DNA of 64,000 nucleotides, taken from assembly GCA_028826165.1 (NCBI GenBank), contig JAPDFW010000092.1:558001-622000 (forward strand), in the 5' to 3' direction. The position numbers were made by a program, and so were the translations under genes. Positions within the stretch are counted from its first letter, which is position 1; every line of letters begins with the position of its first letter. The notes below the pieces were generated by a model. That model was not told the DNA's origin and searched no databases. It saw only the letters and a program-made list of their open reading frames with translations. This document shows positions 1 through 64,000 of this stretch, one piece after another. Source of the DNA: Anaeramoeba ignava BMAN (lineage: Eukaryota > Protista > Anaeramoebae).

Positions 1-52
1 CTTCATCATAATGTGATGGAATATTTCCTACGTGAATTGTTCTTTCGGCCAT
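1..52 (-). CDS. 5' end of an RRM-domain RNA-binding protein (runs off the window edge)
   Basis: ATG at 52-50 reads MAERTIHVGNIPSHYDE; RTIHVGNIP resembles the RNP2 motif. Only 17 codons are visible. Confidence 0.55.
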   Translation of the reverse strand, partial: MAERTIHVGNIPSHYDE

Positions 53-189
53 AATTTTGTTTTATAATAAAAAATATAAAAAATTTGAAAAGAAAAAAAT
101 GAAAAATTAAAATTCAAAAAAAATTTTTTTATTTAAAAAAAAAACATTTTTCCTCTTTTTTTTTCTTCTTTTCTTTTTTATTCTTCTTT

Positions 190-2450
190 CTATTTCAATT
201 TAGAAATCTTTTTATTTTCCCGATTTTGATTAGGAATTATTTCCCAATTTGGTGATTTTTCTGTTTTTATCCAATTAAAATCTTTTATTTGATTCCATAA
301 ATTTTGAGTTTGATCATTCATTTGTAAATCCTAAATAAAAATATAATTTAAATCAAAATATTATTTAAATTTAAATCAAAAATATTATTTAAATCAAAAA
401 TATTATTTAAATCCAAAATATTATTTAAATCAAAAATATTATTTAAATCAAAAATATTATTTAAATCCAAAATATTATTTAAATCCAAAATATAATTTAA
501 ATCCAAAATATTATTTAAATCCAAAATATAATTTAAATCAAAATATAATTTAAATAAATCAAAAATATTATTTAAATTCAAAAATATTATTTAAATCAAA
601 AATCATATTATTTAAATCCAAAAATATAATTTAAATCAAAAAAATAATTTCATTTAAATCAAAAAAAATCCAAAAATATTATTAAAATCCAAAATATAAT
701 TTAAATCAAAAATATAATTTAAATCAAAAAAGAAAAAATATTATTTTCTCTAAATCAAAAATATTATTTAAAATCAAAATATTATTTAAATTCAAAAATA
801 TTATTTAAATCAAAAATATAATTTAAATCAAAAATATAATTTAAATCAAAAATATTAAAAATATAATTTTCAAAAATATTATTTAAATCAAAAATATAAT
901 TTAAATCAAAAATTATTTTAAATCAAAAATATTAAAATATAATTTAAATTCAAAAATATTATTTAAATCCAAAAATATTATTTAAATCAAAAATATTATT
1001 TAAATTCAAAATATAATTTAAAATATTATTTAAATCCAAAATATAATTTAATTCAAAATATTATTTAAATAAATCAAAATATAATTTAAATCAAAAAATA
1101 TTATTTAAATTCAAAATATAATTTAAATAAAAAAATATAATTTAAATCAAAAAATTATTTAAATCCAAAATATTATTTAAATCAAAAATATAATTTAAAT
1201 TAAAAATATTATTTAAATTCAAAAATATTATTTAAATCAAAAATATTATTTAAATCTCAAAATATAATTTAAATTCAAAATATAATTTAAATCAAAAATA
1301 TTATTTAATTTAAAAATATAATTTAAATCAAAAATATTATTTAAATCAAAATATAATTTAAATCAAAAATATTATTTAAATCAAAAATATTATTTAAATC
1401 CAAAATATAATTTAAATTCAAAATATTTAAATTCAAAATATTATTTAAATCAAAAATATTATTTAAAAGTTACAGAAAGTAGAGAATCAATTCCAGGAAA
1501 ATCAAAAGAATAAGGAGCAACTCTTATTTCTTTACAATCCTCTATAATTGGTTCAGATTTTGTGAAAATATATAAATCACAATTATTTGATGAATGCAAC
1601 CTAATTTGTTGTGCTGCAAGCATAAATGTTGAATCTATACAATTTTCTAAAAATATTGAACCAGAAATAGGACCTGTATAAATTTTACAAGATTCAATAT
1701 TATCAATCCAAAGAGCTGATATTTTATCACATAAAAAAATTGTACAATTTTTTAAATTTGAAAGAGAAAAATCTTTTCCATTAATTGTTCCTGGATATTT
1801 CCAAATAGTTTGTGATTCTAGAAATTGAAAACTAAATTCTGAATCTTTTATTTTGTTCTTTAATTTTTGATTTGTTTTTTGATTTGTTTTTCATTTAATT
1901 TTTGATTTAATTTTTCATTTGATTTTTCATTTGATTTTTCATTTGTTTTTTCATTTGTTTTTTCATTTGTTTTTTTTCTTGATCTAAATGTAAATTTTTT
2001 TATAGGAAATAAATCATCTCGAAATTGATGAAATTTAATTTCTAAATCATCAATCATCTTGTTAAATTTTTAAATTTAAAATTTTTTTAATTTTTTTAAT
2101 TTTTTTAAATTTAAATTTTAATTTAAATTGCAAACTTGTTGTGCTTTTTTTTGATCATAATTTGGAAGAAAAACTATTGATTCTGATAAAAATTTTTTCA
2201 TTTCTTGAATTTTATTTGAAATTGTTTCAATTATTTCTTTTTTTTCAATATCATTTTTAGATTTAATTTCTTGATTATTTAATAAATTTTGAACTTCTTG
2301 AACAATTAAATTAAATTCTTTTGTAAAACTTGAAACATTTTCAAATGAATTTTCTTCTTCTTTTGCTTCTTTTCTTTTTTGAATTTGTAATTTTCTATTT
2401 TGATCTCTTAATTTTAAAATTTCTCCAATTTGATTAAATTTATCTGTCAT
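190..2450 (-). CDS. TBCC: Tubulin-specific chaperone C (cofactor C), 3 exons (~2450-2136, 2057-1474, 330-190)
   Basis: Helical N-terminus ending ...PKKFTFRSR-like; C-CAP/cofactor-C domain (GPISGSIFLENC...AAQQIRLHSS...SEPIIEDC...APY); last exon NLWNQIKDFNWIKTEKSPNW; GT-AG junctions. Apparent frameshift(s) near 1800-1860 in A-runs. Confidence 0.9.
333..1473. repeat. Intronic minisatellite, ~20-22 bp unit (aaatcaaaaatattattt-like), filling TBCC intron 2
   Basis: Degenerate tandem copies visible throughout; source of spurious ORF 348-581. Confidence 0.9.
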
Positions 2451-2712
2451 TTTTTTTAAAAGAAAATGAAAAAATGAAAAAATGAAAAAATGAAAAAATG
2501 AAAAATGAAAGAAAATTTCATGTAAATGTCAAAAAAAAAATTACTTCAAAATCTCATTTGATTTTAAAAAAGAAAAAAAAAAGAGAAAAAAAAAGTAACA
2601 AATAATTTGTGATCCAAAACATAAAATTCTTCAAAATTTTTGCCAGAAAACAATCATTTGATAAAAAAAAAAAGAAATATTCAAAATTCTTTTTTCTTTT
2701 CTTCATTTTTTT

Positions 2713-5700
2713 TCATTTTTTCTTGTTTAAAGGAGGAGGATTTAAAACAGGAATTGCAACAACTCTTTTTCTTGAATTTGGATCCTTTTTTTTCTTTTTG
2801 ACAAATGGTTCTTTTTGAGGTAATTGAGTTTTTTGAGGTTTTTGAGGTTTTTTATTATTAGAATCCATTCCTTGAGAAAATTGAGAAATTAAACGTTTAA
2901 CTGAATTTTCAGAAACAATTGGTTTTGAATCATTTTGTGAATTTTTTGGATCGTTTTTTGATATTTTTGAATAAATTTTTGCAGTTTTTGGATAATTTTT
3001 AGGAGCTTTTTTTTCTTTATCTTTTTGGATTTTTTGATTGTTTTCTTTTGGAAAATTTTGATTGTTTTCTTTTGGTGATTTTGATTCTTTTTCTTTTGGT
3101 GATTTTGGTTCATCTTTTTGCTTTTTTGGATCTTTTTCTTTTTGCTTTTTTGAATCTTTTTCTTTCTTTTTCAAATCTTTTTCTTTTTTTTTCAAATCTT
3201 TTTCTTGTTTTTTCAAATCTTCTTTTAACTTCTTCAATTCTTCTTTTTGTTTTTTTAAATCGTCTTCTTTTTTTTTCAATTCTTCTTTCTTTTTCAATTC
3301 TTCTTTTTGTTTTTTTAAATCTTCTTTTTTCTTTTTCAATTCTTCTTTTTTTTTCAATTCTTCTTTCTTTTTCAATTCTTCTTTTTCTTTTTTTTTCAAA
3401 TCTTTTTCTTTTTTTGGATCTTTTTCTTTGACTTGATTTTCATTTTTATTAGAAATTTTGAAGAAAATGAAGTAGATACTGATAGAGGTCTTTGTTTTTG
3501 GAAATAGATTGGTTTTGGATATGAAGTTGTTGCACGTTGAAGATTTTTTTGATTTGATTCATTTTCTTTTTCATTTTCTTTTTCATTTTCTTTTTCTTTT
3601 TCTTTTGTTTCATCTTCAGGTTGAGTTATTCTTTTAAGTTCTTCTTGTTTTTCATCGGAATTTTCTTTTGCTTTTGGTGGTGGTGGTGCTTTTCTTCGAG
3701 GAATAAATTTTGTTTGTGTTGGAGAATTTGAAATTTTAGATAATTGATCGTTTGTTTCTGTTTCATTTTGTACAGTTTGTTCTTCTATTAAATATTTAAA
3801 TTAAATATTAAATTAAATATTAAATTAAATATTAAAATAAATATTAAAATAAATATTAATTAAATATTAAAATAAATATTAAAATAAATATTAAATTAAA
3901 TATTTAAATAAATATTAAAATGGATATTGAAATAAATATTAAAATAAATATTAACCTTTAGTTTCATTTATTAATTCATCTTCTGTATTTTTTAAATGTT
4001 CTTCTTTAATTTGTTCATTTTCTTGCATATCTTCTGGTTTCATATCATTTTCAATATCACTTGAATCTTCTTTATCTTCTTTATCTTCTTTATCTTCTTT
4101 ATCTTCTTTATCTTTTTTTTTATTCTTTTTTTTCTTTGCTAAATCTGGAAAACATTTATCACAAACACGAACAGCTTTGTTTGGATTAATATGCTTTAAA
4201 ATAGTTCTTCCAGTTGAACAAGAATTGCAAACAACATTTCCACAATTTCTACAATGATGCTTTTTTTATTAATAATAATAATAATTTGTTGATATATTTT
4301 TATATTTTCTCAAATTAATACATTTTATATTTTAAATATTTATATTTATATTTATATTTATATTTATATTTATATTTATATTTATATTTATATTTATATT
4401 TATATTTATATTTATATTTATATTTATATTTATATTTATATTTATATTTATATTTATATTTATATTTATATTTTAAATATTTATATTTATATTTATATTA
4501 CTTTTCTTTTAAATGCACCAAATGTTGTGTTGCAAACATAACAATTTTTGGAATGATAATCTGGAATCCAAATTGGTGCTTCATTTTCAATTTCATCTCC
4601 ATTTGTGTTTTTTTGGAGTGTTTTAATTTTTGATTTGTGTTCTTCAATTGTTTTTTGAAGATGATCTAACCAAATTGTCTTTTCTTGTTGTGTTCTTGCA
4701 ACAACAGTGAATGATTTGTTTAAATTTTTGATCATAAACGCATTTTTATAATCTTAAAAAATCAAATTAAAAAATCAAATTAAAAAATCAAATTAAAAAA
4801 TCAAATTAAAAAATCAAATTAAAAAATCAAATTAAAAAATCAAATCAAATTAATTTTTTATCCTTTTTTTTCTTTTGATATTTACTTCCTTTATCTTCAA
4901 TATCTTGAACTCGTGTTTGTGTTAAATCCATTTTTCGATGAAGCTAAATTTATAAATAAAACAATTTTAAAATTTTTTTTAAAAAAAAAGAAAGAATAAG
5001 AATTAATTTAATTTTTTGGATAATAAATAATTATTACAGTAGAAGTTCCATATGCAGATGTTGCATATAATAAAAGATCATTAAATAAAATGAAATCTCT
5101 TTTCAAAGGTCTTTTACGAGAAATTTTAAGAAGAGGACCTTCGAAAATAAATACACGATGAGGAGCAATAAGATCCTTTTTTTTATTGGATTTAATATTG
5201 AATTTAATTTTAATTTTGAATTTGAATTTAATTTTGAATTTAATTTTGAATTTAATTTTGAATTTAATTTTGAATTTAATTTTGAATTTAATTTTGAATT
5301 TAATTTTGAATTTAATTTTGAATTTAATTTTGAATTTAATATTGAATTTAATATTGAATTTAATTTTTGAATTTAATTTTGAATTTAATTTTAAATTTGA
5401 ATTTAATTTTGATTTTGAATTTAATTTTAAATTTGAATTTAATATTCGATATTTTACAATAGATTTAGATGAAAATCTTGATTGAATTTCAACAATTTTT
5501 TTGTTTTTAATTTTTTTAAATTTTGAATTTCATTTTAAATTTAAATTCAATTAATTTTCTTTTTGCATCAACTAAATTTTGATAATCAACATGATTTGGA
5601 TTTAATTTGTATATTTAACAAGTTCCTTAAAAATCAAAAAGCAATTTTAAGAAAAGAAGAAATTTAATAAAAAGAAGATTTTTTTAAGAAAAAAAGAGAA

Positions 5701-7120
5701 ATACTTTATAAGAATTTCATATCTTTTAATTTTTGTATTTTAAAAATTAATAAACTAATAATTTTTTTTTCCATTAAATTTTGAGCTTGATTTTTTTATT
5801 TAATAAAATTAAAAATAAAAAATTAAAATAGAAAAATTTAAAAAAGAAGAAATTTAAAAAGAAGAAAAATAAAAATTAGGTAAAATTTGTATTAAAAATT
5901 AAAATTAAAATTAAAATTAAAATTAAAATTAAAATTAAAATTAAATCAAAAATTAAAATTAAATTAAAATTAAAATTAAAATTAAATTTAAAATTAAAAT
6001 TAAAGTTCATATTGAATTTTTTTTACAGTTGCCCAAGTGCTAAATTTTGGATTTTTATAATATTTTTGAATAATTTCATTTGCAGAATTATAATTATTAA
6101 TATAAGAAGTATATAATTTTAAAAAAGGAACCTATTTAATTTTTAATAAGCAAAAAAAAAAGAATTTATATAAATTTTTGGACTGAATAATTGAAACCAT
6201 GAATAAATATACAAGTTTAAGAAAATAATTTCCTAAGCAACTAGCATCTTGCCAATTTTCAATTCTAGCTTGTAATTCAAGCCATAATTCTAAGTTAACT
6301 TTTAAAATATTATCAATATTAGAGAATATAAGATTAATATCTTTTTCTTGAATAATTGGTTGACCTGATTTTGCAGAATTTTTTGTTTCATTAACAATAT
6401 CCTTTTTATATTTAATATAAATTTTAATTTTAATTTCAAATTTTAATTTTAATTTTAAATTTAATTTTAATTTTGATTTTGATTTTCATTTTATTTTTAA
6501 ATTTTAATTTTAATTTTTAATTTAAATTTTAAATTTAATTTTAATTTTAATTTTAATTTTAAATTTTAATTTTGAATTTATATTTTAATTTTAATTTTAA
6601 TTTTAATTTTAATTTTAATTTTAATTTTAATTTTAAATTTAATTTTAATTTTAATTTTGATTTTGATTTTAATTTTAATTTAAATTTAATTTTAAATTTA
6701 ATTTTAAATTTTTTTACATTCACTAAAATTTGCAGATTCATTATATAAGTTGTTTCTGTATCATAAATTTCTTGTGCAATTTTTTGACGGAATTTTCTTC
6801 TTTTTTCTTCTGGATTTAAATCTTCGTTTTCTTGATTTTCAGTTGAATTTTCATTTTCTTCTTGTTTTTCTTCATTTTTTTGTTTTTCGTCATTTTGTTC
6901 TATTTTTTCTGGTTGTTCTTCACTGTCTCTTTTTTTTTTATTTTGATCAACTTCGGAATTATTATTTGTTTCTGTTTTTTCTGTGTTATTTTGTTCTTCT
7001 TATTTTGTTTTTTATTTTTTGTTTTTAAATAAAATTTGACATTTATTTTGAATAATTTGTTTTTGTTTTTTTGTTTTTGTTTTTGTTTTTGTTTTTACTT
7101 TCTTGTGAAATATCTGTCAT
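2713..7120 (-). CDS. FGD/frabin-like RhoGEF (DH)-PH-FYVE protein with K/E-rich C-terminus, multi-exon
   Basis: DH: RQKIAQEIYDTETTYIMNL and PFLKLYTSYINNY. PH: FIFEGPLLKISRKRPLKRDFILFNDLLLY. FYVE: WIPD...CYVC..FGAFKRK|HHCRNCGNVVCNSCS...VRVCDKC. Probable start MTDISQE at 7120 followed by a GT donor; some junctions are unclear. Confidence 0.85.
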
Positions 7121-7266
7121 TTGTAAAATAATAATATTAATATAAAAAATTGGAAAAAAAAAGAATAAAGAAAAAAAAATAAAAAAAAGAAAAAAAATGA
7201 AAAAAAAATTTTTTTAATTTTAATTTTTTTTTTTCATTTTTTTCTTCTTTTCTTCAGTTTATAAAA

Positions 7267-9699
7267 ATGACTTTATATATTCTTTTTGAATCATCTATTG
7301 GTTATGCAATTTTTGAAAAATTAGAAATGGAAGAAATTGCACAAACAGCAGAAGAAGTACAAAAAGTAATTATAAACGTACAAGCATTTTCAAAATTAGT
7401 AAAATTAAAATCTATGATAAAATTTTCCAGTCCAGATGAAGCTTTAGAGAACATGAATTTTATTAAAGAAGGTAAGAAATTAATTTAAAAAATTAAAATT
7501 AAAATAAAAATAAAAATAAAAATAAAATTCATTTATAAATTTAAAAATAAAAATAATTTATAAATTAAAATTCATTTATAAAATTAAAATTAAAATTTAA
7601 AATTAAAATTAAAATTATTTATAAATTAAAATTCATTTATAAATTAAAAATAAAATTAAAAATAAAATTCATTTATAAATTAAAATCAAAATAAAAATTA
7701 AAATTGAAAATAAAATTCATTTATAAATTAAAAATTAAATTAAAATTAAAATTCATTTATAAATTAAAAATAAAAATAAAATTCATTTAAAAATAAAAAT
7801 TAAAATTAAAATTAAAATTAAAATCAAAATTAAAATTCATTTATAAATTAAAAATAAAAATCAAAAATTAAAATTCATTTATAAATTAAAAATAAAAATA
7901 AATAAAATTAAAATTCATTTATAAATTAAATATAAAAATAAAAATAAAATTCATTTATAAATTAAAAATAAAATTAATTTATAAATTAAAAAATAAATTA
8001 AAATTAAAATTCATTTATAAATTAAAAATAATAAAATTAAAATTAAATTTAAAATTAAATTTAAAATTAAAATTAAAATTAAATTCATTTATAAATTAAA
8101 ATTCAAATTATAAATTAAAATTCATTTATAAATTAAAAATTAAAATTCATTTATAAATTAAAATTAAAAATAAAATTAAAATTCATTTATAAATTAAAAA
8201 TAAAAATAAAATTCATTTATAAATTTAAAATTAAAATTAAAATTCATTTATAAATTAAAAATTAAAATAAAAATAAAATTAAAATTCATTTATAAAATAA
8301 AATTCATTTATAAATTTAAAAATAAAATTCATTTATAAATTAAAAATAATAATAAAAATTAAAATAAAAATTAAAATAAAAATAAAATTAAAATTCATTT
8401 ATAAATTAAAATTATATTTAAAATTAATATTTATATTAAAATCCATTTTGAAAATTTGATAAAATAGGACTTATTCACCCAACATTAATAAACTTTCTTG
8501 AGAATAACCTATCAATCTACAACAAAAAAGGATTTCAACTCGGAGTAGTAGACAACAAACTAGCAACTGAAATTCACGACAAATTAGGATACTCATGTCG
8601 AGGAAGCGGATATATCAACGAAATTGTAAGAGGGATCCGACTTCACATGGAAAAATTACTATCAAATCAAGACATGAAAAAAGCACAACTTGGATTAGGA
8701 CATGCATACTCACGATCCAAAGTGAAATTTGACGTGAACAAAGCAGATAACATGATCATACAGTCTATATCACTTCAAGATCAACTTGAAAAAGACTTGA
8801 ATACATTTGGAATGCGTGCCAAAGAATGGTATGGATGGCATTTCCCAGAACTTATTAAACTTGTTAGTGATAATTATTTATATTCACAAGTGTGCAGTTT
8901 TATTCAAGACAAAAAATCACTCTCTGATAACAATATTGACGCGCTTGCAGACATTGTTTCGGACGAAGATCTCGCACGCAAAATCGTCCAGGCAGCGCGG
9001 TCATCAATGGGACTTGAAATTTCAGGAATTGATACAAAAATGATCAACTCATTTACTTCGCAAGTTGTCAAGCTCCACCAATTCAAACAAAAATTATCCG
9101 AATATCTCAATTCGAAAATGCACATCATCGCCCCAAATCTCACAGCAGTCATCGGCGAGCAAGTCGGCGCCAGATTGATTGCTTATGCTGGATCTTTAAG
9201 AAATTTGGCAAAATTCCCAGCGTCAACTGTCCAAATACTTGGCGCAGAAAAATCCTTATTTCGTGCTTTAAGATCAAAGAAAAATACCCCAAAATACGGT
9301 CTTATTTTTCAATCTTCTTTTATTAGTCGCGCTTTTTCTAAAAATAAAGGCAGAATCGCTAGAAATCTTGCTAATAAATGTTCAATGGCTTCGAGAATTG
9401 ATGCTTTTAGAAAAAATCCTTCTGATGCTTTTGGTAATAAATTTAAAGACCAATTGGAACAAAGATTGGTTTTCTTGAAAAAGGGTGTTGCTCCCCAAAA
9501 AAACATTGAAGCAATGCAAGAAGCAATTCAAAAAGATGAACAAATTCAACTTGAAAAGCAAAAGAAAATGAAAAAGCAACAAAAATTTGAAGAAATTGAA
9601 GAAAATCAAAATCAAAAACAAAAGCAAAAAAAGCAAAAAAAGCAAAAAAAGCAAATTCAAATTGAAAATCAAAATGAAAATCAAATGAAAATAATTTGA
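7267..9699 (+). CDS. NOP56: Nucleolar protein 56 (box C/D snoRNP); exons 7267-7471 and 8468-9699
   Basis: LGLGHAYSRSKVKFDVNKADNMIIQSISLQDQLEKDLNTFGMRAKEWYGWHFPEL and PASTVQILGAEKSLFRAL...TPKYGLIF match Nop56 rather than Nop58. The K/Q-rich tail may extend to ~9860 through a frameshift. Confidence 0.95.
7472..8467 (+). repeat. NOP56 intron filled with an aaaattcatttataaatt / (taaaat)n minisatellite
   Basis: gtaag donor at 7472, tag acceptor at 8467; interior is nearly G-free tandem repeat. Confidence 0.9.
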
Positions 9700-10053
9700 T
9701 TCCAAAAAAAAAGAAAACTAAATCAAAAAAGAGAAAAGAATCTCAAAATCAAGATATTCAACAAGAAATTCAACCTCAAATTATTCAAAATCAAGTTATT
9801 AAAAAACATAAAAAAAGATCTAAAAAACCAAAAAGTTTTCAAGTTACAAATTTAAATTAGAATTTTTAAATTTCTTTAAAAGAATAGAAAAGAAAAAGAA
9901 TAGAGAAAGAATTTTTTTTTCCAAAATTTAATAATATTTGTTTTTCTTTTCTTTCAAAATTCCCAAATTTTTAAACTAAAAAAATATAAAAGAAAAAAAT
10001 ATAAAAGAAAAAAATATAAAAGAAATAAAAAGAAAAAATAATTATTATTATTA

Positions 10054-11355
10054 TTATTTTTGATTTTCTTCCGATTTCATCATTTCATAAAAAAAACCGA
10101 ATATTTTCACTTTGTTTTGGTTAACAATATGAGCAGCAAAAACACCAATAAAAACACTAAAACCAGGAATTGGAACCCAAATAGAAAACAAATACAAAAA
10201 ACTTAATTCAATAATCAATTCAATTCCACACTTAACAAAAGTGCGAAATTTATCCTTCATTGAGACACGTTTTTTTGCTTCTTGAAGACTATGATAAACA
10301 ACAGAAAGAACAGAAATGATAGTTGCGAACTCGGGAAGAGTTTGAAAACGAGCTCCAGCAAAATATCTTTTAAAAACAGAAAAAACTCCATCAAAAACAA
10401 AGAAAATAATAGTTTCAACCATAATTTTGAAAGTGGATAAAAAAAGCAACAATAACGATCTCAATTTGAAAAGGTTTATATTTTTTGTTTGATGTGGATT
10501 TTGCGATGAGTTTTTGATCCAACTTTCGGCTAAACACCAGCAAAGTGAATTAAGAAGGATCACCAAAAAATCAATACCAATATCGCAATAAATGCCTTTC
10601 ATAAAAGCGTTGCCAATTTTTTGTGCTGCTTGATATGTCTTCTTAGAATTTGTAATTAAAAACTCCTCGTTTTGTCTTGATTTTTGTGTCAATTTGTTCG
10701 CTATTTGCGCTTGTTTTTCTACAGTGTATTTTGTTGATTCCATAATTTGTTCTTGTTTGTTTGATATCCGTATTTTTTTGGATAGTGATTTGCTCACGTT
10801 TTGGAAAGCTGACGCAATTTGTGAGATTCCTTCATGCAGTTCTTGTTGTGCTTCTATCTTGATTTTTGTGAAGGTTTTTCGAAAAAAGGAAAATCTTTCA
10901 ACTGTTGATAAATTTATAAAATTTGCTTTAATTATGTTTGATTTCTTTTTGCTTTTTTTTTGTTTTGCTTTTTTTTTGTATTGAGTTTTTCTTCTTTGAT
11001 ATAATTCTTTAGAATTTAGATTATTTTTTGTATTTTGAGAATCAGTTCTTTTTGGATTTGAATTTGTATTTAAATTTGAATTTAAATTTGAATTTGTATT
11101 TAAATTTGAATTTGAATTTGATTTTAAATTTGAATTTATATTTGAATTTATATTTGAATTTGAATTTAAATTTGAATTTATATTTGAATTTGGATTTGAA
11201 TTTATATTTAAAGTTGAATTTGTATTTAAATTTGAATTTAAATTTGAATTTAAATTTGAATTTAAATTTGAATTTAAATTTGAATTTAAATTTGAAGTTG
11301 AATTTATATTTAAAGTTGAAGTTGAATTTGAATTCGTAATTGTATTTTCATTCAT
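10054..11355 (-). CDS. Hypothetical protein: N/S low-complexity N-terminus and several predicted C-terminal transmembrane helices
   Basis: Intronless 433-aa ORF with coding-like composition and hydrophobic segments; no family recognised. Confidence 0.7.
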   Translation of the reverse strand: MNENTITNSNSTSTLNINSTSNLNSNLNSNLNSNLNSNLNSNLNTNSTLNINSNPNSNINSNLNSNSNINSNINSNLKSNSNSNLNTNSNLNSNLNTNSNPKRTDSQNTKNNLNSKELYQRRKTQYKKKAKQKKSKKKSNIIKANFINLSTVERFSFFRKTFTKIKIEAQQELHEGISQIASAFQNVSKSLSKKIRISNKQEQIMESTKYTVEKQAQIANKLTQKSRQNEEFLITNSKKTYQAAQKIGNAFMKGIYCDIGIDFLVILLNSLCWCLAESWIKNSSQNPHQTKNINLFKLRSLLLLFLSTFKIMVETIIFFVFDGVFSVFKRYFAGARFQTLPEFATIISVLSVVYHSLQEAKKRVSMKDKFRTFVKCGIELIIELSFLYLFSIWVPIPGFSVFIGVFAAHIVNQNKVKIFGFFYEMMKSEENQK

Positions 11356-11632
11356 TTTGTTTGTTTTTGTTTGTTTTAAAAAAAAAATAAGAATAAAAAG
11401 AAAAAAAAATAATCAAAAAAAAAATGAAAAATGAGAAAAAAAAAATAAATTTTTTTTATCAATAATTAATTTTTTTATTTTATATTTTATTTGTTTTAAA
11501 ACAGAATTATAATTCAAATTGTTTTTGTTTTGTTTTGTTTTTTTTGTTTTAAAAAAAAATATTTGGAATAAAGAAAGAAATGAACAAAAATTTAATTTGT
11601 TTTCATTTTTCTTTTTGCAATTAAGTTTTTGT

Positions 11633-14600
11633 TCACATTATTGAACAGCAATGTTTTGAATTTTTTAATTGAGAATTTGGTTCAACAATTTTTGGAAGAT
11701 CTGTATAATATTTAATATTTGGATTTTGATTTTCATTTTGATTTTGATTTTGATTTTCTTTTTCATTTTCATTTTCATTTTCTTTTTCATTTTGATTTTG
11801 ATTTTCATTTTCTTTTTCTTTTTGATTTTGATTTTCTTTTTCTTTTTCATTTTCTTTTTCAAATTTAAATTGATTTTTATTTTCATTTCTAAATTTTGGA
11901 GTTAAATCATTCATTTCAATTTCAATTGTTTGCCTTTTAAATTTAGGAAATAAATTAATGCTTCTAGTTCTTGGCAAATATATTTCTTTTGGTGGATTTT
12001 CTCTGATTGGTTTTGGTGAATTAAATATGTCAGAAGTTATAAGCATACTTTTTGTTGTTTGTCTTCCTTTAAGTTGAAAAAATGGATTTTGATCTCCATT
12101 ATCAAATTCTTGATCAGGTTCAAAAACTATAGAATATGATTTTGCAAGACTTGTGAAAATTAGATTTGCTGGTGCTGAATCGTTTGATGGACTAATTAAT
12201 ATTAATTTTAATTTTAAAATGAATTTTAATTTTAATATTAATTTTAATTTTAATTTTAAATTTCAAAATTAATTTTAAATTAATATTAATTTTAATTTTA
12301 ATTTTAATTTTAATTTTAATTTTAATTTTAATTTTAATTTTAATTTTAATTTTAATTTTAATTTTAATTTTAATTTTAATTTTAATTTTAATTTTAATTT
12401 TAATTTTAATTTTAATTTTAATTTTAATTTTAATTTTAATTATTATTTTAATTTTAATTTTAATTTTGATTTTAATTTTAATTTTAAATTTTAATTTTAA
12501 TTTTAATTTTAATTTTAATTTTAATTTCAATTTTAAATTTCAAAATAAATTTTTTTTAATTTTAATTTTAATTTTAATTTTAATTTTAATTTTAATTTTA
12601 ATTTTAATATTAATTTTAATTTTATTTTAAATTTTTAATTTTAAATTTAATTCTTTTAATTTTAATTTTAATTTTAATTTTGATTTTAAATTGAATTTTA
12701 ATTTTAATTATAATATTAATTTTTTTAATTTTGATTTTAAAATTTTAATTTTAATTTTAATTTTAATTTTAATTTTAATTTTAATTTTAATTTTATTTAA
12801 TTTTAATTTTAATTTTTAATTTTTAATTTTAATTTTAATTTTAATTTTAATTTCAATTTCAAATTTCAAAATAAATTTTAATTTTAATTTTAATTTTAAT
12901 TTTAATTTTAATTTTAATTTTAATTTTAATTTTAATTTTAATTTTAATTTTAATTTCGAAATTTCAAATTTCAAAATAAATTTTTAATTTTAATTTTAAT
13001 TTTAATTTTAATTTTAATTTTAATTTTAATTTTAATTTTAATTTTAATTTTAATTTTAATTTTAATTTTAATTTTAATTTTAATTTTAATTTTAATTTTA
13101 ATTTTAATTTTAATTTTAATTTAAAATGAATTTTAATTTTAATTTTAATTTTGATTTTAATTTTTATTTTGAATTATTTACCCATTTTTTGGAGAAGGTG
13201 ATTGATGTCCTTCTTCTTTTCTATATATTTTATGTATAGATTCTGGCATTTCAAAATCAGAATTTCCACTTTGATCAAGTTTTAATCTTGAAATTGCAGT
13301 TCTAAATAAATTTCGAAGATATTCATAATCTGGTTTATCCTCAAATTTTAATCCTAAATAATTTTTTAATTTTAATTTTAAATATAATTATATTTTAATT
13401 TTAATTTTAATTTTAATTTTAATTTTAATTTTATTTTTAATTATAATACCTTTTAAATGTTCATAAAATTTAACAAATTCTTTTGGAAGATTTTGACAAA
13501 AATTAGGAGTATCATATCTTTTTTTCATTTCTTTAATTTCTTCTTTTTCTTTCAAAGTTCTCCAAGGTAATTCACCTTGTGCAAATTCAATTAAAACATA
13601 AAACAAAGACCATAAATCATCTTTACGACCAAGATCCTAATTAAATTAATAATTCAATTAATTTTTTAGATTAAAATTTTTTCAATTAATTTTTTCAATT
13701 AATTTTTAGATTAATAAATTTTTTCAATTAAATTTTTTTAATTATTTTTTTAGATTAAAATTTTAAATATTTACATTTCCTTCATGTGAATCAATTGATG
13801 CATATCGAGCTGTTCCTCTAAACCCAACATTTCCTCTTGACTAAAAAAAAGAAAATGAACCAAATTAATTTTTTTTAATCCAAAAAATTTGATTTTAAAT
13901 AATTTAAATAAATTTTATAATTTTTACAGGTCTTGGATTATTTTCATTATCAACAAATTTTCTTGCTAATCCAAAATCAATTAAAACTAGAAATTTTTTG
14001 TTTTCAGGAACTGGATGTTTTCTTATTAAAAAATTAGACTAAAATAAAAATAAAAATAAAATTAAAATTAAAATTAAAATTAAATTTATAATTTATACAG
14101 ATTTAATATCTCTGTGAATATATCCGATTTCATGGATATCTTCAATTGAAGAAATCATTTCTATTCCAAGTTTCATTGTTGTTGCAAGAGAAAATCTTCC
14201 TTTTTGTGTTTTTCTTTTCAATTCTGCTAAATTTGGACCAAGTAAATCCATTACAACATAATAATAATCATCAAAACGACCGCATGAAATAAAATCTGCA
14301 GAATAAGATGATTCTATTTTGATTAAGAATTAAAATGAATTTAATTTAAAATGAATTTAATTTAAAATGAATTTAATTTAAAATGAATTTAAGATCAATT
14401 TAAGATTGTATTTATAAATCTATTTAAAATTGTATTTAAGATTGTATTTATAATTGTATTTAAAAATGTATTTATAATTCTATTTATAATTCTATTTATA
14501 ATTGTATTTATAATTCTATTTATAATTCTATTTATAAATCTATTTATAAATCTATTTATAATTCTATTTATAAATCTATTTATAATTCTATTTATAAATC

Positions 14601-15694
14601 TATTTATAATTGTATTTATAATTCTATTTATAATTCTATTTATAATTCTATTTATAATTCTATTTATAATTGTATTTATAATTGTATTTATAATTGTATT
14701 TAATATCAATTTATAATTGTATTTATAATTCTATTTAAAAATGTATTTAAAATTCTATTTAAAAATCTATTTAAAAATCTATTTATAATTCTATTTATAA
14801 ATCTATTTAAAATTCTATTTATAATTCTATTTAAAATTGTATTTATAATTGTATTTATAATTGTATTTATAATTTTATTTAATATCAATTTATAATTGTA
14901 TTTATAATTGTATTTATAATTCTATTTATAATTGTATTTATAATTGTATTTATAATTGTATTTATAATTGTATTTATAATTGTATTTATAATTCTATTTA
15001 AAAATCTATTTATAATTATATTTATAATTGTATTTATAATTCTATTTATAATTCTATTTAAAATTCTATTTAAGATTCTATTTATAAATCTATTTAAAAT
15101 TCTATTTATAAATCTATTTAAAATTCTATTTATAATTCTATTTAAAAATGTATTTATAATTCTATTTAAAAATGTATTTAAAAATGTATTTAAAATGTAT
15201 TTAAAAATGTAAAATAGATTTTACTTTGAAATCTCTTCATAACGCTAACTTCAATTTTTAAAGTTTCTCTTTTTGGAGCTTTTTTTTCTACTTTAATTGC
15301 AACTTTTGTATCAGTGTCAAGGTCTTGTGCAGAATAAATTTCACCTAAAATGATCATTTTAAAAAGGAAAATTTAAATTAAATTAAATTAAATTAAATTA
15401 AATAAAATTTTTAAAATAAGAAATGAGAATAATTTTAAATGGGATGTTTTTAATTATAAATTTTAATTATAAATTTTAATTATAAATTTTATTTTCTTAA
15501 TTTCTTTTAATTTTAATATCAGATTAACAATTTCTAAAACTCATTTTAATTCCTTTTTTTTTTAAATGAGAAAAAGAATTTTTTTTTTCTTTTAATCTAT
15601 TTTATTTTTTTAATTTAAAATTCTACTTACCAAATGCACCTTGTCCAAGTTTTTGGTCAATTGCCCATCTTGCTCTTAAAACTTTTCCAATCAT
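11633..15694 (-). CDS. Tau-tubulin kinase-like (CK1 group) Ser/Thr kinase, multi-exon, ending in CCSIM
   Basis: LGQGAF|GEIY, VAIKVE, LKIEVSVM, VMDLLGPNLAEL, GYIHRDIKS|SNF, DFGLAR, GFRGTARYASIDSH, LGRKDDLWSLFY. Start taken at MIGKVLRARW (15694); an upstream ATG at 15925 is an alternative. Confidence 0.88.
12193..13180. repeat. (TAATTT)n intronic microsatellite in the kinase gene
   Basis: Long hexamer run; explains the poly-IK ORF. Confidence 0.9.
14330..15215. repeat. 12-bp intronic minisatellite (tttataattcta/tgta)
   Basis: Tandem 12-mers inside a kinase intron; explains the (IINR)n ORFs. Confidence 0.9.
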
Positions 15695-16224
15695 TCTTTT
15701 ATTTATTTAATTTAATAATTAATAATAATACTATTAAAAAAAAAAAAAGAAAGAGAAAATTGAAAAGAAAAAAAATTAAAAAAAAAATTAAAAAAAAATT
15801 GAAAAGAAAAAAATTTTTTTCTCTAATTGTTTTCTTATTGGATTTATTTTAATTTTGTTTTTATTTTTATTTTTATTTTTATTTTTGTTTTTATTTTTAT
15901 TTTTGGATCCTTGATCTTCTTTCATTTAAAAAATTAATTTATAAAAAGGGTAATTTTTTTGGAAATGGTATTTTTGCTTTTTATTTAATTAAATATAAAA
16001 AAAATTAATTCGATTTTTATTTATATTTTTTAATTTAAATTTAATTAAAAAAAAAATTTTTTTCTTTTTCTTTTTCTTTTTTTTAATTAATAAAAAAAAA
16101 TTCCAATTTACAATTAATTTTTTTTATTTTAAGTTTTAGAAATAATTTATAGATTAAAAGAAAAAAAAGAATTAATACTTAAAATTTAAATTATTGATTT
16201 TATTTCAGAAAAAAAACTTATCTA

Positions 16225-16725
16225 ATTTTAATTAAAAAAATATAAAAATCTGTAATTACATTAATTAATATAATTTAAATATTTTGTTATTAAATATTAT
16301 TTTTAAATTAATTCCACAAATTTCCTTTTATTTAGATCAAGTTAACAATCCAAAAATTTTCAATTTAAAAATATTTAATTAAAAAAATATAAAAATTTAT
16401 AATTACATTGATTAATATAATTTAATTATTTTGTTATTAAATATTATTTTTAAATTAATTCCACAAATTTCCTTTTTATTTAGATCAAGTTAACAATCCA
16501 AAAATTTTCAATTTAAAAATATTTAATTAAAAAAATATAAAATTTATAATTACATTAATTAATATAATTTAATTATTTTATTATTAAATATAATTTTAAA
16601 TAATTCCTTAATTTATTTTAAATTAATATAAATCTAGAAATTAATATAAATTTATTTAAAAATTTTAATATTTTTTTAATTAAAATTTACAATTACATTA
16701 ATTAATATAATTTAATTAATTTTTC
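16225..16725. repeat. AT-rich satellite A-related array (two 148-bp variant units plus ~1 canonical unit)
   Basis: gatcaagttaac at 16335 and 16483; 16540-16720 matches the unit of the 25.4-27.5 kb array in the same orientation. Confidence 0.8.
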
Positions 16726-16771
16726 TTTTAATTTATCTATTAATAAATAATTTAAATTTAATTATTATTAA

Positions 16772-17220
16772 TTTCTATTCTTATTTTTTATATTTATATG
16801 TTAAATATTTAAATAATAAAATATTTAAATCTAAAACATTAAATTATTATTTTAATAATAAAATTAATTAATAAATTATATTTTAAATTAATTTATAAAT
16901 TAAATATTAAATTAAATCTATTCTTATTTTTATATTTATATGTTTAATATTTAAATAATAAAATATTTAAATCTAAAACATTAAATTATTATTTTAATAA
17001 TAAAATTAATTAATAAATTATATTTTTAAATTAATTTATAAATTAAATATTAAATTAAATCTATTCTCATTTTTATATTTATATGTTTAATATTTAAATA
17101 ATAAAATATTTAAATCTAAAACATTAAATTATTATTTTAATAATAAAATTAATTAATAAATTATATTTCTAAATTAATTTATAAATTAAATATTAAATTA
17201 AACTTATTCTCATTTTTTAT
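16772..17220 (+). repeat. AT-rich tandem repeat B, ~143-bp unit, ~3 copies (outer end of left arm)
   Basis: ctaaaacattaaatt at 16831, 16973 and 17116. Confidence 0.85.
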
Positions 17221-17553
17221 ATTTTTTCATTTTTCATTTTTTTCCTTTTTTTAAATAAAAAAAATAATTTTAACTAAGTAAATATTATTTAAAAAAAATT
17301 AAATATAAAAATATCTAATTAAACATAAAAATAATAATAAAAACATTCCAATAATCAAAATATTTATAAATTATTAATTAAAATAAAATTTATTTAATCA
17401 AAAAAAATTGAAAAGCAAAAATTTATTTTTCCTTTTTTTTATTTAATAAAATAATAAAAATATTCAATTAAACATCAATTATTTATCTAAATTATTTCAA
17501 TTATTAAAATATTTATTAATTATTTATTAAAATTAATTAGGATATTCCAGAAA

Positions 17554-20500
17554 ATGGATCCATCAATTTGTCCAAAATGTTTCCAAAATTATTCACAAGA
17601 AAGAAAGCCAATGATTATTTGTCAAGAAGGACATTCAATCTGTGGAGATTGTGTGAAAAAAATTGATAGTTGCCCTTTTTGCAGAAATTCTTTTAATGAT
17701 TTTAAACCAATTTTAAATCGCAATTTATTACAAGTTGTAAAGACATTCAAGTTACAATCAAAAGAACAAAAAGTTCCATTTATTCCATTGTCAGAATTAG
17801 AAGTTGAACCAAAACCATTTACTATAGGAGGAAGTGCTCAAATTTATAAAGGAAAATTTAAAGGAAAAGATGTTGTTGTCAAGAGAATGATGGTTATGAA
17901 TGATGAAAAATCAAATCAACAATTTGAAAACGAACTTAAATTAGCAATGAAATTTGAACATCCTTCAATTATTAAAATGTATGGAAAAACAGAAATGGAT
18001 AAAATGGTTGCACTTGTGATTGAATTTGCGAATCAAGGAGATTTAAGTAGCAAAATTCCAAGTTTAACATTTGAAGAACAAGTTGATTATTCTTTGCAAA
18101 TTATTGAAGGGATAAGAGTTTTACATTCAAATTCAATTATTCATCGTGATTTGAAACCTCCAAACATTTTGATAATCGATAATCATCCTAAAATTGCTGA
18201 TTTTGGAATTTCAAAAGTGAAAGAACATACTCTGAGAGTTACTTCAGTCATCATTTCATTTGATTATTCAGCTCCCGAACTTTTCCAAAAAGAGAATATT
18301 TATGATACTTCTTGTGATATTTTTAGTTTATCAATGATTTTATATTCAATTTTCTCAAAGAAAGAACCTTTCGGAAATTTGCATCCTGTTATGATTCCTG
18401 TGAAAGTAACACAAGGTGAAAGACCCGAATTTCCAAATGATTTCCCAAAAGAGTTAGCTAAAGTGATTGATAAAGGATGGAGTACAAATCCAAAAGAAAG
18501 ATCTTCATTGAACGAATTCACTCAATGTTTAGAAAGAATAAAACCTCAAAGTAATTCTTTTTTTCAATGAGATGTATTCAACTAACAAAGCAAAATCTAT
18601 TTTCTTTTAATCATATTTAATTTTCATAAACAATTAATGAAATTCTCAAAATAACAGAATCGATTCTACCAATTTCCCCCAACAATTTTCCTCCTTCAAA
18701 ACCTTCTAATAATAGAGCTAATATATCTCCACCTGTAATTTACAATACATCTTCAAATTTTTCAAAATCAAAATCAAAATCAAAATCAAAATCAAAATCA
18801 AAATCAAAATCAAAATCAAAATTCAAATTCAAAATCAATTAAATTCAAAATCAATTAAATTCAAAATAGACTGTTAAATTTGTGAAGAAAACTTTTGGAA
18901 TTGCTCAACATGATTTTCAAGCATCAAATCCAACAGAATTATCGTTTGCATTTGGAGATGAAGTTGAAATTTTAGCACAACATCAAGATGGATGGGGAGA
19001 TGCAAAATTGAACGGAAAAGCAGGACTTGTACCTCTAAGTTACTTAGATATAGTTGAAAAAACAGTAAAAATGACACCACCATCGACACCTAAATCACGA
19101 ATCCCACGAAAACAAATCGATAAATCAAATCAATTCCCAAAACCAAAATCACCAATATCTAATTTAAGAAAAAGAGAAACAAGCCAAAATCAAAATCAAA
19201 ATCAAATTCAAAATCAAATTCAAAATCAAATTCAAAATCAAATTCAAAATCAAAATCAAAATCAAAATCAAAATCAAAATCAAAATCGAAATCGAAATCA
19301 AAATCAAAATAAAAATCAATTTCCTAAATCAAATCAATTCCCAAAACCAAAATCACCAATATCTAATTTAATAAAAAGAGAAACAAGCCAAAATCAAAAT
19401 CAAAATCAAAATCAAAATCAAAATCAAAAATCAAATCAAATTCAAATTCAAATTCAAAATCAAAATAAAAATAAAAATCAAAATCAAAATCAAAATAATA
19501 ATAAAAATCAAAATAAAAATAAAAATCAATTTCCTAAATCAAATCAATTCCCAAAACCAAAATCACCAATATCTAATTTAATAAAAAGAGAAACAAGCCA
19601 AAATCAAAATCAAAATCAAAACCAAAATCAAAATCAAAATCAAATTCAAATTCAAAATCAAAATCAAAATCAAATTCAAAATCAAAATAAAATTGAAATT
19701 CAATCAACAGAAAAAACAATAAATTTTTTACAAGAACTTTCAAATAAAATTCAACAACATGATAAAAGTAAATCAAAAAAAAAAAAGGAAATTAAATTAA
19801 ATTAAATTGAATTAAATTAAATTAAATAATTTTAATTAATTTATTTAATTAATATTTGATTTATAAAAAAAATAATTTAATTTTACAAAAAAACAAATCA
19901 AAAAGGAAAAACAAAAGAATTAATTGAAATTGATGAATATTTTATTCTTAAATGTATGAATAATTTTCCAACAAATGAAATTATTCAAGAAAATTCATGT
20001 TTTGCTTTAAGAAAATTTACTGAAACAAACAAAAGTAAAATTCAAAAATTAATTTATTTCCAAAACAAAAAGAAAAAAGAAATATTAAATTCAAAATTCA
20101 AAATTCAAAATTCAAAATTCAAAAAAATAGAAAAATCAATTCAATTTGAAAATTTAAATGGAATTTATTTAATTTTGAAAGCAATGAAAAATTTCCCAAA
20201 TAATCAAGAAATTCAATTTCAATCTTTTTCAATTTTTATTAATATTGGAAAAGAAAAAGGTAAATCAATTTATTTTTCCAAAATTTTTTCATTAACAAAA
20301 AAGGAAAATAATCAATTTATTAATAAAATTAATCAATAAAATCAAATTCAAAATTAAAATTAAAATCAAAATCAAAATCAAAATCAAAATCAAAATCAAA
20401 ATCAAAATCAAAATCAAAATCAAAATCAAAATTCAAATTCAAAATCAAAATTAAAATTTAAAATCAAATTCAAAATCAAAATCAAAATCAAAATCAAAAT

Positions 20501-21176
20501 CAAAATCAAAATCAAAATCAAAATCAAAATCAAAATCAAAATCAAAATCAAAATCAAAATCAAATTCAAAATCAAAATCAAAATCAAAATCAAATTCAAA
20601 ATCAAAATCAAAATCAAAATCAAAATCAAAATCAAAATCAAAATCAAAATCAAAATCAAAATCAAATTCAAAATCAAATTCAAAATCAAAATCAAATTCA
20701 AAATCAAATTCAAAATCAAATTCAAATTTAAAATCAAATTCAAAATAGAAAATCAAAACAAAATTAAAGAATTATCTGGAATTGAAATAATTATTTCATC
20801 AATAATTAAATTTGAAAATGATAAAAATTTAAAAAAACAAGGATTTAAAGCTTTATCAAATTTAGGATTGAAAAATAAAGGTAAAAATTATAAAAAAATA
20901 AATTCCAAATTTTTTCTTTCAAAAATAAATTAAATTTTTCAATTCATTCTTCTTTTTCCAAAAAAAACAAAAAACAAAAACAACATTTATTTATTTAGAA
21001 ATTCAAAATCAAATCAAAACAAAGAAAGGTAAAACAAAACATTTTCCTTTTTTATTTCTTTTAACAATTTTTAACAAAACAAATTCATTCATTTTTTCAT
21101 TTATATTTTATTCCATTCTTTTTTTTACTATTATTAATAATTGGATATTTAAATTCCACAAAACAAAACAAAAACA

Positions 21177-21207
<31 letters not shown>

Positions 21208-23395
21208 CAAAACAAAACAAAACAAAACAAAACAAAACAAAAACAATTCAAAATTTCCATTCTTTTTCTTCTTTTTAAAATTTGATAAAAAAAATCCAAA
21301 AAATTTGGATGAAAAAGAATATTCATTCAAAGAATTGAAAATAGAAGATTTTAGAAAAATTGAAAAAGATGTAAATTATTTTGATTTTTGTTAAAATTAT
21401 TTAAAAGAAAAAAAATCAATTATCTAATCTAATATAATATAATATAATATAATCTAATCTAATCTAATCTAATCTAATCTAATCTAATCTAATCTAATCT
21501 AATCTAATCTAATCTAATCTAATATAATCATAAAAAATTTTTTGATTTTATTCTTTTATTTATTTTTTATTGGAAAATTTAAATAGGTTCCTGAAGATTC
21601 TGATTATGTATTATTTATTTAACAAAAAAACAAAAAACTCAAGATTTTTTTAAAAGAGAAAAAACAAAACGAATTTATTCAATTTATTTTAATTTTTGGA
21701 AATAATTTAAATCAATAATTTAATTTTTTTAATTTCTTTTTAACAATCCAAAATTTTTTAATCATCAAATATTTTATATATTTATATATTTATTTGGAAA
21801 AGATAAATCTATTTCCAAATTTTAAATTTATCAAAATGAAAAAATCAAAAATGAAAAATTAATTTCTTTTATATCCAAAATTAAAATTGAATTGAATTGA
21901 ATTAAATTGAATTGAATTATTAAGAGAAAAAAGGGAAAAAATAATGAATTAGTTTTATTATGAATATTTCATTATTTTTATTTGAATTTCTTTTAAGTAA
22001 ATTTTTTTTAAATTAAATTATTTTTTATTATTTCCAAAATAGAAAAATATTGAGAAATTATTATTTAAATCCAAATTTTATTTTATTATTATTTTTATTA
22101 TTATTGAATAAATTTAATCTCATTCTCCTTTTATTTTGTTTTATTTATTGAAATAATTAATTAATTTTTTTTTGATTAAAGAAATTATTTTTAGATTTCT
22201 TCTCAATTTAAATTCCACTTTTTTTCTTTTTTTCTTTTTGATTTTCCATTTTTTTTTCCTTTTCAAAATAATAAAATTTAAATTGAATTAAAAATATTTA
22301 TTTCCAAAAGAAAAAAAAAAAAAGAAAAAGAAATAATAAATTAAATCATTCTCCTTTTATTTTATTTTTTGATTGGAAATTGTTTTTTTATTTTGAAAAA
22401 TATCCTTTTAGATTCATTTGAAGATTATTCTTCTTGGAGGAGATAATATTGGAAAAAGTTGTGTTTTTAATAGGTTTATTTATAATACTTTTGTGAATAC
22501 TATACCAACATTAGGAGTTGATTTCAAGGAAATATTTTTGGAAGTGAATGGAAAAATAATTAAACTTCAAATTTGGGATATAGCTGGTCAAGGTTTGTTT
22601 ATAATTTCTTTTTAAATCAAAATCAAAATTAAAATTAAAATTTATTCCCAAAAATAATAACCAAATCAAAAACAAAAGGAAAATTTAAATCAATTATGAA
22701 ATATTTCTTTCCTTTTTTTTTAATTGAAAAAAAATAAGAATTATTTAAATTTATTTTCTAAAATTTAATTATTTAATTTATTATTTAATTAACAAAATAT
22801 TTCTTTATTTTTTTATTTTGGAATTAATTTCCCAATTTCTTTCCTAATTTATTTTTTTTATTTCATTTTTAGCACGTTTCCGTTCAATTTCAAAAATTTT
22901 TGTAGAATTTTTATTTTAAATTTATTTTCAAATTTTTAGAATATTAATTATCTCAAAATTAAATATAAAAAAAATTTCCAAAAAAATTCCAAAAAATTAA
23001 TTATTTTTTTTTCTTTTTTATTTAAACAAAATTAAAATTGATTTAAATCAAAAAAAACAATTTCCAAAAAATTAGCTTATTATCGAAATACAGATGGAGC
23101 TATGATAGTTTATGATATTACTAACAAAGATTCTTTTGATAATGATGTTAATTATTATATTAAAGATTTGGAAGAAAATGGTTATGAAAATATTCCAAAA
23201 ATATTAATTGGAAATAAATGTGATTTGGAAAAAGAAAGAGAAGTTTCAAAAGAAGAAGCTCAAAAATTTGCTGATGAAATTGGAATTCCATTTATTGAAA
23301 TTTCTGCAAAAAAAAATATTAATATTGATGAAGCTTTTTTTCTTTTAATAAAAATGATATTACAAAATCCAAAATCTAAAAATAAAATTAAATAA
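17554..23395 (+). CDS. Multi-exon RING - TKL-type kinase - SH3 - NQ-rich - 3xARM - Rab-like GTPase fusion protein
   Basis: Proposed exons: 17554-18550, 18658-18734, 18870-19767, 19906-20034, 20131-20259, 20749-20880, 20999-21028, ~21318-21370, 21587-21607, 22412-22592, ~22873-22901, 23076-23395. All GT-AG and in phase, except the switch-II mini-exon, which is off by one base. [23 protein letters not shown]; kinase [14 protein letters not shown]; SH3 [19 protein letters not shown]; Rab GKS, WDIAGQ, NKCD, EISAK. Confidence 0.7.
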
Positions 23396-23828
23396 TAAAT
23401 TGGGAAAGATTCAATTTAAGAAATAATTTGAATAATTATTAATTCAAAAAAAAAACAAAAATAATTATTTTATTCCATTTTTTTTTTGGATTAAATAATT
23501 AAAGAAAATTAAATTAAAATTTGATTTTAATTTTTTTGTTTTTTTAAATTTAGAAAATAAGAATGAAAATTTCCAAATTTGAATAAAAATAATATTTTCA
23601 ATTAATAAAATAAATTCAAAATCAAATTAATTTATTATTTAATTTATTATTTAAAAAATATTTTTATTCCACTTTTTTTTTTTGAATTAAAAATTTAATA
23701 AAAATAAAATTGATTATTTAAATAATAAAATAAATTTATTTTTCTTATTTATTGATTTAAAGAATTTAATTTGATTAAAAATAAATGAAAATAAAATTAA
23801 ATTTTGAAAAAAGAAAAGAAAATAATTT

Positions 23829-25223
23829 TTAAATGAAATAAGTTTCAAGTTCATCAACAATCCATAAATCATAAGAACCAGCTAAATAACTTTTAGATTC
23901 ATTTGTTCTTTCTTTAATTCCATTAGGTAGATTATAAGTAGTTCCAAAATCTGACCAACCAGGTTGTAAATTAGATTCCAAATAAAAATCTGGACCTCCT
24001 ATTCCAGATAAACCTCCTCCAAAATATGGACCAAATTTGGAAAAATTAGATACAACAGAAACTCTTTTTTTTCCTTTTTTAATTAGGAATTTCTCTGGTT
24101 TTCTATCTCCTTTAGCATTTCTTAATGAGAAAATAAATGCGTTTGGATCTTCAACTCCATATAAATTTTTATTAAATCCAATTTGAGTAAATCCTCCAAA
24201 AATAAAATTATCTTTTGTTTTGATAATAACTAATGTTTTTCCTTTATTATCAACTGCTTCATGCCATTTTTTAGAAGAAAATCCATTTATTTTTGCTGAA
24301 TATCCTAATTTCATTTTGGAAAAGAATTCATTATCATTTATCCATTCTTTTAATTTATTGAAATATTCTTTTTCTTTAATAATTTTTGATTTAAATCTTG
24401 ATTTGAAAATTAATGATTTTTCTTTTTCTTTTTCAATAAATTGATTTAATTCTTTTTCATTTTTAATATTTTGGAATTGAATTAATTTTTGTGAAATTTG
24501 ATTTGGAATTAATTTTTGTTTCAAAGTATCTTCAATTTCTTGTTTTGAAAAATCAATAAATCTGATTTTATCAATAATATTTGGAATTTGATTAATATTT
24601 GATTTATGTTTTCCCCATTTTATTATTGATTGGAATAGTTCAAATTCATTTATTAAAATAAAATCATTTAATAAAATTGAATTTAAATGATTTTCTTCAA
24701 GTTCAAGAAAAAATGAAGTTTTAATAAATTTATCAAAATTTTCAGAAATAAATTTATAAGAAGAATCTAATAATTGATTTAAGTTCATTCTTTCAGATAA
24801 TTTAAGAATATCAACAATAGTTTCAAATTGTAAATTATTTTTGATAAAATTTAAAGAAATTTCAATTAATTCATCAATTAAATATTTTGATGAAAAAATT
24901 AAAATTTCAATAACATTTTCTAAATTAATTTCAATTTTTCCTGAATAAAAATAATTCAAAATTGAAGATAGAATTGAACTTGAAACATCTTTTAAAATTA
25001 ATTTATTTTCTTGATATTCTTTCATTTTAGAATTAAAAAGAGATTTAAAATATTCACTTCTTGAAGAAAGAATTGATTTATGAGTTTTAAATGAAGTTTT
25101 ATTTTGTTCACAAATTATTTCAAAATCAAAATAACTTTCATATTGATTTTGATTTTGATTTTGATTTTGAAATAAATTTTTTAAATCATTTGAAAGTTTT
25201 TCTAAATTTAAATAAGTTTCCAT
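23829..25223 (-). CDS. BTB/POZ-(BACK)-TLDc domain protein
   Basis: BTB: DFEI..FKTHKSILSSRSEYFKSLFNSKMKE. TLDc: GFS..WHEAVDNKGKTLVIIKT..IFGGFT..AFIFSL..GPYFG..ELETY. Confidence 0.9.
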   Translation of the reverse strand: METYLNLEKLSNDLKNLFQNQNQNQNQYESYFDFEIICEQNKTSFKTHKSILSSRSEYFKSLFNSKMKEYQENKLILKDVSSSILSSILNYFYSGKIEINLENVIEILIFSSKYLIDELIEISLNFIKNNLQFETIVDILKLSERMNLNQLLDSSYKFISENFDKFIKTSFFLELEENHLNSILLNDFILINEFELFQSIIKWGKHKSNINQIPNIIDKIRFIDFSKQEIEDTLKQKLIPNQISQKLIQFQNIKNEKELNQFIEKEKEKSLIFKSRFKSKIIKEKEYFNKLKEWINDNEFFSKMKLGYSAKINGFSSKKWHEAVDNKGKTLVIIKTKDNFIFGGFTQIGFNKNLYGVEDPNAFIFSLRNAKGDRKPEKFLIKKGKKRVSVVSNFSKFGPYFGGGLSGIGGPDFYLESNLQPGWSDFGTTYNLPNGIKERTNESKSYLAGSYDLWIVDELETYFI

Positions 25224-25429
25224 TTTAAATAAAAAATTTAAAAATAAAAAAAATGAAAAAAAATAAAAAATGAAAATTATTTTAATTTAATATTTAATTT
25301 GGAATTAATTCTATTTTATATATTTTATTAATATTTCTTTATTCAAAATAATATAAAATAATTCTCAATAATTCAATAAAATTGATAAAATATTTTAAAT
25401 AAAAATATAAATTGAATTTTAATCTTTTT

Positions 25430-27530
25430 TAATAATATAGTTTAATTAATTTGTTATTAAATATAATTTATAAATAATTCTTTAATTTATTTTAAATTAA
25501 TATAAATCTAGAAATTAATATAAATTTGTTTAAAAATTTTAATATTTTTAATTAAAATCTATAATTATATTAATTAATAATATTTAATTATTTTATTATT
25601 AAATATAATTTATAAATAACTCCTTAATTTATTTTAAATTAATATAAATCTAAAAATTAATATAAATTTATTTAAAAATTTTAATATTTTTTTAATTAAA
25701 ATTTATAATTATATTAATTAATATAATTTAATTATTTTGTTATTAAATATAATTTATAATTAATTCTTTAATTTATTTTAAATTAATATAAATCTAGAAA
25801 TTAATATAAATTTATTTAAAAATTTTAATAATTTTTAATTAAAATTTGTAATTACATTAATTAATATAATTTAATTAATTTGTTATTAAATATAATTTAT
25901 AAATAATTCTTTAATTTATTTTAAATTAATATAAATATAGAAATTAATATAAATTTGTTTAAAAATTTTAATATTTTTTTAATTAAAATCTATAATTATA
26001 TTAATTAATATAATTTAATTAATTTGTTATTAAATATAATTTAAAATTAATTCTTTAATTTATTTTAAATTAATATAAATCTAGAAATTAATATAAATTT
26101 ATTTGAAAAATTTTAATATTTTTTTAATTAAAATTTATAATTATATTAAATAATATATTTTAATTAATTTGTTATTAAATATAATTTATAATTAATTCTT
26201 TAATTTATTTTAAATTAATATAAATCTAGAAATTAATATAAATTTATTTGAAAATTTTAATATTTTTTTAATTAAAATTTATAATTATATTAATTAATAT
26301 AATTTAATTAATTTGTTATTAAATATAATTTATAAATAATTCTTTAATTTATTTTAAATTAATATAAATTTAAAAATTAATATAAATTTGTTTCAAAATT
26401 TTTAATATTTTTTTAATTAAAATTTGTAATTATATTAATTAATATAATTTAATTAATTTGTTATTAAATATAATTTATAATTAATTCTTTAATTTATTTT
26501 AAATTAATATAAATTTAAAAATTAATATAAATTTGTTTAAAAATTTTAATATTTTTAATTAAAATTTATAATTACATTAATTTCTAAATTTTAATTAATT
26601 TGTTATTAAATATAATTTATAATTAATTCCTTAATTTATTTTAAATTAATATAAATCTAGAAATTAAAATAAATTTGTTTTAAAAATTTTAATATTTTTT
26701 TAATTAAAATCTATAATTACATTAATTAATAATATTTAATTAATTTGTTATTAAATATAATTTATAAATAATTCCTTAATTTATTTTAAATTAATATAAA
26801 TCAAATTAAAATAAAAATTTTGAAAATTTTAATATTTTTTTAATTAAAATTTGTAATTACATTAATTAATATAATTTAATTATTTTGTTATTAAATATAA
26901 TTTAAAATTAATTCCTTAATTTATTTTAAATTAATATAAATCTAAAAATTAAAATAAATTTGTTTAAAAATTTTAATATTTTTAATTAAAATTTATAATT
27001 ACATTAATTAATAATATTTAATTATTTTGTTATTAAATATAATTTATAAATAACTCCTTAATTTATTTTAAATTAATATAAATTTAGAAATTAATATAAA
27101 TTTATTTAAAAATTTTAATATTTTTTTAATTAAAATTTATAATTATATTAATTAATATAATTTAATTAATTTGTTATTAAATATAATTTATAATTAATTC
27201 TTTTAATTTATTTTAAATTAATATAAATTTAGAAATTAATATAAATTTGTTTCAAAATTTTTAATATTTTTTTAATTAAAATTTATAATTACATTAATTT
27301 CTAAATTTTAATTAATTTGTTATTAAATATAATTTAAAATTAATTCTTTAATTTATTTTAAATTAATATAAATTTAAAATTAATATAAATTTATTTAAAA
27401 ATTTTAATATTTTTTTAATTAAAATTTATAATTACATTAATTAACAAAATTTAAATAATTTGTTATTAAATATAATTTATAAATAATTCTTTAATTTATT
27501 TTAAATTAATATAAATCAAATTAAAATAAA
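25430..27530. repeat. AT-rich satellite A, ~144-bp unit, ~14-15 copies, directly upstream of Nup210
   Basis: ctagaaattaatataaattt-type anchor recurs at 25508, 25650, 25794, 26081, 26226 and onward; no unique spacers. Confidence 0.92.
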
Positions 27531-27577
27531 AAAATTTTTGAAAATTTTAGAAATCATTTTTTTTTTCCTCAAAATAA

Positions 27578-30500
27578 ATGACAGAAAAAAAAATAATCTT
27601 ATTGATTGTTGTTCTTTTTTTGATAGAAAATTTATATGAAACAAAAACAGAAACGGAAACAACACAAATAGGAATTTCAGAAATCAATTTACTTTTACCA
27701 TTTCATCCAAAAATTCCAATTTCTTACAAAATTCATGCACAAAATGGATGTTTCAAATGGTCAAGGTATAAAAAGAACCAAAACAACAAAAATAAAAAAG
27801 ATCCAAAAATATCGTTTATTCTCATCTCTTTCTTTTTTTTTTCTTTTATTACTTCAACTTCAAATTGTCTTAGTTCAAGACCTTCAGTTGTTAATGTTGA
27901 AACTTTATTTGAAAATTCTTTAGATTGCTCACAAAGTGCCATTATCACAGCAACTTCTAAATCATCAGACCGCACATCCGCTATGATATATGCAGAGGAG
28001 AAAGGTAGCTCATTATTTTTTTCTTGCTTTTAATGATTTGAAAATTTAATCAAAAAGAAATGGAAACAAAATTTTTATTTTGATTTTTAATTGATTTTTA
28101 ATTGATTTTTTCTTGATTTTTTTTTCTTAGTTTCTGGACAAGTTTTGAGATGTGAAGTTTTCGTTGATAAAATTACAAAGATTGAGATCTTAACTCGTTC
28201 AAGAACAATTTATGTGGATTCTTCTATTGAACTATTAGAAGTTCAAGGATATGATTCTGAAGGTAAAAAATTTTAATTTAAAAAAAAAAAAGAAGAAAAA
28301 AAAAATTTTTAAAAAGAAATTAAAAATTTAAAAAAAAATAAAAAGGGAATGTTTTTTCAAGTTTAAGTGGAATTTCATTTGATTGGGAAATTAATTCTAA
28401 AGGAAAGAATATCCTTTCTAAAATTAGTGTTGAAAAAGCTTTTTTAATGAAACCATTTGTTAAAGAATATGAAGAAACAAAAGTAAAAGAAAGAAATTAA
28501 AAAAATTGAAAAAAACAAAAAGAAAAAAATAAACAAAAAATTTTTACTTTTTTGGATGTCAATGATAAAAGGAATGGTTAGAAGACAAGGGGTCTGAAAA
28601 TACAAATATATTACTTGTTCAGGGAATCAGTACAGGAAAAGCAGATGTGACAGCCTCAATCAAAGATGATATTTATCGGGATATTGAGAAGTCAACAGTA
28701 ACAATATCTGTGATGGAACCAATTCAAATACAACCTTTTCAGAACGTTTATCTTATTCCAAAGCAGCAATTCCAATACAATTTAATTCTATCAAAACGCG
28801 AGAAGCAAGAATTAATTAAGATGCCAAATACCAATTATAAATGGAGAACAACAAATCCTGAGATTGCAACAATTGATCAAAGGGGAATGCTAACAGCAAA
28901 AAGTTATGGATCAACAGAAATTCTAGTTACAGATCAGAATATTGCTGAAAATGAAGCAAGAGCAACAGTCTATGTTGTTAAGCCAGAAAAAATAAAGCTG
29001 GCAATACATGATGTTCCTCAAGAAATGTCTACTAATTCTTTGGAAGAAAAGATGAAATATCTCTCTATTCCAAATTTTCAATCAAGTTATTGGGAAAATA
29101 GTTACTGGGCTTTATTTATTAATAACGAGCATATTTTAGAGATTGAATTGATTGATAAAGATTTGCATAAAATATGGATCAATAAAGTATTTATTACAAT
29201 TATTAAAATTCATTTTAAAATTTAAAATTCATTTTAAAATTAAAATTCATTTTAAAATTTAAAATTCATTTTGAAATTAAAATTGAAATTAAAATTCATT
29301 TTAAAATTAAAATTAAAATTAAAATTAAAATTAAAATTAAAATTAAAATTCATTTTAAAATTCAAATTAAAATTAAAAAATTAAAATTAAAATTAAAATT
29401 CATTTTAAAATTCATTTTGAAAATTCATTTTGAAAATCCATTTTGAAAATTCATTTTAAAATTAAAATTAAAATTATAATTAGAACACTGGAAGTTTTAG
29501 TATAAAATTTAGCGATCCAAAAATACTCACAATTGTGGAGGAATCAAAAAAACACGAAACAGTTAATTTTAAAACAAAAAATTACGGAGAAACAACTGCA
29601 ACAGCAATATTTAAATCGGGTGATATTAATTTGTCTACAGAAGAAAAAATCACAGTAACAAAACAAATATCAGTCAATCCATCACCTGTTTTAAGACTTG
29701 CCTTTTGGGAAAATCTTGCTATTCCTCACACTTATAAACTTGATGTCAGCGGAGGAAGTGGATCTTTTGTGTTTAAAACAGATATGAGTCAAATTGCAAG
29801 TGTAAATGCAATAGGAATGGTTTCTGGAATAAAACCAGGAGAAAGCAAATTGAAAGTTTCAGATCAAAAAAACCCTAAAAATTATGAAATTATTACCGTA
29901 AATTTATTTAGATTATATTTTTTGGCAATTTTTTTAAACAAATATTCATTTCTTTCCTTTTGTTTTCTTTTTATTATTAATAGGTTGTTGTTGAAAAACC
30001 ATCAAGTATCCAAATTGTTGCTCCTTTTAATGAAATTGAAGTTGGAAAACTTCTTGAGCTTGAAATTCAGGCTTATGACTCAAAACACAATAAATTCCAT
30101 AATTCATCACTTCTTCCTATTCAATGGAAAATGAGCAATATGGAAAATTTTGAATTAAAAAAGCATAAGCAAATGGAACAAATCTTGACAAAACAAGGAG
30201 TATTAGCACATCATGAAGGATTTTCAACAATCACAGCATCATTACTCGGGAATGGATTTGAGGAGCAGATTAATGCACATATTCAAATTGCAGGATTTTT
30301 TCCGCTTGAAGTGAAACATTTTCCAAACAAATATTGCGAAAGTAAAAATCTTGCATTGACAACATTAGGATGCTCGGCAACAGTTCTTATTACAGGAGGA
30401 CCTTTGCCATGGGGAGACTCACCAGAATTTATCCAGGAAATTTTACCGCAAATACCTGATAGTGTGATGGTGTCTAATTCCGAGCGTGTGGGCGTTACTC

Positions 30501-33500
30501 AACAGAAAATACCAAATCAATCAAGTCGCAAACAATTGATTTCAATTTCATGTATTGATTATTCAAAACAACAAATTGCGGTGAAAGTGAGAAACACTCC
30601 TTCCAAAACAAATCCAAATCCTATAACTGCAGAAATTGATTTTGCATACGAATGTAATCCACCTGAAAAGATATTTGTTTTCCCAATGCAAATTGAGGAT
30701 GAATTGAAATCACAAAATTATCTGATAAAAGATCCAGAAAATCAAGCGCATAAATGTCCGTATGATCTACAAAACTTTCCCAAACACAACAAAATCAATC
30801 TGCAAACTAATATCCCGAAACAATACCAGATGAGAAACGAACAGAAAGTGAAAATTGTTGCTTTATTTGCAGATTCACAAGGAAGAATATTCGAGGAATT
30901 TGATTCGTTGATGGTTTCTTTTGTTTCTGAAAATCCACTCGCAAATTTTGAAAATCTGAAAGAGAAGAAAAATAAGGCAGAACTTGATATGGAGGAGTAT
31001 GAGACAAGATATGCGAAGGAGGATGTAATCACATTGGGAAAGGAAATTGGAACTGCGAAGATAAATGTGAAAACAACAGGATTTGGCGGGGAAAACAAGG
31101 CGTTAATAAAGAACACAAAGGAATGGACAAGCAAACTTTCATTGGAAGATAATATGAGAATTATTTTAGTTAGTAAAATACAATTATTCCCTAAGAAAAT
31201 TGTGCTTTTCAATAATGAAACAAGCACAGGAATTCTCGATGTTGTTCCAAAAACAACAACTTATGACATCACAAGCAACGATAGCTCAATTGCTCATTTG
31301 AAACAGATTTCTAACAAAGGCTCTGTCGAGGTAATCCCAAAATCTCGTGGAGTTGCAAGAGTGTTTATCAACGATTATTGCTTGCAAGGCTCTGTCCCTG
31401 CATATGCAGATGTGGTTGTTTCTGAAATCTCCAAAATTGCTCTTTTTTCTCAATCAAAATTACAACTGGGAGACAAAATGAAAGTGCGTGTTGAGATCTA
31501 CGATGATCTCGGAAACAAATTTCCAGTGAAACAAATGAAATTTATTAATTTGATCGCAATTTTCGACAGAGATGTTCTTTCAAGCATGAATGAAATTTCT
31601 GAACAGGTTTCAAAAGCGATCGAAAAAGATGGAGATGCAACAAGTTTCGATCTAGAATTCAAAGGAATTTCACTTGGACTTGGAAAGATCCATTTGCAAG
31701 CAAAACTGCGAAACGGAGATCTCACAGAAAGCAACACAAGAAAAGTAGTAATTTTCCCGCCTTTAATGCTCAATCCAAGGTTTCTTCTACTTCTTCCTGA
31801 TTCAGAGCACCAATTAACAAAAACAGGAGGACCTCAACTTTATTCAGAAATTCGTTTCCGTTCTGAAGATCCAAATATAGCATCAGTTGACAAGCACGGA
31901 ATTGTGAAGGGAATCAAAGAGGGGAAAACAAAAATCACTGCGGAAATTCTCGAGAATCCAAACGAAATATCAGAGTCTGAAATCGTACTTTCCAGAGACC
32001 AAATTGATGTGAGTGTGCAAATTCTCAAGGGAATAAGAATCCAAGCAGAATCATCTCTTTTATTGACAGGAAACGAGCGCACTTATCATGTCTCAGGAAT
32101 TACAAATGAAAATGTGTTCTCGTTTTCCTCACTCAAACATCTCGGTGATTATTTGCGTTTTGATTGGGAAGTATCCAACAAAGATGTTCTCGAGATATCG
32201 GCATTATGCGGACAAGATTCAGGGTTTTCTGTGCTTGCAAAAGGAAAAAATACTGGCACATCAATACTTCGTGTCACAGCAAAATCCAAAACAAACAAAA
32301 AATCAAATGAATTGAGCGATGAAACAACAATCAACGTTATCGACAGATTGACACTTCTTTCTCCACAGGTTGTGTATCTCCCACCACGCTCTGGAGCAAA
32401 AATAGAAACAAACTGGGATCTTCGCGAGCCTCTTCAATATCGAGTTATGAAAACAAGTTCTGGAGAAAAAGAAAATCAGGAATCAAAAGATGACTTGATC
32501 AGCGTTGATTTATCAGGAAAGGTTTATTCCAAAGATCGCTACGGAATAGGGTATGTTGTTGTTGAACCGAAACAATCCGACATACCAACAAGACGAGCTG
32601 CACCAGAAAAACTTGATTCTTTGGCTGTTCAAATCGTCGTCAAACCAGTCTCTTCACTTTCTTTGATCCCTATTGACGCATGCTACTCTGTTCTTCCTCT
32701 TGGTGCATCGCTCACATATAAAGCAATCCTTAAAGACTCTCTTGGAAACTCCTTCACTTCCTCAGATGGAATCAAATTTAATTACGAAGGAACCAATCCA
32801 ACCTCCATTTCGGTTCAACATTTCCCAGGAAATTCAACTTTTCTTGTCAAAGCGCTTAACGATGGATCAAGTGTTCTTAAAGTGTGGTTGCGAGGTCAAC
32901 CCGAGATATCTGATTTTGTTAAAATACAGGCTGGCGGAACAATATTTCCACACAACCCAAATGTTCATATTGGAGCACAAATCAAATTTCATTCTCCAGA
33001 CTCTTTTTCTTCTTTAGAAATCAAAAGTGGATCAGAAAATTACGATCCAAAAAACTTTGCAAAATGGATAAGTAGCGATCCAAAAATTGTAGAAATTGAT
33101 GAGAAAACAGGAATAGCAACTGCAAAAAACTCAGGAAAAGCAAGTATTTTTTACACAACACAAAAAATCCGAGCATCAACAGAAATTGTGGTTGCAAAAG
33201 CAGACTCAATCACCGTAAACACGGACTCATTAGGAGTATCATCGATTCTTGGCGAACCAAATACAATTCTTATTGGAAGCACTCAAAAGGAATACAAAAT
33301 ACCACTTATTTTCACTCATGAAAACGCACCATTCTCTCCTTCTTCGTCTTTTCTTCAGCACAACTTCAGACACACTTGTGAGATTGGAAATCCGCAATAC
33401 GGAACAGCTCAAGCAATGAACGACCCGCATAATTCTCAGGCTTATTGTCTTCTGACTATCTTTTCATCTCATAAAATTGCAGAAAAAATCAAGACAAACC

Positions 33501-34282
33501 CAAATCCTGAGCTTTCAAGACAAACCAATCTCAAACTACTTATCACCGTTTCGGATTCTGATCAATCATATGCTCTCAAACATTTTCATACAATAAACCT
33601 CAATTTGGGGATCATGCTTTTCTACAATCCCAACGATCTGCATTTCTCAAAAAATCATCGATCCGCAACAGTCATTGTTTATTCAGATGCGGATCATCTT
33701 GATTTCTCATCTGAAGATCCATCCCAAATCCGAATATACAAAGTGCGATTCGATGAGAAAGAATACGAGGGTGTTTTATTAGCGAACGAAGGCGGCGAAT
33801 CTATATTTCCGCAAGTTTTCCACATACAACTAACTGATGAACCAAAATTCTTCACTCAATCCAAAGTGATTTTTAAAGACACAAAAACAAATCAAGTTGA
33901 AATTTTGACATTTTCATTTTTATCCGATTCAAATTACATTCCAAACAATTATGATCAACCAAGACAACTGCCGCCATCACAAGCAGAACGACAACAATCC
34001 AAATCTCTGTTCGTTCTTGTTTCTTCGCTTCTTTTGGCTGTTATTGTTGTTGGTGTTTATCTTTTCCGTTCTTATCAACAAAATTTGGAAATTGAACGTA
34101 TAAGAAGATTTCGTCAATTTTCCCCAATTTCTCCAAGAAGAAGTCCCCCTAATTTGTTGCGTAATAAACATATCCCTCCTATTCAAACAGGTCAAAATTA
34201 TCAATCTGCAAGAAATAAAATTGTTCCTGCTCAAATTACTTCTGGTATTGTTCGTCGTCATTCAAAAACTGGAAATTTTTAA
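27578..34282 (+). CDS. NUP210: Nuclear pore membrane glycoprotein gp210/Nup210, multi-exon
   Basis: Signal peptide; NLLLP..GCFKW; GQVLRCEVFVDKI..IEILT; EVQGYDSEGNVFSSL.G; repeated Ig-like units (S.DP.IA.VD..G.V.G); single TM helix (LFVLVSSLLLAVIVVGVYLF) and a short S/P tail. Confidence 0.9.
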
Positions 34283-34405
34283 TTCAAAATTAATAACAAT
34301 TTTTTTTTTTTTTGATTTTTTTAAAACAGAATCTTTTTTTGGAATTGAATAAAAATCAAAAATTTAGAAAGCAAATTAAAAAAAAATTCATTTTTCATTT
34401 TTTCA

Positions 34406-34700
34406 TTTTTTATTTAAAATGTTTTATTAAATTTATTGAATTATTGAGAATTATTTTATATTATTTTGAATAAAGAAATATTAATAAAATATATAAAATA
34501 GAATTGATTCTAAATTAAATATTAAATTAAAATAATTTTCATTTTTTAAATAAATTAATTAAAATATTTTATCAAATTTATTGAATTATTGAGAATTATT
34601 TTATATTATTTTTAATAAATAAATATTAATAAAATATATAAAATAGAATTGATTCCAAATTAAATATTAAATTAAAATAATTTTCATTTTTTATTTTTTT
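34406..34700 (+). repeat. Tandem repeat C, two ~145-bp copies upstream of BTB-TLDc
   Basis: gagaattattttatattatt at 34446 and 34591; a single inverted copy lies at ~25260-25405. Confidence 0.8.
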
Positions 34701-34735
34701 TCATTTTTTTCATTTTTAAATTTTTTATTTCAAAA

Positions 34736-36168
34736 ATGGAAACTTATTTAAATTTAGAAAAACTTTCAAATGATTTAAAAAATTTATTTCAAAATCAAAA
34801 TCAAAATGAAAATCAATATGAAAGTTATTTTGATTTTGAAATAATTTGTGAACAAAATAAAACTTCATTTAAAACTCATAAATCAATTCTTTCTTCAAGA
34901 AGTGAATATTTTAAATCTCTTTTTAATTCTAAAATGAAAGAATATCAAGAAAATAAATTAATTTTAAAAGATGTTTCAAATTCAATTCTATTTTCAATTT
35001 TGAATTATTTTTATTCAGGAAAAATTGAAATTAATTTAGAAAATGTTATTGAAATTTTAATTTTTTCATCAAAATATTTAATTGATGAATTAATTGAAAT
35101 TTGTTCAAATTTTATCAAAAATAATTTACAAATTGAAACTATTGTTGATATTCTTAAATTATCTGAAAGAATGAACTTAAATCAATTATTAGATTCTTCT
35201 TATAAATTTATTTTTGAAAATTTACATAAATTTATTAAAACTTCATTTTTTCTTGAACTTGAAGAAAATCATTTAAATTCAATTTTATTAAATGATTTTA
35301 TTTTAATAAATGAATTTGAACTATTTCAATCAATAATAAAATGGGGAAAAATAAATCAAATATTAATCAAATTCCAAATATTATTGATAAAATAAGATTT
35401 ATTGATTTTTCAAAACAAGAAATTGAAGATATTTTGAAACAAAAATTAATTCCAAATCAAATTTCACAAAAATTAATTCAATTCCAAAATATTAAAAATG
35501 AAAAAGAATTAAATCAATTTATTGAAAAAGAAAAAGAAAAATCATTAATTTTCAAATCAAGAAAAAGATTTAAATCAAAAATTATTAAAGAAATTGAAGA
35601 TTTCAATAAATTAAAAGAATGGATAAATGATAATGAATTCTTTTCCAAAATGAAATTAGGATATTCAGCAAAAATAAATGGATTTTCTTCTACAAAAATG
35701 GCATGAAAAATGTGATAATAAAGGAAAAACATTAGTTATTATCAAAACAAAAGATAATTTTATTTTTGGAGGATTTACTCAAATTGGATTTACAACTGAA
35801 AAATCAAAATGGAATGAAGAAGATCGAGAAGATGATTATGGATTTATTATTGATTCAAATGCATTTATTTTCTCATTAAGAAATGCTAAGAATGATAGAA
35901 AACCAGAAAATTCCTAATTAAAAAAGATCATAAAGAAAATGCAATTTATTATGATTTAAAAAGAGGTCCGTGTTTTGGAGGTGATTTATATGGAATAGGA
36001 ATTCCAGATTTTTATTTGAATTCTAAATTACAAGCTGAAGGTTCAAATTTAGGATATAGTTATAATCTTCCTAATGGGATTATTTATAAAACAAATGAAG
36101 CTAAAAGTTATTTAGCTGGTTCTAAGAATAAATGGATTGTTGATGAATTTGAAACTTATTTCATTTAA
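34736..36168 (+). pseudogene. BTB-TLDc paralogue with ~3 frameshifts (pseudogene or assembly indels)
   Basis: N-terminus almost identical to 25223(-). Frame breaks near 35350, 35697 and 35910, all at A-runs. Ends DEFETYFI* at 36168. Confidence 0.75.
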
Positions 36169-36252
36169 AACAATTTAAAAAATAAAAAATATTTTTTTAT
36201 TTCACTTTTTTATTTTTCATTTTTTTTCTTTTCTTTTTTTTTAAAAAACAAA

Positions 36253-38043
36253 ATGAATAATAATCAAAATCAAAATCAAAATCAAAATCAAAATGAAATT
36301 GAAATGAAAAATTTACAAAAAAAAGTAACAAAAAATTTAATTAAAGATTATTCAAACCTTTTAAATGGAAATTCATTTCATGATTTTTCAATTTTTGTTG
36401 AGAATGAATCAAATCCTTTTGAATTTAAAGTTCATAAATCAATTTTATTTTCAAGATCTCCTTTTTTTAATAAGTTTTTAAAGGAACAAAATGATATTGA
36501 TAAGATTTTTTTAAACCAATTTAATAAAAAAGAAATGGAATCAATTTTGAAATATATTTATTATGGAAATATTTCTTTTGAGAATCAAGAAAATCTTTTT
36601 GAATTATTAGAAATTTCAATTTATTTTAAATTAAATTTATTGAAAGAATTTATTCAAAAAAAAATTTCAAATTCAGTTAATTATTCAAATTTTTTCCAAT
36701 TTTTTTTCCAAAATCGAGACTTGAAATCAAATGAAATTGAAATAAAATGTTTTGAATTAATAAATCAAAATTTTTCCCAAATTCAAAATAATGAAAATTT
36801 ATTCAATTTAACTGAAAAAGAAATTATCAAATTTATTCAATTTAAACAAGAAAAAAAAGAAATTTTTCAATTTGATTTTTTTCAATTTTTAAATAATTGG
36901 ATTAAAAAAAGAAATGAAAAATTAAAATTAAGAGGAAAGAAAGAAATTGAAATTGAAATTGAAAAGAAAAGATTATTTCATTCTTTTTTTTCATTATTTG
37001 ATAAAGATTCAATTCCAAAACAAGATTTTGATAAATTAAAAGAATTTGATTTTCTTCCAAAATCTTTTTTAATTAATCTTGAAAGAAATATTTTTGAAAT
37101 TCAAGCAAAAGAAAAAGAAACAAAAATAAAAGAAAAAGAAAAGAAAATTCAAAGAAGAGATAAAAGAATCAAATCATTTGAAATAGAAAATCAGAAAAAA
37201 GTGAAAGAGAGCGAAGATTTGAAATCACAAAATCAGAAGAAAGATCAGAAAATCCATTCTAAAAGTAAAGAGATTATCAATTTAAAATCAGAAAATGAAA
37301 AGAAAGAAAAAGAAATTATCAAATTGAAATCAGAAAATAAGAAAAAAGATAAGATTCTCAAAAAAAAAGATGAGGAAATCCAAAATCTTAGATCATCATT
37401 TCAAAAAGAAATTGAAAAAGAGAAACAAAAACAGAAAGATAATGCATTGTTGAATTTTTTTTCAGTTTCAGAAATTGTGAAAGATATTGAATATGTTCTG
37501 AAATTACAAGAATGGATAAATGATAATGAATTCTTTTCCAAAATGAAAAAAGGATATTCAGCAAAAATAGATGGATTTTCTGCTCAAAATTGGCATTCAG
37601 CAGTTGATAATAAAGGAAAAACATTAGTTATTATCAAAACAAAAGATAATTTTATTTTTGGAGGATTTACTCAAATTGGATGGACAATGGATCAATCAAA
37701 ATGGAGTTATAAATTGCAAAATCCAGATAGAGGATGGATTATTGATCCAAATGCATTTATTTTTTCATTAAGAAATGATAAAGGAAATAGAAAACCAGAA
37801 AAATTTCCAATTAAACAAGGTGAAGAGCATCATGCCTTTTGGTATAATTATAATGAAGGTCCAGATTTTGGAAATGGTGCTGATATTGAGTTAAACTCTT
37901 ATTTACAACCTGGTCGGTCAAATTTTGGTTATAGTTATCATCTTCCTAATGGAATTAAATATGAGACAAAAAAATCTAAAAGTTATTTAGCTGGTTCTTA
38001 TAATGAATGGATTGTTGATGAACTTGAAACTTATTTCATTTAA
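36253..38043 (+). CDS. BTB - coiled-coil - TLDc domain protein
   Basis: BTB (HDFSI..FKVHKSILFSRSPFF), K/E-rich coil, C-terminal TLDc ending DELETYFI. Confidence 0.9.
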   Translation: MNNNQNQNQNQNQNEIEMKNLQKKVTKNLIKDYSNLLNGNSFHDFSIFVENESNPFEFKVHKSILFSRSPFFNKFLKEQNDIDKIFLNQFNKKEMESILKYIYYGNISFENQENLFELLEISIYFKLNLLKEFIQKKISNSVNYSNFFQFFFQNRDLKSNEIEIKCFELINQNFSQIQNNENLFNLTEKEIIKFIQFKQEKKEIFQFDFFQFLNNWIKKRNEKLKLRGKKEIEIEIEKKRLFHSFFSLFDKDSIPKQDFDKLKEFDFLPKSFLINLERNIFEIQAKEKETKIKEKEKKIQRRDKRIKSFEIENQKKVKESEDLKSQNQKKDQKIHSKSKEIINLKSENEKKEKEIIKLKSENKKKDKILKKKDEEIQNLRSSFQKEIEKEKQKQKDNALLNFFSVSEIVKDIEYVLKLQEWINDNEFFSKMKKGYSAKIDGFSAQNWHSAVDNKGKTLVIIKTKDNFIFGGFTQIGWTMDQSKWSYKLQNPDRGWIIDPNAFIFSLRNDKGNRKPEKFPIKQGEEHHAFWYNYNEGPDFGNGADIELNSYLQPGRSNFGYSYHLPNGIKYETKKSKSYLAGSYNEWIVDELETYFI

Positions 38044-38458
38044 AAATTTATTTTCTTTTCTTTTTTCAAAATTTAATTTCATTTTCATTTATTTTTAATC
38101 AAATTAAATTCTTTAAATCAATAAATAAGAAAAATAAATTTAATTTATTATTTAAATAATCAATTTTATTTTTATTAAATTTTTAATTCAAAAAAAAAAG
38201 TGGAATAAAAATATTTTTTAAATAATAAATTAAATAATAAATTAAATAATAAATTAATTTGATTTTGAATTTATTTTATTAATTGAAAATATTATTTTTA
38301 TTCAAATTTGGAAATTTTCATTCTTATTTTCTAAATTTAAAAAAACAAAAAAATTAAAATCAAATTTTAAATTTAATTTTCTTTAATTATTTAATCCAAA
38401 AAAAAAAGTGGAATAAAATAATTATTTTTGTTTTTTTTTGAATTAATAATTATTCAAA

Positions 38459-41400
38459 TTATTTCTTAAATAGAATCTTTTCCAATTTATCATTTAGCAA
38501 TTTTTCGTAGAAATTTGGACTTTGTAATATCGTTTTTATTAAAAGAAAAAAAGCTTCATCAATATTAATATTTTCTTTTGCAGAAGTTTCAATAAATGGA
38601 ATTCCATGTTTATCAGCAAATTTTTGAGCTTCTTCTTTTGAAACTTCTCTTTCTTTTTCCAAATCACATTTATTTCCAATTAATATTTTTGGAATATTTT
38701 CATCACTTTGTCCTTCCAAATCTTTAATAAAATAATTAACACGATTAACAAAAGAATATTTGTTAGTAATAACATAAAATATCATAACTCCATCTGCTCC
38801 TCGATAATAAGCTAATTTTTTGGAAATTGTTTTTTTTGATTTAAATCAATTTTAATTTTGTTTAAATAAAAAAGAAAAAAAATAATTAATTTTTTTGGAA
38901 TTTTTTTGGAATTTTTTTATATTTAATTTTGAGATAATTAATATTCTAAAAATTGGAAAATAAATTTAAAATAAAAATTACCTGAAAGGAGTGGATATGA
39001 ACGTTCTATAAAAATGAAATAAAAAATAAAAGAAATTGGGAAATTAATTCCAAAATAAAAAAATAAAGAAATATTTTGTTAATTAAATAATAAAATAAAA
39101 TAAATTAAATTTTGGAAAATAAATTTAAATAATTCTTATTTTTTTCAATTAAAAAAAAAAAGAAATATTTCATAATTGATTTAAATTTTCTTTTTGTTTT
39201 TGATTTCATTATTATTTTTGGGAATAAATTTGATTTTAATTTTGATTTTAATTTAAAAAGAAATTATAAACAAACCATGACCAGTTGTATCCCAAATTTG
39301 AAGTTTAATTATTTTTCCATTCACTTCCAAAAATATTTCCTTGTAATCAACTCCTATTGTTGGTGCAGAATCCACACGAAAACTATTAAAAATAAATCTA
39401 TTCACAATTTGAGTTTTTCCTGAATTATTTCCTCCAAGAAGAATAATCTTAAAATAAATCTAAAAGGATATTTTTCAAAATAAAAAAACAATTTCCAAAC
39501 AAAAAAAATAAAATAAAAGGAGAATGATTTAATTTATTATTTCTATTTCTTTTTCTTTTTCTTTTGGAAATAAATATTTTTAATTCAATTTTAATTTTAT
39601 TATTTTGAAAAGGAAAAAAAGTGGAAAATCAAAAAGAAAAAAAGAAAAAAAGTGGAATTTAAATTGAGAAGAAATCTAAAAATAATTTCTTTAATCAAAA
39701 AAAAATTAATTAATTATTTCAATAAATAAAACAAAATAAAAGGAGAATGAGATTAAATTTATTCAATAATAATAAAAATAATAATAAAATAATAAAATTT
39801 GGATTTAAATAATAATTTCTCAATATTTTTCTATTTTAGAAATAATAAAAAATAATTTAATTTAAAAAAAATTTACTTAAAAGAAATTCAAATAAAAATA
39901 ATGAAATATTCATAATAAAACTAATTCATTATTTTTTCCCTTTTTTTCTCTTAATAATTCAATTCAATTTCAATTTAATTTAATTCAATTTAATTTAATT
40001 TAATTTTAATTTTGGATATTTGTAAATTAATTTTTCATTTTTGATTTTTTCATTTTGATAAATTTAAAATTTGGAAATAGATTTATCTTTTCCAAAAATA
40101 AATAAATATAAAATATTTGATGATTTAAAAAATTTTGGATTGTTAAAAAAAAATTAAAAAAATTAAATTATTGATTTAAATTATTTCCAAAAATTAAAAT
40201 AAATTGAATAAATTTGTTTTGTTTTTTCTCTTTTAAAAAAATCTTGGTTTTTTGTTTTTTTGTTAAATAAATAATACATAATAAGAATCTTTAGGAACCT
40301 ATTTAAATTTTCCAATAAAAAATAAATAAAAGAATAAAATCAAAAAATTTTTTATGATTAGATTAGATTAGATTAGATTAGATTAGATTAGATTAGATTA
40401 GATTAGATTAGATTAGATTAGATTAGATTAGATAATTGATTTTTTTTCTTTTAAATAATTTTAACAAAAATCAAAATAATTTACATCTCCATATTTAATT
40501 TTTCTAAAATCTTTTATTTTCAATTCTTTGGATGAATATTCTTCTTTTAATTGTTGAATTTGAAGTTTTCTTTTATTTTCTTCTTCAAGTTTTCTTTTTT
40601 GTTCTTCAATTTTTCTTTTATATTCTTGAATTTGTTCATTCAAATTTTTTGGATTTTTTTTTATCAAATTTTAAAAAGAAGAAAAAGAATGGAAATTTTG
40701 AATTGTTTTTGTTTTGTTTTGTTTTGTTTTGTTTTGTTTTGTTTTTGTTTTGTTTTGTGGAATTTAAATATCCAATTATTAATAATAGTAAAAAAAAGAA
40801 TGGAATAAAATATAAATGAAAAAATGAATGAATTTGTTTTGTTAAAAATTGTTAAAAGAAATAAAAAAGGGAAAATGTTTTGTTTTACCTTTCTTTGTTT
40901 TGATTTGATTTTGAATTTCTAAATAAATAAATGTTGTTTTGGTTTTTTGTTTTTGGAAAAAGAAGAATGAACTGAAAAATTTAATTTATTTTTGAAAGAA
41001 AAAATTTGGAATTTATTTTTTTATAATTTTTACCTTTATTTTTCAATCCTAAATTTGATAAAGCTTTAAATCCTTGTTTTTTTAAATTTTTATCATTTTC
41101 AAATTTAATTATTGATAAAATAATTATTTCAATTCCAAATAATTCTTTAATTTTGTTTTGATTTTCTATTTTGATTTTGATTTTGAATTTGAATTTGAAT
41201 TTGAATTTGAATTTGAATTTGATTTTGATTTTGATTTTGAATTTGATTTTGATTTTGATTTTGAATTTGATTTTGATTTTAATTTTGATTTTGATTTTAA
41301 TTTTGAATTTGAATTTGATTTTGAATTTGATTTTGATTTTGAATTTGATTTATATTTTGATTTTGATTTTAATTTTGATTTTGATTTTGATTTTGAATTT

Positions 41401-44400
41401 TGATTTTGATTTTGAATTTGAATTTGAATTTGAATTTGAATTTGATTTTGAATTTGATTTTGATTTTGATTTTGATTTTGATTTTGATTTTGAATTTGAA
41501 TTTGATTTTGATTTTGATTTTGATTTTGATTTTGAATTTGATTTTGATTTTGATTTTGAATTTTGATTTTGATTTTGATTTTGATTTAGATTTAGATTTT
41601 AATTTTAATTTTAATTTTGATTTTGATTTTGATTTTGATTTTGATTTTGAATTTGATTTTGAATTTAATTTTGATTTTAATTTTGATTTTGATTTTGTTG
41701 ATTAATTTTATTAATAAATTGATTATTTTTCTTTTTTTGTTAATGAAAAAATTTTGGAAAAATAAATTGATTTACCTTTTTCTTTTCCAATATTAATAAA
41801 AATTGAAAAAGATTGAAATTGAATTTGTTGATTATTTGGGAAATTTATCATTGCTTTCAAAATTAAATCAATTCCATTTAAATTTTCAAATTGAATTGAT
41901 TTTTCTATTTTTTTGAATTTTGGATTTTGAATTTAATATTTCTTTTTTCTTTTTGTTTTGGAAATAAATTAATTTTTGAATTTTACTTTTGTTTGTTTCA
42001 GTAAATTTTCTTAAAGCAAAACATGAATTTTCTTGAATAATTTCATTTGTTGGAAAATTATTCATACATTTAAGAATAAAATATTCATCAATTTCAATTA
42101 ATTCTTTTGTTTTTCCTTTTTGTTTTGTTTTTTGTGAAATTAAATTATTTTTTTTATAAATCAAATATTAATTAAATAAATTAATTAAAATTATTCAATT
42201 TAATTCAATTCAATTTAATTTAATTTAATTCAATTTAATTTCCTTTTTTTTTTTGATTTACTTTTATCATGTTGTTGAATTTTATTTGAAAGTTCTTGTA
42301 AAAAATTTGTTGTGTTTTCTGTTGATTGAATTTCTATTTTTGGTTTTTGATTTTTAATTTCATTTTGAATATTTTGAATATTTTTGATTTCTTGATCAAT
42401 TTTTGAATAAAATTCATTTTTTCTTTTTTCAATTTCATTATTAAATTCTTGAATTATTTTTTCATTTTCATTTAAATTTTCATTTTTAATTTCAATTTCT
42501 TGAATTTTCTTTTCAATTTTTCCCAAATATTCATTTTATTTAAATGGAATTATATTTTTTATTTCTTCAATTATTTTATCAATTTCAATTTTATTTTGAA
42601 TTTGATTTTGATTTTTATTTTTATTTTTATTTTTATTTTGAATTTGAATTTGAATTTTATTTTTATTTTTATTTTGATTTTTATTTTGATTTTTATTTTT
42701 ATTTTGATTTTGATTTTAATTTTTATTTTGATTTTGATTTTGAATTTTGATTTTGAATTTTGATTTTGATTTTGATTTTGAATTTGAATTTGAATTTGAT
42801 TTTGATTTTGATTTTGAATTTGATTTTGATTTTGATTTTGAATTTGAATTTGATTTTGATTTTGATTTTGATTTTAATTTTGAATTTGAAGTTGAATTTG
42901 ATTTTGATTTTGAATTTGATTTTGATTTTGAATTTGATTTTGATTTTGATTTTGATTTTGATTTTGATTTTGAATTTGATTTTGAATTTGATTTTGATTT
43001 TGAATTTGATTTTGATTTTGAATTTGATTTTGATTTTGATTTTGATTTTGATTTTGATTTTGAATTTGATTTTGAATTTGATTTTGATTTTGAATTTGAT
43101 TTTGATTTTGAATTTGATTTTGATTTTGAATTTGAATTTGAATTTGATTTTGATTTTGATTTTGATTTTGATTTTGATTTTGATTTTGATTTTGATTTTG
43201 ATTTTGAATTTGATTTTGAATTTGATTTTGAATTTGAATTTGATTTTGAATTTGTTGATTAATTTTATTAATAAATTGATTATTTTTCTTTTTTTGTTAA
43301 TGAAAAAATTTTGGAAAAATAAATTGATTTACCTTTTTCTTTTCCAATATTAATAAAAATTGAAAAAGATTGAAATTGGATTTGTTGATTATTTGGGAAA
43401 TTTTTCATTGCTTTCAAAATTAAATCAATTCCATTTAAATTTTCAAATTGAATTGATTTTTCTATTTTTTTGAATTTTGGATTTTGGATTTTGAATTTGA
43501 TATTTCTTTTTTGTTTTTGTTTTTCTTTTGAAAATAAATTAATTTTTGAATTTTACTTTTGTTTGTTTCAGTAAATTTTCTTAAAGCAAAACATGAATTT
43601 TCTTGAATAATTTCATTTGTTGGGAAATTATTCATACATTTAAGAATAAAATATTCATCAATTTCAATTAATTCTTTTGTTTTTCCTTTTTGTTTTGTTT
43701 TTTGTGAAATTAAATTATTTTTTTTATAAATCAAATATTAATTAAATAAATTAATTAAAATTATTCAATTTAATTCAATTCAATTTAATTTAATTTAATT
43801 CAATTTAATTTCCTTTTTTTTTTTGATTTACTTTTATCATTTTGTTGAATTTTATTTGAAAGTTCTTGTAAAAAATTTATTGTGTTTTCTGTTGATTGAA
43901 GAATTTCTATTTTTGGTTTTTGATTTTTAATTTCATTTTGAATATTTTGAATATTTTTGATTTCTTGATCAATTTTTGAATAAAATTCATTTTTTCTTTT
44001 TTCAATTTCATTATTAAATTTTTGAATTATTTTTTCATTTTCATTTAAATTTTCATTTTTAATTTCAATTTTTTGAATTTTCTTTTCAATTTTTCCCAAA
44101 TATTCATTTTGTTTGAATGGAATTATATTTTTTATTTCTTCAATTATTTTATCAATTTCAATTTTATTTTGAATTTGATTTTTATTTTTATTTTTATTTT
44201 TATTTTTATTTTGAATTTGAATTTGAATTTTATTTTTATTTTGATTTTGATTTTTATTTTTATTTTTATTTTTATTTTGATTTTGAATTTGATTTTTATT
44301 TTGATTTTTATTTTTATTTTTATTTTTATTTTGATTTTGAATTTGATTTTTATTTTGATTTTGATTTTGATTTTTATTTTGATTTTGATTTTGATTTTGA

Positions 44401-46529
44401 TTTTTATTTTGATTTTTATTTTTATTTTGGTTTTGATTTTGATTTTGATTTTGAATTTGATTTTGATTTTTATTTTGATTTTGAATTTGATTTTGATTTT
44501 GATTTTTATTTTGATTTTGATTTTGATTTTTATTTTGATTTTGAATTTGATTTTTATTTTGATTTTGATTTTGATTTTTATTTTTATTTTTATTTTGATT
44601 TTTATTTTTATTTTGATTTTGATTTTGATTTTGATTTTGATTTTTATTTTTATTTTTATTTTGATTTTGATTTTGATTTTGATTTTGATTTTGATTTTGA
44701 TTTTGATTTTGATTTTGATTTTTATTTTTATTTTGATTTTTATTTTGATTTTTATTTTGATTTTTATTTTGATTTTTATTTTTATTTTTATTTTTATTTT
44801 GATTTTGAATTTGATTTTGAATTTGATTTTTATTTTGATTTTGATTTTGATTTTTATTTTGATTTTGATTTTTATTTTGATTTTGATTTTGATTTTTATT
44901 TTTATTTTTATTTTTATTTTTATTTTGATTTTGATTTTGATTTTGATTTTTATTTTTATTTTTATTTTTATTTTGATTTTTATTTTGAATTTTATTTTGG
45001 TTTTGATTTTGATTTTGATTTTGATTTTGATTTTGATTTTGATTTTGATTTTGATTTTGATTTTGATTTTGATTTTGATTTTGATTTTGATTTTGATTTT
45101 TGATTTGTTGAATAAATTGTTTAAATTCTTCTAAATTTTCTTTTCTTTTTTTTTCAAATTGATTTTCAAATTCATTTTTAAATTTTTGAATTTTTTCTTC
45201 AAGTAATTTTAAATCTTCTTCTGTTTTTGATTTTGGAAAATTTATTAATTCTTGATATTGTTTATCAATTTCTTCCAAATTGTTATTTTTTATTTTTTTG
45301 AATTTATTTTGAATTTTTTGAATTTCTTTTTGAAAATTTTCTAAATCTTTTTTTCTATTTTGTTCAAATAAATATTTCAAATTAATAATTATTTTCTTAA
45401 CTTGTTCTAAATATTCTTTTTTCATTTTTTCATTTTCATTTTGAATTAATTGTTGAAATTTTTCTTCAATTTCTTTTTTCCATTTTTCATATTCTTTTTG
45501 AATTTCTTCAATTTGTTTTTTAATTTTTTCTAATTTTTCTTTTTCTTTTTGGGTTGTTTTTTGTTGATAATAAAGTTGATTAATTGTAAATTCTGATTTT
45601 TGATTTTCTTGTTCAAATTCTTCAATATTTGAATTTAATAAAATAATTTTATTTTGAAGTTGAGAAATTGATTTATTTTTGATTTGTTGAATTTGAATTT
45701 GAAATTGATTAATTGATTTTGTTTGTGAAATTTGATTTAATAAATTTGAAAAAGAATTTTCAATTTCATTGTTTTCATTTTCATTTTGATTTGTTTCAAA
45801 TTTATTTAATTTTATCAATTTTTTTTGATTATTTTGATTCAATTTTTGTTTAATTTGTTGAATAATTTGGAATTGATTTGAAAGATTTTGATTTAAAGAA
45901 ATTAATCCAATAAAATTGTAAATTTGATTTTGATTTTGATTTAAATATTTATCAAAATTTGGATTTGAAATGATAAATTGAATATTTTGGAAAATAAATT
46001 TTTCACAATTTTGAGAAAGATTTTTTGAATTAATTTTTTGAGATTTAAAATAAATTTCTAAAATATTTTCAATATTAAAAATTGATTGAATTTCAAGTTC
46101 AATTTTGAATTGAATTTCTTTTAATTTAATTTGATTTGCAAATTGAAAATATTTATCAAATTTTTGTTTATCAAATTCAAATTTTCCATTATAAAAAAAT
46201 TTAATAATTGGTTTAACAATTTCAGAACTAAAATTATTAAAATAAATTGAATTAAATTTATTTTCTCTTCTATTTATCATAAAATATTTTGAACGAGCTT
46301 CTAAAATTGATTTATGACAAGGAATTAAAATTTTATCTTTTCCACAATAAATTTGAAAATCTGAAGTTTTTTTATTTCCAAACATTAAACCAATTTGTTT
46401 ATTTGCTTGATTTATTAAGAATTTATTAAATTTTTTAATTTTGGATTGAATTTGTTGATTTGAATTTGAATTTGAATTTGAATTTGAATTTGAATTTGAA
46501 TTTGAATTTGAATTTGAATTTGAATTCAT
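38459..46529 (-). CDS. Multi-exon BTB - coiled-coil - NQ/NK - 5xARM - Rab-like GTPase fusion protein
   Basis: Proposed exons: 46529-43832, 43685-43557, 43461-43333, 42115-41987, 41904-41776, 41165-41034, 40918-40889, ~40625-40485, 40298-40278, 39459-39276, 39005-38982, 38811-38459; GT-AG and phase-compatible. [23 protein letters not shown]; Rab [37 protein letters not shown]. Confidence 0.72.
41700..44200. repeat. Internal ~1.57-kb direct tandem duplication (end of exon 1 plus two ARM exons)
   Basis: 41700-42600 matches 43257-44170; ORFs 41886-42164 and 43462-43734 are near-identical. Confidence 0.9.
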
Positions 46530-46899
46530 TTCTTTTTTTGTTTTTTTTTTGAAAATAAAAATATTTTAATTAATAAATTATTTATTATTTTGATTATTTA
46601 AATGTTTTTAATAAATAATTTATGTTTAATTTATTATTTTTATATTTAATTTTTGGTTTATTTTATTAAATAAAAAAAAAGGAAAAATAAATTTTTGCTT
46701 TCCAATTTTTTTTGATTAAATAAATTTTATTTTAATTAATAATTTATAAATATTTTGATTATTGAAATGTTTTTATTATTATTTTTATGTTTAATTAGAT
46801 ATTTTTATATTTAATTTTTTTTAAATAATATTTACTTAATTAAAATTATTTTTTTTATTTAAAAAAAAGGAAAAAAATGAAAAATGAAAAAATATAAAA

Positions 46900-47455
46900 A
46901 ATGAAAATAAGTTTAATTTAATATTTAATTTAGAAATTAATTTAAAAATATAATTTAATATTTAATTTTATTATTAAAATAATAATTTATTGTTTTAGAT
47001 TTAAATATTTTATTATTTAAATATTTAACATATAAATATAAAAATGAAAATAGATTTAATTTAATATTTAATTTATAAATTAATTTAAAAATATAATTTA
47101 ATATTTAATTTTATTATTAAAATAATAATTTAATGTTTTAGATTTAAATATTTTATTATTTAAATATTTAACATATAAATATAAAAAATGAAAATAGGTT
47201 TAATTTAATATTTAATTTATAAATTAATTTAAAAATATAATTTAATATTTAATTTTATTATTAAAATAATAATTTATTGTTTTAGATTTAAATATTTTAT
47301 TATTTAAATATTTAACATATAAATATAAAAAATGAGAATAGATTTAATTTAATATTTAATTTATAAATTAATTTAGAAATATAATTTAATATTTAATTTT
47401 ATGTTTATAATAATAATTTATTGTTTTAGATTTAAATATTTTATTATTTAAATAT
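46900..47455 (-). repeat. Tandem repeat B, ~144-bp unit, ~4 copies, inverted relative to 16772-17220
   Basis: tagatttaaat at 46996, 47139, 47283 and 47427. Confidence 0.85.
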
Positions 47456-47547
47456 TTTCAAAATTGATTTTTTTGAAATTAAAATTTTATCTTTTTTTTT
47501 GAATTAAATTGAATTAATATTAATTTGGAAATTTGTTTTTAAATTTA

Positions 47548-47632
47548 AAAATAGAATTAATTCTAAATTAAATATTAAATTAAAATAATTTTCATTTTTT
47601 TCATTTTTTTCATTTCAAATTTATTATTAAAA
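47548..47632 (+). promoter_or_regulatory. Putative core promoter / 5' leader of TRM112, shared with the BTB-TLDc genes
   Basis: aatagaattaattctaaattaaatattaaattaaaataattttcatttttt...aaaaATG also precedes the ATGs at 34736(+) and 25223(-). Confidence 0.55.
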
Positions 47633-48019
47633 ATGAAATTAATAACACATAATATGTTAGAAAGTAGAGTTAAAGATTGTCCTGATGATAAAAGATTCCC
47701 ATTAGGAATAAATGCAACAAAAGTAATTGAACAAAAAGTTGTTTTGAACAAACAATTTATCATTAACATTCTAACAAAAATTGATTGGGAAGTATTATTA
47801 GAAGCAATAAAACAAATTGGATATAATGAAAAAATTGAATTACCATTAGAAATACCAGTTGAAATTGAAAAAGATGATGATTTAATTATGAAAATTCATC
47901 ATGCACTTTTAGAAATAGAAATTATTGAAGGAGAACTTATTTGTCAAGGAACTGGAAGAAAATTTACAATAAAAGAAGGAATTGCAAACATGTTATTAAA
48001 TTCAGAAGAATTAAAATGA
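47633..48019 (+). CDS. TRM112: Multifunctional methyltransferase subunit Trm112
   Basis: MKLITHNML...FPL...IDW..L...HHALLEIEIIEGELIC..TGRKFTIKEGIANMLL. Confidence 0.95.
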   Translation: MKLITHNMLESRVKDCPDDKRFPLGINATKVIEQKVVLNKQFIINILTKIDWEVLLEAIKQIGYNEKIELPLEIPVEIEKDDDLIMKIHHALLEIEIIEGELICQGTGRKFTIKEGIANMLLNSEELK

Positions 48020-48233
48020 ATTAAAATTAAAATCAAAATTAAAATCAAATCAAAATTAAAATTAAAATCAAAATAAAAATCAAAATTAAAATCAAATTTA
48101 AAATTAAATCAAAATTAAAATTAAAATTAAAATTAAAATCAAAATCAAAATTAAATCAAAATAAGTTTTATAAGTTTTATAAGTTTTATTCCGAAATTTT
48201 TCAAATATTTTTCTTTTAAAAAAAAAATATTCT

Positions 48234-51200
48234 TTAAAGTTGAAAATTATTTTGTTTTGATTCATTTGATTCTTGTATATTTTCTTGATCTTCAAAATTA
48301 GTTTCAGATTCATCATTTGAAAAATATAAATACAACATTTCAGATGCTTTTTCATAAATTCCATCATTTTGGCTTTGAGTTAGTGATGCAAAAATTGTTG
48401 GTGCTCCAATTTCTTCAAGATAATTTGCATATGCGTTTGTTTGTTCTCGATCTCCAAATTCAAGAATAGTTTGTAAAGCATCAAGACAAACTCCAACAAT
48501 TTTTGGATCATCAATATTAAGCATATCACAAATTGGTTTAATACAATTTTGTTGAACCATCCATCTAAAATAAATTTTGAAATAATTTTTGAAATAAATT
48601 TTAAAATAAATTTTGAAATAAATTTTGAAATAAATTTTGAAATAAATATTGAAATAAATATTGAAATAAATATTGGAATAAATTTTGGAATAAATTTTGA
48701 AATAATTTTGAAATAAATATTGAAATAAATATTGAAATAATTATTGAAATAAATTTTGAAATAATTTTGAAATAAATATTGAAATAATTATTGGAATAAA
48801 TTTTAAAATAATATTGAAATAAATTTTTAAAATAAATATTGAAATAAATATTGAAATAAATATTGAAATAAATATTGAAATAAATATTGAAATAAATATT
48901 GAAATAAATTTTAAAATAATTATTGAAATAAATTTTGAAATAAATATTGAAATAAATTTTGAAATAAATATTGAAATAAATATTGAAATAAATATTGAAA
49001 TAAATATTGAAATAAATATTGAAATAAATTTGAAATAAATATTAAAATAAATATTGAAATAATTATTGAAATAAATATTAAAATAATTTTTGAAATAATT
49101 TTGAAATAAATATTGAAATAAATTTTGGAATAAATTTTAAAATAAATATTGAAATAAATTTTAAAATAAATTTTGAAATAAATATTGGAATAAATATTGA
49201 AATAAATTTTAAAATAATTTTGAAATAATTTTTGAAATAATTATTGAAATAAATTTTGAAATAAATTTGAAATAATTTTGGAATAAATTTTGAAATAGAT
49301 TTTGAAATAAATTTTGAAATAAATTTTGAAATAAATTTTGAAATAATTTTTAAATAAATTTTGAAATAAATTTTGAAATAAATTTTGAAATAAATATTGA
49401 AATAAATATTGAAATAAATATTGAAATAAATATTGAAATAAATATTGAAATAAATATTGAAATAAATTTTGAAATAAATTTTGAAATAATTTTTGAAATA
49501 AATATTGAAATAAATTTTGAAATAAATTTTGAAATAAATTTTGAAATAAATATTGAAATAAATATTGAAATAATTATTGAAATAAATATTGAAATAAATA
49601 TTAAAATAATTTTAAAATAAATATTGAAATAAATATTAAAATAAATTTAGAATAAATATTGAAATAAATATTAAAATAAATTTTGAAATAATTATTAAAA
49701 TAAATATTGAAATAATTTTGAAATAAATATTGAAATAAATTTTAAAATAAATATTGAAATAATTTTTGAAATAAATATTGAAATAATTTTTGAAATAAAT
49801 ATTGAAATAAATATTGAAATAAATTTTGAAATAAATATTGAAATAAATATTGAAATAAATTTTGAAATAATTATTGAAATAAATTTTGAAATAAATTTTG
49901 AAATAAATTTTGAAATAAATTTTGAAATAAATTTTGAAATAAATTTTGAAATAAATATTGAAATAAATATTGAAATAAATATTGAAATAAATATTGAAAT
50001 AAATATTGAAATAAATATTGAAATAAATATTGAAATAAATATTGAAATAAATATTGAAATAATTTTTGAAATAAATTTTGAAATAAATTTTGAAATAAAT
50101 TTTGAAATAAATTTTGAAATAAATATTGAAATAAATTTTGAAATAATTATTGAAATAAATATTGAAATAAATATTGAAATAAATATTGAAATAATTTTTA
50201 AAATAATTATTGAAATAAATTTTGAAATAAATATTGAAATAAATATTGAAATAAATATTAAAATAAATTTTAAAATAAATATTGAAATAAATATTGGAAT
50301 AAAATTTTGAAATAAATATTGAAATAAATATTGAAATAAATTTTGAAATAAATTTTGAAATAAATTTTGAAATAAATATTGAAATAATTATTGAAATAAA
50401 TATTGAAATAAATTTTGAAATAAATTTTGAAATAATTCCAACAAAAAATCTTTTCTTCAATTTTGAAATAAATTTGAAATTCTTTGCTTCTTTTTCTCTC
50501 TTTTCATTTTATATAAAATCTAATTCAATTATTTGTGATATAATTGGAAAAAAAATTTTACCGAATTTGATCATTAGTTCCACCAGTAATAGAATTTGAA
50601 ACAGCCCAAATGGCTTCTTTTTTAATTTCAAAAGCATCATTTTGAATTATTTCAAGTAATTTAACAAATAAATGATCAACAAGCAAAACTTTCATAATTT
50701 GATCTTCAGTTCCTGCTGTTATATTAGAAATAATCCAACAAACTTCTTTTCTAATAAAATTATGTGGATTTGAAAGAAGTTGAAATAAAGTTGGAAGTGG
50801 ATTACAATCTAAAACACTATTTGTATGTTCATCAGTTCCTGAAACAATATTTCCAATTGCTCTTAAAGTAGGTGTTAAGATTTTAAAGTGTTGAGTTCTA
50901 AAAAAAATAAGTAAATTTAATTATAAATTTAATTATAAATTTAATTATAAATTTAATTATAAATATAATTTTAAATTTCATTATAAATTTCATTATAAAT
51001 TTAATTATAAATTTAATTATAAATTTAATTATAAATTTAATTATAAATTTAATTATAAATATAATTATAAATTATAAATTTCATTATAAATTTAATTATA
51101 AATTTAATTATAAATTTCAATTATAAATTTAAATATATAATTATAAATTTAATTATAAATATAATTTTAAATTTAATTATAAATTTAATTATAAATTTCA

Positions 51201-53354
51201 TTTTAAAATTTGGTTGTAAATTTAATTTTAAATTTAATTATAAATTTCATTATAAATTTAATTATAAATTTAATTATAAATATAATTATAAATTTATTTA
51301 TAAATTTCATTTTAAATTTCATTATAAATATAATTATAAATTTAATTATAAATTTAATTATAAATTTGATTATAAATTTGATTATAAATTTCATTTTAAA
51401 TTTAATTATAAATTTAATTATAAATTTAATTATATAAATTTCATTTTAAATTTAATTATAAATTTAATTATGAATTTCATTTTAAATTTAATTATAAATT
51501 TAATTATAAATTTAATTATAAATTTAATTATAAATTTCATTTTAAATTTCTGTTTTAAATTTCATTTTAAATTTGGTTGTAAATTTGATTGTGAAATTAT
51601 AAAATAGATACGATAAAAGCTTAACAAGAGAAGTAACTATATTTGCTTTCACACAAACATTAATATCATCATCAGGTCCATTAGTAAGATAAGAAATAGC
51701 AGTTGTTGCATGAATAAGAATTTGGGTATCAGGATGGGTTAAAAACTGAGACAATAAAGGTAAAAAGAACATAGTCTAAAAAAAAGCAAAGAAATGTATT
51801 AAAAATATATAAATATTTTGAATGAGGATGAAAATGATACTTTGGAAAAATCTGCTTTGGGTCTACCACGACAGAGATTGGAAATTGCCCATAAAATATT
51901 GCGCAACATATCGAGTGTCTGAATATGAGGAATAAGAGCTAGTATTTTAGGTACTACGTCTAGCTTAATAAGCATATCTCGATAATTGACATGATCACCA
52001 GCAATATTTCCAATTGCCCAAACAGACTAATTTTAGTAAAATATCAGTTCCGATTTGTTGTGAAATAAAAGACAATAAGAAAAGAAAATGATATAAATTA
52101 TGTGAGTTTAAATTATCAAAGTTTTGCTTTTAATTTCATTGATAAAATATGGAAATTCACTTGTTCTTGGACATCTGTATCTTCGGATAGAAGAAGATTA
52201 ACAAAATGTGGAATTGCACCAGATTCTACCACTTGATGCGTTTGTTCCTTTGTTCCTGATGCAATGTTGGTTAAAATCCATGCGGATTCGAACTTGAATA
52301 TAAATGAATTTCAAATAAAAAAAAGTGTGATGTTTTAATTTGGAAAATTATCACTTGTTTTTTCAATTATAAATTTTGATATAAAATTTAAACTTGGAAT
52401 TTTTTCTGAATTTATTGTTTTCTTGGATGTTATCAAGGGTTCCATTATTGATTTGTTAACTGAAAAAGGATATAAAACAAACCTGTATTTGACTATCATT
52501 TGCCTTCAAGAAAAGTAACAAAAAGAGGAATTAAACCAGTATCAACAACTTCTTGAATTGGAGGATCAACTTCTGCTGAGACCAATTTTCTGATGTAATA
52601 AAGACCTGAATTGATGTCATGAACACTTTCCGATTTGACAAGATTAACATAATTTTGTAAATCTTGGATCTAAAAAAATATAATCAAAAAATTTAATCAT
52701 AAAAATTTAATCATAAAAATTAATTATAAAAAAATATAATTATAAAAAATTTAATTATAAAAAATTTAATTATAAAAAAATTAATTATAAAAAATTTAAT
52801 CATAAAAATTAATTCAAAAAGATTTAATCATAAAAAATTTAATTCAAAAAAATTAATTCAAAAAGATTTAATTATAAAAGATTTAATTATAAAAAATTTA
52901 ATCAAAAAAATTTAATCATAAAAATTTAATCATAAAAATTAATTCAAAAAAATTTAATTATAAAAAATTTAATTATAAAAAATTTAATCATAAAAATTTA
53001 ATTCAAAAAAATTAATTCAAAAAAATTTAATCATAAAAATGTAATTATAAAAAAATTTAATCATAAAAATTAATTCATAAAAATTTAATCATAAAAAATT
53101 TAATTATAAAAAAATTTAATTATAAATTTATTTTGTTTAATTTGTTTTTTGTTTACTATTGCATCGTCACTTTGATCTTCAGAATCGGAATTGGAATCTT
53201 TTTCAAAAATGTTTCTTTTTTTCATCATAAATTCTTCTTTTTTGGTTTTACTTAATTGAACTACTTGTTGATGTCTTTTTCCTCGTGCTTCGTTAAGATC
53301 AATTTTGGATTTGAAATTACTTTTTCTTCTTTCTATTCTTTTTCGATAACTCAT
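48234..53354 (-). CDS. Importin subunit alpha (karyopherin alpha), multi-exon
   Basis: IBB domain (RRKSNFK...ARGKR...[16 protein letters not shown]); ARM repeats with [66 protein letters not shown]. Confidence 0.95.
48566..50440. repeat. 12-bp intronic minisatellite (tgaaataaatat/tgaaataaattt), ~1.9 kb
   Basis: Tandem 12-mers in the last importin-alpha intron; explains the (IYFN)n ORF. Confidence 0.92.
50912..51570. repeat. 12-bp intronic minisatellite (aaatttaattat)
   Basis: Tandem 12-mers in an importin-alpha intron. Confidence 0.9.
52675..53125. repeat. ~13-15 bp intronic minisatellite (aaaaatttaatcat/tat)
   Basis: Degenerate tandem repeat in importin-alpha intron 1. Confidence 0.8.
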
Positions 53355-53778
53355 TTTATTTTATTTTTTTTATATTTTTTTTTATATAAAAAAGAAAAAA
53401 ATGAAAAATGAAAAATGAAAAATGATTAAAAAAATTTTGAAAAACAAAAATAAAAATAATTAAACAATTTTTTTCCGTTTTTTTCTTTTCTTTTTTTTTT
53501 TAATTTTGAATTAGATTTTATTAAATTATTTCAAAATTAAAATTAAAATTAAAAATAAAATCAAAATTAAAATTAAAATCAAAATTAAAATCAAAATTAA
53601 AATTAAAATTAAAATCAAAATTAAAATTAAAATTAAAATTAAAATTAAAATTAAATTCAAAATTAAAATTAAAAATAAAATCAAAATTAAAATTAAAATT
53701 AAAATTAAAATTAAAATTAAAATTAAAAATAAAATTAAAAAATTCCAAAATCATTTTTTCATTTTTTTCTTTTCAAAA

Positions 53779-55564
53779 ATGAATGATTGTTTATTTTTTG
53801 GTCAAAATCAATATCCAAAACTTATCAAAAATGAACCAGAAAAAATAATAAAGCCAATTCAATTTAAATTTGAAAATGAAAATGAAAATGAAAATGAAAA
53901 TGAAAAACAAATTAAACAAATTTTTTCAGGAAGATTTTCAACAATTTTCCTTTTTGAAAATGGAAAAGCAATAGAATATTTAAAAGATTCAAATCAAAAT
54001 CCTTAAAAAATCCAAATTGAAAATATTCAAAAAGTAACTGTTGGTGTTCAAAATGAAGCTATTTTAACAAAAGAAGAAAATGTATTTGCCAAAGGAAATG
54101 ATATCTATTCAAATAATCCAAATCAATTTGTCAATATTTCATCATTAATTGAAGATAAAAATGATAGAATAATTCAAGATATTGTTTCTGGTGCTCATGT
54201 AGTTTACTTATTAACTTCAAATCAAAATGCTTATGGAATTGGTTCAAATCGTTTAGGTCAACTTGGATTTGATTCTAAAACACTTAAAGAAACAAAAAAA
54301 CCAATTTTAATGATGAAAAATGTTTCTAAAATATTTTCAGGAAATACTTCAAATCATGTTTTTCTTTTAAACACAAATCAAGAATTATTTGGATGCGGTT
54401 GGAATTATTATGCTCAACTTGGATTAGGAGAATCAACAAAAGAACAAAAAAAAATCAATAAATTAACCAAAATCCAAAATATTCCAAAAGGTAAAATAAT
54501 TGATATTAAATGTGGTAATTTTCATTCAATAATGCTGATTGAAGATGAAGATCAAAATCAAAATCCAAAAAGAAAATTTTATTCATGTGGGAGATATCAA
54601 TATAATGGATTTGGTAAAGCTATTTATGAATTTACTGAAATCAAATCATCTTTATTTGAAAATGATGATAATATTCTTGATTTTTCTGTTGGAGGATATC
54701 ATACTTTGATTTTAACTTCTAATTCAAAATTAATAGTATTTGGAGATAATTCTTATGGTGAATTAGGAACTGGAGATACAAAAAGTCAATCAATTCCAAT
54801 TCAAATTGAACTTCCTAAATTAAGATTTAATGAAGAAATTTTCAATTATCATGTTTGTTGTGGTAATTTTCATTCTTCATTTCTTTATTATTCTCCTTTT
54901 CTTTCTTCTTTTTCCAATCTTGAAGAAGATTTGATAAAATTATTTAGAAGAAAAGAATTTTGTGATATTTCATTTAAAACCAAAAATGGAGAAATAATTG
55001 AAGCTCATAAATTAATATTGAAATATAGATTAAATCAAAATCAAATTGAAATTGAAAAACTTCAAGAAATTATTTCAACTAAATCAATTAAAGAATCAAA
55101 TCAAATATTTGAAATGATTTATTCAAACAGAATAATAAATCCAAAATTATATTCTGAAATTGAAAGAAATTATAAATTCAAATGAAAAAATTGAAGAAAC
55201 AATTAAAAGAATTTATTTAAATGAAAATGAAAATGAAAATGAAAAAGATTTTATTATTGAAAGAAAAGAAAAACAATATAAATTTCCAAAATTAATATTA
55301 ATAATGAGAAGTGAATTATATCGAGGAATGTTTTTATCTGTAACAAATGATACTTCTAATAAAGTTACAGATTATAGTGAATTAAGTAATAAATCATTTC
55401 AAATATTTGAATATTGGATTTATTCAAATCAAATTAAAGAAGATATTCAAATTACACAAGAAATAATTGATGAAATTCAAATTGGAATTGATTATTTTCA
55501 ATTAAATCAAACAAATCCAAATTTATTTGATTTATTAATTAACAAATTTAATAACCAAAATTAA
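53779..55564 (+). pseudogene. RCC1-repeat - BTB protein, disrupted copy
   Basis: In-frame TAA at 54004-54006 where the paralogue has TCA, and a frameshift near 55160; otherwise colinear with 55761-57635. Confidence 0.75.
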
Positions 55565-55760
55565 AATAAAATTAAAAATTAAAATTAAAATCAAAATTAA
55601 AATTAAAAATAAAATTAAAATCAAAATTAAAATTAAAATTAAAATCAAAATTAAAATTTAAATTAAAATTAAAATTAAAATTAAAATTAAAATTAAAATT
55701 AAAATTAAAATTAAAATTAAAATTCCAAAAATCATTTTTTCATTTTTTTCATTTCAAAAA

Positions 55761-57635
55761 ATGAGTTCAAATAAAAAGAAAATGAATGATTGTTTATTTT
55801 TTGGTTTAAACGAAAATCCAACTCTTTCCCAAAATGAACCAGAAATAATAATAAAACCAATTCAATTTAAATTTGAAAATGAAAATGAAAATGAAAATGA
55901 AAATGAAAATGAAAATGAAAATGAAAATGAAAATGAAAATGAAAATGAAAATGAAAATGAAAAACAAATTAAACAAATTTCAACAAATTTTTTTGGAACA
56001 ATTTTCCTTTTTGAAAATGGAAAAGCAATAGAATATCTAAATGAAAATGATCCAAATCAAAATCCTTCAAAAATCCAAATTGAAAATATTCAAAAAGTAA
56101 CTGTTGATGCTGAAAATGAAGCTATTTTAACAATAGAAGGAAATGTATTTGCCAAAGGAATTGATATCTATTCAAATAATCCAAAAGAATTTATCAATAT
56201 TTCATCATTGATTGAAGATAAAAATGATAGAATAATTCAAGATATTGTTTCTGGATATAAGTCAATTTACTTATTAACTTCAAATCAAAATGTTTATGGA
56301 ATTGGTTCCAATTTTCAAGGCCAACTTGGTTTAGATTTTGAAACACTTCAAGGAACAGAAAAACCAATGTTAATGATGAAAAATGTTTCTAAAATATTTA
56401 CAGGAAACTTTTCAAGTTGTGTTTTTCTTTTAAATTCAAATCAAGAATTATTTGGATGTGGTGATAATGAATTTGCTCAACTTGGATTAGGAGAATCAAG
56501 AAAAGAAGAACAAATCCATAAATTAACCAAAATCCAAAATATTCCAAAAGGCAAAATAATTGATATTCAATGTGGATTTTATCATTCAATAATGTTGATT
56601 GAAAATCAAAATCAAAATGAAAATCCAAAAAGAAAACTTTATTCATGTGGATCTGCTCAATATAATGGACTTGGCAAAAATGAAAATACTTATGAATTTA
56701 CTGAAATCAAATCATCTTTATTTGAAAATGATGATAATATTCTTGATTTTTCTGTTGGATACAATCATACTTTGATTTTAACTTCCAATAATAAAATGAT
56801 AGGATTTGGCGATAATTATTTAGGTCAATTAGGAACTGGAAATACAAAAAATCAACCAATTCCAATTCAAATTGAAATTCCTAAATTAAGATTTAATGAA
56901 GAAATTTCTAATTATCATATTTCTTGTGGTAATTTAAATTCATTTCTTTATTATTCTCCTTTCCTTTCTCCTTTTTCCAATCTTGAAGAAGATTTGATAA
57001 AACTATTTAGAAGAAAAGAATTTTGTAATATTTCATTTAAAACCAAAAATGGAGAAATAGTTGAAGCCCATAAATTAATATTGAAATATAGATTAAATCA
57101 AAATCAAAATCAAAATCAAAATGAAAATGAAAATGAAAAACTTAAAGAAATTATTTCAAAAAAATCAATTAAAGAATCAAATCAAATATTTGAAATGATT
57201 TATTCAAGCAATTCCAAAATAAATCCAAAATTATATTCTGAAATTAAAGAAATTATAAATTCAAATGAAAAAATTGAAGAAACAATTAAAAGAATTTATT
57301 TAAATGAAAGTGAAAAAGATTTTATAATTGAAAGAAAAGAAAAACAATATAAATTTCCTAAATTAATATTAATAATGAGAAGTGAATTATATCGAGGAAT
57401 GTTTTTATCTGTAACAGAAGATAAATCAAATAAAGTTACAGATTATAGTGAATTAAGTAATAAATCATTTCAAATATTTGAATATTGGATTTATTCAAAT
57501 CAAATTAAAGATGAAATTGAAATTACACAAGAAATCATTAATGAAATTAAAATTGGAATTGATTATTTTCAATTAAATCAAACAAATCCAAATTTATTTG
57601 ATTTATTAATTAACAAATTTAATAATCAAAATTAA
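55761..57635 (+). CDS. RCC1-repeat beta-propeller - BTB protein
   Basis: Repeated GxNxxGQLG / CGxxHS motifs; C-terminal BTB-like segments (FCNISF..EAHKLIL; KDFII..ILIMRSELYRGMF). Confidence 0.88.
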   Translation: MSSNKKKMNDCLFFGLNENPTLSQNEPEIIIKPIQFKFENENENENENENENENENENENENENENEKQIKQISTNFFGTIFLFENGKAIEYLNENDPNQNPSKIQIENIQKVTVDAENEAILTIEGNVFAKGIDIYSNNPKEFINISSLIEDKNDRIIQDIVSGYKSIYLLTSNQNVYGIGSNFQGQLGLDFETLQGTEKPMLMMKNVSKIFTGNFSSCVFLLNSNQELFGCGDNEFAQLGLGESRKEEQIHKLTKIQNIPKGKIIDIQCGFYHSIMLIENQNQNENPKRKLYSCGSAQYNGLGKNENTYEFTEIKSSLFENDDNILDFSVGYNHTLILTSNNKMIGFGDNYLGQLGTGNTKNQPIPIQIEIPKLRFNEEISNYHISCGNLNSFLYYSPFLSPFSNLEEDLIKLFRRKEFCNISFKTKNGEIVEAHKLILKYRLNQNQNQNQNENENEKLKEIISKKSIKESNQIFEMIYSSNSKINPKLYSEIKEIINSNEKIEETIKRIYLNESEKDFIIERKEKQYKFPKLILIMRSELYRGMFLSVTEDKSNKVTDYSELSNKSFQIFEYWIYSNQIKDEIEITQEIINEIKIGIDYFQLNQTNPNLFDLLINKFNNQN

Positions 57636-58024
57636 AATTTAAATTAAAATTAAAATTAAAATTAAAATTAAAATTAAAATTAAAATTAAAATCAAAATTA
57701 AAATCAAAAATTAAAATTAAAATTAAAATTAAAATTAAAATTAAAATTAAAATTAAAATTAAAAATCAAAATCAAAATTAAAATTAAAATTAAAATTAAA
57801 ATTAAAATTAAAATTAAAATTAAAATTAAAATTAAAATCAAAATTAAAATTAAAATTAAAATTAAAATTAAAATTAAAATTAATATTAAAATTAAAATTA
57901 AAATTAAAATTAAAATTAAAATTAAAATTAAAATTAAAATTAAAATTAAAATTAAATTCAAAATTAAATTTTTTCATTTTTTTCTTTTTCATTTTTTTTT
58001 TCCTTTTCAAAAAAAAAAATTTAA

Positions 58025-61000
58025 ATGAGTGTTTTGCAAGGATTATTAGATTTAATTGAAAGTAAAAATAATTTGAAAAAAAAAAAAATTTTTTTAAAGA
58101 AATAATAATGAAATAAGATTAAAACAAAATTAGAAGGAGGATCACAAACAATTAGAAAAGTAGCAGCTCAACAATTAGGAGAAATACAAAAGTCTCGATC
58201 AAGAGAAACAAGTCATTTACTTGATTCTGTATCACATTTACTCAAAAGTAAGAATTGGGACACACGAGTTGCAGCAGGTTATGGACTTAGAGCAATATCA
58301 GAAAATGTTCCATTTTTTTATCCAGAAATTATTCAAGAAAATCAAAATCAAAATCAAAATCAAAATCAAAATGAAAATCAAAATGAAAATCAAAATCAAA
58401 ATCAAAATCAAAATGAAAATCAAAATCAAAATCAAAATCAAAATGAAAATCAAAATCAAAATCAAAATCAAAATCAAAATCAAAATCAAAATCAAAATCA
58501 AAATCAAAATCAAAATCAAAATCAAAATAAAAATCAAAATAAAAATCAAAATATTCAAGAAAATGAAAATGAAAATCAAAATGAAAATCAAAATCAAAAT
58601 CAAAATCAAAATCAAAATATTCAAAAAAATCAAAATCAAATTATTCAAGAAAATCAAATTGAAAAAGAAAAAATATTTAAAAATCCAAAATTTTCATCAA
58701 AAATGTCTTTCCAAAATTTTTCTATTCATGATGTTATGGAAAATGGTACACCTTTATTACAATCAAAAGGCTCCCAATACGAAGAATTCGATTTTTCAAA
58801 TCTTTCTCAAGATCAAATATTGGAGTTTCAAAAAAAAAATATTAACGAAATGATTGGCAAAAAGAAACAAGAAAAACTTGGAGTTGGAAATTTATTTATT
58901 CTTGGTGTAGATGATATTATCCAAGAAGAATTTAAAAAATCTTCAGAATCTAAAATTAAATCAAATTCAAATCAAAAACAAAATAGAAAACATGAAAGAG
59001 GAAATTTGAGATCCTCTATTAATTTGGAAGTTGGAAAACTCAGAAAGACAAGTAGTCTTGATTTAAAAAATCAATCATCACCAAATTCAAATGGAGCTAA
59101 ATCTGCAAGAGAAAGAATTGCAGAAAAATTAAAAAAAAACAAGAAAATAATCCCAAAGAAACCAATATTATCAACTCCCAATAAAAAAATAAATTCAAAA
59201 AAAATGAAAAAAAATGAAAATCAAAAATCAAAATCAAAATCAAAATCAAAATCAAAATGAAATGGAAAATCAAAATAAAAATGAAGAAAATACTTGGCCA
59301 TTTGAACAAATTGTTGAAAGACTTCTTATTGATTTATTTCATCCAAACTGGGAAATTCGACATGGAGCATGTATTGGTCTCAGAGAAATTTTACGAAAGC
59401 ATGGATCACAAGCAGGAATGCAAAAAAAAGGTACTGAAAAAGAGTTGCAAACCCAAAATTCTATATATATTGAGGATATAGTTATTCGCTTGCTTTCTGT
59501 TCTTGTGCTTGATCGATTTTGTGATTTTGGAGCAGATCAAGCTGTTGCACCTGTTCGAGAAACTTGTGCACAAACTTTGGCTACAATTTTAAAACATACA
59601 AATGAAAAAACAACAGCAAAAGTGATTGATATTTTGATTGTACTTACATCAGGAGAAAATTGGGTTTCAAGACATGCAAGTTTATTATCCTTAAAATACA
59701 CCCTTTCAGCACATCCTGAATTATGTGAAAAATTTTTCCCTCAATTACTTCCAGTTCTCATCAATGGATTAAATGATGATGACGACGATGTTCGTTCAAT
59801 TTCCTCTGAATCATTACTTTCTTTGGTTGAAAGATCGTCTCATTTATTTGAAAAGGACACAATCCAAATTGTAAATCTTCTTTGGAAAACTCTTCTCAAA
59901 CTTGATGATCTTTCTGTTTCAACAACTGGTGTCTTGAAATTACTTACTTCATTTTATTCCCATCCAAAAACACAGAAACTTTTAGCAGAAGCACAAAAAA
60001 AAATATCATCTCATAAATCAAAATCAAAATCAAAATCTAAATATAAATCAAAATCTAAATTTAATGAAGAAAATGCTCTTGATTCAATGCATTCATTAAT
60101 TTCAAGATTATTCCCTTTTTCTAGACATCCAATTTTTTCTGTTAAACTTTCTGTAATTAAAACTCTCAAAGAACTTCTTATTGTTTCTGTTGATATCAAA
60201 GACTGGATTGGGCAGATTCTTATAGATATTTTAAATAGTTGTTTCACAAATGTTCTTCTTGAAGAAGACAAAGAAATTCTTGAAATTTCTTCTTGGGTTT
60301 GGGAATTTTCCATATTTAAAGGAAGACATATAATCCCAAATTTGATTACTTTTCCAATTTTTCAAAAATGGTGTAATCGAATTATTTCAGATGAAGTCGT
60401 TTCAAATTCCCAAGCAAAATCACAATCTTCTCAATCAATTCAAAATAATTCATCTCAAAAATTATCTCAATCAAATCCAATTTCAATTTCAAATTCAAAT
60501 TCAAATTATAATTCAAATCCAATGAATTTTTCTTGTATAAATTCAAATTCAAACAATATTAGTTTTGATCAAGATTTTTCTTCTTTTTTCTCATTTGTAA
60601 ACTCAAAAGAAATAATTTCTTCTTCTACTACATCTTTATCATCTTCTTTTTTTTCTTCTTCTGAAGAACTTCATCTTCAAAAAATACTCAATTCATCTCA
60701 ACTTCTTGGAAAACTTTTTTCCATTTGTATGCTTAATACAAAACTTAATAGTTCTCTGTCTCAACTTTTCATTGCTTTATTAAAATCACCAAAATCAATG
60801 GATAAAATGATTGGAGCATTTATAATTTTTTCATCTTCTACTTTTCAGAATCAAATTCAAAAAAATGAAAACTTACAAAAAGAAGAATCAAAATTAATCA
60901 ATTGGAAATCAAAAGTATATTTTTTTTTTATTAATTTTAATAATTTTTTAAACCATTTTGTTGAAAATATTTTTTTTTTTCTAAATTTTCAAAAAAAAAA

Positions 61001-64000
61001 AAAAAAGTGGATCGGAACATTTAATCCTAAAATTAATCAAGTTTTAATTGAAGAATTAAATATTAAGAAAGAAAATGCAAATTATCAAGAACTCATGTCT
61101 CAATTTCAACAAATTAAGGTGAATTATTCATCTCTTTTAAAACAATGCCAACAAAATGGAATGAGAAACACACCATCAAAAATGATGAAAAAGGATGTTA
61201 GTCTTTCAATAATCAAAGAATTTCTCACTGAAAATTATCCACAATTTCTTAAAGAAAATAGTAGAATTTCTGAATATTATATTGATTTAATTGAGGAAAA
61301 AAAGAATAACTTAGTTTCTTTAATCAAAGAATATCAAAAAGAACAATCATTAAAACATATTCGAGTAATTTCTGCAATTTCAGGTGCAATTATTTCTATT
61401 GGAAAACTTCCCAAGAAAAGAAACCCCATTATTCAAAATTTAATTCGTGAAATCAAAACAGAATATAATGTTATTTATCAATTTAAAGTTGCACATTTTC
61501 TCACAGAATTAATCAACCAACTTTGGATTGAAAAAAATGAAACACTTATCAAAAGAATTCTCACAAATATTTGTGAAATGGCATGTGGAAATAGAAAAGT
61601 AACACCATCTTTTATGGCTTGTTTATCCAATCCTTTTGCTCTTCTTCCAGAAGTTCTTGAAGATTCAGTCAAAAATTCAAATTTAAATTCACAAGAAATT
61701 GAATTATCGGAAATTTCTTATCGAGGATCTTGCTTTTTTCTTAAAGAAATCTTCTCAGATTTTCAGTCAAAAATATTCGAAGTTGCTCCTTCATTACAAG
61801 AATTTTTATTTTCACCTCTCAATTCACAAACACAAGAATCACTTTCAAAAATCAATCAATTTTCAAATCAAAAGTCAATCAATTTAGAAAATTCAGAAGA
61901 AATTCAATCAATTATTAATTCTATCAGTGTAATAACATTTCTTATTCAATTCATTGATTTGGATATCCAAAAAGAATTTTCCCAAATTTTGAAATCTTTG
62001 GTTATGTTTCTTTCTTGTAATATCCCATCTATTCGATCATTAGCTTCATATTCCATTTCCATTTTCAGTAATTTCATTCCACAAGAAAAATTAGTACCAA
62101 TTATCCAGGAAATATTGCCATTATTATCATCACAGAATGACATACAAAGACTTGGAGCAGCAGAAACAATCAACAATATTGTTAGTATTCTTGATATCAA
62201 ATTCGTTCCATTCATTTCTTCTCTTGCTGTTCCAATTCTTCGTCGAATGAGTGATCACAATCATGCAATTCGTGAAGTGGTATCAAATAGTTTTGCATTG
62301 TTAGTTAGGTTAATTCCTCTTGTTGCCACTTCTTCTCATCTTGAAAATTCACTGCATATTGGCGAAGAACATAAATTTTTGGAGCAACTTCTTGATTCTT
62401 CCAAAATTGATCATGTTGAAATTCCTTTTAAATTAAATTTAGATTTAAGAAAATATCAACAAGACGGAATTAATTGGCTAATTTTTCTCAATAAATTTGG
62501 ACTTCACGGGATTTTATGTGATGATATGGGATTAGGAAAAGTAAATTAAATTAAATTAAATTTAAATTAAAATTTAAATTTCTAAAATAATCTTTTTTTC
62601 TTTTAGACTTTGCAAGCTCTTTGTGCAATTCTTATTCACCAAAATAATAAATCAAAATTATTGCAAGAAACAAAAAATACAGAATATCAACCTCTTCCTT
62701 CTTTTATTGTTTGCCCATCTACTCTTGTTAGTCACTGGAAATTTGAAATTGAGAAAATATTTCCTCAAAACTTAAATATTCAAATTCTTAAATTTATTGG
62801 GAATCCAAAAGAAAGATCAATTTTACTTAAAAAAATCCCAAATTCAAATATTGTCATTTCTTCTTATGATATTGTTCGCAAAGATATTCACTATCTAAAA
62901 AAGCAATTATTTGATTACTTGATTCTTGATGAAGGACATATAATTCGAAATCCAACAACAAAAATAAGCCAAGCTGTGAAATCAATCAAAGCTCAGCATC
63001 GACTAATTTTATCAGGAACACCAATTCAAAACAATGTGATTGAATTATGGTCGTTGTTTGATTTTTTAATGCCAGGATTTCTTGGAAGTGAAAAATATTT
63101 CAAACAACAATTCGCAAAACCAATTCTCCAACTCAAAGACCCTCGATGTTCAGATAATATTCGAGAAAAAGGAACAATTGCAAAAGAAGCTCTTCATCGC
63201 CAAGTTCTTCCTTTTCTATTAAGAAGAATGAAAGAGGATGTTCTCAAAGATCTTCCTCCTAAAATTATTCAGGATTATTACTGCGAACTTAGTCCTCTTC
63301 AAATGAAAATTTACCAGCAATTCTCTCAAAAATTTGAAAAATCCGAGATTGCACAATTAATAAATAATCGAGAAGAAGAAAATAATCAAGAAAATTTATC
63401 AAATTCAATGGAAATTGAAAACAAAAAAGATGATAAAAATGATGATGGCAATGATAATGATAATGAACCTCAAAAATCTGGAAACAAAAAATCCAAAAAT
63501 AATCAGCATATTTTCCAATTACTTCAATATCTCCGTAGATTATGCAATCATCCCAAACTCGTTCTCGATCCAAAATCAAAACAGCACGCTCAAATCATTC
63601 AAGAACTAAAACAGAAAGGATCATCTATTAATGATATTAAACACTCTCCTAAACTTCTTGCTCTCAAACAACTTTTAATCGAATGTGGAATTGGTTCCGA
63701 TTCTCCAGAAAAATCCAAAAAAAACTTACACAAACAAACTCCCAAATTCGAACCAAAAACAAATGTGAGAATTCAATCAATCGAAGAATTCACACAAATT
63801 GAATCAGAAAGCCTTTCTCAAACTGGAGATTCATACGAAAAAATTTCAACATTTCGAACAGAAAAAATTTCGAAATTTGAACTAACCAAAAACAAAAAAG
63901 AAAATAAAGAAGAAAAAAATGAGACAAAAACAACATCACTTGATGCAGTTCTTTCACGACCTGTTTCAAGCCATCGAGCGTTAATATTTTGCCAATCAAG
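58025..64000 (+). CDS. BTAF1: TBP-associated SNF2 ATPase Mot1/BTAF1 (3' end beyond window)
   Basis: [19 protein letters not shown]; [13 protein letters not shown]; [22 protein letters not shown]; [24 protein letters not shown]|TLQ; DEGH; [26 protein letters not shown]. Apparent frameshift near 59220-59260. Confidence 0.95.

Follow-up and report, generated by a model that had tools for sequence, protein, structure and literature searches.

An inverted segmental duplication in Anaeramoeba ignava with two putative head-ARM-Rab genes of a lineage-specific, exon-shuffled family

The window, a stretch of 64,000 nucleotides from Anaeramoeba ignava BMAN, is in our judgment best explained, with somewhat more confidence than doubt, as an inverted segmental duplication bearing two multi-exon paralogues from an exon-shuffled family that is specific to the lineage. 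The two genes would share a common 3' module, which starts with three probable LRRK2-type armadillo (ARM) repeats, one on each of three phase 1-1 exons, and continues through a helical linker and a 21-nt micro-exon into a Rab8/10-like GTPase domain that is spread over three exons and has no lipid-anchor cysteine. This module most likely extends 5', in phase, into a head, and the heads differ between the copies, with a RING-kinase-SH3 arrangement on the left and a BTB-coiled coil arrangement on the right. An earlier sequence-only reading had claimed two copies with different heads, and this was borne out. Multidomain small GTPases, with ROCO, RhoBTB and the large Rabs as examples, are not numerous and for the most part old. 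In this case, a protist appears to have made new ones very recently, and the steps are legible in the DNA: same-phase exons of one repeat each, the exchange of a head cassette at shared repeats, an internal duplication and a neighboring pseudogene.

The Rab domain and its join to the ARM repeats

The Rab exons have no start codon, as had been proposed, and begin directly after an AG at 22412 in the left gene (plus strand) and at 39459 in the right gene (minus strand). In both copies, the first Rab exon has an in-frame TAG just 5' of it and no Met inside, and a survey of all GT donors in the 1.1 kb upstream revealed no ATG-started phase-0 exon. The 21-nt exon that had been suggested as the lead-in to Rab strand 1 (21587-21607, encoding VPEDSDY, on the left and 40298-40278 on the right) indeed has AG and GT borders and joins in phase; in the related C70 copy, it is 24 nt long, an in-frame 3-nt change. 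A third, small exon in the Rab domain, which encodes switch II, had been overlooked. On the left, Rab exon 1 (22412-22592; Pfam Ras, 56 bits) encodes the P-loop, switch I, strands 2 and 3 and the DIAGQ motif and is followed by the switch-II exon (22873-22901), placed by exon length and phase arithmetic, and by the last exon (23076-23395; Pfam Ras, 92 bits), with YYR, NKCD and SAK. The left switch-II exon is 29 nt long versus 24 nt in the other three copies, and in the assembly this puts the last exon of the left Rab domain out of frame. On the right, the Rab exons at 39459-39276, 39005-38982 and 38811-38459, which were placed by the mapping of a public protein (see below) and have Rab8A as closest solved relative, encode in turn the P-loop to DTTGH, switch II and the remainder with the stop.

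That public protein, KAJ5070897.1 (P0007), has 363 aa, comes from A. ignava and corresponds to the right copy, with three ARM repeats joined to a Rab domain. It maps exon by exon to 42065-38459, its junctions are equal to those that we derived independently, and it contains the right micro-exon fused exactly to right Rab exon 1. According to this model, the Rab exons do not stand alone but, as the sequence-only reading had it, close a longer gene with ARM repeats at its 3' end. In the database searched, the Rab exon had no match among proteins of 64 to 205 aa, and a Rab model by itself is thus not recorded there. There is no near-identical EukProt transcriptome partner in the 90% cluster of P0007, which hints at low expression.

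Mapping of P0007 also placed the proximal ARM exons of the right gene (ARM1, 42115-41987; ARM2, 41904-41776; ARM3, 41165-41034), the 30-nt exon at 40918-40889, the long helical linker at 40624-40485, for which the AF2 model has a long helix (residues 112 to 153), and the micro-exon. Homologous exons on the left encode one putative LRRK2-type repeat apiece, all in phase 1-1 (19906-20034, 20131-20259 and 20749-20880), and then come a 30-nt exon (20999-21028) and a helical linker exon (21318-21370). With the ARM_LRRK2 profile, the three repeats of the window score 19 to 23.5 bits against a cut-off of 26.2, with a weak hit of 23 bits on the left, and the eight homologous repeats of the annotated paralogue P0162 score 130 bits.

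P0007 scores 168 bits with Pfam Ras, and among solved structures Rab8A and Rab10 are closest to it (E = 5e-44), which places the domain in the Rab family. GxxxxGK[ST], NKCD and SAK are kept in all copies, and the G3 motif reads DTAGQ in the C70 copy, DIAGQ on the left and DTTGH on the right, where a His replaces the catalytic Gln and switch II is non-canonical. The tails of the left, right, C70 and C82-upstream copies have no cysteine for prenylation (geranylgeranylation), unlike a related Rab on C61, which ends in CALF. In the left gene, an early stop removes the C-terminal helix that the other copies keep, and this loss, together with the switch-II frame shift, makes it probable that Rab is on its way out of the left form. 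The conclusion that these are not Roco proteins held, as we found no COR or LRR domain and a Ras score of 168 bits versus 87 bits for Roc. Neither P0007 nor any of the exons matched a COR domain, and the chain ends about 20 residues past the G domain.

The heads and their exchange

Left exon 1 (17554-18550) encodes a C3HC4 RING and a TKL-type protein kinase (Pkinase, 160 bits). The Sina_RING score of 29.3 bits is exactly the Pfam cut-off, and it is by its eight zinc ligands (C6, C9, C23, H27, C30, C33, C40 and C43 of the frame that opens at 17554), which follow the C3HC4 spacing, that the head is RING-type and a putative E3 ligase. The catalytic Lys and the HRD, DFG and APE motifs expected of a TKL kinase are visible in the open reading frame, and the best solved relatives are TAK1, Roco4, which is second-best, CTR1 and MLK. 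The donor of exon 1 lies at a position identical to that of a donor in the GenBank model P0162, which also has a homologue of exon 2 (18658-18734), a proline-rich, PxxP-like linker of 77 nt that runs from phase 1 to phase 0. Exon 3 (18870-19767), assigned from Pfam SH3_1 (42 bits), breakpoints and phase, encodes an SH3 domain, P/NQ-rich repeats and a coiled-coil tail that is common to the BTB genes.

The head exon of the right gene (43832-46529, minus strand) encodes a BTB domain, a helical region, a long coiled coil and N/Q/K-rich repeats, with a BTB score of 42 bits against a Pfam cut-off of 20.5. It is a putative cullin-3 substrate adaptor. The annotated proteins P0001 and P0002 are 43% identical to this head. 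It is followed by two distal ARM exons, placed by sequence and phase (ARM1', 43685-43557; ARM2', 43461-43333), and by a second copy of the coiled-coil tail (42262-42560), an internal duplication of tail, ARM1 and ARM2 that the earlier reading had missed. The second tail has an in-frame TAA (42538-42536) where the head exon has CAA, and some splice paths from the right head are closed as a result.

The exon chain that had been traced back to the heads is bordered by GT-AG throughout in both genes, and its phases fit from the head ATG on, except that the left switch-II exon breaks the frame. The right gene has an open path of 3,840 nt, a multiple of 3, between its BTB ATG and its Rab stop, and the head-to-ARM junctions in P0001, P0002 and P0162 use the same sites as those placed here. 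We infer that the heads are linked in phase to ARM-Rab in both genes; one search for RNA runs listed none.

The left segment at 17447-19225 is 92 to 93% identical to a Rab-less RING-kinase-SH3-ARMx8 gene on C110, while 16728-17515 and everything from 19185 onward match the right copy. The 3' breakpoint lies at approximately 19185-19225, within left exon 3, and both breakpoints fall within repeats common to the parents. Upstream of the heads, the element at 16728-17515 matches right positions 47389-46599 with 93% identity over 799 nt; the shared upstream sequence of about 250 bp reported before is thus real and longer but not private to the two genes. It is one of the dispersed repeats, matches the genome at more than 200 places, in many cases as tandem arrays 5' of related genes, and its family precedes many BTB-coiled coil-ARM and RING-kinase genes. 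The exchange probably occurred by recombination in two shared sequences, this satellite-like repeat and an N/Q-coding microsatellite, with a Rab-less RING-kinase-SH3-ARM gene as the likely donor. The left gene, judged from these matches, is a chimera in which the BTB head was replaced by a 1.8-kb RING-TKL kinase-PxxP-SH3 cassette.

The BTB-coiled coil-ARM-Rab form is found in the right copy, in the intact C70 copy and in a pseudogene 14 kb upstream that has frameshifts in its head, ARM and Rab parts. The C70 copy has an exon chain equal to that of the window genes, all in phase, with canonical DTAGQ and ERFRT motifs, and it has neither an internal duplication nor a stop on the way from head to Rab. 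The ancestral head is, on the distribution of these copies, BTB plus coiled coil, with the RING-kinase form a single recent chimera, and the two genes are thus not a balanced pair of designs. The swap that had been proposed is a real recombination event with mapped breakpoints. Annotated A. ignava paralogues without Rab have either head (P0001 and P0002, BTB-coiled coil-ARM; P0162, RING-kinase-SH3-ARMx8), and RING-kinase heads elsewhere in the genome precede other tails, namely, ARM only, ubiquitin-like, MyTH4-RhoGAP, RhoGEF-PH and ankyrin.

In the current annotation, the ARM-Rab model is 5' truncated and named "rab8," and no annotated full-length model was found for the heads.

Divergence of the Rab exons and alternative readings

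Between the left and right Rab exons, pN is 0.135 and pS is 0.042, compared to 0.030 in the introns (Fisher P = 4e-13), and exon divergence is 4 to 5 times the intron rate. For A<->T changes only, the values are 0.041 in exons versus 0.011 in introns, an excess of about 4 times that cannot be explained by GC-to-AT bias. Lineage-unique codon changes (nonsynonymous to synonymous) number 21 to 0 on the right, 20 to 1 on the left and 13 to 0 in the pseudogene. The exon changes are concentrated at the switch and P-loop surfaces, with the G4/G5 half invariant, and a search of the rest of the genome gave no gene conversion donor for the Rab exons. The changing surfaces are those used by Rab partners and bacterial effectors. 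Exons that outpace their own introns are seldom seen and point strongly to diversifying selection, and in the Rab domain and linker positive selection probably acts at four places, the P-loop, both switches (I and II) and the alpha3 region, with the ARM repeats and the G4/G5 half remaining constant.

A weaker but serious candidate is that each arm holds two genes, with the head ending in or just after the first ARM exons and a separate 363-aa ARM-Rab gene starting inside ARM1. The GenBank coding sequence of the right copy, which omits the BTB head, does begin at an ATG at 42065 within ARM1, but this Met lies mid-repeat in a frame that is open further 5' to an in-phase AG acceptor, as is typical of a 5'-truncated prediction, and the proximal ARM1 lacks the promoter-like repeat element that the heads have. 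The internal duplication, which contains the in-frame TAA, would have split an older fusion on the right; however, the ARM exons are all in phase 1-1, a route from the BTB ATG to the Rab stop is open, and the C70 copy has neither the duplication nor the stop. The many head-ARM relatives without Rab, such as P0001 and P0162, also fit separate genes, as does the fact that no annotated full-length head-ARM-Rab protein was found in searches over 500 to 1,590 aa and 331 to 1,053 aa.

It is rather unlikely that the Rab exons are decaying relics under relaxed drift in an AT-biased genome, with only head-ARM proteins being expressed. The left gene, with its frame shift and lost helix, the noncanonical right switch II with its His for Gln and the clear pseudogene upstream would all agree with decay, and by our own estimate GC-to-AT bias alone could bring freed exons to about twice the intron rate. 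This falls short of the exon rate and of the A<->T excess found, and in the right and C70 copies the frames stay open, every splice site is intact and the motifs G1, G4 and G5 are retained. The codon changes of the intact right copy, none of them synonymous, and the clustering of changes away from the G4/G5 half also speak against relics. A third alternative, in which the exons belong to regular small Rab genes whose start exons went unrecognized, would suit a genome with hundreds of Rab genes (PMC11550330) but is very improbable, given that neither copy has a candidate start exon within 1.1 kb or a prenylation cysteine, that no small database protein matches and that the public model splices the Rab exons to ARM exons.

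Possible function and known multidomain GTPases

The proposed protein would be a cytosolic scaffold whose Rab domain offers Rab partners a binding surface, either nucleotide-dependent or locked. The head would couple the bound partner to cullin-3 in the BTB form and to RING and kinase activity in the left form. The earlier idea that a single sensor module feeds two different ubiquitin outputs is speculation. A bolder and improbable reading is that the anchorless Rab8/10-like domain is an integrated bait or decoy that mimics a surface recognized by bacterial effectors or host Rab partners, is caught in an arms race at its P-loop and switches and hands the partner or signal to the cullin-3 adaptor or the RING-kinase. 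If true, it would be an exon-shuffled amoebal system for surveillance or symbiont control, comparable to plant integrated-decoy receptors, and the combination of a TAK1/LRRK2-like kinase, LRRK2-like ARM repeats and a Rab8/10-like switch II would be a cis version of the animal kinase-Rab relationship. Plant NLR-ID proteins (PMC4759884) serve as no more than a working analogy, with a copy of a host target on a signaling scaffold, a fast-evolving interaction surface and an expanding, recombining gene family with pseudogenes in both, but NB-ARC and LRR are absent here. Since Anaeramoeba has intracellular bacteria as partners and hundreds of Rabs (PMC11550330), a family that joins Rab to a ubiquitin ligase or kinase is a candidate for the control of engulfed material.

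The large Rabs (Rab44, Rab45/RASEF and Rab46/CRACR2A-L; PMC8303950) also combine, in one chain, a regulatory domain at the N-terminus, a coiled coil and Rab at the C-terminus. The present family has BTB or RING-kinase-SH3 instead of an EF-hand, places ARM repeats between the coiled coil and Rab, has no C-terminal prenylation cysteine and is lineage-specific and recent. A large Rab identity (Rab44/45/46) was rejected, as there is no EF-hand or prenylation motif and the definition is matched only in the coiled coil and in the C-terminal place of Rab.

ROCO proteins (LRRK2 and Dictyostelium Roco4) are alike in parts, namely, a TKL kinase, armadillo repeats that are probably of the LRRK2 type and a Ras superfamily GTPase, but here COR and LRR are lacking, the GTPase is a true Rab and not Roc, the kinase comes first and the GTPase last, and a RING finger and SH3 are added. 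LRRK2 binds and phosphorylates Rab8 and Rab10, the closest relatives of the Rab domain in the window.

RhoBTB likewise combines a small GTPase with a BTB domain of the cullin-3 adaptor type in one protein. In contrast to RhoBTB and Rab-BTB-BTB proteins, BTB comes first and Rab last here, there is a single BTB, separated from Rab by a long coiled coil plus ARM repeats, and a CaaX box is missing; a RhoBTB-type identity was rejected on the N-terminal position of the single BTB and the C-terminal position of Rab. Arrays of Rab-BTB-BTB genes occur elsewhere in the A. ignava genome.

The ARM-Rab join

The fusion of ARM repeats to a Rab domain is real at the level of the public gene model. When the last Rab exon was used as a query against 1.84 billion representative proteins, it matched the C-terminus of KAJ5070897.1 (P0007 here; 363 aa, "small gtp binding protein rab8 [Anaeramoeba ignava]") with 77% identity. 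This model maps to the right copy in the window, on the reverse strand, and all of its exon borders agree with those that we derived from the sequence. It consists of ARM1 (from an internal Met, 42065), ARM2, ARM3, a 30-nt exon, a 140-nt helical linker exon and a 21-nt micro-exon, followed by Rab exon 1, a 24-nt switch-II exon and the last exon. The sequence-only reading had chained the Rab exons in phase to the ARM exons through the micro-exon, and P0007 uses the same borders in the right copy; as an annotation, it is not transcript proof. The small third Rab exon, which encodes switch II, had been overlooked in that reading and is 24 nt long in the right copy, in the intact relative on contig C70 and in the copy upstream of the window. 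The AlphaFold model of P0007 (pLDDT 81, pTM 0.69) has a confident Rab fold that is preceded by a helix of 40 residues and followed by a terminal one, while the first two ARM repeats, which are truncated, are poorly predicted. Among the 150 best representatives, P0007 was the only protein with the ARM-Rab architecture, and the other long Rab matches were unrelated fusions or merged models (NCA2-Rab, B3-Rab, tropomyosin-Rab and tandem Rabs).

A stand-alone Rab gene, in which the Rab exons would be read from a start exon of their own, was rejected on the absence of an ATG-started phase-0 exon in the 1.1 kb upstream and of a small matching protein in the set searched. As the sequence-only reading had held, Rab exon 1 has no ATG start: in both copies it directly follows an AG, an in-frame TAG lies before it and no Met lies inside it. 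Among all GT dinucleotides within 1.1 kb before it in both copies, none closes an ATG-started exon in phase 0, and the 21-nt exon proved to be the only phase-0-to-phase-0 exon in that interval. In a set of 5.8 billion proteins, none of 64-205 aa matched the Rab exon, which leaves that set with no stand-alone Rab model. The micro-exon is 24 nt long in the C70 copy, a 3-nt, in-frame change. The intron preceding the micro-exon contains a (TAATC)n microsatellite (21430-21530 and 40440-40350), which has a different length in each of the four copies of the gene.

The two heads and the origin of the left gene

Exons were searched one by one and frames were checked by arithmetic on exon lengths, with P0007 as the sole full-length sequence used. 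The left gene (forward strand, from 17554) runs from exon 1 (RING and kinase) through a 77-nt proline-rich exon, an exon for the SH3 domain and coiled-coil tail, three ARM exons, the 30-nt exon and the linker to the micro-exon, with GT-AG at every border and matching phases. Its head junctions are identical to those of the GenBank model P0162, an 847-aa RING-kinase-SH3-ARMx8 protein from contig C110 in which each ARM repeat is one phase 1-1 exon. In the right gene (reverse strand), a 3,840-nt open path leads from the BTB ATG (46529) to the Rab stop. This gene contains a 1.57-kb internal duplication of the coiled-coil tail, ARM1 and ARM2, and the duplicated coiled-coil tail has TAA where the head has CAA. 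Because all ARM exons are of phase 1-1, several exon-skipping paths are open; the GenBank model takes as its start the first Met in the proximal ARM1. On C70, the copy is without the internal duplication and its entire chain is in phase, and in the annotated paralogues P0001 and P0002 a BTB-coiled-coil head is joined to three ARM repeats of the same kind. A homology search with the BTB head gave A. ignava proteins, among them P0001, which is 100% identical to its match in the assembly that contains the window. Both heads are joined in phase to the ARM exons, and fusions that continue from head to Rab are likely; a search of sequencing runs with 5.8 kb of the left gene gave no RNA run. The in-phase chain proposed from each head to Rab thus holds up to the Rab stop in the right gene and up to the micro-exon in the left gene, but the last Rab exon of the left gene is out of frame.

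Judging from where its identity switches, the left gene is a recombinant, and we count the mapped cassette exchange among the most solid new results. Positions 17447-19225 are 92-93% identical to the C110 gene, while the sequence at 16728-17515 and that from 19185 on correspond to the right copy, which indicates that a BTB-coiled-coil-ARM-Rab gene exchanged its BTB-coiled-coil head for a RING-kinase-PxxP-SH3 cassette. The 5' junction of the cassette falls within an upstream element carried by both parents and the 3' junction in a microsatellite that codes for N/Q and follows the SH3 domain. About 40 places in the A. ignava assembly (42.8 Mb, 147 contigs) carry the RING-kinase head. In the annotated A. 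ignava proteins P0154-P0166, the RING-TKL kinase head is followed by ARM repeats, ubiquitin-like domains, SH3-MyTH4-RhoGAP, RhoGEF-PH or ankyrin repeats, and none of the annotated proteins listed has a Ras domain; several of them are misnamed "palmitoyltransferase." The two copies do have different heads, which are not an even pair, being one ancestral design and one recent chimera; the proposal that one module is wired to two ubiquitin outputs is speculative.

The AT-rich upstream element, of about 320-400 bp, is found in the window at 16500-17553, 46599-47470, 25237-25979 and 34459-34717. The common sequence reported behind both heads is indeed present but is not private to them, as it is a dispersed repeat with more than 200 matches in the genome, often in tandem arrays. 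It lies directly upstream of genes of the BTB-coiled-coil-ARM and RING-kinase families on contigs C42, C142, C79, C108, C71, C110 and others, and it may be a promoter-associated satellite common to these genes as well as a substrate for recombination.

State and rapid divergence of the Rab domains

The left switch-II exon is 29 nt long through a complex indel, not a single homopolymer slip, and this length throws the last Rab exon out of frame, so that a stop is reached once nine codons have been read. Skipping the 29-nt exon would restore the frame and delete switch II. The C-terminal helix, kept in the other copies, is lost in the left copy, and the Rab part of this recent chimera is probably failing. 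In the right copy every Rab exon is intact, with His instead of the catalytic Gln (DTTGH) and a non-canonical switch II; the motifs of the C70 copy are canonical (GGSGPGKS, DTAGQ and ERFRT). No copy has a C-terminal cysteine.

Identity between the left and right copies is 94-99% in introns, 86% in Rab exon 1, 89% in the last exon and 42% in the switch-II exon. In the two large Rab exons taken together, pN reaches 0.135 and pS 0.042, with an intron divergence of 0.030 (Fisher p 4e-13). Since exon rates could be raised by a strong GC-to-AT bias, A<->T changes were compared separately; their rate in the exons is still about 4 times that in introns (0.041 versus 0.011, p 2e-4; ARM exons, 0.003), and mutation bias was therefore rejected as the cause. 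Gene conversion from other Rab genes was rejected as well, as the genome, searched at the DNA level with Rab exon 1 of both copies, gave no donor better than members of the family. Lineage-unique changes amount to 5.6-6.0% in the Rab exons of the left and right copies versus 1.1-1.2% in their own introns, with 1 synonymous to 20 nonsynonymous codon changes in the left copy and 0 to 21 in the right. The left/right differences are concentrated in the P-loop, in helix 1 and switch I, in the G3 motif and switch II, and in the stretch reaching to helix 3, with no change in strands 2-3 or the G4-G5 half. This pattern of substitutions points to diversifying selection on an interaction surface, the intact, annotated right copy included, and we count positive selection on this anchor-less Rab domain among the most solid new results.

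Two loci considered as possible further fusions, on contigs C6 (90500-95500) and C61 (382300-387300), have Rab exons with a polybasic end within 2 kb after a RING-kinase gene, and candidate Met-containing exons lie between kinase and Rab. After the polybasic stretch, the C61 Rab has a CaaX box (CALF) and the C6 tail is CAFVLN; of the C6 Rab, only the last exon is annotated in GenBank, as a 119-aa "rab8" (P0050). A Rab on contig C77 was rejected as a further fusion, as it belongs to a separate Rab-BTB gene.

The duplicated segment and related families

Both genes lie in an inverted segmental duplication, with a left arm at about 16.7-25.5 kb and a right arm at about 47.4-34.4 kb in blocks that are 91-96% identical. 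In each arm, an ARM-Rab gene converges with a BTB-BACK-TLDc gene. The BTB-BACK-TLDc genes, at 23829-25223 (-), 34736-35917 (+) and 36253-38043 (+), stand tail to tail with each ARM-Rab gene. The right arm carries an extra, longer paralogue with a coiled-coil insert, and the copy at 34736-35917, spread over three reading frames, is probably a pseudogene. At the center, between the arms, is a NUP210-like nuclear pore glycoprotein gene (27578-34282, +) with Ig_NUP210 domains, a C-terminal membrane span and a GC content higher than anywhere else in the window. The whole unit, BTB-TLDc neighbor included, is present a third time in decayed form 14 kb upstream of the window (540000-549999 of the contig); this copy is a pseudogene because of frameshifts in the head, ARM and Rab exons, and it serves as a near-neutral comparator. 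The fourth copy, on C70, is intact. The window is extremely AT-rich (GC of 9-15% in intergenic DNA and 24-38% in long exons), its introns are GT-AG, the genetic code is standard and Rfam gave no match in it. The A. ignava BMAN genome has been reported to be 80.65% A+T overall and its introns 91.86% A+T (PMC11550330).

Rab8A and Rab10 are the closest solved relatives of the Rab domain, and TAK1 and Roco4 those of the left kinase; the ARM repeats appear to be of the LRRK2 type. The ARM-Rab genes have no COR, LRR or EF-hand domain, and the BTB domain of the right head is single and N-terminal, so these genes are not large Rabs or RhoBTB; nor are they Roco genes, as the sequence-only reading had already noted for want of COR. 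We found no description of a head-ARM-Rab architecture in the literature searched. Rab expansion has been reported for the Anaeramoeba genome, and the words BTB, armadillo and kinase are absent from the main text of that paper (PMC11550330). P0003, a 593-aa A. ignava protein annotated as actin, contains an entire actin and, behind it, a BTB-head segment that shares 54% identity with the right head; two gene models have probably been merged in it. Rab-BTB-BTB genes, the Rab equivalents of RhoBTB, form tandem arrays at C59:152000-161999 and C81:343000-353000. At 53779-57635 (+), the window has two tandem RCC1-repeat genes, the first divided among several frames or introns, that end in the same kind of BTB pair as the Rab-BTB-BTB genes.

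What the first reader, a model, noticed from the sequence alone, without database searches (positions are those of the whole stretch)
22412..23395. Fused Rab domains diverge at P-loop and switch surfaces while their introns stay nearly identical: possible integrated decoy
Seen: left vs right P-loop region [11 protein letters not shown] vs [11 protein letters not shown]; switch [14 protein letters not shown] vs [14 protein letters not shown]; G3/switch [16 protein letters not shown] vs [14 protein letters not shown] (catalytic Q replaced by H). The core ([47 protein letters not shown]) and the flanking introns (21610-22410 vs 39460-40275) look almost unchanged by eye. Neither copy has a C-terminal Cys prenylation motif. 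Known: Rab1 switch regions are targeted by effectors of intracellular bacteria such as Legionella, and plant NLRs use integrated decoy domains. Inference: this is a rapidly diversifying bait domain coupled to ubiquitination or kinase signalling.
Basis: partly seen in the sequence, partly recalled or inferred. Interest (0 to 1): 0.8.

Follow-up and report, generated by a model that had tools for sequence, protein, structure and literature searches.

The report
Fast-evolving Rab domain in duplicated genes
In the anaerobic amoeba Anaeramoeba ignava, recently duplicated genes end in a Rab-type switch domain whose partner-binding surfaces changed about three times faster than the neighbouring introns, which points to selection for new binding partners; the idea that it is bait for bacterial effectors is untested, and one of the two copies looks broken.

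Summary
The window carries an inverted segmental duplication (19185-25542 vs 44422-34414). Both arms end in a four-exon Rab8/Rab1-like domain.

- **Divergence:** Rab exons differ at 13.1%, introns and spacer at about 1-4%, and the ARM/linker exons of the same gene at 1.4%.
- **Selection signal:** against a neutral expectation built from the non-coding mutation spectrum, amino-acid-changing differences are 3.05x expected and silent ones 1.06x.
- **Where the changes fall:** 35 of 61 residues in the P-loop, helix 1, switch I, G3, switch II, the alpha3-beta5 loop and the tail, against 16 of 113 elsewhere.
- **Prenylation:** no copy has a C-terminal Cys.

- The left copy's switch II micro-exon is 29 nt, not 24, so it shifts the frame. 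Its tail is also frameshifted.
- The family has four loci: a third is dead and a fourth is canonical.
- Most acceleration lies on the right (intact) copy's side.
- Blocks are shared mosaically among the copies.

The right copy is publicly annotated as "rab8" of Anaeramoeba ignava (ARM + coiled coil + Rab). Fusion to the BTB or RING-kinase-SH3 ORFs rests only on an in-frame splice path. No RNA run was listed. The decoy reading is untested.

This scan has already noted the same pattern in other Rab arrays of this genome.

The parts
17554..18570 (+). Left gene, candidate N-terminal module: RING finger + protein kinase ORF (338 aa)
   Evidence: Pfam Pkinase 160 bits, Sina_RING 29.3 bits. Its link to the Rab exons is inferred, not shown.
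18882..19767 (+). Left gene: SH3 + poly-NQ ORF up to a candidate GTAAAT donor. The duplication junction (about 19185) lies in the (CAAAAT)n coding repeat.
   Evidence: Pfam SH3_1 42 bits. Self-BLAST gives the junction. A phase-1 donor follows 19767.
19906..21027 (+). Left gene: ARM-repeat exons (19906-20034, 20133-20258, 20748-20879) and linker exon (20998-21027), with satellite-filled introns
   Evidence: Mapped from public protein P0005. Only 5/369 mismatches to the right copy.
21333..21370 (+). Left gene: remnant of the coiled-coil exon. A 90-nt in-frame deletion relative to the right copy removed the homologous acceptor and most of the exon, so the remnant is 38 nt against 140 nt.
   Evidence: Alignment. 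Coordinates checked. The same short form appears in P3's public model P0152.
21587..21607 (+). Left Rab micro-exon E0 (7 codons, VPEDSDY), the N-terminal edge of the G domain
   Evidence: Homologous to residues in P0005. 2/21 mismatches.
22412..22592 (+). Left Rab exon A: beta1, P-loop, helix 1, switch I, interswitch and G3 (DIAGQ). One codon is missing in switch I.
   Evidence: Pfam Ras 56 bits. 25/181 mismatches to the right copy.
22873..22901 (+). Left Rab exon B (switch II): 29 nt instead of 24, with the donor displaced, so the frame shifts
   Evidence: Four-way alignment. Frame check.
23076..23395 (+). Left Rab exon C: RabF4/F5, G4 NKCD and G5 SAK. The tail is frameshifted by a 2-nt deletion and ends early, without Cys.
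   Evidence: Pfam Ras 104 bits. Closest solved structure Rab8A, E = 3e-25. Tail.
43800..46529 (-). Right gene, candidate N-terminal module: BTB + coiled coil + poly-NQ ORF (909 aa). A candidate donor follows 43832.
   Evidence: Pfam BTB 42 bits. P3 and P4 share this N-terminus.
40485..43685 (-). Right gene: ARM exons (including a 1570-nt tandem duplication of the unit), linker exon 40890-40919 and coiled-coil exon 40485-40624
   Evidence: P0005 mapping. Self-BLAST. Coordinates checked.
38459..40298 (-). Right Rab domain: E0 40278-40298, exon A 39276-39459 ([13 protein letters not shown]), exon B 38982-39005 (switch II rewritten to RSYPLLS), exon C 38459-38811 (ends ...ILFKK, no Cys)
   Evidence: Identical to public protein P0005, 'small gtp binding protein rab8 [Anaeramoeba ignava]'. 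Pfam Ras 168 bits over the whole profile. Rab8A E = 1e-44.
23396..23828 (.). Spacer between the convergent Rab and BTB-TLDc genes, 99% identical between the arms. It serves as an internal neutral control.
   Evidence: 4/431 mismatches.

Best explanation
This is a young, species-specific family of four loci in Anaeramoeba ignava. It encodes scaffold proteins made of ARM repeats, a coiled coil and a C-terminal Rab8/Rab1-like G domain with no lipid anchor. The proteins probably extend N-terminally into a BTB module (right copy, P3, P4) or, after a segmental duplication joined in a poly-NQ repeat, into a RING-kinase-SH3 module (left copy).

The G domain cannot be membrane-anchored by prenylation. 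It most likely works as a built-in binding or regulatory module that presents Rab-like switch surfaces to Rab partners.

After duplication, selection favoured amino-acid divergence on those surfaces: the P-loop x-positions, helix 1, switch I, G3, switch II, the alpha3-beta5 loop and the tail. The fold-bearing core, the ARM exons, the introns and the spacer stayed almost unchanged.

Blocks of variants have been exchanged among the copies, and the family turns over quickly:
- P4 is canonical.
- The right copy is intact but strongly derived. It has Gln67 replaced by His, switch II rewritten, and the Asp of the VYDIT motif replaced by Val. It is probably hydrolysis-deficient or insensitive to nucleotide state.
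- The left copy keeps canonical residues but is frame-broken at switch II and in the tail.
- P3 is dead.

Shown: the sequence pattern, the rates, the motif states and the ARM + coiled coil + Rab gene model of the right copy. Inferred: selection as the cause, the N-terminal fusions, and the binding-module function.
For: Rates:
- Exon versus non-coding divergence is 13.1% versus 3.8% (an upper bound). The ARM/linker exons of the same gene are at 1.4%.
- Spectrum-corrected, N is 3.05x and S 1.06x the expectation. Poisson P = 6e-11 for the total; binomial P = 0.017 for the N:S ratio.
- NG86 omega is 2.3-3.1. ML omega is 1.4 and 2.3.

Placement and lineage:
- Replacements fall at 35/61 residues in switch and specificity elements versus 16/113 elsewhere (mapped with the Rab8A alignment).
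- Acceleration is strongest on the intact right copy: 23-32 exon changes versus 13-14 non-coding changes.

Donors and identity:
- No donor was found elsewhere in the 42.8-Mb genome for the divergent blocks.
- Family membership and Rab identity: Pfam Ras 168 bits, Rab8A E = 1e-44.
- The public models P0005 and P0152 confirm the micro-exon structure.
- Neither the Rab exons nor the coiled-coil exon holds an in-frame ATG, so the domain must be joined to upstream exons.
Against: - The excess of N over S alone is only modestly significant (P = 0.017), and only 4-5 silent differences were seen.
- Twelve codons carry more than one change, and the differences come in blocks. Multi-nucleotide events or short conversion tracts can inflate dN/dS.
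- Two of the four copies are broken, so part of the change may be decay.
- The left lineage shows only about a 1.8x excess.
- There is no transcript, population or biochemical evidence. The N-terminal fusions are unconfirmed, and the public annotation does not join them.
Confidence: 0.55

Rival explanations
1. Relaxed constraint plus concerted evolution. The copies are redundant and decaying. Frequent gene conversion between the arms and P3 keeps most of the segment near-identical. The divergent blocks are simply tracts that escaped homogenisation or were imported from paralogues since lost.
For: - P3 carries frameshifts and a 30-nt deletion, and the left copy has a frameshifting exon B and a frameshifted tail.
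- Variants are shared in blocks (runs test P = 5e-5), with conflicting groupings: 12 exon sites unite R with P3 and 9 unite L with P3, against 7 and 1 in non-coding sequence.
- P3's upstream part is R-like and its downstream neighbour L-like.
- The neighbouring TLDc gene switches from 94% to about 60% identity in mid-gene, which looks like recombination.
Against: - Neutral decay cannot exceed the neutral rate, yet N is 3x the non-coding expectation while S equals it.
- All divergent islands lie in Rab exons. None lies in more than 1.3 kb of intron and spacer, or in the ARM exons.
- The fastest lineage is the intact copy.
- No donor exists in the assembly.
Confidence: 0.22
2. One reading: integrated decoy. 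The anchor-less Rab domain mimics a host Rab that bacterial effectors target. It reports their attack to the attached BTB (cullin-3) or kinase module, and it diversifies in an arms race.
For: - Accelerated change sits at switch I and II, the surfaces that Legionella-type effectors modify (established knowledge).
- The lipid anchor is lost in every copy, and the right copy has lost the catalytic Gln.
- The family shows birth-and-death dynamics.
- Anaeramoeba species live with bacterial symbionts. A congener hosts a Legionellales symbiont with a Dot/Icm system and 184 predicted effectors (preprint 10.64898/2026.04.11.717937; PMC11550330).
Against: - There is no evidence of any interaction with bacteria or induction on challenge.
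- A. ignava's known symbionts are Desulfobacter held in symbiosomes, not Legionellales.
- Fusion to the signalling modules is unconfirmed.
- The same signature fits ordinary paralogue specialisation within a Rab family already known to be hugely expanded in this genus.
Confidence: 0.1
3. Assembly or annotation artefact: the inverted duplication or the exon differences come from mis-assembly or sequencing error.
For: The genome is extremely AT-rich and repeat-laden. No reads could be laid on the window.
Against: - The arms differ by structured changes: 3 versus 5 ARM units, different N-terminal genes, and 90-nt and 10-nt indels. These are not homopolymer noise.
- Two further loci on C82 and C70 show the same exon structure.
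- Independent public gene models match the right copy and P3 exactly.
Confidence: 0.03

Closest known systems
Rab8 / Rab1 / Rab10 small GTPases
   Same: Full-length match to the Ras/Rab G domain (Pfam Ras 168 bits). The best solved relatives are human Rab8A (E = 1e-44), Rab10 and Rab1A. G1, G2, G4 and G5 are present. P4 keeps all five RabF motifs.
   Different: There is no C-terminal Cys for geranylgeranylation. The domain sits at the end of an ARM + coiled-coil protein. In the right copy the catalytic Gln is His, RabF3 is rewritten and the RabF5 Asp is Val. The switch regions are the most variable parts rather than the most conserved.
Large Rab GTPases (Rab44, Rab45/RASEF, CRACR2A/Rab46); recalled from the literature, not tested here
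   Same: N-terminal accessory domains, then a coiled coil, then a C-terminal Rab domain in a single polypeptide.
   Different: Pfam finds no EF-hand. ARM repeats (and possibly BTB or RING-kinase-SH3) take its place. The family is confined to one species and is only a few percent diverged in neutral sequence.
RhoBTB, and the Rab-BTB-BTB fusions noted elsewhere in this genome by this scan
   Same: An atypical small-GTPase domain combined with a BTB (cullin-3 adaptor) module. The GTPase probably serves as a regulatory or recruiting element.
   Different: The order is reversed: a single BTB lies at the N-terminus and the GTPase at the C-terminus, with ARM and coiled coil between them. The GTPase is Rab-type. 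The BTB link is not confirmed by transcripts.
ROCO proteins such as LRRK2
   Same: ARM repeats with weak similarity to the LRRK2 ARM profile (27.0 bits in P0152, cut-off 26.2), a Roc/Ras-type G domain (Roc 87 bits) and, in the left copy, a kinase.
   Different: No COR domain. The kinase would lie N-terminal to the G domain. The G domain is clearly Rab rather than Roc (168 versus 87 bits).
Paralogues whose introns stay homogenised while selected exon sites stay different (primate red/green opsins) and tandem IRG GTPase decoys in mice; recalled, not tested
   Same: Exons diverge more than the flanking introns among young duplicates. A GTPase family shows diversification, gene conversion and pseudogenes.
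   Different: Here the target is the Rab switch surface in a free-living anaerobic protist. No ligand or antagonist is known.

Membership tests
Rab family of small GTPases | G1 P-loop GxxxxGK[ST], G2 Thr in switch I, G4 NKxD, G5 SAK | tested here: met
   Left copy: [22 protein letters not shown]. Right copy: [23 protein letters not shown]4 is likewise complete. Pfam Ras covers profile positions 1-161 of 162 in P0005.
Rab family of small GTPases | G3 DxxGQ with catalytic Gln | tested here: inconclusive
   Left copy DIAGQ and P4 DTAGQ meet it. The right copy has DTTGH (Gln67 of Rab8A aligned to His). P3 has DTPSQ.
Rab family of small GTPases | RabF1-F5 family motifs (IGVDF, KLQIW, RFRSIT, YYRGA, LVYDIT; Pereira-Leal and Seabra, recalled) | tested here: inconclusive
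   P4 has all five. The left copy has near-canonical versions, but exon B is out of frame. The right copy lacks RabF3 (RSYPLL) and has IFYVIT for RabF5.
Rab family of small GTPases | C-terminal Cys motif for geranylgeranylation | tested here: not met
   The tails end ...KNKIK (left)...ILFKK (right, P0005) and ...IQFKK (P4). None holds a Cys.
Large Rab GTPases (Rab44/45/46) | EF-hand domain N-terminal to a coiled coil and a C-terminal Rab domain | tested here: not met
   Pfam finds no EF-hand in P0005, the BTB ORF, or the kinase and SH3 ORFs. The charged heptad-like stretch before the Rab domain and the C-terminal Rab position do match.
ROCO (LRRK2-like) | Roc G domain followed directly by a COR domain | tested here: not met
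   No COR hit in any ORF or in P0005. The protein ends about 20 residues after the G domain.
RhoBTB | N-terminal Rho-type GTPase followed by tandem BTB domains | tested here: not met
   The GTPase is Rab-type and C-terminal. A single BTB sits in the upstream ORF.
Integrated decoy (concept from plant NLR-IDs) | Domain derived from a host protein that pathogen effectors target, fused to a sensing or signalling chassis | not testable with these tools
   Rab8/Rab1 ancestry is shown. Targeting by any bacterium is unknown. The fusion to BTB or kinase is only an in-frame splice path, and no RNA run was listed.
Integrated decoy (concept from plant NLR-IDs) | Accelerated, surface-focused amino-acid change with loss of the native activity | tested here: met
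   N is 3.05x the neutral expectation. Replacements are 35/61 versus 16/113. There is no prenyl Cys, and the right copy has Gln replaced by His. These features are necessary but not specific.

The most novel reading that the evidence does not exclude
The anchor-less Rab domain is a bait built into cullin-3 (BTB) and kinase scaffolds. These scaffolds would sense or sequester bacterial proteins that attack Rab switch regions. That would make it an amoebal counterpart of plant integrated decoys and of mouse tandem IRG decoys. The adjacent, co-duplicated and equally fast-diverging BTB-TLDc gene would act as a partner.
Probability: 0.1. Interest if true: 0.85.

Novelty: new variant of a known kind. 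Interest (0 to 1): 0.5.

Why it matters
Rab switch regions are normally the most conserved part of these proteins. Here they are the fastest-changing part of very young duplicates, while the introns beside them barely differ. That pattern is a direct record of selection acting on partner recognition.

Anaeramoeba keeps bacterial symbionts in an elaborate membrane system and has one of the largest Rab repertoires known (PMC11550330). Loci like this one show how new Rab-like specificities, or Rab mimics without a membrane anchor, arise, get joined to other signalling modules by segmental duplication, and are lost again.

If the domain binds bacterial or host trafficking factors, this four-locus set offers natural variants for testing. 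P4 is canonical, the right copy is derived, and the left copy and P3 are broken.

Tried and rejected
- **Transcript evidence.** The look-up of sequencing runs listed no run, so read laying could not be used. The left copy's exon B and the N-terminal fusions therefore stay unverified.
- **Donor search for gene conversion.** I ran protein and DNA searches of the whole genome with exons A and C of both copies, plus pattern searches with the right copy's switch II block and the R/P3 helix-1 block. Nothing outside the four-locus family came closer than the family members themselves.
- **Degenerate switch II pattern.** A degenerate pattern for the right copy's switch II peptide hit a 19/20-nt match on C72. 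That locus is a non-Rab repeat ORF, and I treat the match as probably chance.
- **C61 and C6 relatives.** They are 60-63% identical in exon C but have no BTB or coiled-coil similarity upstream, so they are outgroups, not family members.
- **Frame rescue for the left copy.** I looked for alternative donors or acceptors and found no canonical site. Only skipping exon B, or a P3-like internal acceptor, stays in frame, and both remove switch II.
- **Composition artefact.** G/C sites mutate faster in this AT-rich genome. Correcting for this reduces the excess from about 3.4x to about 2.1-2.3x per base class but does not remove it.
- **The look-up of encoding contigs for the A. ignava hit.** It returned nothing, because records of the window's own genome are withheld.
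- **Joined model.** I built, searched and folded no joined spliced model of the left copy. Continuous-domain work used the public protein P0005, and everything else was done exon by exon. I ran no structure prediction, because sequence matches to Rab8A already settle the fold.
Full report
**What is there**

The window is G000:C82:558001-622000 of a 42.8-Mb, 147-contig genome with about 18% G+C. The public protein P0005, 'small gtp binding protein rab8 [Anaeramoeba ignava]', maps exactly onto the right copy. It sits on a contig of 1,127,284 bp, the length of C82. The organism is therefore Anaeramoeba ignava, whose genome is reported as 80.65% A+T with a greatly expanded Rab family (PMC11550330).

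Self-comparison shows an inverted segmental duplication. The left arm is 19185-25542 and the right arm 44422-34414, at 86-94% identity over gapped alignments.

Each arm carries ARM-repeat exons, a linker exon, a coiled-coil exon and four Rab exons, and then a convergent BTB-TLDc gene.

| Rab exon | Left copy (+) | Right copy (-) |
|---|---|---|
| E0 | 21587-21607 | 40298-40278 |
| A | 22412-22592 | 39459-39276 |
| B | 22873-22901 | 39005-38982 |
| C | 23076-23395 | 38811-38459 |

**Check of the observation**

| Segment (left vs right) | Mismatches |
|---|---|
| Intron 21608-22411 | 2.4% |
| Spacer 23396-23828 | 0.9% |
| Exon A | 13.8% |
| Exon B | about 45% |
| Exon C | 10.6% |

Pooled, the Rab exons differ at 71/544 sites and non-coding columns at 50/1330. 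The non-coding figure is an upper bound, because indel-adjacent misalignment inflates it. Fisher P = 3e-12.

The ARM and linker exons of the same gene give a strong internal control. They differ at only 5/369 sites (1.4%), P = 6e-12 against the Rab exons. The excess is therefore specific to the Rab domain. It is not a property of exons or of the region.

**Is it more than composition or chance?**

G/C sites change more often than A/T sites here, and exons hold twice as much G+C. Per base class the exon excess is still 2.1-2.3x.

I used the non-coding substitution spectrum as the neutral model for the actual codons. It predicts 17.7 replacement and 3.8 silent differences. The observed numbers are 54 and 4. 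That gives N at 3.05x and S at 1.06x expectation, with Poisson P = 6e-11 for the total and binomial P = 0.017 for the N:S ratio.

Omega estimates:
- Nei-Gojobori: 2.4 for exon A and 3.1 for exon C.
- Maximum likelihood with codon frequencies: 1.42 for exon A and 2.27 for exon C.

Silent sites therefore date the copies like the introns do, while replacements run about three times faster. The N:S evidence alone is modest. The comparison with non-coding sequence and with the ARM exons is strong.

**Where the changes fall**

P0005's G domain aligns end to end with human Rab8A (E = 1e-44). Using that register, replacements between the left and right copies fall as follows.

| Element | Replaced / total |
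|---|---|
| P-loop | 3/8 |
| Helix 1 | 3/7 |
| Switch I | 7/13 |
| G3 | 3/5 |
| Switch II | 9/13 |
| alpha3-beta5 loop | 4/7 |
| C-terminal tail | 6/8 |
| Interswitch hairpin | 1/20 |
| beta5 + G4 | 0/12 |
| alpha4 region | 2/21 |
| alpha5 | 2/18 |

The first seven rows sum to 35/61. All other elements, including those not listed, sum to 16/113. The element boundaries are from my knowledge of Rab structure and are approximate.

The right copy has three notable substitutions:
- His at the catalytic Gln67 position.
- Pro at the Thr72 position of switch II.
- Val for the Asp of the VYDIT motif.

No copy has a C-terminal Cys.

1. *The family has four loci.*
   - P3 lies 34 kb upstream on the same contig (C82:546270...). 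It is dead: a 30-nt deletion, +1 and -1 frameshifts in exon C, and G3 DTPSQ. Its public model P0152 skips from G3 to beyond G4.
   - P4 on C70 has all canonical Rab motifs and an intact frame.
2. *The left copy's exon B shifts the frame.* It is 29 nt with a displaced donor, where the other three have 24 nt. With homologous GT-AG sites the left frame shifts and stops 9 codons into exon C. No canonical alternative site rescues it. Only skipping exon B, or a P3-like internal acceptor, stays in frame, and both delete switch II.
3. *The left copy has further defects.* It lacks one codon in switch I. It has a 2-nt deletion that truncates the tail. It shares a 90-nt in-frame deletion of the coiled-coil exon with P3.
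4. *Polarising with P4 shows where the acceleration lies*.

| Lineage | Exon changes | Non-coding changes |
|---|---|---|
| Right copy | 23-32 | 13-14 |
| R/P3 ancestor | 12 | 7 |
| P3 | 17-20 | 12-15 |
| Left copy | 16-22 | 18-28 |

   Exon counts are over 507 sites and non-coding counts over 1327 sites. The left copy is the conservative one.
5. *Variants come in blocks that group L with P3 in some places and R with P3 in others.* The runs test gives P = 5e-5. P3 is R-like upstream and L-like downstream. Exchange between paralogues has therefore occurred.

**Is the Rab domain fused?**

The Rab exons and the coiled-coil exon hold no in-frame ATG. The frames run on from exon to exon through canonical GT-AG sites. 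The public model P0005 joins ARM, coiled coil and Rab in one 363-aa protein.

That model starts at a Met inside an ARM repeat, so it is probably truncated at the N-terminus. Upstream, both arms offer a phase-1 GTAAAT donor and a phase-1 acceptor at the first ARM exon:
- Right copy: near the end of the BTB/poly-NQ ORF, with the exon ending at 43832 and the ARM exon starting at 43685.
- Left copy: near the end of the SH3/poly-NQ ORF, with the exon ending at 19767 and the ARM exon starting at 19906.

R, P3 and P4 share the BTB N-terminus. Only the left copy has RING-kinase-SH3. The duplication junction lies in the (CAAAAT)n coding repeat.

These N-terminal fusions are plausible but not shown. No RNA run was listed, and the public annotation does not join them.

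**Mechanism**

Neutral decay cannot outrun the neutral rate, and ancient divergence retained against conversion should carry proportionate silent change. Neither fits N = 3x with S = 1x.

All divergent islands lie in Rab exons. None lies in more than 1.3 kb of intron and spacer, or in the ARM exons.

Whole-genome searches found no donor for the divergent blocks.

The best reading is selection for amino-acid divergence at the Rab partner- and nucleotide-facing surfaces of an anchor-less, scaffold-embedded G domain. Inter-paralogue exchange and fast birth-and-death run alongside it. I give this reading 0.55.

The main rival is relaxed constraint plus mosaic conversion from lost donors (0.22). 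The biology of the genus makes it worth testing:
- Anaeramoeba species live with bacterial symbionts held in symbiosomes.
- A congener hosts a Legionellales symbiont with a Dot/Icm system and 184 predicted effectors.

**Comparison with what is known**

The domain is a Rab by sequence, but it fails the prenylation criterion. The right copy also fails the catalytic Gln and two RabF motifs.

The architecture resembles the large Rabs (coiled coil + C-terminal Rab) without their EF-hands. It resembles RhoBTB in reverse order if the BTB link is real. It has LRRK2-like ARM repeats only at borderline score, and no COR domain.

Outside A. ignava, no protein in either large search was more than 54% identical to exon C or more than 49% identical to P0005, and all of those are ordinary or multi-domain Rabs. 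The one 62% hit to exon C (P0043, 119 aa) is a short fragment of unrecorded source that probably corresponds to the C61/C6 outgroup loci of this genome. The family therefore appears lineage-specific.

I found no paper describing this pattern. Notes of this scan report the same signature in other Rab arrays of the same genome. I used them as leads only.

**Limits**

There are no reads, no transcripts and no population data. I built, searched and folded no joined spliced model of the left copy. Continuous-domain analyses used the public protein P0005, and all else was done exon by exon.

Noticed in passing
window 23829-25223 (-) vs 34736-36165 (+) and 37375-38034 (+): The convergent neighbour gene (BTB-BACK-TLDc) shows a sharper version of the same pattern. 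The BTB half is 94% identical between the arms, the TLDc half only 57-62%, and the spacer to the Rab gene 99%. The right arm holds two TLDc segments. P3's neighbour is 96% identical to the left one.
   Followed up: partly
window 38982-39005 (-) and G000:C72:261951-261970: The right copy's rewritten switch II exon shares 19 of 20 bases with a non-Rab repeat ORF on contig C72. The central 15-mer occurs only at these two places in the genome. This is probably chance, but a templated patch cannot be excluded.
   Followed up: partly
G000:C59:153700-168200 and G000:C81:344500-352600: Tandem arrays of Rab-like genes, spaced about 1.5 kb apart, have a second half lying in open frames of 340-415 aa. 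They are 44-55% identical to exon C. Earlier scan notes call them Rab-BTB-BTB fusions.
   Followed up: no
window 41140-43254 vs 42717-44825: A 1570-nt tandem duplication lies inside the right gene (93% identity). It adds ARM exons plus a copy of the poly-NQ-end exon. In these units the exons are identical and the introns differ, which is the opposite of the Rab exons.
   Followed up: partly
window 16224-17300, 25275-27583, 46811-47475: Arrays of a satellite of about 143 bp flank the duplicated arms and fill part of the 9.4-kb spacer. The copies at 16927-17303 and 46811-47187 are 92% complementary.
   Followed up: no
protein P0001 (public A. ignava model) and G000:C69:227697-228818: A public 593-aa model named 'actin' joins an actin (98% match on C69) to a BTB segment that is 54% identical to the right gene's BTB ORF. 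It is probably a merged gene model.
   Followed up: no
window 22873-22901, 38982-39005 and the P3, P4 homologues: The residue aligned with Rab8A Thr72 is Ser in the left copy and P3, Thr in P4 and Pro in the right copy. Thr72 is the LRRK2 phosphorylation site, as recalled from the literature. The left copy lies downstream of a kinase ORF and of ARM repeats with weak LRRK2-ARM similarity.
   Followed up: no
window 30131-34282 (+), 8647-9699 (+), 59214-62549 (+): Ordinary single-copy genes sit in and around the palindrome: a NUP210-like protein with Ig-like domains (Pfam hits), and two ORFs that look by eye like Nop56/58 and Mot1/BTAF1, though I did not scan them. The NUP210-like gene, in the spacer between the arms, has the highest G+C of the window (36-38%).
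   Followed up: no
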